Source: Centroscyllium fabricii (lineage: Eukaryota). From it: 64,000 nucleotides of DNA. This document shows, piece after piece, positions 1 through 64,000 of this stretch. Position 1 is the first letter of the stretch. Each line of letters begins with the position of its first letter. The position numbers and the translations under genes are program-made. The notes under the pieces were generated by a model that saw only the letters and a list, made by a program, of their open reading frames with translations, ran no database searches and was not told the origin of the DNA. The stretch spans positions 496,434,001 to 496,498,000 of the forward strand of contig JBNRSN020000001.1 of NCBI GenBank assembly GCA_051313645.2, in the 5' to 3' direction.

Positions 1-652
1 GCACAACCTGTATCTGGTTGATATCCAGGGCCAGATTGTTCGCAGGAACCGCAGGCACCTCGCACTTACACAGCAGCCCCCAGACGCTAATGAGCCTTCC
101 ATTCCTGATGACTACAATGGGGATGTGGGTCCTGGAACTCCCCCACCCACAGGGGATACCCCACCTCCATCGGGTTCCAGACGATACCCTGAAAGGGTCC
201 GCAAGCCTCCTTCATACCTCCAGAACTTTGAAACATCAATAGCTTAAGAACCAAGACACCTCATTGGGTCAGAATAATACCCGAGGTACTTGGTGGAGGG
301 TTCAGGCAGTCGCCTTGTCCCTCCAAGCTTACTCTGCTTGCATTATTTGTTTTTTAAACAAAAAAGGAAAGAGAGATGCATTAGAGATGTTATATTTGTG
401 AGAGTTGTGATGTTTGTTAGAGTTTGTTATTTCTTAAGCACTGTAAAAAAAAGTAATGATTTGAAAATATTAACAGTAAAGTAATAGTTTTCAAAGTATG
501 TTTAGAAAGGGAGATGTAGTGATAGTTACCCTCTGCCCAGTAGGGGGCAACAGAGAGTTAACAGGAAGTGAAACCAGATTAAATAGGGCCTCGAGCAATG
601 GCTGAACACACACACCATCCTGTCTCTGTCTCAATGTGTTGAACACGCTACA
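1..652 (+). mobile_element. 3' end of a Gypsy (Mag-like) LTR retrotransposon: integrase C-terminus, PPT and short 3' LTR (515-652)
   Basis: Frame from nt 2 reads YLVDIQGQIVRRNRRHL (RRNRRHL integrase-tail motif). Purine tract AGAAAGGGAGA at 504-514 is followed by an LTR with inverted ends TGTAG...CTACA. Confidence 0.7.
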
Positions 653-920
653 GGAAGGAAATCTGCCGTCCTTACCTGGTCTGGCCTACATGTGACTCCA
701 GACCCACAGCAATGTGGTTGACTCTTAATGCCCTCTGAAATGGCCTAGCAAGCCACTCAGTTGTAAACAACCGCTACGCGACATTGTGGGTGTACCTACA
801 ATGTTGCAGTGGTTCAAGAAGACGGCTCACCACCATCTTCTCAAGGGCAATTAGGGATGGGCACAAAATGCAGGTCTAGCCAGCCAGCGACGCCCACATC
901 CCATCAACGAATAAAAGAAA
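653..920 (+). mobile_element. 5'-truncated shark-type SINE body and tail
   Basis: GGAAGGAAATCTGCCGTCCTTACCTGG...CTTCTCAAGGGCAATTAGGGATGGG followed by an A-rich end. Degenerate relatives occur at ~38885-39250 and ~17755-17910. Confidence 0.65.
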
Positions 921-1012
921 ATATGTCCAAGTCAGAATGCTGTGTAACTTGGAGGGGAACTTGGAGGTGATGGTATTCCCATTGTATTGCAGTACTTGTC
1001 CTTCTCAGTGGT

Positions 1013-1274
1013 GTGGCCTCACTATTTGGCGGTCTATATACCACTCCCACCAACGTTTTCCGCCCCTTGCTATTCCTCAGTTCTACCCATACAGATTCCG
1101 CATCATCTGAGTTAATATCTGTCCTTTCAATTCAGTTAATCCCCTCCTTCACCAGTAATGCCACCCCACCTCCATTCTTTTTTGCCTATCCTTCCTAAAT
1201 ATTGTATACCCTGGGATGTTACGTTCCCAGCCTTGTCCACCCTACAGCCATGTTTCTGTAATCCCAACCAGATC
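1013..1274 (-). mobile_element. CR1 LINE ORF2 endonuclease fragment
   Basis: Minus strand reads DLVGITETWL...GGGVALLVKE...VVYRPPNS, homologous to the CR1 endonuclease at 21996-22790. Confidence 0.85.
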
Positions 1275-4200
1275 CTGCCAACGGGACACTGGGAGGCCTC
1301 TGGACTTCAGGGCCAGGCTGACCGCCTTCCAGATGATCCCGTTCTCCCTTTCTACCTGGCCGTTCCCCCGGGGGTTGTAACTGGTCGTTCTGCTTGAGGC
1401 AACCCCTTTCTGAAGCAGAAACTGACGCAGTTCGTCGCTCATGAACGACGACCCCCGGTCGCTATGGATGTAGCTGGGGAGACCGAAAATGGCGAACAGC
1501 GTGGTGAAGTGTCTTATCACCGTTGCACTCGTCATATCTGGGCAGGGGAAGGCGAAGGGGAAGCGGGAGAACTCGTCCACGACCGTGAGGAAGTATGAGT
1601 TGCGGTCGGTGGAGGGGAGGGGGCCTTTGAAGTCCACGCTCAGACGTTCAAAGGGGCGGGTGGCCTTGATGAGGTGTGCCGTGTCTGGCCTGTAAAATTG
1701 GGGTTTGCACTCGGCGCAAACAGGGCACTCTCGGGTCATAGCCTTGATCTCCGTGATGGAATAGGGGAGGCTAAGAGATTTAACGAAATGGGCAAGTCTG
1801 GTGATACCCGGTTGGCAGAGGCGATCGTGGAGTTCCTTCAGCCGGTCCAGCTGGGCACTGGCGCACGTTCCCCTGGACAGTGCGTCCGGGGGTTCGTTGA
1901 GTTTGCCTGGTCGGTGAAGAATGTCGTACTCGTAAGTCGAGAGTTCGATCCGCCACCGCAGGATCTTATCATTCTTGATTTTACCCTTTTGTTTATTGTT
2001 AAACATAAACGCGACCGACCGTTGGTCGGTGAGCAGGGTAAAACGCTTACCGGCCAGGTAATGCCGCCAGTAGCGCACGGCCTCCACGATGGCCTGGGCC
2101 TCCTTTTCCACTGCAGTGTGGCGAGTTTCGGGTCCCTGTAGGGTGCTGGAGAAAAACTCTACGGGCCTGCCTGCCTGATACAGGGTGGCGGCAAGGGCAA
2201 AGTCCGAAGCGTCACTCTCCACCTGGAAAGGGCTGGACTCATCAACGGCGTGCATGGTCGCCTTGATAATATCTTCCTTAATCAGGGCGAACGCCTTTTG
2301 CGCTTCTACCAAGAGGGGGAAGACGTCAGCCTTGAGGAGCGGTCTGGCCTTATCCGCGAACTGGGGAACCCATTGCGCGTAATAGGAGAAAAATCCCAGA
2401 GATCTCCTCAGGGCTTTGGGGTTGTGAGGTAGGGGCAGTTCCTGTAAGGGACGCATACGCTGTGGGTCGGGACCGAGGACCCCGTTTTCCACCTCGTATC
2501 CGAGGATGGCGAGCCGATCTGTACTAAAGACACACTTGTCTTTATTGTAAGTGAGATCGAGCCGTTTCGCCGTGTGGAGGAATTTGGCCAGGTTGGCATC
2601 GTGGTCCTGCTGGTCATGGCCGCAGATGGTCACGTTGTCCAGGTAGGGGAAGGTGGCCTGCAACCCGTTCTGGTCAACCATGCGGTCCATCTCCCTCTGG
2701 AATACCGACACTCCGTTGGTCACGCCGAAGGGGACCCGGAGGAAGTGTTAGAGCCGACCGTTCGCCTCGAAGGCGGTGTACTGGCGGTCGGCTTTCCGGA
2801 TCGGGAGTTGGTGATACACCGACTTAAGGTTGATTGTTGAGAAAACCTTATACTGGGCGATCTGGTTAACCATGTCCGAGATGCGGGGAAGGGGGTAGGC
2901 ATCGAGCCCGGTGTAGCGGTTAATGGTCTGGCTGTAATCGATCACCATCCGCAGTTTCTCGCCAGTCTTAACCACTACAACCTGGGCCCGCCAGGGGCTG
3001 GTGCTGGCCTCAATTATCCCCATCTGCAGCATACGCCCGACTTCCGACCTGATAAATGCCCGGTCCCCCGCACTGTAACGCCGACTCTTGGTAGCAATGG
3101 GTTTGCAGTTGGGGTCGAGGTTGGCGAACAGTGATGGGGGGTCGACTTTCAGTGTGGATAGGCCGCAAGTCGGGCTCTGCTTTAGGAAGGGATTGTCCCG
3201 GCTACTGACGGCGAGGGGGGCCAGGGTCCCGCCGAACTCCATTGTCACGTTCTTCAGGTGGCACTGGAAATCTAGTCCCAGTAAGACTGGGGCACACAAC
3301 TGCTGGAGGATATACAGTTTAAAATTCCGGTACACACAGTCCCTGACCGTGAGCGTGACGGAGCAGTAGCCGGTGACGTCCGCCGTGTGGGACTTTGAAG
3401 CAAGGGAGATTTGGTAGTGCGTGGGCAGGGTCCGCAGTGCGTAGCGCCGCACTGTGTCGGGTGAATGAAGCTCTCTCTGCTTCCGGTGTCAAACAGGCAG
3501 TTTGTGATGTGGCCGTTAACTTTAATCCCCATCATGGAATTTGATAGGGTGTGCGGCCTAGCCTGGTCGACAATGGCTGAGGCCGAAGTGTGCGTGGGTG
3601 TGTGGGGGCCTTCCGCTAGCTGGGGCCGTGCACAAGATGGTGGCGCCCGTGGTTCGCACGCGGTCGACCGCGGTGGACAAGATGGCGGTGCCGGAGGGTC
3701 GCACATGGCTGGTCGTTGAAGACAAGATGGCGGCGCCGGGGAGTCGCACATGGCTGGCCGCTGAAGACAAGATGGCGGCGCCGGGGAGTCGCACATGGCT
3801 GGCCGCTGAAGACAAGATGGCGGCGCCCGTGATTCGCACGCGGTGGACGCGATGGCGGTGCCCGTGGTTCGCACGCGGCGGACCGCGGTGGCCGAGTTGG
3901 CGGCGCCCGTGATTCGCATGCAGCGGACCGCGCTGGGCGGGGTGCCGGCGTTGGGGGGTTGCCGATGGCCGGCCGCGGCCGTCTTTGGCGTGGCGGTGCC
4001 CGTGATGTGTGCGCGGCCGGCCTCTGCCGTATAGGGGTGGGAGACGGGGGCGTCTGTGATCTACCCCCGGACCGCTGCTGGGTCGCGCTGCAACAGCAGC
4101 TTACCTTAGGCCATGGGATGACGTTGGAGCTCTCGCAGGCCGCGCTGTTGTGTCTGGAGCTGGACGCTGGGGCCGATTTGCAGGCCCTGGCGTAGTGTCC

Positions 4201-5223
4201 CTTCTTGCCACATTTCTCTCAGGTCGCGGTCCTCACGGGGCATTTCACTCGCGGCTGCTGTCCCTGGGCGCAGAAGTAACATTTTCTGTCAGACGGCGTC
4301 TTCACAGCTGCCGCTGCCATTGTGGGGTTCTCGACCTGTCGTGGGGCCACCCAGGGATCGAGGGTGTCTTGTGGGCCTTGGCCTCTATACGCCTCTTGCC
4401 TGTGGCGTGCTCCATCCACTGCGTTAGAGATGGAGATCGCCTCCTCCAGTGATAAAGTCTCTTTTTCCAGCAACCGCTGGCGGGCCTGGCTGGACCTGAT
4501 TCCCGTCACGTAGGCGTCTCGAACGAGGAGATTCGTCTCCTCCTGCGCCGTTCGTGGCTGGCAGTCACAGGCCCGGGCGAGGGCTTGAAGCGCCAACAGA
4601 TACTGTTCGTTCGACTCACCGAGCCGCTGTTGTCTGGTCGCCAGCACGTGTCTGGCATAGACCGAGTGGACCGGGCGCATGTAGCATGCCTTCAGTTTCT
4701 CCACGGCCTCTGGGTACGTTGTGATGCCGCGAATGAAGGAGTACACCCGGCTGGTGATCCTGGACGAGAGGACGTGTAGTTTGTCCCCGTCGGTCGTCGC
4801 CTTGGCGGCCGCCATGTAGGCCTCAACAAGGCTGAACCAATGTTCAAACGTGTTGGCGGCGTCTGGTTCCTGTGGATTAATATCCAGCTTTTCGGGTTTC
4901 ACAGCGCCACCCTCCATTTCGAAAAATTAAGTGATTAAAATTGACGTATCGTCAATAAGACAAAGATGAGTAGTTACCTTAACTATAGACTTTTAATCAC
5001 TTAAAGATGGAGCTAGTCTCCAGTCGAACATAGAGTACAGAATGAATGGGGGCAGGTCAGACCTCACCTATAAGGCTCTCACCTGAGGGGAGGAGTTAGA
5101 GGTGTGGCTGACCTGACCTTGCGACAGTGTTCTTGTACAATACTATATACAGTGCACCCAGCCACTATACATGCTGGTCAGTGGTGTAACCCAACTATAT
5201 ACAATGGTAATATGATTACCACA
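1275..5223 (-). mobile_element. Gypsy element A (3'-truncated): 5' LTR 4942-5223, gag 4219-4917, PR, RT, RNase H, integrase; inserted in element B
   Basis: LTR TGTGGTAA...CGTCA. Gag with CYFC knuckle, LFDTGS protease, YLDNV RT, ESDASD RNase H, HHCC remnant and DDE integrase. Frameshifted, and fused to the CR1 fragment at ~1274. Confidence 0.95.
3630..3950 (-). repeat. 45-bp tandem repeat in the gag-protease linker of element A (PAPPSCLQRPAMCDS units)
   Basis: CAAGATGG cores at 3633, 3678, 3723, 3768 and 3813 (period 45). Confidence 0.9.
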
Positions 5224-8200
5224 GGTAGTGAACCAGCACATCCGCCGACAGCATCAGTTTCTTGGACTGTTCAAATGAAACCCCCTGCTCCTCTCCCCAC
5301 TGCCACTGTGTCTCCTTGCGCAGTAGTTTGTGAAGAGGTGCTAACACTGTTGACAAATTTGGCAAAAACCTGTTATAATAGTTCAGCAGTCCCAGGTAGG
5401 CCTTTAACTCAGTCACATTTGTAGGATCAGGGGCTTCCTGGAGTGCTTGTACTTTCTCCTTGATTGGGTGGAGCCCGGTGGTATCAACTCTGTGTCCCAA
5501 GAACACTGCCTCCTTCCCCGGGAAGGTGCATTTACTCCTCTTGAGCCGTAACCCTGCATTCTCCAATCTCTGTACTACCTCTCTGAGTGCTCAGATGCTC
5601 CTGGTCAGTTTTTCCCATCACCAGAATGTCATCCAGATAGATAGAAACATGTGGGATCCCTTGCAGTACACCTTCGATTGCCCTCTGGAAGATAGCTGGA
5701 CTAGATGAGACACCAAACGGTAAGCGGTTATATGTAAACAAGCCCTTATGGGTATTTATGGTAACATACTTCTTCGATTCGTCATCCAGTGTAATCTGCA
5801 AATATGCATGACTCAAATCCAACTTCGGGAATTTCTTTCCTCCGGCCAGGTTTGAAAAGAGATCCTCTGTTTTAGGAATTGGATACTGCTCTAGTTTGGA
5901 CACCCGATTGACTGTCAATTTATAATCTCCACAGAGCCTTACTGAATTATCCAGTTTGAGAACAGGTACTATGGGAGCTGCCCATTCTGAACATTTCACT
6001 GGTTCCAGTATGTTCTCTCTCAATAGACGGTCAAGTTCAACCTCTACTTTTGGTTTCATGGCATAAGGCACAGGTCGTTGTTTAAAAAACCTTGGCAGTG
6101 CCTCCTTGTCTGCATAAATCTTAGCTGGGGGGGGCCCTTAAATGTGCCCAGTTGCTCCTTGAACACATTCTCATGTTCACTCAACACTTCTTGCAAGGTC
6201 AACTGTTTGCCTTCATCTATTTGATTTACTGCTCCCCAGTTCAATTTAAGATCTTTTATCCAGCCCCGACCTAACAGGTTTGGTCCGGTACCCGATACTA
6301 TAACTACAGGTAGCTGTTCCACCGTGTCCCTGTGTTGCATCGTTACATTAGCTATTCCAAATGTTGCTACATGTTCACCTGTGTATGTTTTAAGACGCGG
6401 AGAGCAAGACTTTAACTCTGGAATTTTTGTACCGTTACCCAATTTTGAGTACTCTGCCCTGTTCATTACGGTTACCCCACATCCTGTATCAACTTCAAAG
6501 TTCACCTTAGTGTCATTTACTCTCAGTTGCAATTTGATAGGAGCCACTTTTGGGATGTTCTCATTGTCTGCACTGTAGAGATACTATGATTCTATGATTG
6601 TGAACATGTCCTCTTCTTCCTCAGCCTCCCCGCTGATGTGGTGTGCTCCATGTTTTTTCACTTCTCCTCTTAGGTTTTTCTCCACAGGTGATTTTGCCCT
6701 ACATGCTCGTTTTATGTGTCCTTGTTTCCCACACTTGTGGCACTTTTCCTCCCGAAACCTGCATTCACTCGCTAGGTGATCGCCCTTGCTTCTATAACAT
6801 GCCTTTACACGCTCCCATTGTGGTTTCTGACGCATGTTTAACTTGTGCACAATAACCGGACATGTTACTGGCTTAGCTTTAGCCCTGTCTGAACCCTGTA
6901 TTTCTTTTACATCTCGGTTCGTTGTCTCTAAGGCATGAGCAAGTTCCAATGTTTTTTCATATGTAAGCCCAGTCTTGGACAATAATCTACGCTGTATTCG
7001 GTCGTCTATTATACCGCAGACTAGCCTATCTCTCAGCATTTCCTTCAGGTTGTTTCAATAATTGCAATCTTGTGCTAATTTGCACAATGCTGCGACAAAT
7101 GCCATTACACTCTGATGTAATAATAGAGTCTGATACATCAATAACTTAAAGCAAAGCTTTAATCGACTACATTATCACTATGTACAAAGACGGGTTTTAC
7201 CATGCTTCCAGGTGAAGTGTTCCCCCATACTGAGCAGTTCCAGTATTTATACTAATAGAAAACAGGAAGTGACATGTACAGAGTTCACCCCTTAGCCTTC
7301 CCCGGAAGTCTGTTCAATATTACCACATTCTTCCCTCCTGAAAAATTAAAAGGCGGGAATCTTCTTTTTATTCCGGAGTAGCCGAACAAGGAGGAGACGT
7401 ACCCGTTTGAGTTCTCGTTGCTGGGTTGATGGTCCGTCCCTATGGACAATGTCTGGGTCTCTGGACCGTTTACCTGCTGTTGGCCACGGGTCAGAACCTG
7501 CGTGGCCTGGATTACCCTGTGAAGCGTTGGATTGTTCACCCACTAATAGCGTACGAGCTCCAATAGGTGCAGAGCTGGTTTGTCCCTGGTCAGGGGAAGG
7601 CACAGAGCTGGTCTGCGGCCAATTGGCACTTTGGCGTGAGGCACCGGGAGGATCATGACTCCATGTACGAGCCCCCCACAGGCTCACAGTCGGTTGGTGT
7701 CTGGTCAGTGTCCTGGAAAGAGGTACTTGGCGGGTCGTAACATTGAGTGTGAGATTTGACTGGCGCAAAGCTAGTTGGTGTCAGATCCGGGTCCTGGAGA
7801 GTGGTACCCGGTGGGTCCCTGGAGGCCCCTGGTAGGATATTATCCCTTGGCATCCCTCTAGGTCCTGGTGGGCAAGATGCCAGGTCCCGCAATGATACGG
7901 TAGACTCTCGACCGTCGGGATATCGTATGTAGGCATTGGTAGGGTTGGCATCAGTTAGTTCGACCTCATCTACGAGAGGGTCATTTTTAGATGTCCGAAC
8001 GTATCTTCGGAGCAGTACGGGTCCCGGAGTAGTTAGCCATGATGGAATAGATGCCCCATAAGATGAGCGACGCTGGAATCCAAAGAACCGTTCATGAGGT
8101 GTAGTATTTGTGGCTGTAGACAGAAGGGACCGTATAGAGTGTAATGAATCCGGAAGCACTGCTTCCCATTGCTGGATTGGTAGGCTCTGAGATTTTAAAG

Positions 8201-11200
8201 CAAGCCGTACGGAATTCCAGATGATTCCGTTATATCTCTCTACCTGTCCATTCCCGATGGGATGGGATGGCGTCGTTTTGCTTGTCGCAATTCCCCGTTC
8301 TGAGAGGTAGTCCTTCAGTTTGCTTGACATAAAAGATGGACCCCGATCCGAGTGAATGTAGGCCGCCATGCCACAAAGAGAAAATACTTGCTTAAGGCAG
8401 TTGATTACAGTGGATGCCAGCATATTGGAGCAGGGGAAGGCAAACGGAAATCGTGAATATTCATCGATCATTGTGAGCAAACATGTGTTCCGTGTTGAAG
8501 AGGGCAATGGACCCTTGAAGTCGACGCTAAGCCGTTGCATCGGTTGGGTTGCGTGTATGAGCGCACCATCTGGGGGGCGGAAGAACTGAGGTTTCAATTC
8601 TGCACAAGTTCGGCATTCGGAGCACATTTCCTTTATATCTCCAGTAGAAAATGGGAGATTCCATGATCGCACGAAATGTAGCATGCGAGTCACGCCAGAA
8701 TGACACAATCCATCATGGATGTCTATGAGAGTAGACGATGACATAGCAGAGTAGAATGCTCATGTGAGGGTATCCGGGGCCACATTCTCTTTGCCAGGTC
8801 GATAGTGAATGGTGTAACCAAAAGAGGCCAATTCCATCCTCCAAAGCTGTATTTTATTGTTCTTAATTTTAGTTCGCTTTCGATTATCGACCATGAAGGC
8901 GACTGGTCGCTGCTCCGTGATTAATGTAAAGTGCCGGCGAGCTAGGAAATGGTTCCACTTCTGTACTGCCTCTATGATGGCTGTGGCTTCCTTCTCAACC
9001 GGAGGATAATGTATCTCGGCACCTTGTAAGGTCCTAGACATGAATGCTACAGGCCGGCCTTCTTGATTTAGAGTAGCTGAGATCGCCACCTCTGAGGCAT
9101 CACATTCGACTACGAAAGGGAGGTCCTCATTGATGGAGTGAAGAGTTGCTTCTTCCAACTGTTTCTTGAGAAGGTTAAAGGCTGCAACAGCCACTGTTCC
9201 CAACGGAAATGTTCCAGCATTCAGCAAGGGCTGAATTTTATCTGAAAAATTCGGAATCCATTTAGCGTAGTATGCAAACAGACCGAGGGCCCGACGTAAA
9301 GAAGCCGGATTGTTAGGGGGAGGGAGCTCCTGGAGCGGGTGAAGTCTTTCCGGGTCTGGTTTAATGATACCGTTGCCTACGCAGTAGCCAAGAATGTTGA
9401 TGGTCGGTTGCGACTCCACAGATTTGGATTCATTTAAAGTTAAGTTATGGTGCTGGAGAGCATCCCGAAATCTTTGGAGGTTGGCATCATGTTCCTGCTG
9501 GTCGTGGCCTGCAACAGTAATGTTATCAAAAGGTAGGGAAAAGTATCCCCTAAGTTTTCCTGCTCAACGAGGCCATCCATTGCCCGTTGGAAGACAGCCA
9601 CTCCATTAGTGACCCCGAGTGGGAGGCGACGAAATTGATACAGCCATCCATTAGCCTCAAAGGCCGCGTATTTCTTATCTGAGACCCGTAGGGGTACCTG
9701 ATGATAGGCACTCTTTAAATCATAGGTTGAGAACACTTTGTATTCAGCCAGTTTATTAAGCATGTCATCAATGCGTGGCAATGGGTAGGCGTCCAGGTCA
9801 GTATATTGATTGACGGTTTGAGAGTAATCAATGCATAGTCGTTTTTTGTGAGGTTTTAGAGGGTTCTTAACGATGACGATTTCAGCCCACCAGGGCGATG
9901 AACATGGTTCGATGATGTCCTCTGCTAAAATACGAGAGATTTCTGTCTCAATGAAAGACTGATCTTCCTGACTGAAGCGTCGAGATTTGGTTATTATTGG
10001 TTTGCTTTGAGGAGGAATACTGGCGAATAATGAGGGTTCACCAAGTGAGGCTGCTGACAGTGCACAAAATGGTGATTTAGACGGTATATTAGAAATAGTA
10101 AGTCCAGGTTTGGATCCGTCGAACTCAATGATGAGTTTTTTATGCTGTTTTTGAAAATCCAGCCCTAGGATAAGATCACTACATAAGTCCTTGAGCACTG
10201 AGAGTCGAGTGGAGGGATACATGCAGCCATTAAGTGTCATGTCAATAATACAAAAGCCGGAGATTCTGGTATTAAGTGATGACTGAACCATTGCAATTGC
10301 CTGGTCCGATGGGAAGACATGTAGTTTCAATTTCTCAACAATCTGTTTTCTAATGAAACTATCAGTACTTCCTGAGTCAATTAAGGCATCAAAGGTATGC
10401 CCATTAATCGAGACTTTTGTGGCTGCATGAAATAAATTTTGAGGGCAGGCAGCTGTAATTGGTGTGGTTGCACAGAGCGAGGCTGTAATTCTAGGTGTGT
10501 TTCTTCGGGAGGGAGCTCGATAGGTCCTAGCTGGAGCATCTTGATAGGCCCTAATTGGGGCAGCTCGGTAGGCCTTAGCTTGATAGGCCCTCATAGAGGC
10601 TTTTGATTGGCAAACTTTTGCAAAGTGTCCTTTTTTACTGCAATGATTGCAGATTGCATTGCGAGCAGGGCAGAATTTCCTAGGGTGGAAAGAGTCTCCA
10701 CAAAAGAAGCATTTCTTCCTAGATTGCCAAGAGGCTGCTAAAGTGGGGTCATCCTCCTCCTCATCACTAAACTCATCAGGACTAGATATGATAGACCATC
10801 AGGATAGACCATGATAGGGTCCACCTGAGGCCCGTGAATGGTCTGATTGCAGTTGCAGCAGCAGTTCGAGATCTGGGCAGCTGATAGAAGTCTGATTTTT
10901 TTTTTGCCAAGTCCAGAGCACAAGCCAGGTCAAAAGCCTTTGATAGCTCAAGCGTTTTTCTCTCTAGCAGACGCTGCCGTATAAATGGAGAGGCAATCCC
11001 GCAGATGAAAGCATCTCGAATAATTTCTTCGCGGTACACCTCAGCCGAGGCTGCCTTAACATTACAATCTACACTGAGCCTGCGAAGTTCTTGAAGGAAC
11101 TCCTGAATCGATTGCCCTAGCCTTTGGTGGGCCGTGGACAGTAAATGTCTAGCATAGACCTCGTTTGGGGCCTTGGTATATAGTTCTTTCAGTGCTTGGA

Positions 11201-12291
11201 TTACCTCACTATAGTTATCCCATTTATCAACATATTCATATACGTTTGGGGACACATAATTCACAAGTAATCGTAGTTTGGTAGAGGCATTCTCACAACA
11301 TTCTTCAAGAAAATTCTCAAAAGTATGGCACCAATGCTTCCATACCTTGGCAGCTGCTGGTGCATTTGGGTCCAGATCCAGGCGAGTCGGTTTGAGGAGG
11401 CTTTCCATGATGGGTTGGTCCCTGGATCCTCAGTTCCGTGCTGTCCAAAAGTTTTAAGGATTTTGAGCGTGAAGTTTTTAGTGGATTAAATTGATGTACT
11501 AATAGAGTCTGATACATCAATAACTTAAAGCAAAATCCACTACATTATCACTATGTACAAAGACAGGTTTTACCATGCTTCCAGGTGAAGCGTTCCCCCA
11601 TACTGAGCAGTTCCAGTATTTATACTAATAGAAAACAGGAAGTGACATGTACAGAGTTCACCCCTTAGCCTTCCCCTGGAAGTCTGTTCAATATTACCAC
11701 ACACTCTCTTCCTCTTTCCTGTGCCTCGAATTAAACTTGTACCGTTGTACAATTTCACTCGGTTTAGGGTTGAAATGTTCTTTTAATAAGGCCACTAATT
11801 CAACCATTGATTTGTCACCAGGCTTTTCAGGACTGAGAAGATTCTTCAGCAAACGATAGGTCTGGCTTCCTACAGAACTCAATAGAATTGCTTTCCTTTT
11901 TCCAGCATCGTTTATTTAATTTGCCTCAAAGAAATAACCCAACACTTCACAGTATTCCTCCCAGCTTTGAGCTTGCATATCAAAAGTGGAGACCGTTCCT
12001 ACCTTGGTAGCCATGCTCACGTCCAAATTGCAGCAACTTTAGCTCGTGAGTTTGTTATATTTTTTTCTTTTCCAAAAAGTCCTGTTCGACTTTTTTTTCT
12101 TCTTCTGGGTTCTTTGTTTTTATCTCGTCGTCAATGTGGTAGCTCTCACTGCGAAAGCAGGACTCGAAGAGGCATTAGAATAGTAACAAAACAAGAGAGA
12201 TTATTCTGTGTCCCGCCCTTTTATACCCTTTGATCCTCAGCCAGTATACAATAGCTGCAGCACCACCTAGTGGACAACCCCAATCATAACA
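5224..12291 (-). mobile_element. Gypsy element B (Mag/K02A2.6-like), decayed; interrupted by C and cut at its 3' side by A; 5' LTR ~12135-12291
   Basis: Gag split between 11702-12015 and 6584-7112 (CCHC knuckle CHKCGKQGHIKRAC). Protease VDTGC at 6056-6547; RT YLDD at 5532-6071. PBS TGACGACGAG resembles TGGCGACGAG (tRNA-Ser type). Confidence 0.9.
7113..11701 (-). mobile_element. Full-length Gypsy element C nested in the gag of B; LTRs 7113-7327 and 11492-11701
   Basis: Paired LTRs and 5-bp TSD CACTC (7108-7112 / 11702-11706). Gag 10782-11408, PR-RT 9440-10594 (IDSGS), RNase H 8760-9419, integrase 7653-8744. PPT GGGAGGGGAAGAA-like. Confidence 0.95.
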
Positions 12292-12563
12292 CCCCAGGTT
12301 ACTAGACGAATGTTCAGGCTGCAGGTGTGGACAGTATTCAGGCCAAATCTGTACAGATGAGGTGAGGGGAGCAGTTGTGTTGTTGGAGAATAGTGATGAA
12401 AACAACCTTCTTGGCTTGAAACTGGTGAATAGAATTCTATTTGAGACTAACATGCCTAGTGGTATTCTAAATCATAGTTGTGGTTCCTGTTCACATAGGG
12501 GCCTCATTAAGCCTGAAAACTACTGAGGAATCTCACCAAGAGCAGTAGATCTTTATATAGTGT

Positions 12564-15500
12564 TGTAGAGGCATGCAGGGCCGAAGAACCACACTGGACA
12601 CAGATGAGTCGGAAAGTTATCATTTAATGTTACTACAGCTAGGGCCAGGTGGAAAAGAGAGTGAGCCACCTGGAGCCCAGGTATTTAAAGGTCCCGCGGT
12701 AGGTGACGTCACTGCCGGGTCTCCACCCGGCGACGTCATCACGCCGGAAGTCGCGGTGATGTCAGCACGCCGCCCGGTGGGCGGGACTGTCTTGCAGCGC
12801 TCCCGATGCGGGTTCGATGTTGCTGGTGGGCGTGTCGCCACACAGCTCCCCCCCAGAATCCGTGAGGGAGAGCGAGGCTAGACCTAGAGGAGAAGGAGAC
12901 ATAAAGGAGAGCAAACACAAATTTTCGAGTATAACATAGAATGTCCGGCGGTTTGCCGAGGTGGCCTGATGGTGTGGCCCGCACGTGTCGTGCGCTGTTC
13001 CATGTTCCGAAATGCGATGTTGAGGCGGGCTGATGATGTAGCCTGCACGTGTCGTCTCAGGCGAGGCGCTGAGGTGGCCTGATGATGCGGCCAGCACGTG
13101 TCATGCACTGCTCCTTGTTCTGCGTAGGAGTGTGGGCGGGGTTTGGTGCGGTAGGGCGTCCGCGCTTTGGTGGCTGTGCGGGGACTGTTGTCTTGCCCGC
13201 CATTACGTGTGCCGGTTTGAGCCGGACAATTGAGACAGTCTCAGCTCTACTGCCCATTTTAATTTGAAAAGTTTTGGGTCCCGCCCGAAGCACTCTGAAT
13301 GGTCCGTCGTACGGTGGTTGTAGTGGTGTTCGATGTGCGTCGTGGCGGACAAACACATACTTGGCATTTTGGATGCCGTCTGGAACACGTGCTGCCGGCT
13401 CTCCGTGCCGGGCCACCGGAAGTGGTTTGAATGCAGCTGCCTGATTGTTAAAGTCTTTGAGGCAGCGCTCGGCTGACCAGGGTTCGTTGGTTTCTGCCAC
13501 GAACTCGCCCGGTACAGTTAGTGGTTGGCCATAGACCAGTTCAGCTGCTGAGGCGTGCAGGTCTTCCTTGGCCGCTGAACGTAGACCGAGCATTACCCAG
13601 GTCAGGCGGTCGGTCCAGGTTGCGTCTTGGAGGCTGGCCCGCAAGGAAGCTTTGAAGGATCGGTGGAACCGTTTGCAGAGGCCGTTGGCCTGAGGGTGGT
13701 AGGCGGTGGTTCGGTGCAGGGTTGCCCCGAGGTCGTGGGCAATGGTTGCCCATAGGGTTGAGGTAAATTGGGGGCCCCTGTCTGATGTGATGTCGGTGGG
13801 GACGCCAAAGCGGGCGACCCAGGTGGCAATGAAGGCCCTGGCCAGGTCGGCGGTGAGGGGGACCGCTTCTGGCCAGCGGGTGCTGCGGTCGACCATTGTT
13901 AGGATGTGTGAATGTCCCCGTGATGGTGGTAGTGGTCCGACCAGGTCGATGTGTACATGGCTGAAGCGTCTAGCTGGGATGGCGATGGTTTCGAGCGGTG
14001 CCTTGATGTGCTTGTGCACCTTGGCGCCCTGGCAGGCATTGCACGAGTTGGTCCAGGCGCGGACATCTTTGCGCAGGCCGCGCCAAACGAATCGCGCAGA
14101 GATGAGTTTGGTGGATGCACGGACACCGGGGTGGGACAGGTCATGGAGGGTCTGGAAGATGTGTCGCCTCCATGTGTGGGGGACGACGGGTCTGGGCTGA
14201 GGGAGGGAGACGTCGCAGCGGACCGCTGTGGCTGTGGGCCCGTGTGCTACGGTGGCCAAGAGCAGGCCGGGGAGGTTGGTGGCAGGGTCGAGCAGGTCAG
14301 GGTCGGTTAGTTGGTCGGCCGCCATTTTGGTATAGTCGACGGCCGTTTGGACAGAGTTGATGGTGGGGCGTGAGAGGCAGTGCGCGCAGACGCTGTCGGT
14401 GGTGGGGTGTGAGGGGCAGTCAGCGACCACGTTGTCGATGGTGGGGCGTGGGGGGCAGTCGGCGACCGCTTTGTCGATGGTGGGGCGTGAGAGGCAGTCA
14501 GCGACCACGTTGTCGCGGCCGGCGATGTGCTGGATGTCGGTCGTGAATTCTGACACAGCCGCGAGCTGGCGCTGCTGCCTGGCCGACCAGGGTTCAGAGA
14601 TCTTAGCCATTGCGGACACGAGTGGCTTGTGATCCACGAAGGCTGTGAAGTGGCGGCCCTCTAAGAGGAAGCGGAAGTGGTGCACCGCGAGGTAGAGAGC
14701 GAGTAGCTCCCTATCGAAGGTGCTGTACTTGACCTCCGGGGGCCGGAGTTGTCGGCTGAAAAAGGCCAGGGGCTGCCAGGAGTCGCCCGTCCACTGCTCA
14801 AAGACTGCTCCGACAGCGTGGTCCGAGGCGTCGGTGGTGAGGGCTACTCTGGCGTTGGGCCTAGGGTGGCTGAGGAGAGTGGCGTTGGCCAGGGCCGTTT
14901 TGGTTGCGGTAAAGGCGGTGGAGGCTTCGGCCGTCCACTCGACCGCAGCCTTGTTGGACTGCCCGCGGGTGGCGTGGTACAGGGGGGCCATGAGAGCGGC
15001 TGCTCCCGGGATGAAACTGTTGTAGAAATTAACCATCCCAAGGAATTCCTGCAGCCCCTTGATGGAGTGCGGGCGGGGGAATTCCTGGACCGCCTGCACC
15101 TTGGACGGCAGGGTTATGGCCCCGGTCTGGGAGATGTGGTGGCCGAGGAAGTCGATCGTCTCGAGGCCGAATCGACATTTGGAGGGGCTTAATATCAGGC
15201 CGTGTTCAGCCAGACGGTTGAAAAGGGCCCTGAGATGGACGAGGTGTTCCTGGGGGGAGGCGCTGGCCACGAGGATGTCGTCGAGATAGACGAACGTGAA
15301 CTGCAAGTCCCGTAGGACCGAGTCCATGAGGCGCTGGAAGGCCTGGGCCGCGTTTTTGAGTCCGAAGGGCATTCGGAGAAATTCGAACAGGCCGAATGGG
15401 GTAATGACGGCTGTCTTAGGGACGTCCGCCGGGTGCACCGGTACCTGGTGGTAGCCCCGTACCAGGTCGATCTTAGAAAAGACCGTGCAGCCGGCTAGCC

Positions 15501-17361
15501 TTGCTGAGAAATCTTGGATGTGGGGAACGGGGTACCTGTCTGGGGTGGTGGCGTTGTTGAGGCGGCGGTAGTCTCCGCAGGGGCGCCAGCCGCCGCCGGG
15601 TTTGGGGGCAATGTGGAGGGGGGAGGCCCAGGGGCTGCTGGAGCGGCGGATTATGCCGAGTTGTTCCATGATGTGGAATTCGGCGCGCGCGATCTCCAGC
15701 TTGACTGGGTCCAGCCTGCGTGCGTGGGCATGGACTGGGGGGCCTGTGGTGGTGATGTGGTGCTCCACCCCGTGCTTGGCCGTGCGGGCTGTGAAGGTGG
15801 GGTTGGTGAGGGCTGGGAACTCCGCGAGCAACGTGGCGTACGTGTCGGAGTTCCGGCTTCGGCAGTGGGCCGCTGCATGGGCCTGGTGTGCCGGCCTTGT
15901 GGAGCATGGGATGGTCGACATGTTGTGGATGTCGACCAGGCGGCGTCGGGTAACGTCGACCAGGAGGCCGTGGGCGCACAGAAAGTCGGCCCCGAGTAGG
16001 GCTATTTTAACTTAGGCTGTGATAAAGTCCCACGTGTACGTGTGGCCTGCCAGCTTGATGGTAAGCTGGCGGGTGCCGAACGTAACTATCTCGGAGCCGT
16101 TTGCGGCTTCGAGTGGTGGGCCTTGGGTGCCTTGCTTGGTTTCTGCGGGGGAGGCTGGCACGATGCTGTGCTGCGCGCCTGTGTCGCAGAGGAAGCGGAG
16201 GCCTGAGCAACTGTCTGTAACGAAGAGCAGTGCTCCGGAGCGGCCTACGGACATGGTGGTGCCTGGGCTGGTTTGGGGTTTGAAGGTGCAGGGCTGGACG
16301 CAGCGCTGCGCTTTGGCTTCGAACCTGGTGTGGTAGTAGCACCAGCCTGGGCCCGTAGTGCGTGGTTTTTTGTGGGTCCGCACCGCTCTGGCTTGGGGCC
16401 TGTGCCCGGGCCTGGGGTGCGCGTAGTACTGCTCCGGTGGAGCGGCAACGTTACGGTGCATGGTGGCGCGGGTGCGCTCGGCCTTTATCAGCTTGTCTGC
16501 CTCCTGAGCTAGTTGTTTGCCCGAGTAGTGCTCCAGGACCGTCAGAGCCGGTCTGACGGAGGGGGGCAGTTTAAGGAGGTACAAGGCGCGCTTGAGAGTG
16601 GCCGGATCTGGGTTAAGCGCTTCGAATTGGGCCCACAGGTCGGTGGGGTCTGCGTCACCCAGGTCGGGGAGGTTAATGACCTGGCAGTCGCGCTCAAAAA
16701 TGGTGGGGGTAAATTTTTGGAGCAGCGCGGCCTTAAGCGTTTCATACCTGCCAGCAGTTGGTTCTTGCTCGATGGAGTCCCACATTCGGTCGATTGTGGG
16801 CTGCGCAAGGGCTGCGAAGAGCAGGCTGTAGCGATCGTCCCCCTGCACGCCATAGATGCGGAAGGTGTTCTCAGTGTTGAGGAACCAGGCCGCTGGACGG
16901 AGTTCCCAGAACTCAGGTAGGTTTGGAATTTGGCCGAAGTGCTGGCCCCGTCTTTGGTGGCGTGCTGTTTCGATCCCTGCTGGCATGGTGGTTGCGATTC
17001 AACTGAGGCAGCTTGGCCCTCAGTCCTGCAGCGACTGCTTCATTGTTCTCTTGGAATTCGTCCCAAGTATCGAGGTCACCACTGTAGAGGCATGCAGGGC
17101 CGAAGAACCACACTGGACACAGATGAGCCGGAAAGTTATCATTTAATGTTACTACAGCTAGGGCCAGGTGGAAAAGAGAGTGAGCCACCTGGAGCCCAGG
17201 TATTTAAAGGTCCCGCGGTAGGTGACGTCACTGCCGGGTCTCCACCCGGCGACGTCATCACGCCGGAAGTCGCGGTGACGTCAGCACGCCGCCCGGTGGG
17301 CGGGACCGTCTTGCAGCGCTCCCGATGCGGGTTCAATGTTGCTGGTGGGCGTGTCGCCACA
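12564..17361 (-). mobile_element. Full-length CsRn1-clade Gypsy element G; LTRs 12564-12842 and 17083-17361
   Basis: 279-bp LTRs with 4 differences seen and 4-bp TSD GTGT. PBS TGGTGACCTCGA (tRNA-Trp type). Gag CHCC motif CYYHTRFEAKAQRCVQPC; G-rich PPT. Confidence 0.95.
13057..16986 (-). pseudogene. gag-pol of element G: one reading frame broken by a single TAA at 16012-16014
   Basis: ORFs 16012-16986 and 13057-15921 are in the same frame. Motifs DTGA, YLDD, TTDAS and DRG present; the third integrase catalytic residue reads K (NGLCKRF versus NGLCERF in H). Confidence 0.9.
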
Positions 17362-18549
17362 GTGTCACAGCACGCTGATTAAATATTTTGGAGGCTCACT
17401 GAGTAATCAGAATGGGACCGGCTGTATTTCGCTCTCATGAAGAATGTTTAAGACCCATTGTGGCTTTATACAAGATTGTTGAATATCATCAGGTTCAGTG
17501 GAATCACACTTGTATTGTTTTAATTGATTTTCTGAAGGCTTTAAAACCAGTGCCTCATGAAAAAGCCAGAAAGTGTGCCAAGATCCGTGCTAACGGTAGA
17601 TGAAAGATTCACTGCGGCAAGGTTGTCCATTATTGCCCCATTAATTAATGGCTTCATCAATAATGTGCTGGATGGCATTGTAAGGGATAGGCAATATTGA
17701 GTTGTTGGGATGTAATGTGCTCTATTTAGCATCTTGCACCAGTCCCGCACTACCCCGGCTAACTCTTAATACCCTTTGATGTAGCAAAGGAAGCTACTTT
17801 ATAAAAGCAATGGTTACAGAAGACCCACAGCCAGATTCTTAGGGCTCCTAGGGATGGGGAATAAATCTGGTGTTGCCAGCATCACTCACAACCTGAGAGC
17901 AAATAAGTCATGGTTTAACATAAAATAGTACTCGGGATTCATTTTTTGTATTCCACTCGGCATCTTATGTACTTTTATAAGGTCTTTTATTATTCATCAT
18001 CTTCCAGGCTGAAGAATCGCTGTTTTTCTAATATTTTCTCATAGTCCGTCTTCTTTATGCTGCTGGTCTATATGTTTCCCTTGAGTTTCAGCAACCAGAA
18101 CGTGCAGTGTGGCCTGACTAAAACACAAAACAGCTTCAGTATGACAGCCTCAATTCTGTTAATTTGGCAATATAACTTGGCATTTTATTTGCATTGTTGA
18201 TTGCTGTTCTAGAATGGCTGGATATGTTAAATAGAGATGCTTCCCTCCTAGATGGCATTCAGTCTTATCAAATTAGGCTCCATTCATTGAGTATGTTCCC
18301 CATTCTTTCCTCCAATGTGTAACATCTTTCACTTTGCCACATTTCTGCCCACTTGCAAATGTTAGCTAGGTCTTTCTGTAGTTCATTAGACTTAACTACC
18401 ACCCTCTCAGTTTAATATGATGGTAATACAACAACAACAACTTGTATTTATGTAGCACCTTTAACTTGTAAAAGTGTCCCAATGTGCTTTGAGAGATGAC
18501 GAGTAATCACTTACATATAACAACAACAACTTGTATTTACAAAGCGCCT

Positions 18550-19600
18550 TTAGGTTACAGAGGGAGGGATTTGAAAACAAGGGTGAGGATTTTAAAACTG
18601 AGGCATTGTCAGACCGGGAGCCAGTGTAGGTCAACAAGCACAGGGGTGATGGGTGAATGAGACTTGGTGCAAGTTAAGATATGGGTAGCTGAGTTTCGGA
18701 TGACCACAAGTTTATGTAGGATGGAAGCTAGGAGCCCAACCAGGAGAGCAGCCAAGTCTCGAAGTAACAAAGACATGGATGAGGGTTTCAGCAGCAGATG
18801 AGCTGAGGCAGGGTTGGAGTCGAGCGATGTTACGGAGGTGGAAGTAGGCAGTCTTGGTGATGGAGCGGATATGTGGCCGGAAGCTCATCTCGGGGCCACT
18901 TAAAGGGGCCCTGCATCCAAAACAATATTACAGTGAACGTTGCTTAAGTCTTCCCGATATTTAGTTGGAGGAAATTTCTGTTCCTTCAGTTTTGGATGCC
19001 GGACAAACAGTGTGACAAATCAGAGACAGTGGTGGTTAGATAGAGCTAAGTGCCGCCAGAGTACATGTGGAACCTGATGTGTTTTTGGATGATGTCGCCA
19101 AAGGGCAGCGTGTAAATGAGAAATAGGAGGGGCCAAGGATAGATCCTTGGGAACTCCAGAGTTAATGATACAGGAGCGGGAAGAGAAGCCATTGCAGGTG
19201 CTCCTCTGTTTATGATTTGATAGATAAGAATGGACCAGGCAACGTAAGTTCCACCCAGTGGGATGAAGGTGGAGAGGCGTTGGAGGAGGATGGTGTGGTC
19301 AGCTGTGTCAAAGGCTGCAGGTAGGTCAAGCTGGACGAGGAGGGATAGTTTACCACGGTCACAGTCACATAGAATGTCATTTGTGACTTTGATGAGGGCT
19401 GTTTCAGTACTGTGGCGAGGAAGAAACCTGATTGGAGGGATTCAAACATGGAATTGCGGGAAAGATGGGCATGGATTTAGGAGGCGACAAACATTCAAGG
19501 ACTTTGGAGAGGAAAGGGAGGTTAGAGATGGGGCAGTAGTTTGCAAGGACAGAGGGGTCAAGGGTGGATTTTTTGAGAGGAGTGATGATGGCAAATTTGA
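18550..19600 (-). mobile_element. L2 LINE fragment (RT and 3' region), decayed
   Basis: Minus strand reads FESLQSGF, and reverse complements of DLxAAFDT and GVPQGSILGP-like motifs are present. (CAA)n tails lie just to the left. Confidence 0.75.
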
Positions 19601-19958
19601 ATACAGATACGTATCACTTCTATATGACTGTCTTTTGCCTATTCACCTAAAACACAAAACTGCTTATAATTTGGCACTATATTGGCAATCTTGTTCAGCC
19701 AACAAAGATGAGTTGTGTAGGAAATAGAACTTTAATATCGGTGCAGTAGAGAATGCTCTTTTAAGATTTGCATTAATGCAACCTGGACAGTGTACACAAA
19801 AGTTTACAGTTCCTTCATCATATACCTATTTTTGACCAGGGAGAGCTTGATGTTAATGCAAGGTCCAAAAGTGGAAAAATACTCATTTCCCAGCATTCAT
19901 ATCCTTCACTTTGATGATCAAAAATTTACCCAAAGTGAAGAAATGTAATAGCTACAGT

Positions 19959-22799
19959 ATAGAAACATAGAAGATAGGAGCAGGAGTCGGCCATTCGGCC
20001 CCTCGAGCCTGTTCCGCCATTCAATTAGATCATGACTGATCTTTCAGATTCAGTACCCTGTCCCTGCCTTCTCCCCATATCCTTTGATCCCTTCAGCCTG
20101 AAGAAATATATTCAACTCCTTATTGAATATATTTAATGAACCGGCCTCCACCGCCCTCTGTGGCAGAGAATTCCACAGGTTCACCACTCTCTGGGTGAAG
20201 AAATTCCCCCTCATCTCAGTCCTAAATGGCTGTCCCCTTATCCTTCGACTATGTCCCCTGGTTCTGGACTCCCCTTTCATCGGAAACATCCTTCCTGCAT
20301 CCAGTCTGTCCAGGCCTGAAAGAATTTTATAGGTTTCGATGAGATCCCCTCTCAATCGTCTGAACTCCAGTGAGTATAAGCCCAATCGACTAAATCTCTC
20401 CTCATATGTCATTCCTGCCATCCCAGGTATCAGCCTGGTGAATCTTCGCTGCACTCCTTCAATGGCAAGAACGTTCTTCCTCAGATGAGGCGACCAGAAC
20501 TGCACACAATACTCGAGGTGTGGTCTCACCAAGTCCTGTAGAGCTGCAGCAAGACATCTTTGTTCTTATATTCGAACCTTCTTGCTACGAATGCCAACAT
20601 AGCATTTGACTTCTTAACCGCCTGTTGCACCTACATGCTTACCTTCAGTGACTGGTGCACAAGACACCAAGGTCTCTTTGCACTTCCCCATCTCCCAATC
20701 TATTGCCATTCAAATAATAATCTGCCCTCCTGTTTCTGCCACCAAAGTAGTTAACCTCACATTTATCCACATTATAGTGCATTTGCCATGTATCTGCCCA
20801 TCCCCCAACCTGTCCAAATCGCATTGGAGTTTCTCGACATCCTCCTCACAGCATACCATCCCACCCAGCTTTGTGTCGTCTGCAAATTTGAAGATATTAC
20901 ATCCAATTCCCTCGTCCAGATCATTAACATATATTGTGAACAGTTGGGGTCCTAGGACCGATCCTTGCGGTACCCCACTAGTCACTGCCTGCCACTCTGA
21001 AAATGACCCATTTAATCCAACTCTCTGTTTTCTATCTGCCAACCAGTTCTCTATCCAAGTCAATACCTTGCCCCCAAACCCATGAGCCTTAATTTTGCAC
21101 GCTAATCTTTGATGAGGGACCTTATCGAAAGCTTTCTGAAAGTCCAAATACACCACGTCCACTGGTTCTCCCCTATCTATTTTACCAGTTACATCCTCAA
21201 AAAATTCCAGTAGATTAGTCAAGCACGATTTACCTTTTGTAAATCCATGTTGACTCTGTCCAATCCAGTCAATGTTTTTCAAGTGTACTGCTATTACATC
21301 TTTAATAATGGACTCTAGCATTTTCCCCACTACCGATGTCAGGCTTACTGGTCTATAATTCCCCGCTTTTTCTCTACCCCCTTTTTTGAATAGTGGGGTA
21401 ATTAGCCACCCTCCAATCCATGGGTACTGTTCCAGAGTCTATCGAGTTCTGGAAGATGATCAGCAATGCATCTGCTATCTCCAGGGCCACTTCCTTAAGT
21501 ACTCTAGGATGTAGATTATCAGGCCCTGGGGATTTGTCGGCCTTCAATCCCTTCAACTTCCCCAACACCATATCTCCACAAAAACTGGTTTCCAACAGTT
21601 CCTCCCTCTCATTAGTCCCTATGTTTCCCGACATTGTGTCCTCCTTTGTGAAGACAGAACCAAAATATGTATTTAATTGGTCTTCCATTTCCTTGTTCCC
21701 CATTATATATTCCCCTGATTCGGACTGCAATCGTTTCATTTCACCAATCTTTTCTTCTTTAATATATCTATAAAAGCTTTTGCAGCCAGTTTTTATGTTC
21801 GCTGCAAGCTTACTTTCATAATCTATTTTCCCCCTCTTAATTAATCCCTTTGTCCTCCTTTGCTGTATCCTAAACTGCTCCCAATCCTCAGGTCTGTTGC
21901 TTTTTTTGGCCAATTTATATGCCCTGTCTTTGGATTTTATGTTATCTCCAATTTCCCTTGTTATCCACGGTTGAGTCACCTTTTTTGGTTTATTTTTATG
22001 CCAAAACCATATAAACAAGTTCTGTAATTCTTCCATTCGATCTTTGAATGTTTGCCATTGTCCATCCACTGTCAACCCCCCCAAGCGACACCACCCAATC
22101 AATCCTACCCAACTCGCTTCTCATACCATCATAGTTCCCTTTACTTAAATTCAGGACCTTAGTCTCTGAGTCAATTTCTTCACTCTCCATCTTAAGTGAG
22201 AATTCAATCATATTAGGATCTCTCTGACCCAAGGGGCCTCGTACAACAAGATTGCTAATTAATCCTTTCTCATTGCATAATACCCAGTCTAAGATTGCCT
22301 GATCCCGAGTTGGTTCCTCGACATATTGGTCCAGGAAACCGTCTCGTATACACTCCAGGAATTCCTCCTCCACAGTATTGTTACTGATTTGGTTAGTCCA
22401 ATCTCTATGTAGATTAAAGTCACCCATGATGACTGCTGTGCCCTTATTGCACGCTTCCCTGATTTCCCTTTTTATGCCATCCCCAACCTCAGCATTACTG
22501 TTTGGGGGTCGAAACACCACTCTCACTAACGTTTTCTGCCCTTTGGTATTTCCCAGTTCGACTAATACAGATTCCACATCATCAGAGCCAATGTCTTTCC
22601 TTACAATTGTGTTAATCCCCTCTTTAACCAGCAATGCTACCCCACCTCCCTTTCCTTTTTGCCTATCTTTCCTGAATATTGAATACCCCCGAATGTTGAG
22701 TTCCCAGCCCTGGTCCCCCTGGAGCCATGTTTCCGTAATTCCAATCATATCATATCTGTTAACCTCTATCTGCGCTGCTAATTCATCCACCTTGTTACG
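19959..22799 (-). mobile_element. 5'-truncated CR1 LINE (ORF2 endonuclease and RT, frameshifted) with 3' tail
   Basis: GITETWL, MGDFN, LDFQKAFDKV, GVPQGSVLGP, FADDTK and RPHLEYCVQFWSP motifs. 3' hairpin tail ends in TTCTATGT-type repeats. Confidence 0.95.
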
Positions 22800-22959
22800 T
22801 GTATGTGTAGATTGTGCGACTATTCAACAGAATGCTATATATTAGTGAACACGCTCTCTTGTATTCAGAAACTGAATGAAGAATTTAAACAAAATTTCAG
22901 ACTAGATTCTCAACCCATCTGTCTGTGTTAAATTCAGCCTCAACAATAATCTGCATTTA

Positions 22960-23700
22960 ATACTTTAGCATAGATAAACATTCCACGGCACTTCAAAGAG
23001 ACATAAGTAAACATTAGACACTAAACCAAAGAAGGAGATATTAGAAGGACTGACCATAAGCATGTCCAAAGAGATGGGTTTTAATAAGGGTCTTAAAGGA
23101 GGGGACGGAGATAACGATAAGCGGAGGCATTTAGAAAGGGAATTCCAGAGCATGGGGTACGTCATCTAATGGTGGGGTGAAGTGAGTGGGGCTGCACAAT
23201 GGATCAAAGTCAGAGGAACAGAGAAGTTCAGTGGGGAAGATTACATAGATAGGGAGGGGGCAAGGCCATTGAGGGATTTAAACACAAGGAAAATTATTTT
23301 TAATTTTTGCGAGGGCAGAGACGATGGGCGAGTAGGACTTGGTGCAGAATAGGAGATGGGCATCAGAGCTTTGGATGAGCTAAAGTTTATAGAGGGTGGA
23401 GAATGGGAGGCTGACCAGGAGAGCATTTGAGGTCGAGTCTTGAGGTGACAAGGCAGGGAAGAGGATGGTAGTGGCAGCTGAACTGGGGTATGGTTAGACG
23501 CGAGCAATGTAATAGAGGTGTAAGTAGGCAACACTTGTGATGGGGTGTATATGGGGTTGGAAGCTCAGCTCCAGGTTGACTAGAAAGCTGAGGCAGTGGT
23601 CAATCTTGTTCAGGCTGAGATAGTGGGGAGGGGATGAAGTCAGTGATGAGGGTACAGAGTTTGTGGCGGGGACATAAACGATGGCTTCAGTCTTCCTAAT
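22960..23700 (-). mobile_element. Old L2 LINE 3' fragment
   Basis: Minus-strand remnants LWNSL and FLVFKSLNGLAPS; similar to 18550-18900. Confidence 0.65.
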
Positions 23701-25851
23701 TTAGTAATGAAAGGATAATTTACTAACCCAGTGCACTATTCCAATTGCTCATGAAATATCTAGACCATTGTAACTAGAAGATAGAGATAGATTATAACTC
23801 AATGAATTGATGCTTTTGTCGTGCACATGGACATAAAAAAATCTGCGGAATAAGATCTATTACTTGCAAGGTTGCAAGTCAGCCATATACAAATTAGCAT
23901 TCCTAATGGCCTAAGTAAGCAGAAAAGCTTTTTAAGGTCTAATAGCCTTTCAGGTTGGTTAGACTTGAACATCCTACAAAATATGTGTACCTAGAAATGA
24001 CGAGATGAAAATTTACAGTATCATCATGCTATGTTCAACGTGTCCTCAGTAAGTTTAGTTATCTTACACATGATTGCAGAGGATAAAGGATTTTTTTGAA
24101 TGTGCATTCAGTCACTTAATATTTGTGAGCCTAAAATCAAAAATTGAACAAATTCGGTTCAGCTTTTTAATGGCATGGTTGTACCCAGTTTTCTCACAAG
24201 CCTGGTGCGTGGCAACAACTCATTTCATTGGACTGTTACCTCATGGATAGTAGACAAAAGAAAGTGGAAAACTGAAGTACTTTGCTTACACTTTCATTTC
24301 ATATTGTAATGAAATTCCACATATAAACTTTAAATAAAAGTTATATCCTCTTAAAATAAGAACTTTTGTGTCTATAATATACATCTAGAGATTGCAACGG
24401 AAGACAGAGTTGGCCTGCTTAATTTGCATGCATGGTTCCATCACTGTTTATCTGCCAGTTGTGACTTTTCCATATTAGGAAATTTTACAAAGCTGTTCAG
24501 ATGCTGTGTATGGACTGGATAGATGTGATTAGATCTATTGTTCATTAAAACTATGAGCTATGTTTATTTTTGATATCCCAAATAAGGCTAATTTAAATAT
24601 GGGAAGTTAAAGCAGTTTAATTTTATTATGAACCCTTATTAAATGCATTAACCAGTTGTATTTCTAATTTAATAAGTTTTAAAATCTATTTGAATTGTTG
24701 ATGCTTTTATTCAAAAATGTATCAGTACATTTGGAAATATTGGTTTTCATCGATTGGCCTCAGAGAAAAATGTAAATAATTCTAAAAAGCTGTTGTGAGT
24801 TAGCTGATCTCATCAGGGGTGGTGAGAAAAGTGTTGCAATTTGTCACTTTGCCACTGGACTAGAACGTAGAAAAATATAAACCGGGGGGTGGGTCCCACT
24901 CCTGAACTTAAAGAGGGGGGGTTGAGGAATATTGTTGTAAGCAGGAAGAGAGATGGCAAGGCAGAGGGAGTTATGTAGAGAATTTCAAAGGGCAGTAGCA
25001 TAGTACTGAATGAGTGGCTTCTAATGATGGAGAATAGGGAGCAAGGGATGAGGAGAAGTCCTATGTTAGAAAAATAAAGGATGCTTTCAGGGATGGAAGG
25101 CAATAAGTGATCACTAAGGTAGGTTGGAGCAAAGATAAAAATGTTGAAATTGACACACTGAAACAGTAAGAGCTGAAGATGGTTGCAAAGGAGGGACATT
25201 GGAGGAGTATGGTGTGGTCAATTATGCCTAAGCTCACACTTTAAGAATTCCCACTTGAGTGAGATACTGGCCCAAACCCCAAACTGTGTCTAAATTTTGC
25301 CTGCACTCAGAGTGTGGGTTTGGAGGTGGGTCCGCTGTCAAAATCAAAATGATTGACAGCGGGTTGGGAGTCCACTCCAAAACCCGCCTCCATGTAAGTT
25401 TCCAGTGTCAAGTTTGCGTTTTCAGAACAGACCCGACACCAAGCGGCAGGGGAGGCATTTAAGGTACTTAAATGCTTGTTAAACGCTTGAAAAAATCTCA
25501 CCTTGATCCTCTGAATCCCTCCATGATCAGCCCCAACACCAACATCACCAACAACAATACCAACCTTCTCTGCAATCACTTGATGCTGCACAAACACGGG
25601 GCATCAGCACCTGACAACATTGCTGCCCGGGAGGCCAGCGATGGCACCACCATGGCCAGATTTACTTCACCTGGCGCTGTACACCCTGGCTGACACATGA
25701 TGTGCCAGGTTGACACCACCCCACACCAACACCATAAAGCATCCCTACAATGTCCAAGCCATTCCTTTCACACTCATCACAATTGAGCGGGGGAGGGGGG
25801 AAGTTATGTCTTAACATTCATTAGAACTCACGAAGTCACTTCCAACTCACT

Positions 25852-27059
25852 GGGCAGAAGTTTCCTCGGGCCATGGGGCGGGTTTTTGGGTGGGACTGCA
25901 ACGAAAATCGCAAAAGCGGCGTCCGCGACCCGTCCTACCCGTTTCCCGCATGTTTGTCAGTTTCACCCGGTGGGACCGACTGTTCCGCCTCAGTCCCACC
26001 CGGCATCGGCGGGGATGCTCGTTAAGCTCATTAGGGGCCCTTAATTGGCATCGGTAATGCCATTTTAAGAGCCCCTTGCACCTTTCACCCTCTTCCCACC
26101 TAAAACCCGCCTGGTGGGAACTCCGCTGTTGAAACCTGGCAGGCACCCAATCGGCTGGGTGACTGCCACCTTCAAGGCATGGGTACAGCAGCTACACAGC
26201 AGCTTGCTAGCCTCCAACATGCTGGAGGTGCAGCTGGCACCCGAGGGCCTGCGTGGCCGGCACCGGGCGCATCGTGGCTGCAGCGCCTGGTGGGATGGAA
26301 TGGATCAGACTGGGACCAAGGACATTTAATAATTGGGGGATTGCATGTTTGCATTTCGTTGTTTTGTGTATGTTCACTTTACAATGACAATAAATTGAAT
26401 CTTATCTTATCTTAGGGTGCCAAACTTCAGTGCCCAAAGAACTTAAAATCACTTACCTGCAGATGCGTCCCAGTCATTCACAGACATCGCGCTGTGAGCT
26501 GTGTCTGTGAAGCAAGCTGTCAATCACCCAGGGGATCAGTTTCTGTTTACATTCCAATGAAATCACAGCCAGCTTACTTAAACCTGTCACTCTTAGATTT
26601 GTGGTTTCATCTGTTTACATAGCATTATGACATCATAATGCTGTGAAAACAGAGAAAGAAAACAACCATTTTACAACTGTCAATGAGACTTTGTGGTTTC
26701 TGAGCTATTGACACAAGCATTAGTCACAATGCCTTCTTTCAACATTAAAAGAAAACAACCACTTCACAACTATCAATCAGGCTTTGTGGTTTCTGAGCTA
26801 TTGACACTGCATTATGAATCACAGCATAGAAACTCTTCAGGCCTGTCAATCAAAAGCCCGCCGGTGGTTCACAAACTGGAAGCACGCCCCACGCTTCCTG
26901 ACTGAAAGGTGTGTATTCAAAACGGTTCTGACAGGTGGGAATTTAATTGGCCAGTTGAGGCAAAATTACATCGGCCTCCCAGGCCCTTGAGCGGGTGGGT
27001 CAGAAACCTGACCCGCCCAAAATCTGCCAGGTTCCCGCACCTTGAGGAACATTCTGCCC
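25852..27059. mobile_element. Non-autonomous Harbinger-like TIR element
   Basis: TIRs GGGCAGAAGTTTCCTC / GAGGAACATTCTGCCC with a 3-bp ACT duplication. Internal ~92-bp tandem duplication at ~26655-26830. Confidence 0.6.
26147..26414 (+). mobile_element. Short 3' fragment of a non-LTR retroposon
   Basis: Ends in AATAAA followed by a (TCTTA)3 microsatellite tail. Family not determined. Confidence 0.45.
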
Positions 27060-27370
27060 ACTAAGTCACTTCCAAAGGTGAGCACAGATCTATCCAATAA
27101 GTCAAAGTGTTGAAAATAAATATTTCAATGTTTGACAACACATTACTAGAAAATTTACATTAACATTACATAAAACACCCAAGTGCCAACCCTTGTGTGT
27201 TGTTAGTTGGTATGATTGGACTAGAATGAGGGCAAGTGTGAGTGGTGGCTACTGAGATGGGGGAAGTGATAATGTAGATAGAGAGGGATGGGTAGAGGTG
27301 CAAGGTAAATTGGTGTGAGTAAGTATGTGTAGGGTAGGGAAGGCAGAGTGATGGGGATGTGATGGGGATG

Positions 27371-27774
27371 GGGCGGCACGGTGGCATAGTGGTTAGCACT
27401 GCTGCCTCACAGCTCTGGAGACCCGGGTTCAAATCCAGCCTCGGGTACTATCTGTGTGGAGTTTGCACATTCTCCCCGTGTCTGCGTGGGTTTCCTCCGG
27501 GTGCTCCGGTTTCCTCCCACCGTCCAAAGATGTGTGGGTTAGGTTCATTGGCCAGGATAAATTGACCCTTAGTGTTAGGTAGATTGAATATGTGGGGTTA
27601 CGGGGATAGGGTGGGATATGTGTCGGTGTAGGCTCGATAGGGATCGAGGGATGTGGGGAGAGGGCAGGGGCGGGTTACTGGGTTTGGATGATCAGCCATG
27701 ATCTCATTGAATGGCGGAGCAGGCTCGAAGGGCCGAATGGCCTACTCCTGCTCCTATGTTCTATGTTTCTATGT
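27371..27774 (+). mobile_element. HE1-type V-SINE (tRNA-derived head, V domain, CR1-derived tail)
   Basis: Head GGGCGGCACGGTGGCATAGTGGTTAGCACTG with A box and GGTTCAAATCC B box. V domain GTGGAGTTTGCACATTCTCCCCGTGTCTGCGTGGGTTTCC; tail shared with CR1. Confidence 0.9.
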
Positions 27775-27829
27775 GATGAGTGGCACAGCCAGATGAGGTT
27801 GGGCGTGGATTTGCAGTAACATTTTGTGA

Positions 27830-28025
27830 TCCACTGAGATCATTGAAAGGTTTGCGCAGCTGCAGCCTGGTCCTCCTGATGACATCCCTGCTGGTGTCCT
27901 CCTGTGCAATGTGCAATCAAGCTGCGTTGGTGTCATGGGAAGGTCTCTTCCACTTGGAAGGGAAGGGAATCTCCCTGCATGCTGTGACTCTCTCCATAAG
28001 CACCTCAATGCTGCCGAACACTGAC
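27830..28025 (-). pseudogene. Myb/SANT-like DNA-binding domain remnant (Harbinger ORF1 type)
   Basis: Manual translation: IEVLMERV...PFPSKWKRP...AA*LHIAQE...RRTRLQLRKPFNDL. Matches the AWxxIA...RTxxQCRKxFNDL pattern, with the W codon mutated to a stop. Confidence 0.65.
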
Positions 28026-28097
28026 AGAACAACTGTCAAAATGAATGGCCATGGTCCTTTTAAGGAAATCGGATGATGACGGGTCATCAAATGACAC

Positions 28098-31000
28098 TGT
28101 GGGAGTCGGCAGACTACCTACTCGCGTTTTAAAAGTAAAAAGACGCGGGGTGCGGGAGCACAGGTACAACACGTCTTTATTACATCTGCTCAGGTACAGA
28201 ACTGTTCGAAAAGCCCGCGAAACCGCAAGGTATTCTGGGGCACATGAATCAACATGAGTGGCAGTTCCTTAGGCCACTGAGGGACCGAGGCTGGCAAACC
28301 GGTTGTCCAATCGGACCGTGGGGGCGGGACCAACTATAGCATGGGGATTATGTCTGAGAGGGGAAGCCCTGGAGGCTTCCCTGGGAAGTGCCGCTACATA
28401 CGCCCCCCCAGAATCACCATGTACATGGAAGGTCAGCCTGCGGGGAGGTTTGACCAGGCGGCCGGAGCGCGTGTGGTACCCCACGGTCGTGTCCGGGATG
28501 GGGCTGGGGTCCGGCCAGGGCGTGGCTGTGGTGGGCGGTGCCGGCGTGGCCACCGGGGGTGGCGAGGGAGGGGGGAAATGGACAGCCAGTGGGGGCTGGG
28601 GGTTGGGCGGGCATGGGCTCGTCGGCGGGGTGGACCAACCCAGCGTGGGGAGCAGGGGGGCATGGGGCGGACAGGGCGGGGTCCACGTGTGCTGCCTTCA
28701 GCCTGTCGATGGACACCAGGTCCTTCCTCCCGCCGACCGCGTGGAGGAAGGCTTTGTCCCCTGTCTCCAGGACGCGGAAGGGGCCAGTGTATGGTGCCTG
28801 GAGTGGCGTCTAGTGGGCATCCCAGCGCACGAAGACAAAACGGGCCTGGCGCAGCTCGGCGGGCACGTGGGTTGACCGGGGCCCGTGGGATGACATGGTT
28901 GCGGGGAGCAAACGGTGGTCCGGGTTGTTGCTGCGGGCCAGCTGTTCGGCCGCCGGCCAACCCTCGGTGGCAGAGGGGAGAAATTCCCCGGGATGTGGAG
29001 GGGTTGGCCCAGGACCAACTCGGCCGAGGAGGCGCCGAGGTCTTCCTTGGGGGCCGATCGCAGCCCGAGCAGGACCCAGGGGAGTCTGTCGAGCCAGTTG
29101 GCATTGGCCAAGCTGGCGGGGAGGGAGGCTTTGAGGTCGTGGTGGAACCGCTCGCACAGGCCGTTGGACTGGGGGTGGTAGGCCGTTGTGCGGTGTAGGG
29201 TGGTCTCCAGGCCGGCGGCGATGGTGCCCCAGAGCTGTAAAGTGAACTGGGGGCCCCTGTCGGAGGTAATGTCCAACGGAACATCGAACCGGGCCACCCA
29301 GGCGGAGATGAAAGCGCGGGCCACATCTGCCGCGGTGGTGGAGGACGGGGATGACCTCGGACCACCGGGTGGTGCAGTCCACCACGGTGAGGAGGTGTGT
29401 GAAACCCTGTGAGGGGGGCAAGGGGCCGACCAAATCCACGTGGAAGTGGTCAAATCGGCGTTCGGGACCGGGAAGTGTTGGAGGGGGGCCTTGGTGTGAA
29501 GGTGCACCTTGGCACGTTGGCAGTCGGGGCAGGTGTTGGTCCAATCCCACAAGTCCTTGTGCAGGCCGGGCCAAACGAACTTGGCGGACATGAGCTTTTG
29601 GGAAGCTTGCATGCCCGGGTGGGAGAGGCCGTGGATCAGGTCGAAAAGCTGCCTGCGCCATGAGGCAGGGGCCTGGGTTGGAGCACAGAGGTGTCGCATA
29701 ATAGCGTGGTACCTGCCACGTGGAAATGGACGTCGGCCAGGATCATGCCCGTGGCTGCGGAGTAGAGGGCCTGGACGTCAGCGTCCGCCCGTTGGGCCTG
29801 CACCATGTCGGCGTAGTCGACTCCGACCTGGACCGCGTGGAGAGAAGACCGGGAAAGGCAGTCGGCGACGACGTTGTCTTTCCCGGACACGTGGCGGATG
29901 TCGGTCGTGAACTCGGAAATAAAGTTCAGGTGGCACTGCTGGCGCCCCGACCAGGGTTCGGAGACTTTGGTCATGGCAAAAGTGAGGGGCTTGTGGTCAA
30001 CGTAGGCCGTGAACGGGCGGCCTTCGAGGAGAAAAGGGAGTGTCGCACCGCAAGGAAAAGGGCCAGCAGCTCCCGGTCGAAGGTGCTGTATGCCAGTTCG
30101 TTCTTCCGCAGTTGTTAGCTGAAGAACCCGAGGTTTGTACTCTCTGGAGTTTAGAAGATTGAGAGGGGATCTCATCGAAACGTATAAAATTCTAACTGGT
30201 CTGGACAGACTTGATGCAGGAAGAATGTTCCCGATGGTAGGAGAGTCCAGAACCAGGGGTCATAGTCTAAGGATAAGGGGTGACTCATTTAGGACGGAGA
30301 TGAGGAGGAATTTCTTCAGCCAGAGGGTGGTGGGGCTGTGGAATTTGCTGCCCCAGAGAGCTGTGGAAGCTACTACTTTGAATAAATTTAAAACAGAGAT
30401 AGACAGTTTCCTGGAAGTAAAGGGAATTAGGGGTTATGGTGAGCGGGCAGGCAAGTGGACGTGAGGATAAGTTCAGATCGGCCATGTGATCTCCTGGACT
30501 AGTTTTCGATCGCTTAGATGGGTCGGAGAGGAATTTCCCAGATTTTTTCTCCCAAATTGGCTACTGGGTTTTTTATCTGGTTTTTCGCCTCTCCCGGGTG
30601 ATCACATGTGTTTGGGTGGGGTGGAGAGTTAAAATAAAATTGAGGTTGGGATCAGATCAGCCATGATCTTGTTGAATGGCGGAGCAGGCTCGAGGGGCCG
30701 ATTGGCCTACTCCTGCTCCTATTTCTTATGTTCTTATGACCCATTGACCCACTGCTGGTGGACCGCACCGATGGCGAGGTCCGAGGCGTCGGTGGTGAGC
30801 GCCAGTGGGGCGCCCGGGATGGGGTGGGCCAACAGTGTGGCTTCAGCAGGGGCCGATTTGGCTTGGCTGAAAGCCTCTGCCATGTCGGTCATCCAAGCCA
30901 GGGTGTCCTTACCAGTTTTACTCCTGGTGGCCTCGTAGAGGGGGCACATGGTGGATGCCACGCCGGGGAGGAAACAGTGATAAAAGTTTATCATTCTGAG

Positions 31001-33223
31001 AAATTCTTGGTGCGCCCGGACTGTGGTGGGGCGGGGGAAGTCCGTGACCACCTGGACTTTGGCCGGCAGCGGGATGGCGCCAGCTGCCGAAATCTGGTGC
31101 CCTAGAAAATCGATCTTAGTGATGCCGAATTGGCACTTCACCGGATTGATAATCAGGCCGTGCTGCGATAACCGCTGGAAAAGAGCGCGTAAATGAACCA
31201 CATGCTGTGCTTTGTCCGCGCTCGCAACCAGAATATCGTCCAAGTACACATATAGGAAGTCCAAGTCCCGGAGGACTGAGTCCATAAGTCGTTGGAACGC
31301 CTGCACCGCGTTCTTTAGGCCGAACGGCATGCGCAGGAATTCGTAAAGTCCGAAGGGGTGATGACCGCCGTCTTCGGGATGTCATCGGGGTGTACTGGGA
31401 CCTGGTGATAGCCCCGGACGAGGTCGACCTTGGAAAAGATCGACTTACCCGCCAGTTTGGCTGAAAAGTCTTGTATGTGTGGTACTGGGTACCAGTCTGG
31501 TGTGGTGGCGTCGTTGAGGCGTCTGTAGTCCCCTCATGGCCTCCAGCCGCCACCGGGCTTGGGGACGATGTGGAGCGGCGATGACCATGGGCTGTTGGAG
31601 GGGTGGATGATGCCGAGCTTCTCCATGGCCAAGAACTCCTCCTTGGCCGCCACCATTTTCGTGGGGTCCAGGCGCCTGGCGCGGGCGAAAACTGGCGGGC
31701 CCGTGGTGCAGATGTGATTCTGCACGCCATGCTTGGCCTCCACAGCCGAGAAGGTGGGCTGTGTGATTGTGGGGAACTCGGTCAGGAGCTTGGCAAATTC
31801 GTGGCGGGAGGGTGAGGCGCAGGAGCTCACCAAGGTCATGCTGTTACTCTGCTGGCAGGGCAGGGAGGCGAAAGTGGAAGCGTCCATGAGGCGCCTGCCC
31901 CGGACGTCCCCGAGGAGGCCGTGGGCACATAGGAAGTCTGCGCCGAGGAGCGGTTGATCCACGGCGGCCGTAACGAAGTCCCACGTGAAACGCTGCCCCC
32001 CGGTGCTTACCAAACGTAATGGCGGCGCCATTGACTGCCACGAGGGGCGGGCCTGTGGGGCCGGCTTGGCGGTCGAGGTGTATGGCTGGAAGGATGCTGC
32101 ACTGGGCGCCGGTATTGCAGAGGAATCGGCGCCCCGAAAGGGAGTCCGTCACAAAAAGCAGTTTTCCTGTCGAACCAACGGGTTTGGCGGCGGCTGGGCC
32201 CTGTCGGCGGCATGGTGCTGCGGCAAGCTGTGCAGGCACAAACGAGCAGGGTGGCCTGCAGCGCCCAAACCGTGCGTGGTAATAACACAGGCCCGCCTGC
32301 GGTTGCGGCGTGGGCCTGCGGTTGGGTGGAGAGAGCCTTGTGGCTATGCATTCTGAGGTCCCACAGAGCTGGATGCGGTCCACCGCAATCGCCAGGTCGG
32401 TGTAGGAGAGGCCCTCCAAGTTCGCCAGGGCCGTTTGGATCGACTGCGGTAGCAGGCTGATGATTAAAGCTCGGAACAGGGGGTATCCTCTGTGGTCACC
32501 AAGGAGGGCCAGCATCCTGTTCATGAGGTGCGTGGGGGTGGAGTCCCCGAGCCCCGGGAGGTCGAGGAGCCGCCGGGCCCGCATGTCCTCAGGTAGGTCG
32601 TGGGCCTGGAGCAGGCGGGCTTTCAGGGCCTCATACCTGTTGGCCTGCGGCGGCTGCCGCAGGAGGTCTACAATGTCCACTGCTACGTGGCTGGGCAGTG
32701 CTGCCACAACGAGGAGGTAGCGATCGGCATCGCTGCTGAGTCGTCTGAGCTCGAATTGGGCCTCTGCCTGGAGGAACCACGTGGCTGCTTGGTGTTCCCA
32801 GAAGGCATGGAGGCTGAAGATGCAGGGTCGGACGGCCATGGTTTCGGCGGCCGGCGTTGGGTCGGCCGCGGGCTGTGCATTTGAGTTGGCTTCTCTGGGG
32901 GCCGACATCAGGGGTCACCAATTGTAGGAGTCGGCAGACTACCTACTCGCGTTATAAAAGTAAAAAGACGCGGGGTGTGGGAGCACAGGTACAACACGTC
33001 TTTATTACATCTGCTCAGGTACAAAACTGTTCGAAAAGCTCGTGAATCCGCAAGGTATTCTGGGGCACATGAATCAACATGAGTGGCAGTCCCTTAGGCC
33101 ACTGAGGGACTGAGGCTGGCAAACCGGTTGTCCAATCAGACCGTGGGGGCGGGACCGACTGTAGCATGGGGATTATGTCTGAGAGGGGAAGCCCTGGTGG
33201 CTTCCCTGGGTAGCGCCGCTACA
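28098..33223 (-). mobile_element. Full-length CsRn1-clade Gypsy element H, decayed; LTRs 28098-28398 and 32923-33223
   Basis: 301-bp LTRs, 4-bp TSD ACAC, PBS TGGTGACCCC (tRNA-Trp type). Gag 31844-32908, RT YLDD at 30734-31330, integrase ~28400-29700. Confidence 0.95.
30134..30738 (+). mobile_element. 5'-truncated CR1 3' end inserted in the RNase H of element H
   Basis: ORF YSLEFRRLRGDLIETYKIL... and (TTCTTATG)2 tail. About 7 bp of H is missing at the site and there is no TSD. Confidence 0.92.
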
Positions 33224-33688
33224 ACACCATCAGACCCGCTTCCTTTTAATTTGCCGGGTACCTCGCAGGGTGGGCTTAACAAGCCCAATCAATGTAAAAT
33301 CTTTTTCAGAGTGGCAGGAGCCGTGAGCAGGACCAGGACCCGCCAATGACCTCTCCCACCGCGATCCTGCCTCCGATGGCGAAATTACGGCCAAGGATTC
33401 TGTTTGCCTTTTGCATAGCTTTATCTACTTGCACTGCCACATTTAAGGACGAATGTATCTGCACATCAAGGATCCTCTCACCATTTAAAAAGGGAAAGGG
33501 TGAAAGGTAGTTTCTTGGACTACAAAGGTGTGAGAAGTATTCTACAGGGGTTTGTGTTGGGGCTGCCCTTTTTTACTATATGCATAATGATCTACACTCG
33601 GAACTGAGGGGACAATGTGCTGATAACACTAAATTATGGAGGTATAGCAGATTGTGATGAGAATTATGAAAGACTGCAGGAGAGCATA

Positions 33689-36600
33689 TGTGGTAAGCAT
33701 GTATTTTACCACTTGTATATAGTACCTGTATACCTGTAAATATCTGTCGGCTGGGACAGCCCCACCCCTAACTCCTCCCCTCAGGTTGGAGTACATAGGT
33801 GGTTGCTGACCAGCCCCCACTCATTCTTCGCCTTGACCTCACCAGGAGACCAGCTCCATTCTTAGTTAATAAAAGCCTGTAGTTTAGGTAACTACTCGTA
33901 TTTGTGTATTAATTGACGATACGTCAATTTTGTTAACTAAATTTTGAACATGGAGAGCAACGCAGTGAAACCGGACCGCCTTGACATCAATCCTCAGGCG
34001 CCCGATGCTGCAAATAATTTCGAACACTGGTTTGGCTATGTCGAGGCCTACATGAAGGCCGTGAAAGTGACCAGCGATGAGGACAAACTCCAGGTACTCT
34101 GATCGAGGATCAGCGGCCGGGTGTATTCCTTCATCCGAGGCATCAAGACTTATAAAGTAGTAGCCAAGAAGCTGAAGGACAGCTACATGCATAATGATCT
34201 ACACTCGGAACTCGGTTTACGCCAGGCACATACTGGCGACCAGAAGACAACGACTGGGTGAGTCGAATGAGGAGCTCCTGTTAGCGCTCCAAACCCTCGT
34301 ACGGGCCTGCGACTGCCAGGCAACGACAGCAGAAGAAGGGGCAAATCTCCGAGTCCACGATGCGTACGTTGCAGGACTCGGGTCCAGCCAGGCCTGACAA
34401 CGGCTGCTGGAGCAAGAGACACTGTCGCTCAAGTCTGCCATAACGCTCTCAAATGCGGTAGACGGGGCGCTTAAACGGATGGACGCGTACAGGGAACACA
34501 ACTCCCACGCAAGCCCACCTAACCTCTGGGCGCCACAGGCACAGGCCGAAGACCCAACGGCAGCAGCGGCTGCTGCGAAAACGCCGGCGGGGCCCAGATG
34601 CTACTTCTGCGGCCAGGGAAAACACCCGCGGGCGCTATGCCCTGTGAAGAACGCGACCTGCGTGCAGTGTGCAAAGATGGGACACTACGTGAAAGCCTGC
34701 AGATCCAGCCCGGCCTCCAGGCCCAACAGCGCGGCCTGTGATATCAGCGATGCCACTCCGTGGCCACAGGTACGGTGCTGCAGCATGACCCATCAGCGGT
34801 CAGCCGGGGGCAAATCGCGGGCGCCACCATCCCTCCTAAAATAACGGCGGCAGCCGGCCGTGCGCGCGGCACAGGCGCCGCCATCTCCAGCGCGACCGCG
34901 CCCAGCCATGTGCGACCCCCCAGTGCCGCCATCTTGCCCACAGCGGTCAGCTGCGTGCGAACCACGGGCGCCGCCATCTTGCCCACAGCGGTCGGCCGCG
35001 TGCAAACCACGGGCGCCGCCATCTTGCCCACAGCGGTCAGCCGTGTGTGAACCACGGGCGCCACAACATCAGCCGGACACATGCGAAACGCCAGCGCCGC
35101 CATCTGCCGAGCGGCCATCTTGCCAACCGCCCCGGCCGGGGCCCCAGCTAGCGGAGGGCCCCCACACACACACACACAACATCGGCCACAGCCACTGTCG
35201 ATCAGGCCAGGCTGCACACATTGTCCAACTCAATGATGGGGATAAAGGTGGAGGGGCATGCCACTAACTGCCTGTTTGACACCGGTAGCACAGAGAGCTT
35301 CATTCACCCCAACACAGTGCGGCGCTACGCACTGCAGACCCAGCCCACGTACTACCAAATCTCCCTCACCTCAAAGTCCCACAAGGCGGACATCAACGGC
35401 TACTGCAGCGTCACGCTCACCATCAGGGACCGCACTTACCGTAATTTTAAGCTGTACGTTCTCCCACAGCTGTGCGCCCCAGTATTACTGGGACTGGATT
35501 TCCAGTGTCACCTGAAGAGCGTGACGATGGCTTTCGGTGGGTCCCTGGCCCCTCTCACCGTCAGTAGCCGGGACGATTCCAACCTACCACGGAGCTCGGC
35601 TTGCGGCCTGTCCACACTGAAAGTCGACCCCCCCTCACTGTTCGCCAACCTCGACCCCAAGTGCAAACCCATTGCAACCAAAAGTCGGCGGTACAGTGCA
35701 GGGGACCAGGCGTTTATCAGGTCAGAAGTCGACCACCTGCTGAAGGAAGGGATCATTGAGGCCAGCACCAGCCCCTGGCGAGCCCAGGTCGTAGTGGTTA
35801 AGACATGCGAGAAGCTGTGCATGGTCATCGACTATAGCCAGACCATTAACGGCTACACCGGGCTCGACGCCTACCCACTCCCCCACATCTCAGATATGGT
35901 GAACCAGATCGCCCAATAGAAGGTCTTTTCTACAATCGACCTCAAGTCGGCGTATCACCAGCTCCCCATCCGGAACTCCGACCACCAGTACACCGCATTC
36001 GAGGCGAACGGCCGGCTCTACCACTTCCTCCAGGTCCCCTTCGGCGTGACCAACGGAATGTCAGTGTTCCAAAGGGAGATGGACCAGATGGTTGACCAGA
36101 ATGAGTTGCAGGCCACTTTCCCTTACCTGGACAATGTGACCATCTGCGGCCACGACCAGCAGGACCACGATGCCAACCTCGCCAAATTCCTGCACACGGC
36201 GAAACGGCTGGACTTAACGTACAATAAAGACAAGTGTGTCTTTAGTACGGACCAGCTCGCCATCCTCGGCTACGTAGTGGAAAACGGGGTCCTCGGCCCC
36301 GATCCCCAGCGTATGCGTCCCCAGCAAGAGCTGCCCTTACCTCACAACCTCAAAGCCCTGAAGAGATGTCTAGGGTTTTATTCTTTTAACGCACGTTCCC
36401 CAGTATGCGGATAAGGCCAGACCTCTCCTCAAGTCCAAAGCCTTCCCCCTACCGGCAGAGGCCCAAACGGCATTCGCTCGGATCAAGGAAGACATCATCA
36501 AGGCGACCATGCACGCCGTTGATGAGTCCATCCCTTTCCAGGTGGAAAGCGACGCTTCGGACTTCGCCCTCGCTGCCACGCTTAACCAGGCGGGCATGCC

Positions 36601-38297
36601 CGTAGCGTTCTTCTCCCGGACCCTACAGGGACCCGAAATTCGCCACTCCGCAGTGGAAAAGGAGGCCCAGGCCATTGTGGAGGCAGTGTGTTACTGGCGC
36701 CACTATCTGGCCGGTAAGCATTTTACCCTGCTCACCGACCAACGGTCGGTGGCGTTCATGTTTAACACTAAACAACAGGGTAAAATCAGGAATAATAAGA
36801 TCCTTCGGTGGCGGATCGAGCTCTCGACTTACGAGTACGACATTCTTTACCGGCCAGGCAAGCTCAACGAGCCCCCGGACGCCCTGTCCAGGGGAACATG
36901 CACCAGCGCCCAGCTTGACCGGCTGCAGGCCCTCCACGATCGCCTCTGCCACCCGGGTGTCACCAGACTCGCCCACTTTGTCAAATCCCGTAGCCTCCCT
37001 ACTCCATTTCGGAGATCAAGGCTATGACTAAAGAGTGCCCTGTCTGCGCTGAATGCAAACCCCAATTTTACAGGCCAGACAGGGCGCACCTCATCAAGGC
37101 CACCCGCCCCTTTGAATGCCTGAGCATGGACTTCAAAGGTCCCCTCCCCTCCACTGACCGCAACTTGTATTTCCTCACGGTCATCGACAAGTTCTCCCGC
37201 TTCCCCTTTGCCTTCCCCTGCCCAGATATGACGAGCGCAACAGTGATCAAACACTTCACCACGCTGTTCGCCATTTTCGGTCTCCCCAGCTACATCCACA
37301 GCGACCGGGGGTCGTCGTTCATGAGCGACGAACTGCGTCAGTTTCTGCTCCACAAGGGGATTGCCTTGAGCAGAACGACCAGTTACAACCCCCGGGGGAA
37401 CGGTCAGGTAGAAAAGGAGAACAGGTCTATCTGGAAGGCGGTCACCCTGGCCCTGAAATCCAGAGGCCTTCCAGTCTCCCTTTGGCAGGAGGTCCTCCCA
37501 GACGCGCTCCAATCCATCCGCTCTCTGGTGTGTACCGCTACAAATGCCACACCTCATGATCTATTGTTTTCCTTCCCCAGGAAATCGACTTCGGAGACAG
37601 CACTCCCGCTGTGGCTGACTGCGCAGTGGCCAGTCTTGCTTAGGAAGCACGTCCGCGGCCACAAGACGGACCCCCTGGTGGAACGGGTGCACCTGCTCCA
37701 TGCCAACCCGCAATATGCTTACGTTGGCGTGGAGCAGGTGCACCCGTTCCACCAGGGACCTGGCGCCCGCCGGGACCACAATAACGGGACCCCCGGTCGA
37801 GCCTCAGCTCGACCAGCCAACACCCACCGAATGCTGGCCCCCATACGCACACACACCGGGGCCCTCAACTCCACCGGACGACGCTACCACTATCGGCGGA
37901 GAGCACGACCCCGACCCCGCAACCGGCACCACCGTCACCGACGCCCCGGCGGGGTCTCAGGCAGACACGACCGCCGGAGAGACTGATTGCTCAATGTTAA
38001 CGGACTGTATCTGTTGATGCATGTTCACCCCGCCGGACTCATTTTAAAGAAGGGGTGAATGTGGTAAGCATGTATTTTACCACTTGTATATAGTGCCTGT
38101 ATACCTGTAAATATCTGTCGGCTGGGACAGCCCCACCCCTAACTCATCCCCTCAGGTCGGAGTACATAGGTGGTTGCTGACCAGCCCCCACTCATTCTTC
38201 GCCTTGACCTCACCAGGAGACCAGCTCCATTCTTAGTTAATAAAAGCCTGTAGTTTAGGTAACTACTCGTCTTTGTGTATTAATTGACGATACGTCA
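33689..38297 (+). mobile_element. Full-length Gypsy element D (relative of A); LTRs 33689-33926 and 38060-38297
   Basis: 238-bp LTRs with 4 differences seen; TSD GCATA/CCATA. Gag ATG at 33950, LFDTGS, YLDNV, RNase H and integrase 37024+, PPT AAGAAGGGGTGAA. Inserted in an old CR1 RT remnant. Confidence 0.95.
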
Positions 38298-39634
38298 CCA
38301 TACAGGTGTATTTCCTTTCCTTTTTCTTACTTCTAAAGTATATTTTATTACATTGCCGCCTTCCACATTGCACCACATCTGTCACAGAACTGCCCATCTC
38401 ACTGGCCTGTCTGCGTCCTCCTGCAGATTAATTGCACAGCAGACCGAGCATTCTATCAGAGACTTAAATGACATCAGTTCCGAAATCAATCTATCCATCT
38501 CTCTCTCTTTTTCTCTCTTAGCTGGAGCTTACTTTTATGGAGTTAATAAGTTGTGTCTTCGTTATTTTAATAAGGCTATCCTGTAACAATATAGAGCATT
38601 GATCAGGCCTCACTTGGAATACTATGCACATTTCTGGTATGTATTGTGTTTGAACGCTGGTATTGCATGGTGTAAGTTTAGGGATCATTTGTAGCAGAGC
38701 TGGAAAAGGTACAGAAGCTGTTAGAATTATTAAGGAACTAGATAATAAAATAGAGGATACATTCACAGAGCTGAGACGTTTCTCATTGGAATAGCTTATC
38801 AAGGGATGTCATAGGAGCAAGTAGCTCTAATCTCCAAAGTCAAATTGAGTACCCTGTATATGGATATTTATTGTTTATGGGTATGTAAGTGTAGTGGTTA
38901 CAGTACTGGACTAGCACCCCAATCCTACCATGGCAAGTGAAATTGAATTCAATGAATCAGATAATTTGTAGACTGGCATCAGAAAAATAAAGCACCAGGA
39001 AAGCTGCAAGTTTGTTATAAAAACCCAATTGGTTCATTACTGGCCTTCAGGGAAGGGAACCTGTTCACCTCCAATATGCCGGCCTGCAAATAATTTCAGT
39101 CTGACGCAACATCGTTGACTCTTAATGCTCTCTGAAGTGGCCTAGCAAGCCATTCAGTTGTACAAATAATTGCTAGCGGTCCATCAGCACCTTCTCAGGG
39201 AAAATGACTGTGATCTTGCCAGTATTGCACACATCCCAAGAGCAAATAAAACAGATGTATTTTGAAGAGAAATATATTGTCATTGGTTACAGCTGCTAGG
39301 ACGACAAGAAGGTAGACTAACGCCCCATAATTTCCTGGTTTGTCCTTTTCTCCTGTTTTAAAGATGAGTGTTGCATTTGCTGCCTCCCAGCTCTGGTGTT
39401 TCTCTCTTTCACAGAATCTTGGAAAATTATTGTCAGAGCCTCCAGTGTTTCTTCCTTAGGTTCCCTCGGGATTCTTGAATGTAAACCATCAGGTCTTAAT
39501 GATTTGTCTCTCTTAAGTTCGAGTAACTTCCTTAGTCCCACCTCTCTTTAAATAACAATAATTTGCATTTATATAGCACCTTTTAAGGTAGAGAAACATC
39601 CTAAGGTGTTTTTAAGTAATCAGCTCTGGCAGTT

Positions 39635-39803
39635 CATAGAATCATAGAATCACTACAGTGCAGATAGAGGCCATTTCGGCCCATCAAGCCTGCACTGACA
39701 CATATCCCACCCTATCCCCGTAACCCCACATATTTAATCCCCCTAACACTAAGGGTCAATTTATCCTGGCCAATCAACCTAACCCGCATGTCTTTGGACT
39801 GTG
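39635..39803 (-). mobile_element. 5'-truncated HE1-type SINE
   Basis: Reverse complement of the 27520-27620 region plus a (CATAGAAT)2 tail. Confidence 0.8.
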
Positions 39804-40649
39804 TCTGCAATCCCAGTATCCATCTCCTCTGCAAGAAATGAGACAAAGTTCTTATTTAGTATCTCTACCATTCCCTCATTCTCCATTGCAAGTTTGCCTC
39901 CTTTATCTCCTAGCATGACGACCACAACCTTGATAATCTTTTTACTACTAATGTGCCTACAAAAAACATTTTTGTTGCTCTTTCACTCTCTCCCGCTTAG
40001 CCTTTCTTCGTACTTAGTGAGGGCCTGTTAAAGGTGCTATATAAATGCAAGTTGTTATTGTATGCAGTAGGTATAATGAATGTATGTTTTACAAAAACAG
40101 AAGTACACTGATTAACTATTGGGAAAGGCACAGTTCTGTATTTTATGGGTGTGATTGGTCATTTGAAATAAAAATCAGGAAGAAAATCATATGTGAAGTA
40201 CAACCTGGATTTCCTGGTGCAGGCTGTTCAATTTTTAGGTAGTAATCAGCTGACTGGGTGCAGAAAATGTGTGGCAGTCCTAACCCTCTGTTTACTTGTA
40301 CCCCCTAGTTTACAATGGTCAGCGATGAAAGCACCAACCTCAAACAGACAGTTGTTTCATTTAAATATTAATTTGAGGGGTATTTTTCCTGCATGTCGTT
40401 TCCTGCCATTCTGATGTGCAGAATGTCGATATGTTAATCACATTCTTGGGACATGAGTGTTTAAGGTTGCTGGGTGGTGGTACTTATAATGGCAGACACA
40501 ATAATATTCAGGTAAGTGTATTTTTCCTGCTGGCACTTAGGTTCTCAGAACTGTTATGGCAAATGTTGTACATTATTTATTTTTTCTCCCCATTACAATT
40601 AGTGGTACTGATGGAAATCCCCCTCTCAGATTTGTTTGGAAGAAGAGGG

Positions 40650-43600
40650 TGATGCGCGATCAATTATACTTGAGGCGAGGTTGAGAATACAACTGAGGCT
40701 TTTATTCACTAAGAACCCTGGAGATCCTTAGACTGACCGGCAACTCCTTGTACTGGGCCAGGCTCCCAGAGCTCGGACCTTTATCAGGTAGGCTAGGGGT
40801 AGAGTCAGCTTCAGGCATGCCCGGGCATGTAAACACACAGGCAAATATATACAACAGTGGTTTACCACATTCACCCCTTCTTTAAAAATGAGTCCAGCAG
40901 GGTGAAGTGAGACAAAGTCAAGTGTACATGAGTCTTTCAGGAGGTCTGGTACGCCTCTGTGATTGTCGTGGCTGCGGTGCTGGTTCCACGTCTTCGTCCG
41001 CACGGGGGTGGTCGGTGACGTATCGTCAATAAGACAAAGACGAGTAGTTACCTTAACTAGAGGCTTTTAATCACTTTACGATGGAGCTACTCTCCAGTCA
41101 AACATTGAGTACAGAATGAATGGGGGCAGGTCAGACCTCACCTATAAGGCGCTCACCTGAGGGGAGGAGTTAGAGGTGTGGCTGACCTGACCTCGCGACA
41201 GTGTCGTTATACAAAACTATATACAATGCACCCATCCACTATACATGCTGGTCTGTAGTGTGCTCAACTATATACACTGGTAATCATGATTACCACAGTC
41301 GGCGGCTGGGTCCTTGGATCCGGCGCGTAGTGTAAAGGGGCTAGGGGAGAAAGATCAGACGCAGACGCCTCCCGGGGGGTGGTGGGTTGCAAAAGGTGGG
41401 GGTGGCAGGGTTCGGCAGCATCGGGGGCACCCGAGGGGGGGAGGTCCCTAATAGAAACGGTGTCCTCCCGCCCGTCCGGATACGCAATGTAGGCGTATTG
41501 GGGGTTTGCATGGAGGAGTTGGACTCTTTCGACGAGGGTGTCAGTCTTATGGCTCCTGATGTGTTTCCGGAGCAAGACGACTCCTGGGGACGTCAGCCAA
41601 GATGGGAGCGAAGTCCCCGATGTGGACTTCCTGGGGAAGACAAACATTTTTTCATGAGGGGTGGCGTTTAGGGCAGTGCAGAGAAGGGACCGGATAGCGC
41701 GGAGTGCATCCGGGAGAACGTCTTGCCAGCGCGAGACTGGAAGGCCCCTGGACTTTAGGGCTAGCAGGGTGGCCATCCAGACTGTAGCGTTCTCCCTCTC
41801 CACCTGTCCGTTCCCCCGGGGGTTGTAGCTGGTAGTCCTGCTCGTGGCGACGACTCTAGCGAGCAGGTACTGTCGCAGCTCGTCGCTCATAAATGAGGAA
41901 CCCCGGTCGCTATGGATGTAGCTGGGGAACCCGAACAGGGCGAAGAGATTGTGCAGGGCCTTGATGACCGTGGCCGAGGTCATGTCAGGGCAGGGAACGG
42001 CGAAGGGGAAACGTGAGTACTCATCAATAATGGTGAGAAAGTACACATTGCGGTCGGGGGAGGGGAGGGGTCCCTTGAAATCGATGCTGAGGCGCTCGAA
42101 GGGACGGGTGGCCTTGATCAGTTGTGCCCTGTCTGGCCTGTAAAAGTGCGGTTTGCACTCAGCGCAGACCTGGCAGTCCCTGGTCATGGTCCTGACCTCC
42201 TCAATGGAGTAGTGCAGGTTGCGGGCCTTGACAAAATTGAAGAACCGGGTGACAGAGGTCGTTGTGGAGGGAGCGCAGTCGATCCACCTGCACGCTGGCG
42301 CATGTTCCCCGGGAAAGGGCGTCTGGGGGATCGTTGAGCTTCCCGGGGCGGAACAAGATATTGTAGTGGTAGGTGGAGAGTTCAATTCTCCACCTCAATA
42401 GCTTGTCATTTTTGATTTTACCCCGCTGCTTGTTGCTGAACATAAAAGCAACTGAGCGCTGGTCAGTGAGCAGGGTAAACCGTTGACCGGCAAAGTAATG
42501 CCTCCAGTGGCGCACAGCTTCCACTATGGCCTGGGCCTCCTTCTCGACAGAGGAGTGTCTAGTCTCGGGGCCTTGGAGGGTTCGGGAGAAGGAGGCCACG
42601 GGTCTGCCCGCCTGGTTATGGGTGGCGACCAGGGCAAAGTCGGACGCATCGCTCTCCACCTGAAATGGGGCGGTTTCGTCCACCGCGTGCATGGTGGCCT
42701 TAGCGATGTCCCGTTTGATGCAGTCGAAGGCCATACGGGCCTCCGTCGTCAGGGGAAAGAAAGTGGACTTAAGGAGCGGGCGGGCCTTGTCCGCAAAGTT
42801 AGGGACCCACTGGGCGTAGTAGGAGAAGAAGCCCAGGCATCTTCGCAGGGCCTTTTGGCAATGGGGGAGGGGGAGTTCCATGAGGGGGCGCATGCGGTCT
42901 GGGTCGGGACCGATGACCCCGTTTTCCACGACACAGCCAAGAATGGCAAGGCGTGTTGTGCGGAACATGCATTTCTCCTTGTTATAAGTGAGATTAAGGA
43001 GTTGGGCCGTGCGAAGGAATTTTTCCAGGTTGGCATCATGGTCCTGCAGGTCATTGCCGCAAATGGTCACGTTGTCGATGTATGGGAACGTGGCCAGCAG
43101 CCCAAGCTGGTCAACCATATGGTCCATCTCCCGTTGGAAAACCGAGACGCCATTGGTGACCCCGAAGGGGACCCTGAGGAAGTTGTAGAGGCGGCCGTTA
43201 GCCTCGAAGGCAGTATAGCGGCGGTCCGCAGGGAGGATGGGGAGTTGGTGATAAGCCGATTTCAGGTCAATGGTGGAAAACACCTTGTACTGCGCAATCT
43301 GATTGACCATGTCAGATATGCGGGGGAGGGGGTACGCGTCCAACTGCGTAAAGCGGTTCATGGTCTGGCTGTAGTCGATAACTAATCGGTTCTTTTCACT
43401 GGTCTTAACAACGACTACTTGGGCCCTCCAGGGGCTGGTGCTAGCCTCAATCACCCCCTCCTTCAGGAGCCGCTGTACCTCGGACTTGATGAAAGCCCTG
43501 TCCCCAGCACTGTATCTCCTGCTCTTAGTGGCTATGGGTTTACAGTCTGGGGTGAGGTTAGCGAACAGTGGGGGAGGGGCGACCTTGAGGGTCGAGAGGC

Positions 43601-45202
43601 TGCAGACGGCGCGCGATGGGCGGTTGGAGGGCTTCTGGCTGCGGACAGTGAGGGGCGGGAAGGGGCCCCCCGTACGCCATCATAACGCTATTAAAGTGGG
43701 TTTGCAAGTCTAACCCCAGGAGGACGGCCGCGCACAGGTTGGGTAGGACCAGGAGTTTGAAATCCTTGTACATTGCGCCGCTCACCGACAGGGTTACCAC
43801 GCAGTAACCGCCGACATCCGCGGTCTGGAATTTGGAAGCGAGGGAGATGTGCTGGTGCATGGGCCGAGTGGAGAGCGAGAGGCGGTGCACCGTATCGGGG
43901 TGGATAAAGCTTGCCGTGCTCCCCAAGTGAAACAGGCAGTTCGTGGCGCAGCCGTTTACCTTAATGTCCATCATCGACTTTGTGAGGTGGTGGGGCCCAG
44001 ACTGGTCCAAGGTAACGGAAGCCAGTACCGCGGCTGGTGGCTCATCGCAGTCAGTCGGGGAGCCGGGTCGGTCTGTGGCTGCAGGCTTCCAAGATGGCTG
44101 CTCCCATGAGTCGCACATGGTGGGGGTTGTCCAAGATGGCCGCAAGGTCGGTTCGCACGCGGCGCTGCTGGGCCTGGGGGACGACTTGCAGACGCTCGCA
44201 TAGTGTTCCTTCTTCTGGCAACGCGTGCAAGTAGCGTCCTTCGCCAGACAGAGCTGCCTGGAGTGCTTCACTCGGCCGCAGAAATAGCACTTCTGACTCC
44301 GGGGTACCGCCGCGGTGGTCGGGCCGTTCACGGAGCGAGGCGAAGGTGGCGCGGCGTAAGGCATCAGGCCTGGCGTGTTCCACGCTGGCGGCTCCCGTGA
44401 GGTCCATGGGGCGGCCATGTGCGCGTACGACTCCATACTCCGATCAGCCCCTTCGAGTGCGAGTCCGATGTGTGTGGCCTTCTTCAGGGACAGTTTCCCC
44501 AGTTCCAGCAGTCTCTTCCAGGTGTAGTCCGATTGTACGCCTGCGACGATGGCGTCTCGGACTAGCAGCTCCCTGTGCTCATCTGCTGAAGCCGTTTTGC
44601 AGTTGCAGGCTCTGCTGAGCTCCATCAGGGCCCGCACAAAGCCAGCGAAACTCTGCCCGGGCCGTTGTTTGCGGGTCAGCAGGAGGTGCCTGGCGTAAAC
44701 TGTGTTAGTCGGCCGCTCGTACTGCTCCTTGAGGAGGGCCATCGCCGATGTGTAGGAGGTCATTCCCTTGATGAGTTGGAACACTCGGTGATGGAGCCGT
44801 GACTGCAGAAGCAAGAGTTTCTGGGCATCCGTCTGGACAGTGCTGGTGGAGGTCGCCAGGAATCCCTCAAAGCAGGTTAGCCAGTGGGAGAAGCTGCTCG
44901 GCGCCTCTGGTGCGCTCGGGTCGAGTTCCAGGATGGATAGCTTTAGGAGGGCGTCCATCTCAAAACTCTTAGTGAATAAAATTGATGCGCGATCAATTAT
45001 ACTCGAGGTGAGGTTGAGAATACAACTGAGGCTTTTATTCACTAAGAACCCTGGACATCCTTAGACTGACCGGCAACTCCTTGTACTGGGCCAGGCTCCC
45101 AGAGCTCGGGCCTTTATCAGGTAGGCTAGGGGCGGGATCAGCTTTAGGCATGCCCGAGCATGTATACACACAGGCAAATATATACAACAGTGGTTTACCA
45201 CA
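40650..45202 (-). mobile_element. Full-length Gypsy element E; LTRs 40650-40869 and 44983-45202
   Basis: 220-bp LTRs. Gag-PR 43558-44958, RT/RNase H 42201-43454 (YIDNV), integrase 41300-42385, PPT AAGAAGGGGTGAA. Confidence 0.95.
41016..41297 (-). mobile_element. Solo LTR of family A inserted in the integrase tail of E
   Basis: 282 bp, similar to 4942-5223, with a perfect 5-bp TSD GTCGG (41011-41015 / 41298-41302). Confidence 0.95.
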
Positions 45203-47076
45203 TGGGAAGCTTACAGAAAATGTCAGGCAAATCAGGCTGTGCAAGAGATGTTCTGTGATACCCATGGGTACCACTCTCTCGCCAGTACCCCACACCCGTA
45301 TCTCGAGACATTTTTGCTTTGGCAGACAGTGCAGGTAAAGGCTTTTCTTCCCAAAGGACCTGGGACAGGAGACCTATCGGCACTATTAGTTTATGTGTTA
45401 TCTCCTCAGAAGTACCTCAATTGCAGTGTGTTGTGCTTTCAGTAGCACTGCATAAAAGGCATATCAAATAATAAAGGGATAGTGTAGCCTCATTGGCAGC
45501 ACTTGCCAAGATGCCACCAACTAATTCTGCAAGCCCTGATGCACCCACCTGACCGTGACTGTGGGAAATTGCCTCCTCATGTACTGTGTCAGCAGAGAGA
45601 CAGATGCAGAACTGTACCAATTGCTGCAAGGAAACTTGCATCTACCATCCAGCGTATGACTGGTATATTCGTAAGAATACTGAGCAGCTGTGACCTGAAA
45701 CATAGCTCCACTTCCTTGCAGGCATGCTACAATGTTCAATTTATTTCCACCCCTGTGGGGAAGTACTCAACGATGGTGGCATGGAGAGGCACAAAGGATC
45801 AGTCTCCTCGTAACCAGCTCATGTTGCACCTCCCTCATTTCAGCAACTAGCAAAGCAAGGGTTTGGTGCTGGGCTGCTCCCGCACTTGCCTGCAGGCTGA
45901 TGCCTGCACCTTGGGTTTCCTTTCCTTTCCTTTTTGCTTGTCTCTTCTTGACCCCTGTTCTTTCAGTCTTAGCAAAGGCTGATAATGGATTGAGATGCCG
46001 TTTGATGCCCTCCAAAGACATTTGCAATGTTGTTCCTCAGTTGTAGCTTCCTCTTTAATTGGTTAATTCCTTGTAAATTAATTTGCATTTAAATGTTATT
46101 TAAACGTACCTGGGGTGGGAGGGGGGACCTTCAGTTTGCCTATCCTCTTCACGCTGGCCTTCAGCTGACAGGAAAGTCACCTTCTTGGGAAACTTCCATT
46201 ATCTCGTTTTCACTGTTCTTGCCACAGAAATGAGCCTGTGGATTCTGCAATGTACAAAATAAAATCTCGGCTCTCAGGGACTATTGATCCACTTTAACAG
46301 TGTGTGACTAGCCTTACAGCCATTAAATTTTGGCACTCAAGTAGGCAGCATGTGATGGGTACATTCGTGAAGAATACATTTGTGTTACGACTACAATGTT
46401 TTACTCCGGTTAAAATAATCAATGCTTGGTAAATGTTTTTTTGAAATCTGAAATAACATAATTCTGAGAGATTAACTTTCTTGATCCCATGGAAAGTTTT
46501 GTCATCCACTTGCTTTTCTTTCCTCTATTTTCTCCCTCTTCAGGTCATGTTGGGCACACCTGTGGTCAAGAAGATACGTGAGCGACCTGCTCCCAGACCT
46601 CTACCTATGCCACTCTTCAAGGAGATGCTAGGAAACCATTCACCTTTTAATTTTACTCTTCATCCCTGTGGGAGGTTACTTGGTCTCAACTTGGTGTCTC
46701 CCCACATTATCACAGCTAAGATTGGGTGTACAGTGGAGTGATGCATGGCACCATTCTGTGGCACCACACATCAGTGCTCCAATGCACTGTGCAACCATTC
46801 TATTTTTTTCTTGACATTTTTAATAGTGTTCTACAAGCAAAAGAAAAAAATGAGACAAAAGTACAGAACTCAAAGCAAAAACCACTGAGCAAAGTATTAT
46901 TGAGAATAAAAGTCAAACATGTGTCACAGAAGAATTTCAATATTAGATACAAGATCTACATGGGGGCTACAAAAATCAGTTGGGACTTAGAACAGTCAAA
47001 AAATAAATTACTTTAATATTGAGGAATGTAAAATAATACATATTAGTTTTAAAATGATAAATTACACAATGTTGTA

Positions 47077-47608
47077 CAGGTTGAGCACCGTTAATCCGTG
47101 TCCCGAATAGCCGGCAGCTTCAGTCTGCCGGCACAAATTGCCCCGACTGCACTGCGCATGCGCAAAATGGCAGCCCCCTATCGTGGCTTCAGCGAATGAT
47201 CTGCGCATGCGCCGAGCGCATGCGCAGATCATTCAAAACAGCTGCGGGTGTTTTGAATGATCTGCGCATGCGTCACCGGACGGTTAGCGCATGCGCAGAT
47301 AATTCAATACGGCCGCCCGTTATTTTCTCGACAGCTGAGCCCCGTGACTGAGGCGGACAGTCACTAGGCAACAGCTGTCAGCCTGAGTCCCGCTCGGCGG
47401 CAGCAGCAACCCCAAAGGCGATGGAGAGGGACGGCGGACCCGGGCCCGATCTGCGCATGCGCGCGCCAGCCAATCGCAATGCTGCGCGCATGCGCACGGC
47501 CATTTTGACTGGCGCGCATGCGCAGTGTCCAAACTCGTTCTCCCGGTTTTTTCCATTTCCCGGCACGGGCCTGGTCCCGCCCATGCCCGATTAACGGTGC
47601 TCAACCTG
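47077..47608. mobile_element. Tigger/pogo-like MITE
   Basis: TIRs CAGGTTGAGCACCGTTAATC / GATTAACGGTGCTCAACCTG with TA duplication. Confidence 0.9.
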
Positions 47609-47734
47609 TATATATTAAAATGGAGCAAGAGAAGAATGATATTTGGAAGCATTGCTACATTCAGTAAAGCAGCGATTGATATCTGGGTAGATCCATATTA
47701 CTGAGGCCCAAGGGAATGATACCAGTAGTCTTTA

Positions 47735-49472
47735 TTTCAATACAAGGAAATATTAAAGTTGAATTTCAAGTAAACCATAAATTTCAAAATCTATATCTGA
47801 CACTATTCATTTTTAACGTGTTTGGCCTATAGACCTCTACAACTACCTCTTGGTGTTGAGCCTCCTCCTTCAGTGGCAGGCTGAATGATCTTGGCTGCAA
47901 ACTTCTCCATAGCCTCCAGGTATTGATTGGCCATACTTGAAGTTCAGTGTCTAATTTTGGCCTCCACATTTGTCATGGACATAAAGAGGTATTAAGCTTC
48001 AAAGAAGAACCAAGATTGTTTGATGTCCTAGACACTGAGTTATAAAGACAGTATGTAGAAACTCTGCTTGCTCTTGGAAATAAGATTGAGGGGAAAATAA
48101 GCAATTTTACCCCATTAAATTATAAAATAAATGGATGTGGTGTGGCTAAATTCTCTGTGAGCAGGCAGGGGACATAATTATAAATGAAAGAAATTATAAG
48201 CTAAAGATAACTAAGTAACTTCACATGCCATGTTAACTTGAGAATAAACTATTACATAGGGTAGGGAATGCTGCTCTTGTTTAAATCATTCAAAGACAAA
48301 ATACAATACTTCAAAATAAGTAGTTTGCAGAAGAAAATATGCTTGGAGCTGCGACAAAAGAGACATGAACGTGGCTCAATTTGCAATGTAATATTCAAAG
48401 CTAACTTAATGAAAAATGGTGTTGCAATCCTTAAAAGGTTAACACGTGGTCTAGAGATAATTTATAGTGAGATATGTAATGACAATTCTTCTAAAAACAC
48501 TGGGATAGAAATGTTGATTTTGATGGCCTGATACAGGCACACAATCCCTTATCCGCAACTCCAAAAACCGAAAAGCTCCAAAAACCGAAGTCCAGGGTTG
48601 CGCCAACATAATCACTTTTTTCTTAAATAAATTGAAGCTGCAGCAGAAAAAACACGTTCCTACCCCGATCTCGTGCTGTTGATGCCGTGCTGAGGAAAAA
48701 AATGGCTCATCTCCCCCTGAAAACGGCCGCTCTCCCCCTGCAAACGGCCGCTCTCCCCCTGCAAACGGCCGCTGTCCCCCTGCAAACGGCCGCTGTCCCC
48801 CTGCAAACGGCCACTGTCCCCCTGCAAACGGCCGCTGTCCCCCTGCAAACGGCCGATCTCCCCCTGCAAACGGCCGATCTCCCCCTGCAAACGGCCGATC
48901 TGCCGTTCCCCGACTGCGAGCTGCACCGCAAACACGGCCATGCGATCTGCGCATGCGCACTGGGGCCAACTCTAAAAACCGTATTTATCCGAAAACCGAG
49001 ACCCGCCCGGTCCCGAGGTTTTCGGATAAAGGGTTGTGTATCTGTATCTCCACTGATATATATTTAAATTCCAGCTGAAGGGTAAGACTGAATTTCAGCC
49101 TCAACTGGCATTTGAACTCAGATTTCTTCAATAGACATATTCTGCTACTTCTTAACTGAACTGCTTTGTATTCTTGAAGGAGCACTTTGCATTAATGAAG
49201 CCCTTTGTTGTAAAAAGAAAAGAAACGTGTAAATTCAATCCTGCCCAACTAAATTGTACAATCCTGCTAGCCATCATGGAGCAATATTAGAGGCTTTGGA
49301 GAATTTTGCAGCCAAGATCATTCAGCCCTGCCACTGAAGGAGGAGGCTCAACACCAAGAGGTAGTTGTGGAGGCCGACAGATCATACATGTTAAAAATGA
49401 ATAGTGTCGCATATAGGTTTTAAAATTTATGGCTTACCTGAAATTCGACTTCAATATTTCCTTGCATTGAAA
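47735..49472. repeat. ~190-bp inverted repeat pair (47735-47925 and 49282-49472)
   Basis: For example CCTCTTGGTGTTGAGCCTCCTCCTTCAGTGGCAGG versus CCTGCCACTGAAGGAGGAGGCTCAACACCAAGAGG. Confidence 0.9.
48534..49044. mobile_element. Tigger/pogo-like MITE containing a 21-bp minisatellite (~48712-48900)
   Basis: Imperfect TIRs CAGGCACACAATCCCTTATCCG / CGGATAAAGGGTTGTGTATCTG with TA flanks; about 9 copies of CCCCCTGCAAACGGCCGCTGT. Confidence 0.85.
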
Positions 49473-49945
49473 CATGCCAAGCATCATAGATATTAAGTGA
49501 TATATGGGCAACAACTGTGATGGACACATGAGGGTCGTATACGTCTTTAAAAAGGAAATCCAATTGCTTCAGAAATAATGATCACATTTATTTTGTTTAA
49601 TAAGTTTTCATACTCTGAGGATCTCGAGGTCCTCATAAAGTAAGAAATGTTTTTTCTGTCCTCTTCTGCCCTCCCCGCACACTAATAATGCTTTAAGAAC
49701 TTCACTAGGGACACAGCAGAACCTCCAAACTTAAAAAAGATAACTGTCTTTGTAGAAAATACTGACCCTAAAAAGTTTATCCATTATGTACGATATAAAA
49801 ATTGTTAAACCCTAATAAACTACATGGGTAAGTTTTGTACAGGTTTTCCAAGTCTTTGTAACCCAAAAAAACTGTCCTTTCCTCACTCGTAAAACAATAA
49901 TGGAAAAACCACTTGTTCTGGTATGTCCTGAATTCAGGGTTCACT

Positions 49946-50088
49946 GGGGGTGAAATTGGTCTTTGGTGATGGTGCAAAATGGGTGATGGTGAATCGGCAA
50001 CCCGTCCAATTTTTGTTGACTTTAATGGAAAAGAAAAGTGTAAAACCGGCTGCCAATTTACACAACCGCCGAAGACCAATTTCACAAC
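49946..50088. mobile_element. Short MITE (Harbinger-like)
   Basis: Inverted ends GTGAAATTGGTCTT / AAGACCAATTTCAC. Confidence 0.6.
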
Positions 50089-50944
50089 TTCGACTGAAAA
50101 TTTGACTATAATCAGTCAAGCAATCTGACTGCCTGAAGTTTTTTTTGGCACAAAATAAATTTTAATGATTGTAAACATACTACAACTTCTTCATGAAAAA
50201 ACAATGAATAAAGAGATGTCTGGCAAAATATTCTTTGTTACTAATCTTCTATCTACAAGGCTGTATCAGACCAAAGTCATTTTATATTGAGCTAAAAGCT
50301 GAATGTTGAATGGTAAAATCTGACAAGTAATGTGCTTAAATTCAAACCTCTTCTATTGAAGCTTGCTCCAGAGTGGTTAGACAAACCATCTTATTTAGAT
50401 TTTTTATTCAGTATTCTCTTTCAAAATCTTTGATCATTACAAAAATGATTAAAGAAGTGGGAAAAGCAAATGTTACTTGACAGTTTTAAAAATTAGAAAG
50501 TGAGTTTTATCATTTTAATAAATGAACCTTGTTCCTCCAGGTACATTTTGCTTTAACCAATTGAGTTCTTAGTGTCTTTCATTTGCAGCATACTGTTTTC
50601 AGTGCTACAGTAAGTTCCCAAACTAAGGTATTCAAAGCTTTGTTTTGGAGGGGGAAACTATATAGAAATTAGCAGGTATTAGAAATGTTTTGATTATTTC
50701 ATTTTCTTCTCTTGTCTTTCTGTGGTGGTGCACACATTGTCTTTAATTTTGTTGATGAGGAGAAGTATATTTTACCCTTCAAGCCTCGGAAGGCTTTTAT
50801 TTTATTCTTTCATTTATTAAACCAAATGGTACATGCTTTGTTTTTTACATTGTGTCAGTGTGTTTTTTTATTGTCAATGAGTGTTATGTACAAATGTTAA
50901 CGTGTGCGACTCGGCTAGAGTTCTCCAGGTATCTGTTTCTTTAA

Positions 50945-51160
<216 letters not shown>

Positions 51161-53244
51161 TGATCTGGTCGGTTCTTTTGTAGGGTTCATTCGTGTTGCT
51201 TTCCTCTCTTGCAGGGTTATGAAGATAGAACCTCCTGTCACAGGGCCAGTAGCCATTCTTTCTATCATTTCAGATGAATGTATTTCTAAATTGAAACTAA
51301 ACCTAGGTTTATTTGCCTATTATATTTTTAATTAATAGCTGCTTCAATTTGGAGTGAAGAAATGAGATGTTCCATGACTGAGGATCCCTGTTTATTTGAC
51401 AAAGACTTGCTCTTTGGAGACTTTTCTTTGTTTTATTTTAAACTACACAAAAATGTTATACTGTTGCCTTAAATTCACTTTTAATTTCTGCAGTTTGAGG
51501 AAAGATCATTTTCAACTATCAGCAGCAGTTTGCCAAGAAATATATTACTATGCATCACATTGACAACAGAGTTACTGTGGTGTTCTTCTTCACATAACTA
51601 ACCAACACTGCCTAATCATTGAAGCCCTTAGTTTGCATTATGTCAAAAAGATTATGGCAAATTAAATATGCCAGCTTTGCAAAATTACGTACATAGCAAT
51701 AAATAAAATATGTACAAAGCAAACCATTACATTATATTAGTGTCACACTCTTGTTTCATTTGAGCATCTCCATAATTTGGGTATAATGTAATCTGTTATG
51801 AAATGATTACATAATTGGCATATGTTGATATATTACAAGTAATTAGAACGATAAAAATGCTGTATGGCCATAATGCTGATTATAAGGAATTTTTCAATTC
51901 TGTGCTGCTAGGAAGTAAATAGAAATTATGGCTGGAAAGACTTTTGGCTTTAAGAGACCTTAAATTTGTGTAATTATTTTTCAGCTTGCTTAAACTTTCA
52001 TTAACTGCTCCATTAAATCTAATGTAATGGACATCCTTAGATGTACCACGCTTAAGTTGAACAAATAACTCCTTGAAGATTGCATGACATCAGATGAAAG
52101 TAAGATTAGGGAAAATACTCTGTTAGTTCAATATATGAAATTTAATATCGGGTTTTGGTTTATATTCTCATGTAGTGAACTGAATTTTCAATGAGCTATT
52201 ATTTTTAAGTGTTAAGTGTCATTAAGGTGAAATTACTGGATCATGCTACATGCAATTAAAGTAATGCTTCTTATTAGAAGTGTTGTGTTAAAGAGTAGAT
52301 TGTTAAGGGTTTATATGAACTTTTATTAACAACTGGTTAAAGACAATTGGTATAAAGAAACAGTATTATCATTTATATCATACAGCTGTAAGTTTAATTT
52401 ATGCAATGTATATGTTTTCTACATAACTTGGATATTCTTTCTTTCAACATAACTGTATCATACAGGCTATTTACATGACTTAGTTATTCATAAATATTTC
52501 CTCTGGAACTATTAGTAAACTATATGGAACAAAGAGTCATATAATTTAGAGGGAAGGACAGGTTGAAGTTAAAATACTTTCATATATTTGGTGTTAATCA
52601 TGGAGGTAGTTCAGTATAAGGTGGGGTTTACATACTGTTAATTTACTTCTGCTAAAATAGCTCAAAGAAAGAACTGCTTTCATTTGACACTGTAAGCAGT
52701 GAATTTTTAAACCATCTTTCAACAGTTTTAGGCTGCAACTTAGCATTGACTTTTTTCATTGTGATATTTTATGATTTCTTATATAAAGCATTAATATTAG
52801 AACATTTTCACAAAATCTGGTAAAAGTCTACCTTTGACACTTCCAAACTGGGAGGAATGAATGATGATGGAACTTCATAATCATCCTCTTTCATTTATCC
52901 TGCACATACCTCAGGATAGATGTGCCGTCTAAAGGGGAAAAGTCATAGAGCAGTACAGTACTTCTTTATGATCTTTGCTCACTGTAGCTTTGTGAGAGCC
53001 AAATGGCTTGTCACTCTTCCCATGCTGTATACGATTCATAATCTCAAACACTTCTTTTCTTTTGCCAGCAGGAATTGGGTTACTGTTGCTCTTCCATTAG
53101 GGAACATTTAAAAAAATTATTTTCCACTTTGTGAATTGGTTCTATAATCTCTTGAGAACCACAGCTTATGTTTTTTAGTGACATCTTTAACTCAGGTCAA
53201 TTTAAAGAAGTTTTGATGTCAGTATTTTTTCACGCATAGCTTAT

Positions 53245-53819
53245 GGGAGAAAAATTGGGTTGCTCGCGCCAGCCGTTAACGCCCTAAGAGGGCGGTTAAT
53301 GGGGCGCAAGGCACCTAGCACCTGGGCTGGCGCCTCCCATCATATTCAGTGGGGCGGCGGCGGCAGCCGGTAGCGCCCTGTGGCCCCATGCCGCCGCCGA
53401 TGCCGTCATCGCCGTGCGCAGCGCCTGACTCGCGCCCCAGCCTCAAACTTCACTCGCGGCCCCTGACATAGCGCCGGACGCTGTCACCGACAGTGTCAGG
53501 GGGACGCAGCAGCAGCCGGGCCAGCGCTATTTAAAGGGGTGGGGTGCCGGGCGGCCATTTTTCTTGCTGGCCGCCTGCCGTTCCCGGCCTTCCCCGATGC
53601 TCCCCCCACACCGCGCTCCCCCCCCCCGCGGAGTGCTGGCTGTGCTCCATGAGCCCAGCACTTCCCTCGAAATTGAGTTGTTGCGCCCACGGAACGAGGT
53701 AGGGTGCCTGCAGTAGCGCCCCACCTCCTACTTGGGGCACTAAAACCCAATTTTAGGCGCAACAGCACAAAGTTTTTCGGGGTGCTAATTTCTGAGGTTC
53801 GCGCCCCAATTTTTCCCCC
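53245..53819. mobile_element. GC-rich Harbinger-type MITE
   Basis: TIRs GGGAGAAAAATTGGG / CCCAATTTTTCCCCC with a 3-bp TAT duplication. Confidence 0.8.
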
Positions 53820-55698
53820 TATGTTCTTTGAAATCAAAATCACAAAAGAAAAAAAATCACCCAGGTTTACATGCAGCACAGGACATAGCGGCCAATTGTG
53901 GGACCAATCTCTAAAAGAGCAGCTCTGAAAGTATTACCAAGAAAAAGATAATCAAGTTCTTTATGGACCTAACCTCTTCCTCCAGGTTTTGCTCTAAGGC
54001 TCCAACTTCAAAAGGAACACAGGACAATCTGTAACAGCTATCATACCTTCGTGTCCCTTATTTCTGTGTTGACCCTTCTGCATACCCTCTAATTCCTTTC
54101 CCTAAATCGGCATGAGAGTGAAGGAAGAACTGTCTCCTGACCCACACTCCCCATTACCTCCTGGGTAGATCTCATTTGATGAGCTCAATACCTAAATCAC
54201 ATCAAGTTTGATATACCGATGCTGATGAGCATGCTGTACATCATGACTTACTTTATAACCTATTGGAATTACTGCTGTTCGGGGTTTCCAGGATTCTCAC
54301 TGCCCATTCCAGTGTAGTCTACCAGCAATTTGATTTAGGGAAGCCCGAATGCAATCTTTTCCATGAAAGAAACCATTTTTGTTGTTTCCTTTTTTTAGAA
54401 AGCATCCATGGCATTCCTTGTCTATACACAGTGGGGTCAATTTTCCTCAAGGTGTGGGGAATTGGCGGGTTTCCCGCGGGCACGTTTTCTTCCCATTTTC
54501 TGAAGGGTCTGGGAGATCGTCGCAATTTTGGCTTAATTGGCCAATTAAATACCCGTGTATGGGAAGCCTTACCACAGGACTGTTTCCAGACAGAAAGCCA
54601 GAGGACTTTCGCCTGTTTAAGGAGCCGAGCCGTTAGCCTACTAAACCACAGAGATTGAGTGACAGCTGCTGTCTGTTTCAATGGATTGTGAAACAGGTCT
54701 ATGACATCACTGATGCCTAATCAATAACTTCAAAAGACTAGAAGTTGAGGAGTGAACTATAGGCTTTTATTAACTAAGACATGAGCATACCCATGCTAGT
54801 CGACTGATCCCAGAATGAATGGGGGAGGGAGACAGTCACCTTTATACCTGGGTCCGAGGAGGAGGAGCCGCAGGCGGGGTCAGCACGGGCATGCCCGGAC
54901 AAGCTACACATGAAAGGGCTATGTACATTACAGCAGAGGTCACACACAATGCAGATGGTTACATACATATATACAGTGGTTTACCACATTCACCCCTTGC
55001 TTAAAACAAAGTCCGGCGGGGTAATTTAGGGCAGCCATCAGAGGTTCAGGCTCTCGGGCGGTTTGGTCTGCCTTGTAGATCGCCGTACAGTTGGCGGTGG
55101 AGTCGGCGGCGGTGCTTGTTCTGACGCGGAGTCCCTTACGGTCACTGGCGCGCTCTCCCATTCGTCGTCCGGCCGACGGGTGCGTAGCGACAGATTTGGG
55201 GGCCATACCGTGCTGCCTGCAGGTGCCGGGTGGACGTACCATGGTGCTGGTGCCTCGAGGGTGGCGGTGGGGGGGAGGGGTGCGGGCTGGCGGGTCATGG
55301 TGGTCTCGGGGGCACCCGAGGGTGCCAAGTCCTTGATGGACACCGTGTCCTCCCGCCCATCAGGGTACGCCACGTAGGCGTACTGGGGGTTGGCGTGGAG
55401 GAGACGGACCCGTTCGACCAGGGGATCCGACTTATGGCCCCTCACGTGCTTCCGGAGCAGGACGGGTCCTGGGGACGATAGCCATGACGGCAGCAAGGTC
55501 CCTGAAGCCGACTTCCTGGGGAAGGCAAAGAGTCGTTCGTGAGGGGTGGCGTTAGTGGCCGTACAAAGAAGTGACCTAATGGAGTGGAGCGCTTCGGGGA
55601 GGACGTCCTGCCAGCGGGAGACTGGGAGGCCCTTAGACCGCAGGGCTAATAGGGTGGCCTTCCAGACGGTGGCGTTCTCCCTCTCCACCTGTCCGTTC

Positions 55699-58600
55699 CG
55701 TATCGTCAATGAGACAAAGACGAGTAGTTACCTTAACTAGAGGCTTTTATTCACTTTACAATGGAGCTACTCTCCAGTCGAACATTGAGTACAGAATGAA
55801 TGGGGGCAGGTCAGACCTCACCTATAAGGCGCTCACCTGAGGGGAGGAGTTAGAGGTGTGGCTGACCTGACCTCGCGACAGTGTCGTTATACAAAACTAT
55901 ATACAATGCACCCAGCCACTATACATGCTGGTCTGTAGTGTGCTCAACTATATACACTGGTAATCTTGATTACCACATTCACCCCTTCTTTGAAAATTGA
56001 GTCCGGCGGAGTGAATGGACAGAACCTGATAATGCAGGGAAGGAAAAGATTTGTATATTATTGTATGAGTCCAGCTCAACAGTTCACAATGAGTCTCTCC
56101 GGCGGTCGTGTCTGCCTTGAGGACCGCCGGGGTTCTGGTAGCGGCGCCGGTGCCGGTTGTAGCGGTGGGGTCGGGTCCTCTGGCAGGTGTGTCTGTGGTG
56201 TGGCGTCTGGTTCTCGGTCCTCAGCTGGTAGTGTCGGGGGCCCCGGTGTGTGCGTGTGCATAGGCCAGGATCTGGTGGGTTGTGGTTGGTGTGTAGGCCA
56301 ATAGTCGGTAGGCGGTGGCTGGTCGGGCTGAGGCTCGACCAGGGGCTCTGCTGTGGTGCTCCCGACGGGCACTAGGTCCCTGATGGAAACCGTGTCCTCG
56401 CGCCCGTCCGGGAACTGCACGTAGGCGTACTGCGGGTTGGCGTGCAGCAGCTGCACCTTTTCCACCAGGGGGTCGGTCTTATGGCCGCGGACATGTTTTC
56501 TAAGTAAGACCGGCCCCGGCATCGTGAGCACGGTGGGAGTGCTGTCCCCGAAGTCGACTTCCTGGGGAATGAAAACAGCAAGTCCTGAGGTGTGGCGTTG
56601 GTTGCCGTACACAGCAGACAGCGGATGGAGTGGAGCGCGTCTGGGAGGACTGCCTGCCAACGGGACACTGGAAGGCCTCTGGACTTCAGGGCCAGGCTGA
56701 CCGCCTTCCAGATGATCCCGTTCTCCCTTTCTACCTGGCCGTTCCCCCGAGGGTTGTAACTGGTCGTTCTGCTTGAGGCAACCCCTTTCTGAAGCAGAAA
56801 TTGACGCAGTTCGTCGCTCATGAACGACGACCCCCGGTCGCTATGGATGTAGCTGGGGAGACCGAAAATGGCGAACAGCGTGGTGAAGTGTTTGATCACC
56901 GTTGCGCTCGTCATATCTGGGCAGGGAAGGCAAACGGGAAGCGGGAGAACTCGTCTACGACCGTGAGGAAGTACGAGTTGCGGTCGGTGGAGGGGAGGGG
57001 GCCTTTGAAGTCCACGTTTAGACGTTCAAAGGGGCGGGTGGCCTTAATGAGGTGTGCCGTGTCTGGCCTGTAAAATTGGGGTTTGCACTCGGCGCAAACA
57101 GGGCACTCTCAGGTCATAGCCTTGATCTCCGTGATGGAGTAGGGGAGGCTACGAGGTTTAACGAAATGGGCAAGTCTGGTGATACCCGGGTGGCAGGGGC
57201 GATCGTGGAGTTCCTTCAGCCGGTCTAGCTGGGCACTGGCGCATGTTCCCCTGGACAGTGCGTCCGGGGGTTCATTGAGTTTGCCTGGTCGGTAAAGAAT
57301 GTCGTACTCGTAAGTCGAGAGCTCGATCCGCCACCGCAGGATCTTATCATTCTTGATTTTACCCTTTTGTTTATTGTTAAACATAAACGCGACCGACCGT
57401 TGGTCGGTGAGCAGGGTAAAACGCTTACCGGCCAGGTAATGACGCCAGTAGCGCACGGCCTCCATGATGGCCTGGGCCTCCTTTTCCACTGCAGAGTGGC
57501 GAGTTTCGGGTCCCTGTAGGGTGCGGGAGAAAAACGCTACGGGCCTGCCTGCCTGATTCAGGGTGGCGGCAAGGGCAAAGTCCGAAGCGACACTCTCCAC
57601 CTGGAAAGGGATGGACTCATCAACGGCGTGCATGGTCGCCTTGATAATATCTTCCTTGATCCGGGCGAACGCCGTTTGGGCTTCTACCGAGAGGGGAAGG
57701 ACGGCAGCCTTGAGGAGCGGTCTGGCCTTATCCGCGAACTGGGGAACCCATTGCGCGTAATAGGAGAAAAATCCCAGACATCCCTTCAGGGCTTTGGGGT
57801 TGTGAGGTAGGGGCAGTTCCTGTAAGGGGCCCATACACTGTGGGTCGGGGCTAAGGACCCCGTTTTCCACTACGTATCCGAGGATGGCGAGCCGATCTGT
57901 ACTAAAGACGCACTTGTCTTTATTGTACGTGAGATCGAGCCATTTCGCCGTGTGGAGGAATTTAGCCAGGTTGGCATCGTGGTCCTGCTGGTCATGGCCG
58001 CAGATGGTCACGTTGTCCAGGTAGGGGAAAGTGGCCTGCAACCCATTCTGGTCAACCATGCGGTCCATCTCCCTTTGGAATACCGACACTCCGTTGGTCA
58101 CGCCGAAGGGGACCCGGAGGAAGTGGTAGAGCCGACCGTTCGCCTCGAAGGCGGTGTACGGGCGGTCGGCTTTCCGGATCGGGAGTTGGTGATATGCCGA
58201 CTTAAGGTCGATTGTGGAGAAAACCTTATACTGGCCGATCTGGTTAACCATTTCCGAGATGCGGGGAAGCGGGTAGGCGTCGAGCCCGGTGTAGCAGTTA
58301 ATGGTCTGGCTGTAGTCGATTACCATCCGCAGTTTCTCGCCAGTCTTAACCACTATGACCTGGGCCTGCCAGGGGCTAGTGCTGGCTTCAATTATCCCCT
58401 CCTGCAGCATACGCCCGACCTCCAACCTGATAAATGCCCGATCCCCTGCACTGTAGCGCCGACTCTTGGTAGCAATGGGTTTGCAGTTGGGGTTGAGGAT
58501 GGCGAACAGCGAGCGGGGGTCGACTTTCAGGGTGGATAGGCCGCAAGTCAGGCTCCGCTTTAGGAAGGGATTGTCCCGGCTACTGACGGCGAGGGGCGGC

Positions 58601-59973
58601 AAGGTCCCGCCGAACTCCATTGTCACGCTCTTCAGGTGGCACTGGAAATCCAGTCCCAGTAAGGCTGGGGCGCACAACTGCTGGAGTATGTACAGTTTAA
58701 AATTACGGTACACGCAGTCCCTGACTGTGAGCGTGACGGAGCAGTAGCCGGTGATGTCCGCCGTGTGGGACTTTGAAGCAAGGGAGATTTGGTAGTGCGT
58801 GGGCAGGGTCTGCAGTCCGTAGCGCCGCACTGTGTCGGGGTGAATGAAGCTCTCTGTGCTTCCGGTGTCGAACAGGCAGTTGGTGATATGGCCGTTAACT
58901 TTGATCCCCATCATGGAATTTGATAGGGTGTGCGGCCTAGCCTGGTCGACCGTGGCTGAGGCCGAAGTGTGTGTGCGTATGTGGGGGCCCTCCGCTAGCT
59001 GGGGCCGTGCACAAGATGGCGGCGCCCGTGGTTCGCACGCGGCCGACCGCGGTGGACAAGATGGCGGCGCCGGGGGGTCGCACATGGCCAGCCGTTGAAG
59101 AGAAGATGGCGGCGCCGGGGAGTCGCACATGGCTGGCCGCTGAAGACAAGATGGCGGCGCCGGGGGGTCGCACATGGCTGGCCGCTGAAGACAAGATGGC
59201 GGCGCCCGTGATTCGCACGCGGCGGGCCGCTGTGGATGCGGTGGCGGTGCCCGTGGTTCGCACGCGGCAGGCCGCGGTGGCCGAGTTGGTGGCGCCCGTG
59301 ATTCGCACGCAGCGGGCCGCGCTGGGCGAGATGCCAGCGTTGGGGGGTCGCCCATGACCGACCGCGGCCGTCTTTGGCGTGGCGGTGCCCGTGCCGTGTG
59401 CGCGGCCGGCCTCTGCCGTATCAGGGTGGGAGACGGGGGCGCCTGTAATCTACCCCCGGACCGCTGCTGGGTCGCGCTGCAACAGCAGCTTACCTGAGGC
59501 CATGGGATGGCGTTGGAGCTCTCGCAGGCCGCGCTGTTGTGTCTGGAGCTGGGCGCTGGGGCCGATTTACTGGCCCTGACGTAATGTCCCTTTTTACTGC
59601 ATTTCTCGCAGATCGCGGTCCTCGCGGGGCATTTCGCTCGCGGATGCAGTCCCTGGCCGCAGAAGTAGCTCCATTGTAAAGTGAATAAAATTGATGCATC
59701 GTCAATGAGAGAAAGACGAGTAGTTACCTTAACTAGATGCTTTTATTCACTTTACAATGGAGCTACTCTCCAGTCGAACATTGAGTACAGAATGAATGGG
59801 GACAGGTCAGACCTCACCTATAAGGCGCTCACCTGAGGGGAGGAGTTAGAGGTGTGGCTGACCTGACCTCGCGACAGTGTCGTTATACAAAACTATATAC
59901 AATGCACCCAGCCACTATACATGCTAGTCTGTAGTGTGCTCAACTATATACACTGGTAATCATGATTACCACA
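55699..59973 (-). mobile_element. Gypsy element A' (family A) nested in F; LTRs 55699-55977 and 59692-59973; most of gag deleted
   Basis: LTRs match 41016-41297. A 748-aa linker-PR-RT-RH ORF at 57109-59355 and integrase at 56076-57110. The 5' LTR joins almost directly to the gag knuckle. Confidence 0.95.
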
Positions 59974-60320
59974 GGGTCGTGGTGGTCTCGGGGGCACCCG
60001 AGGTTGCCAGGTCCTTGATGGACACCGTGTCCTCCCGCCCGTCAGGGTACGCCACGTAGGCGTACTGGGGGTTGGCGTGGAGGAGACGGACCCGTTCGAC
60101 CAGGGGATCCGACTTATGGCCCCTCACGTGCTTCCGGAGCAGGACGGGTCCTGGGGACGATAGCCATGACGGCAGCAAGGTCCCTGAAGCCGACTTCCTG
60201 GGGAAGGTAAAGAGTCGTTCGTGAGGGGTGGTGTTAGTGGCCGTACAAAGAAGTGACCTAATGGAGTGGAGCGCTTCGGGGAGGACGTCCTGCCAGCGGG
60301 AGACTGGGAGGCCCTTAGAC

Positions 60321-61263
60321 CAGTGGTCCCCAACCGGGACAATTTTACCGGGCCGCGCAACGATTTGCGCTTCCTCCTTAAATAACGCTTTTTTTTGGCT
60401 GGACCGCTTGTTTCCGTCTGTGCCTCATTCAACGATGCACAGACGGAAGCCGTTTAACGAGGCACAGACGTAGGGCTTGCGTCTGTGCCCCCCCCTCACC
60501 GCCCACGTCGTGACGTCACGACGCAAGCGGTGAAGAGAAAGGGCGCTCGAGGCACAGACGCAAGGCTTGAACTTGATTGCGCACCCCCGACGGTCCCCCC
60601 CCTCCCCCCGCCAGCAGTATATATGCTTTTGTTTGGTGTTCATCTCTTGCGCTTCTCCGCTTAATAGTTCAGTTTAGTCACTAGGCTGGACTAAGCGGAG
60701 AAACGCGGGAGATGGACACCAAATGGAAGTGTGTGTTTTGCTGGCGGGGGGAGGGGGGCCGACGGGGGTGCGTGGGGGAGAGGGGGGCCGACGGGGCTCC
60801 GGCGGCCAGACGGCGCGACGGGGCGCGGCGCCGCTCCAGCTCCAGCCCACTGAAACACAATCTCTCCGCTCCCACGGGGGAGGCCCGGGCCCCGGCGGGC
60901 GGCATGACCCCTCTCCCAAAACGCCCCCCGCCAGCGTTTGGCACAAAGGAAACACCAAACTTTAGTGTTTCCCTTGTGCCAAACACCGGCAAAAAGCACC
61001 TTGAGAGAAGGGCCATGCCGCCCACCAGAACACGAACCTCCCCAACGAGAGCGAAGAGACTGCACCCCAGCAGGCCGGAGCCGGAACAGCACCGCACCCC
61101 GCCACGCCATCCGACCGCCCGAACCCGACCCCCCCCCCGCCGCCGCCACCACCCCCCCCCGCCGCCGCCGCCACCACCCCCTCCCCGCCGCCAGCACACC
61201 CCCCCACCCCGCCGCCAGCAACCTCAAAATGGGCCGCGGAGCCAAAAAGGTTGGGGACCCCTG
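60321..61263. mobile_element. Non-autonomous hAT (Charlie-like) transposon inserted in the integrase of F
   Basis: 15-bp TIRs CAGTGGTCCCCAACC / GGTTGGGGACCCCTG and a perfect 8-bp TSD CCTTAGAC (60313-60320 / 61264-61271). Confidence 0.95.
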
Positions 61264-64000
61264 CCTTAGACCGTAGGGCTAATAGGGTGGCCTTCCAGAC
61301 GGTGGCGTTCTCCCTCTCCACCTGTCCGTTCCCCCGGGGGTTATAGCTGGTTGTCCTGCTCGTGGCGATGCCCTTGGCGAGCAGAAACTGAGGCAGCTCA
61401 TCGCTCATAAAACAGGCGCCCCGGTTGCTATGGATGTAGCTGGGGTACGCGAACAGAGAGAAGATGCTGTGCAGTGCCCTAATGACCGTGGAGGAGGTCA
61501 TGTCCGGGCAGGGGATAGCGAAGGGGAAACGTGAGTACTCGTCAATAACATTGAGGAAGTACACGTTGTGGTTAGAGCAGCAGAGGGGCCCTTTGAAGTC
61601 GACGCTGAGTCGCTCAAAAGGGTGGGTGGCCTTTATCAGGTGTGCCCGGTCTAGCCGAAAGAAGTGCGGCTTGCACTCTGCACAGACCCAGCAGTTCTTG
61701 GTCATGGTCCTGACCTCCTCGATGGAGTACGGGAGGTTGCGGGACTTAATGAAATGAACGAACCTGGTGACCCCCGGGTGACAGAGGTCATTGTGCAGGG
61801 TCTGGAGACGGTCTACTTGTGCGCTGGCACATGTACCGCGGGACAGGGCATCTGAGGGCTCATTGAGTTTCCTGGGCCGGTACAAGATATCATAATTGAA
61901 GGCGGAGAGTTCGATTCTCCACCTCAATATCTTGTCGTTTTTAATTTTGCCCCACTGTTTGTTGTTGAACATAAACGCGACTGAGCGTTGGTCAGTCAGC
62001 AGGGTAAATCGTTTACCGGCCAGGTAGTGCCTCCAGTGTCGCACTGCTTCCACAATGGCCTGGGCCTCCTTCTCAACTGAAGAGTGTCGGGTTTCGGGGC
62101 CCTGGAGGGTGCGCGAGAAGGCGGCCACGGGTCTGCCCGCCTGGTTAAGGGTGGCGGCCAGGGTGAAGTCGGACGCATCGCTCTCCACCTGGAACGGGAT
62201 GGATTCGTCCACCGCGTGCATCGCGGCCTTTGCGATGTCCTGTTTGATGCCACTGAAGGCCATGCGGGCCTCCGCCGACAGGGGAAAAGAGGTCGATTTA
62301 ATGAGTGGGCGGGCCTTGTCTGCGTAGTTGGGGACCCCTGGGCATAATAGGAAAAGAAGCCCAGGCACCTTTTCAGGGCCTTGAGGCAGTGGGGGAAGGG
62401 AAGCTCCAGGAGGGGGCGCATGCGGTCCGGGCCGGGACCGATGACCCCATTCTCCACAACACAGCCGAGGATGGCGAGGCGGGTTGTCCTGAATGCACAT
62501 TTGTCTGTGTTATAGGTCAGGTTCAGGGCTCTGGCGGTGTGGAGAAATTTCTGGAGGTTGGTGTCGTGGTCCTGCTGGTCGTGGCCGCAGATGGTGACAT
62601 TATCCAGATACGGGAAAGTGGCCCGCAGTCCGTACTGATCCACCATTCGGTCCATCTCCCGTTGGAAGACCGAGACCCCGTTTGTGACACCAAATGGAAC
62701 CCGAAGGAAGTGATAGAGGCGGCCGTCTGCCTCGAAGGCAGTATAGTGGCGGTCCTCTGGGCGGATGGGGAGCTGGTGATACGCAGATTTTAAATCGATG
62801 GTCGAAAAGACCCGATACTGCGCGATCTGGTTCACCATCTCCGCTTTGCGGGGGAGGGGATACGCGTCTAACTGCGTAAACCGATTAATGATCTGACTGT
62901 AGTCGATGACCATTCGGTGCTTGGCTCCGGTCTTTACAACCACTACCTGGGCTCTCCAGGGTCTATTACTAGCCTCGATGACCCCTTCCCTCAGAAGCCG
63001 TTTCACCTCCGACCTGATAAAGTCTCTGTCCCCGGTACTGTAGCGCCTACTCTTGGTGGCGACGGGCTTGCAGTCCGGGGTGAGGTTGGCGAAGAGTGAG
63101 GGAGGGGCGACCTTAAGGGTCGAGAGGCCACAGGTAGTGCGCTGTGGGTACTGTGCGGAGCGCTGGTTGCTGAGCAGGGGAAGGGGCCCACCGTGCGCCA
63201 TTGTCACGCTCTGGAGATGGCATTGGAAATCGAGGCCCAGCAGTAGGGGAGTGCAGAGCTGCGGCAGCACGAATTGCTTAAAATGTTCAAAGTTTACACC
63301 CCGCACTGTCAGGGTCACTACGCAGCGACCGCAGACGTCCGCTGATTCAGACCTCAAAGCCATTGAAATTTTTTGGCTTGCCGGTGTTACTGTTCGGGAG
63401 AAGCGCTTTACCATGTCTGGATGTACAAAGCTCGCCGTACTCCCACTGTCGAAAAGGCAGTCCGTAGTGTGGCCATTCACCTGCACCGACATCATCGATT
63501 TGTTGAGCGGTTGTCTCTTGTCTTGGTCGAGGGTGATTGAGGCCAGAGTCGGGTCGGTGGAGGGGTCTGGGGCCTGGTCCCAAGATGGCGGCCCCCGCTG
63601 CCCCCACGCAGCGGGCTGTGTTGAAGATGGCTGTGTCCAAGATGGCGCGTGCTCCCACGTGGCGGGCTGTGTCCAAGATGGCGCTGCCGGCTGTGTCCAA
63701 GATGGCGGCCACACGCGGCGCTGCCGGGTTTGGGGGTCGATTGCGCTGCCGCTCTGCATACCTTGGCGTAGTGGCCCTTCTTCCCGCACTTGGAGCAGGT
63801 CGCGTCCCTTGCCGGGCAATTCCGTCTGGGGTGCTGGGCCTGGCCGCAGAAATAGCATTTCGGGCCTTTCGAGGTTGTCGCCGCGGTCAGCTCGTCCACG
63901 GGTCGCGGTGCGGCCGGCTGCGTCCAAGATGGCGGCATCCGCGATGTGCCCGCGTGGTATGGGTTGTAGGCGGCCATATTATGGGAAGCCAGGTCCAGCG

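Follow-up and report, generated by a model that had tools for sequence, protein, structure and literature searches.

Four Ty3/Gypsy families (A, C, D and E) in a 64,000-nt stretch of Centroscyllium fabricii DNA, referred to here as the window, were proposed in a sequence-only reading to carry, in place of a tRNA-type PBS, a segment complementary to their own LTR. The question raised by this locus is what primes reverse transcription in these elements. The features of the window are collected in Table 1.

Table 1. Elements, arms, PBSs and related features of the window
Feature	Position	Strand	Remarks
Family A 5′ LTR	4942..5223	-	TG...CA, 282 bp
A primer arm	4991..5004	-	Predicted RNA cut directly 3′ of 4991
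A PBS	4927..4940	-	Reverse complement of arm; 1-nt spacer (4941) after LTR
A Gag ATG	4917	-	Downstream of PBS
A predicted promoter	5043..5072	-	TATA-like 5067-5072; candidate Inr A at 5043 or 5047; spacing would be canonical for TATA-Inr
A loop	4942..4990	-	Degenerate RCCT...AGGT mini-hairpin past predicted cut site; U5-terminal hairpin
A gag-pol	1242..4926	-	Broken; Pfam matches to RT, RNase H and IN; RT motif YLDN; no chromodomain match
Family C element	7113..11701	-	LTRs 7113-7327 and 11492-11701; 5-bp TSD
C PBS	11479..11490	-	
C arm in 3′ LTR	7158..7169	-	
Family D element	33689..38297	+	LTRs 33689-33926 and 38060-38297
D arm	33862..33874	+	Predicted Inr A 33823 (52 nt from arm end); TATA-like 33794
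D PBS	33928..33940	+	One copy-specific mismatch
Family E element	40650..45202	-	Split by A-type solo LTR 41016-41297 (5-bp TSD)
E arm	45033..45047	-	Predicted Inr A 45087 (55 nt from arm end); second Inr-like site at 35 nt
E PBS	44967..44981	-	
A′ element	55699..59973	-	5′ part of gag deleted; 5′ LTR 59692-59973
A′ read-through fossil	59664..59690	-	27-nt perfect reverse complement of LTR 59741-59767
Control B	12564..17361	-	Presumed CsRn1-like; TGG-type PBS; no LTR-PBS stem
Control G	28098..33223	-	Presumed CsRn1-like; TGG-type PBS; no LTR-PBS stem
H	LTR ~12137-12330		Read as Mag-like element

Complementarity between LTR and PBS

The proposed pairing was recovered in all four families, at the same coordinates. 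The LTR segment, or arm, matched the PBS at 14/14 positions in A, 15/15 in E, 12/13 in D and 11/12 in C, for which the arm is that of the 3′ LTR; in the C 5′ LTR, the predicted cut site is affected by a small deletion. The imperfections are peculiar to those copies: the D mismatch is confined to the window copy, which has a G where 14/14 other D copies retrieved have TTTTATTAAC, and another C locus, L131, has an unbroken stem (12/12). The stems of A (14 bp), E (15 bp) and C (12 bp, L131) were equalled by 0/60 dinucleotide shuffles each. Because of its mismatch, the window copy of D has only 8 perfect bp, equalled by 9/60 shuffles. A fifth case, A′, had been overlooked: its PBS side matches the reverse complement of the LTR perfectly over 27 nt, beyond which the sequence jumps, at a microhomology, into the nucleocapsid region. 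Family F, whose 5′ end lies outside the window, was assigned to the same lineage by RT alone. Rfam and ARAGORN scans of the window returned no matches.

Families B, G and H had been put forward as internal controls with tRNA-type PBSs. This holds for B and G, which we take to be CsRn1-like from their motifs and whose PBSs are TGG-type; the PBS of H, presumably a Mag-like element, is degenerate, with TGA for TGG. The best LTR-PBS stem in B and G was 6 bp, equalled by 57/60 and 42/60 shuffles, respectively.

In 30 of 38 relatives from other genomes, arm and PBS formed a perfect stem of 12 bp or more, a length reached by 0/60 shuffles in each case. In 26 family representatives, picked by hand, 309 of 312 pairs were Watson-Crick and 2 were G-U, with as many as four types of pair at a single position. 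This extensive covariation bears out the claim that the sequence differs between families while the complementarity is retained. At a finer scale, arm and PBS alleles were linked in 28/28 parsed A′ copies, and public contigs contained compensatory variants at 4933/4998 and 4935/4996. The arm typical of the lineage is 12-16 nt long, ends in TAAA(A), lies 20-70 nt from the LTR end and is, at the DNA level, perfectly complementary to a PBS that follows the terminal CA of the LTR after a 1-nt spacer. The PBS is devoid of TGG and varies in sequence from family to family. The suggestion that the arm ends in the poly(A) hexamer was correct for 19/28 family representatives and fails as a lineage-wide rule, 9/28 arms having no hexamer. 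Splice acceptors were not enriched upstream of the arm (4 observed vs 3.5 expected in 28).

Relationship to other Ty3/Gypsy elements

The elements possess the features of Ty3/Gypsy: TG...CA LTRs, a TSD, a PPT and the domain order Gag-PR-RT-RH-IN. In RT trees, run in quick mode and with Tf1 itself absent, the lineage formed its own clade (SH-aLRT 100), separate from the chromodomain elements of the same genome and apart from sushi-like, CsRn1-like, Mag-like and Gmr1-like elements. The chromodomain PF00385 was found in 0 of the 120 relatives listed, and Chromo in 0 of 14 lineage proteins scanned, the control L360 being positive at 5e-9; lineage proteins had no match to SH3_Tf2-1. The RT trees and the missing chromodomain both support a lineage separate from Tf1/sushi, as had been suspected. 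The RT motif is mostly YxDN, and a search of PDB sequences returned distant RTs only, with Ty3 the best. Among the lineage protein matches listed were proteins of cartilaginous fishes, a cnidarian, a nematode, an insect and a tunicate; no relatives were found in viral contigs. An Atlas search returned Gag clusters without names.

Membership in the CsRn1 clade was rejected, as the PBS is not TGG-type and the RT does not group with those of B and G. The Gmr1 clade was likewise rejected: the integrase order is normal here, and L039, with the inverted order, groups apart. The clade is not nested in H, the sole Mag-like family tested, and adjoins it on a very short branch flagged as a long-branch join. 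The Mag-related self-priming groups mentioned in the earlier reading did not surface in the literature search, and the clade lies outside that one Mag-like family. Two other names, Selgy and Ronin, are different lineages according to the literature search. A self-priming lineage of this type was not found in the literature searched. The lineage may equal a metazoan Gypsy clade such as Cigr-1, MolGy1-16 or Tor2; Cigr-1 resembles it in its ~245-bp LTRs and single ORF of ~1200 codons. The main text of a study of metazoan Gypsy clades nowhere mentions PBS or tRNA (PMC6238403).

Aberrant copies and the source of the primer

In aberrant copies of these elements in the C. fabricii genome, the DNA past the LTR is the reverse complement of the LTR, beginning at the 3′ end of the arm. 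Exact matches to such an extended PBS numbered 39 for A, 50 for D and 104 for E, for which 1597 normal junctions were counted for comparison; reversed-pattern controls yielded 0. Many aberrant copies are palindromic mini-insertions with 5-bp TSDs. Among complete A palindromes, the 5-bp TSD was perfect in 17/22 and had one mismatch in 3 more. The family C pattern matches (60, of which 30 were examined) were rejected as fossils: most represent a C subfamily that has lost sequence after the arm and was matched on the opposite strand. They were excluded from the end-point count. In that count, for which events were tabulated by hand and end points are blurred by microhomology, 42 partial read-throughs ended no further than the predicted start site +2 and 7 extended beyond that point (rate ratio 17.8); 12 ended within -5..+2 of this site and 1 in the following 8 nt. 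U5 pieces started at -1..+3 of the arm end in 6/24 cases according to the aligner and in 8/24 by eye. The aberrant genomic copies appear to reveal, through their junction sequences, both the RNA cut site and the length of the primer.

The sequence-only reading had placed the primer inside R. In A, D and E, this is consistent with the 52-57-nt read-through cut-off and with the promoter motifs: a TATA-like motif lies ~80-86 nt from the arm end and pairs, at ~30-nt spacing, with an Inr at 52-57 nt (53 or 57 nt for the A candidates). The placement seems not to hold for L073, an invertebrate member that looks Tf1-like: its TATA is 35-39 nt from the arm end, with only ~55 nt of LTR before it. No clear TATA-Inr pair was found in most invertebrate members. 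In sushi-like elements of the same genome, TATA lies 30 nt before the arm.

Self-priming of the lineage is well supported, as judged from lineage-wide covariation and from reverse-transcription fossils starting at the arm 3′ end. We lean towards the reading that A, A′, C, D, E and F constitute one metazoan Ty3/Gypsy lineage that primes itself with a cut leader fragment of ~55 nt. Transcripts of A, D and E would start 52-57 nt upstream of the arm end, making the arm internal to the leader, and the junction fossils suggest a cut in this leader at ...UAAA(A)^RCCU. The cutter would most likely be the element's own RNase H, by analogy with Tf1; an RNase H domain is present in a lineage element. The conserved cut context leaves a slim chance that the RNA itself or a host nuclease cuts instead. 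The capped ~55-nt 5′ fragment, its 3′ end paired to the PBS, would then prime minus-strand DNA, as the same fossils indicate. Minus strong-stop DNA would be just 20-70 nt, and its transfer would use the short stretch of R that separates the cut from the poly(A) site. The plus strand would copy the 3′ 12-16 nt of the primer, rebuilding the PBS from the arm in every cycle; covariation and the near-absence of G-U pairs would follow automatically. Were excess primer copied, the plus strand might jump to internal sequence, yielding read-through copies, or fold back on its own LTR, yielding palindromic mini-insertions; both products are seen in genomic DNA. The fullest version of this proposal, an undescribed animal-wide Gypsy lineage with self-priming independent of Tf1/sushi, a capped ~55-nt primer cut at UAAA(A)^RCCU in the leader, a PBS re-templated per cycle, and failures preserved as integrase-inserted palindromic LTR mini-elements, seems to us evenly poised between right and wrong.

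A separate lineage with Tf1-type priming is the main competitor, although a distinctly less probable one. Here, the RNA would start at the arm, its first 11-16 nt would be the primer, and longer extensions would reflect plus-strand fold-back on LTR DNA, stalling at a U3 hairpin. The arm does start with an Inr-like TTAGT (A11 in 22/26 representatives, G10 in 24/26), and the TATA position in L073 fits an 11-nt primer. Moreover, A and D have a U3 DNA hairpin with its base at 57-60 nt from the arm end, and fold-back could stall there, near the place where read-throughs end. Full palindromes match their own LTR evenly, with no mismatch excess in the first 57 nt (1.8% vs 2.5%), and partial extensions compared with both own LTRs, in the 12/19 elements with a usable 3′ LTR, carried no overall excess of foreign alleles over background (1.4% vs 1.8%). 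Most fossils alone are therefore no proof of an RNA source. However, 30-34 nt from the arm end, the extension in L279 carries family alleles that neither LTR of this element possesses. Tf1-type priming is also at odds with the TATA-Inr pairs of A, D and E, families in which no TATA lies at a distance of ~40 nt from the arm end, and with pairing that continues upstream of A11, at arm positions 12 (26/26) and 13 (24/26). Finally, read-through ends cluster at the Inr in D (51, 51, 51 and 53), before the hairpin is reached, and at each of the two Inr-like sites in E.

We consider two further explanations very improbable. If the arm copy of the 3′ LTR, at a trimmed RNA 3′ end, primed on the PBS of a circularised genome, extensions could run into 3′ internal sequence, and 4/101 extended copies (L204, L229, L253 and L287) do pass the LTR start into the PPT and beyond. 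These four are also explicable as fold-backs at a 3′ LTR. Strong-stop DNA so primed would reach the cap, yet it is the arm end, and not the predicted start site, at which the U5 pieces accumulate, and read-throughs would not end at 52-57 nt. In the other explanation, the stem has a regulatory role alone, in that it hides the poly(A) signal of the 5′ LTR or the Gag AUG, and some host RNA is the primer. The frequent hexamer within the arm and the PBS adjoining the Gag ATG in many members speak for it. Nevertheless, the stem is kept in the arms devoid of a hexamer, so poly(A) masking, which had been raised as another function of the pairing, is not required and has a secondary role at most; in 3 of 28 representatives, the hexamer is in the loop rather than the arm. 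A second helix covering the Gag AUG is not a general feature (1/26 at p<0.05, combined p 0.81), G-U pairs are almost missing, a single host RNA cannot fit PBSs that vary with each LTR, and the fossils begin exactly at the arm end.

Comparison with known self-priming systems

In Tf1/sushi chromoviruses, including S. pombe Tf1/Tf2, Tj1, Tcn1 and vertebrate sushi, the portions of the literature consulted describe a post-LTR PBS that complements an LTR segment without involvement of a tRNA, a primer cut from the element's own RNA, and extra helices flanking the primer duplex (PMC7175516, PMC4600332, PMC5341516, bioRxiv 10.1101/2022.12.06.519325). The lineage described here similarly has the complement of its own LTR as PBS and no tRNA PBS. 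Unlike Tf1/sushi, it occupies a separate RT clade, is without chromodomain or SH3_Tf2-1, and has a 1-nt spacer, a 12-16-nt arm ending in TAAA(A) and a mostly YxDN RT motif. Its arm is 20-70 nt from the LTR end, vs ~155 nt in 3/4 sushi-like copies of the same genome, and its predicted primer would be ~55 nt long, as opposed to the first 11 nt of the mRNA in Tf1. The self-priming of the lineage probably arose independently of the yeast Tf1 system.

Within the literature searched, as far as consulted, Tf1 is the only element for which self-priming has been demonstrated; on grounds of similarity, it has also been ascribed to chromovirus relatives of Tf1 and to one plant copia group. In the latter, TAR (Houba/Osr-1) of Ty1/copia, self-priming was predicted from LTR-PBS complementarity; as this lies outside the chromoviruses, independent origins have been proposed before (PMC6317226, in the sections consulted). 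TAR belongs to the plant Copia superfamily, and those sections describe neither fossils nor an internal primer for it. Other PBSs are also reported, in the parts consulted, to be of non-tRNA type: a polypyrimidine PBS in Skipper, without an LTR complement, and hairpin sites within the internal domain in fungal GalEa/biv-TRIM (PMC5006619, PMC6934838). By contrast, the partner of the PBS in the present lineage is in the LTR.

If the proposal is true, this lineage would add a second animal example of self-priming, and a large one. It is relevant to the question of which mode is ancestral, tRNA priming or self-priming, and to the ways in which elements evade tRNA-fragment control. With an internal cut, priming would no longer depend on where exactly transcription starts, and the template of many families would also lose its 5′ poly(A) signal. 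Failed integrations would allow the cut site, the 3′ end of the primer and the primer length to be read from the genome alone, an approach that could extend to other PBS-less elements. Finally, hairpin RNA might be produced from the palindromic LTR insertions.

LTR–PBS complementarity in the window and its relatives

The genome containing the window is 7.2 Gb, and the window consists of nested retroelements whose best named protein matches are from cartilaginous fishes. Families A, A', C, D, E and F share the domain order Gag-PR-RT-RH-IN and a Gag N-terminus of the type MxxxLKPxRLDLDP. Of the control families, we take B and G to be CsRn1-like and H to be Mag-like on the basis of their motifs.

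Features of the window and their coordinates
Feature	Position	Observation
LTR and LINE elements	1-64000	densely nested, majority on minus strand; resembles a piRNA-cluster-like locus
Family C element	7113-11701	groups with metagenome-derived L072, not A/D/E; RT identity 75% over 248 columns
Predicted cut site, family C LTR	11520-11545	deletion
Long imperfect inverted repeat	47194-47316	
Long imperfect inverted repeat	60580-61196	

In A, C, D and E, the PBS and the LTR segment complementary to it, hereafter the arm, have exactly the positions and matches given by the sequence-only reading. The perfect stems of A (14 bp), E (15 bp) and an intact C copy (12 bp) were reached by none of 60 shuffles, and the B and G controls yielded 6 bp each, the chance level in this test. 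The mismatch in the D stem was found only in the window copy. All 29 other A copies retrieved kept the layout, with single substitutions scattered. Arm and PBS alleles of A' were linked in 28/28 parsed copies (30 copies in all), which may represent a single inherited change.

With a 51-relative alignment as the query, genome bins yielded 13 loci and metagenomes 80. A plus-strand Gag start was present in 39 of these 93 loci, and 38 entered the stem test. In 30, the stem was perfect over 12 bp or more; five of the eight misses were copies with mismatched stems, and three (L053, L098 and L119) were without any stem. Eukaryotic Gypsy elements on contigs of bacterial genome bins (L031-L043) are probably host contamination; among them, L039 was Gmr1-like, with IN ahead of RT.

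Covariation was assessed in 26 family representatives (21 foreign, 5 own), for which intact copies were hand-picked, the register was set for best pairing and the three stemless loci were excluded; stem positions 1-12 of this set comprised 309 Watson-Crick pairs, two G-U pairs and one mismatch. Two near-identical loci, L051 and L052, are separated by one compensatory pair. These data demonstrate that complementarity is retained while the sequence varies, as had been proposed. The PBS began with CA-N-TTT in all 26 representatives, the arm ended in TAAA or TAAAA in 25, and the loop was 21-68 nt long. An RCCT...AGGY mini-hairpin followed the arm in 16/28. Because an RNA stem maintained solely by selection should tolerate G-U pairs, their near absence fits a PBS that, on this pattern, may have been copied from the arm.

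Phylogenetic position of the lineage

According to quick maximum-likelihood analysis of RT-RH, every stem-bearing relative fell with the window families in one clade (SH-aLRT 100), separate from sushi-like, CsRn1-like, Gmr1-like and Mag-like elements in trees of 43 and 22 rows that did not include Tf1 itself and left the deep branch order unsettled. The grouping of family C with L072 would reflect either an ancient divergence or independent entry into the host. No chromodomain was found among the 120 relatives listed or in 14 scanned lineage proteins; the same scan detected one in the sushi-like control L360. The suggestion of a separate lineage thus held, and together the separate clade and the missing chromodomain place it outside Tf1/sushi. 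The complementarity is real and lineage-wide.

The RT catalytic motif was YLDN in A, A', D and F, and YIDN in E; among the 120 relatives listed, it was YxDN in 83, YxDD in 25 and unparsed in 12. A YxDN-type change at this motif blocks Ty1 transposition. A full-text literature search for YLDN with RT terms returned nothing.

Four sushi-like elements of the same genome (L351, L353, L360 and L362) possess the textbook Tf1 layout, an 11-nt arm 30 nt past TATA, and their sequences suggest that two self-priming lineages coexist here. In the portions consulted, the literature on self-priming covers Tf1/sushi, Tcn1 and plant TAR elements (PMC6317226, PMC6934838, PMC3601003, PMC6238403; likewise PMC4600332, PMC5006619, PMC5341516, PMC7175516 and bioRxiv 10.1101/2022.12.06.519325) and, where it states the Tf1-group primer position, gives the mRNA 5' end or R. 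Full-text searches, which did not extend to subscription journals, Repbase or GyDB, found no paper on priming of the present lineage. The clade may already be named, as Cigr-1 or a MolGy clade; an earlier published remark on its PBS is possible, though less likely than not.

Extended-PBS junctions

In the window A' copy, the LTR is followed by 27 nt of perfect LTR complement and then by a microhomology jump into the nucleocapsid region. A search of this genome for such extended PBSs, in which the LTR reverse complement continues from the arm's 3' end, gave 39 exact matches for A, 50 for D and 104 for E. With one mismatch allowed, A gave 124, many belonging to other families; reversed-pattern controls gave none, and the normal E junction 1597. 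As the patterns fix the extension start (the arm 3' end, 1 nt past the LTR), the numbers and stop points alone are informative.

The loci inspected numbered 43 for A and 30 each for D and E; three A loci represented one duplicated event, leaving 101. Extensions reached the LTR start or close to it in 52. Among 22 complete A palindromes, a 5-bp TSD was perfect in 17 and carried one mismatch in three and two in one; the remaining palindrome continued through the PPT. The TSDs indicate that the palindromes are separate integrase insertions of cDNA and, consequently, that a free plus-strand DNA end exists at this PBS. The complete A palindromes match their own LTR evenly and are therefore best read as fold-backs, uninformative on primer length.

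The other 49 extensions ended short of the LTR start, frequently jumping into internal sequence. Start sites, predicted from a TATA-like motif and an Inr spaced by 30 nt, lie 53 or 57 nt (A), 52 nt (D) and 55 nt (E) from the arm end; those of A and D were recorded ahead of the extension searches, and that of E followed the same rule. By hand-tabulated end points, which microhomology blurs, 42 partial extensions stopped by the predicted start site +2 and seven beyond it. Taking the A start as 53 shifts one event (41 vs 8). The stop rate per base at risk falls 17.8-fold past the start site (binomial p 8e-19, independence assumed). Stop points include 51, 51, 51 and 53 nt in D, and 53, 54, 55, 55, 55 and 56 nt in E, which has a further group at 31-39 nt, flanking another Inr-like site at 35.

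In U5-only junctions, the piece began within -1 to +3 of the arm end in 6/24 loci by aligner and 8/24 by eye, where a single event may account for two of the E loci and about one is estimated by chance in a 5-nt window. A template cleaved 3' of UAAA(A) would put the end of minus strong-stop DNA at this point.

At the predicted cut site, the LTRs of family C show deletions of various sizes (L124-L138, retrieved with a deletion-bearing query, and L289-L318), and one C subfamily is without about 16-21 nt immediately past the arm. In L328, the PBS has been lengthened to 22 nt and then runs back into Gag at the ATG context; leader length might be remodelled in this way. In L061, an LTR segment from upstream recurs in direct orientation after the PBS.

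Priming mechanism

The sequences themselves show the complementarity, the covariation, the clade and the aberrant products; start site, cut, primer length and cutting enzyme are inferred. Self-priming in cis from the 5' leader, irrespective of how long the primer is, is very probable. We favour, with less confidence, a model in which cleavage at UAAA(A)^RCCU, with RNase H as the probable enzyme, would release a capped 52-57-nt fragment that then primes. The lineage would work like Tf1, and RNase H is proposed by analogy: the Tf1 enzyme is described as cleaving between bases 11 and 12 (PMC7175516).

The stop points near the predicted start sites are consistent with so long a primer, but several observations count against it. 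A hairpin in the U3 of A and D terminates 57-60 nt from the arm end, an Inr-like motif lies at the arm start, and in L073, whose U3 is very short, 35-39 nt separate the TATA from the arm end. The extension allele test was also negative overall, alleles missing from both own LTRs being carried only by L279 and L234. The lineage may combine a constant cut site with primers of differing length. The idea that the pairing masks the 5' LTR poly(A) signal fails as a requirement, since the hexamer lies within the arm in only 19/28; masking may be a side benefit. Neither a general helix over the AUG nor splice acceptors held up when tested.

Palindromic LTR mini-insertions of ~516 bp with their own 5-bp TSDs occur in this genome (G000 L201, L205, L206, L208, L212-L214, L216-L220, L222, L224, L227 and others), and these could give rise to hairpin RNA.
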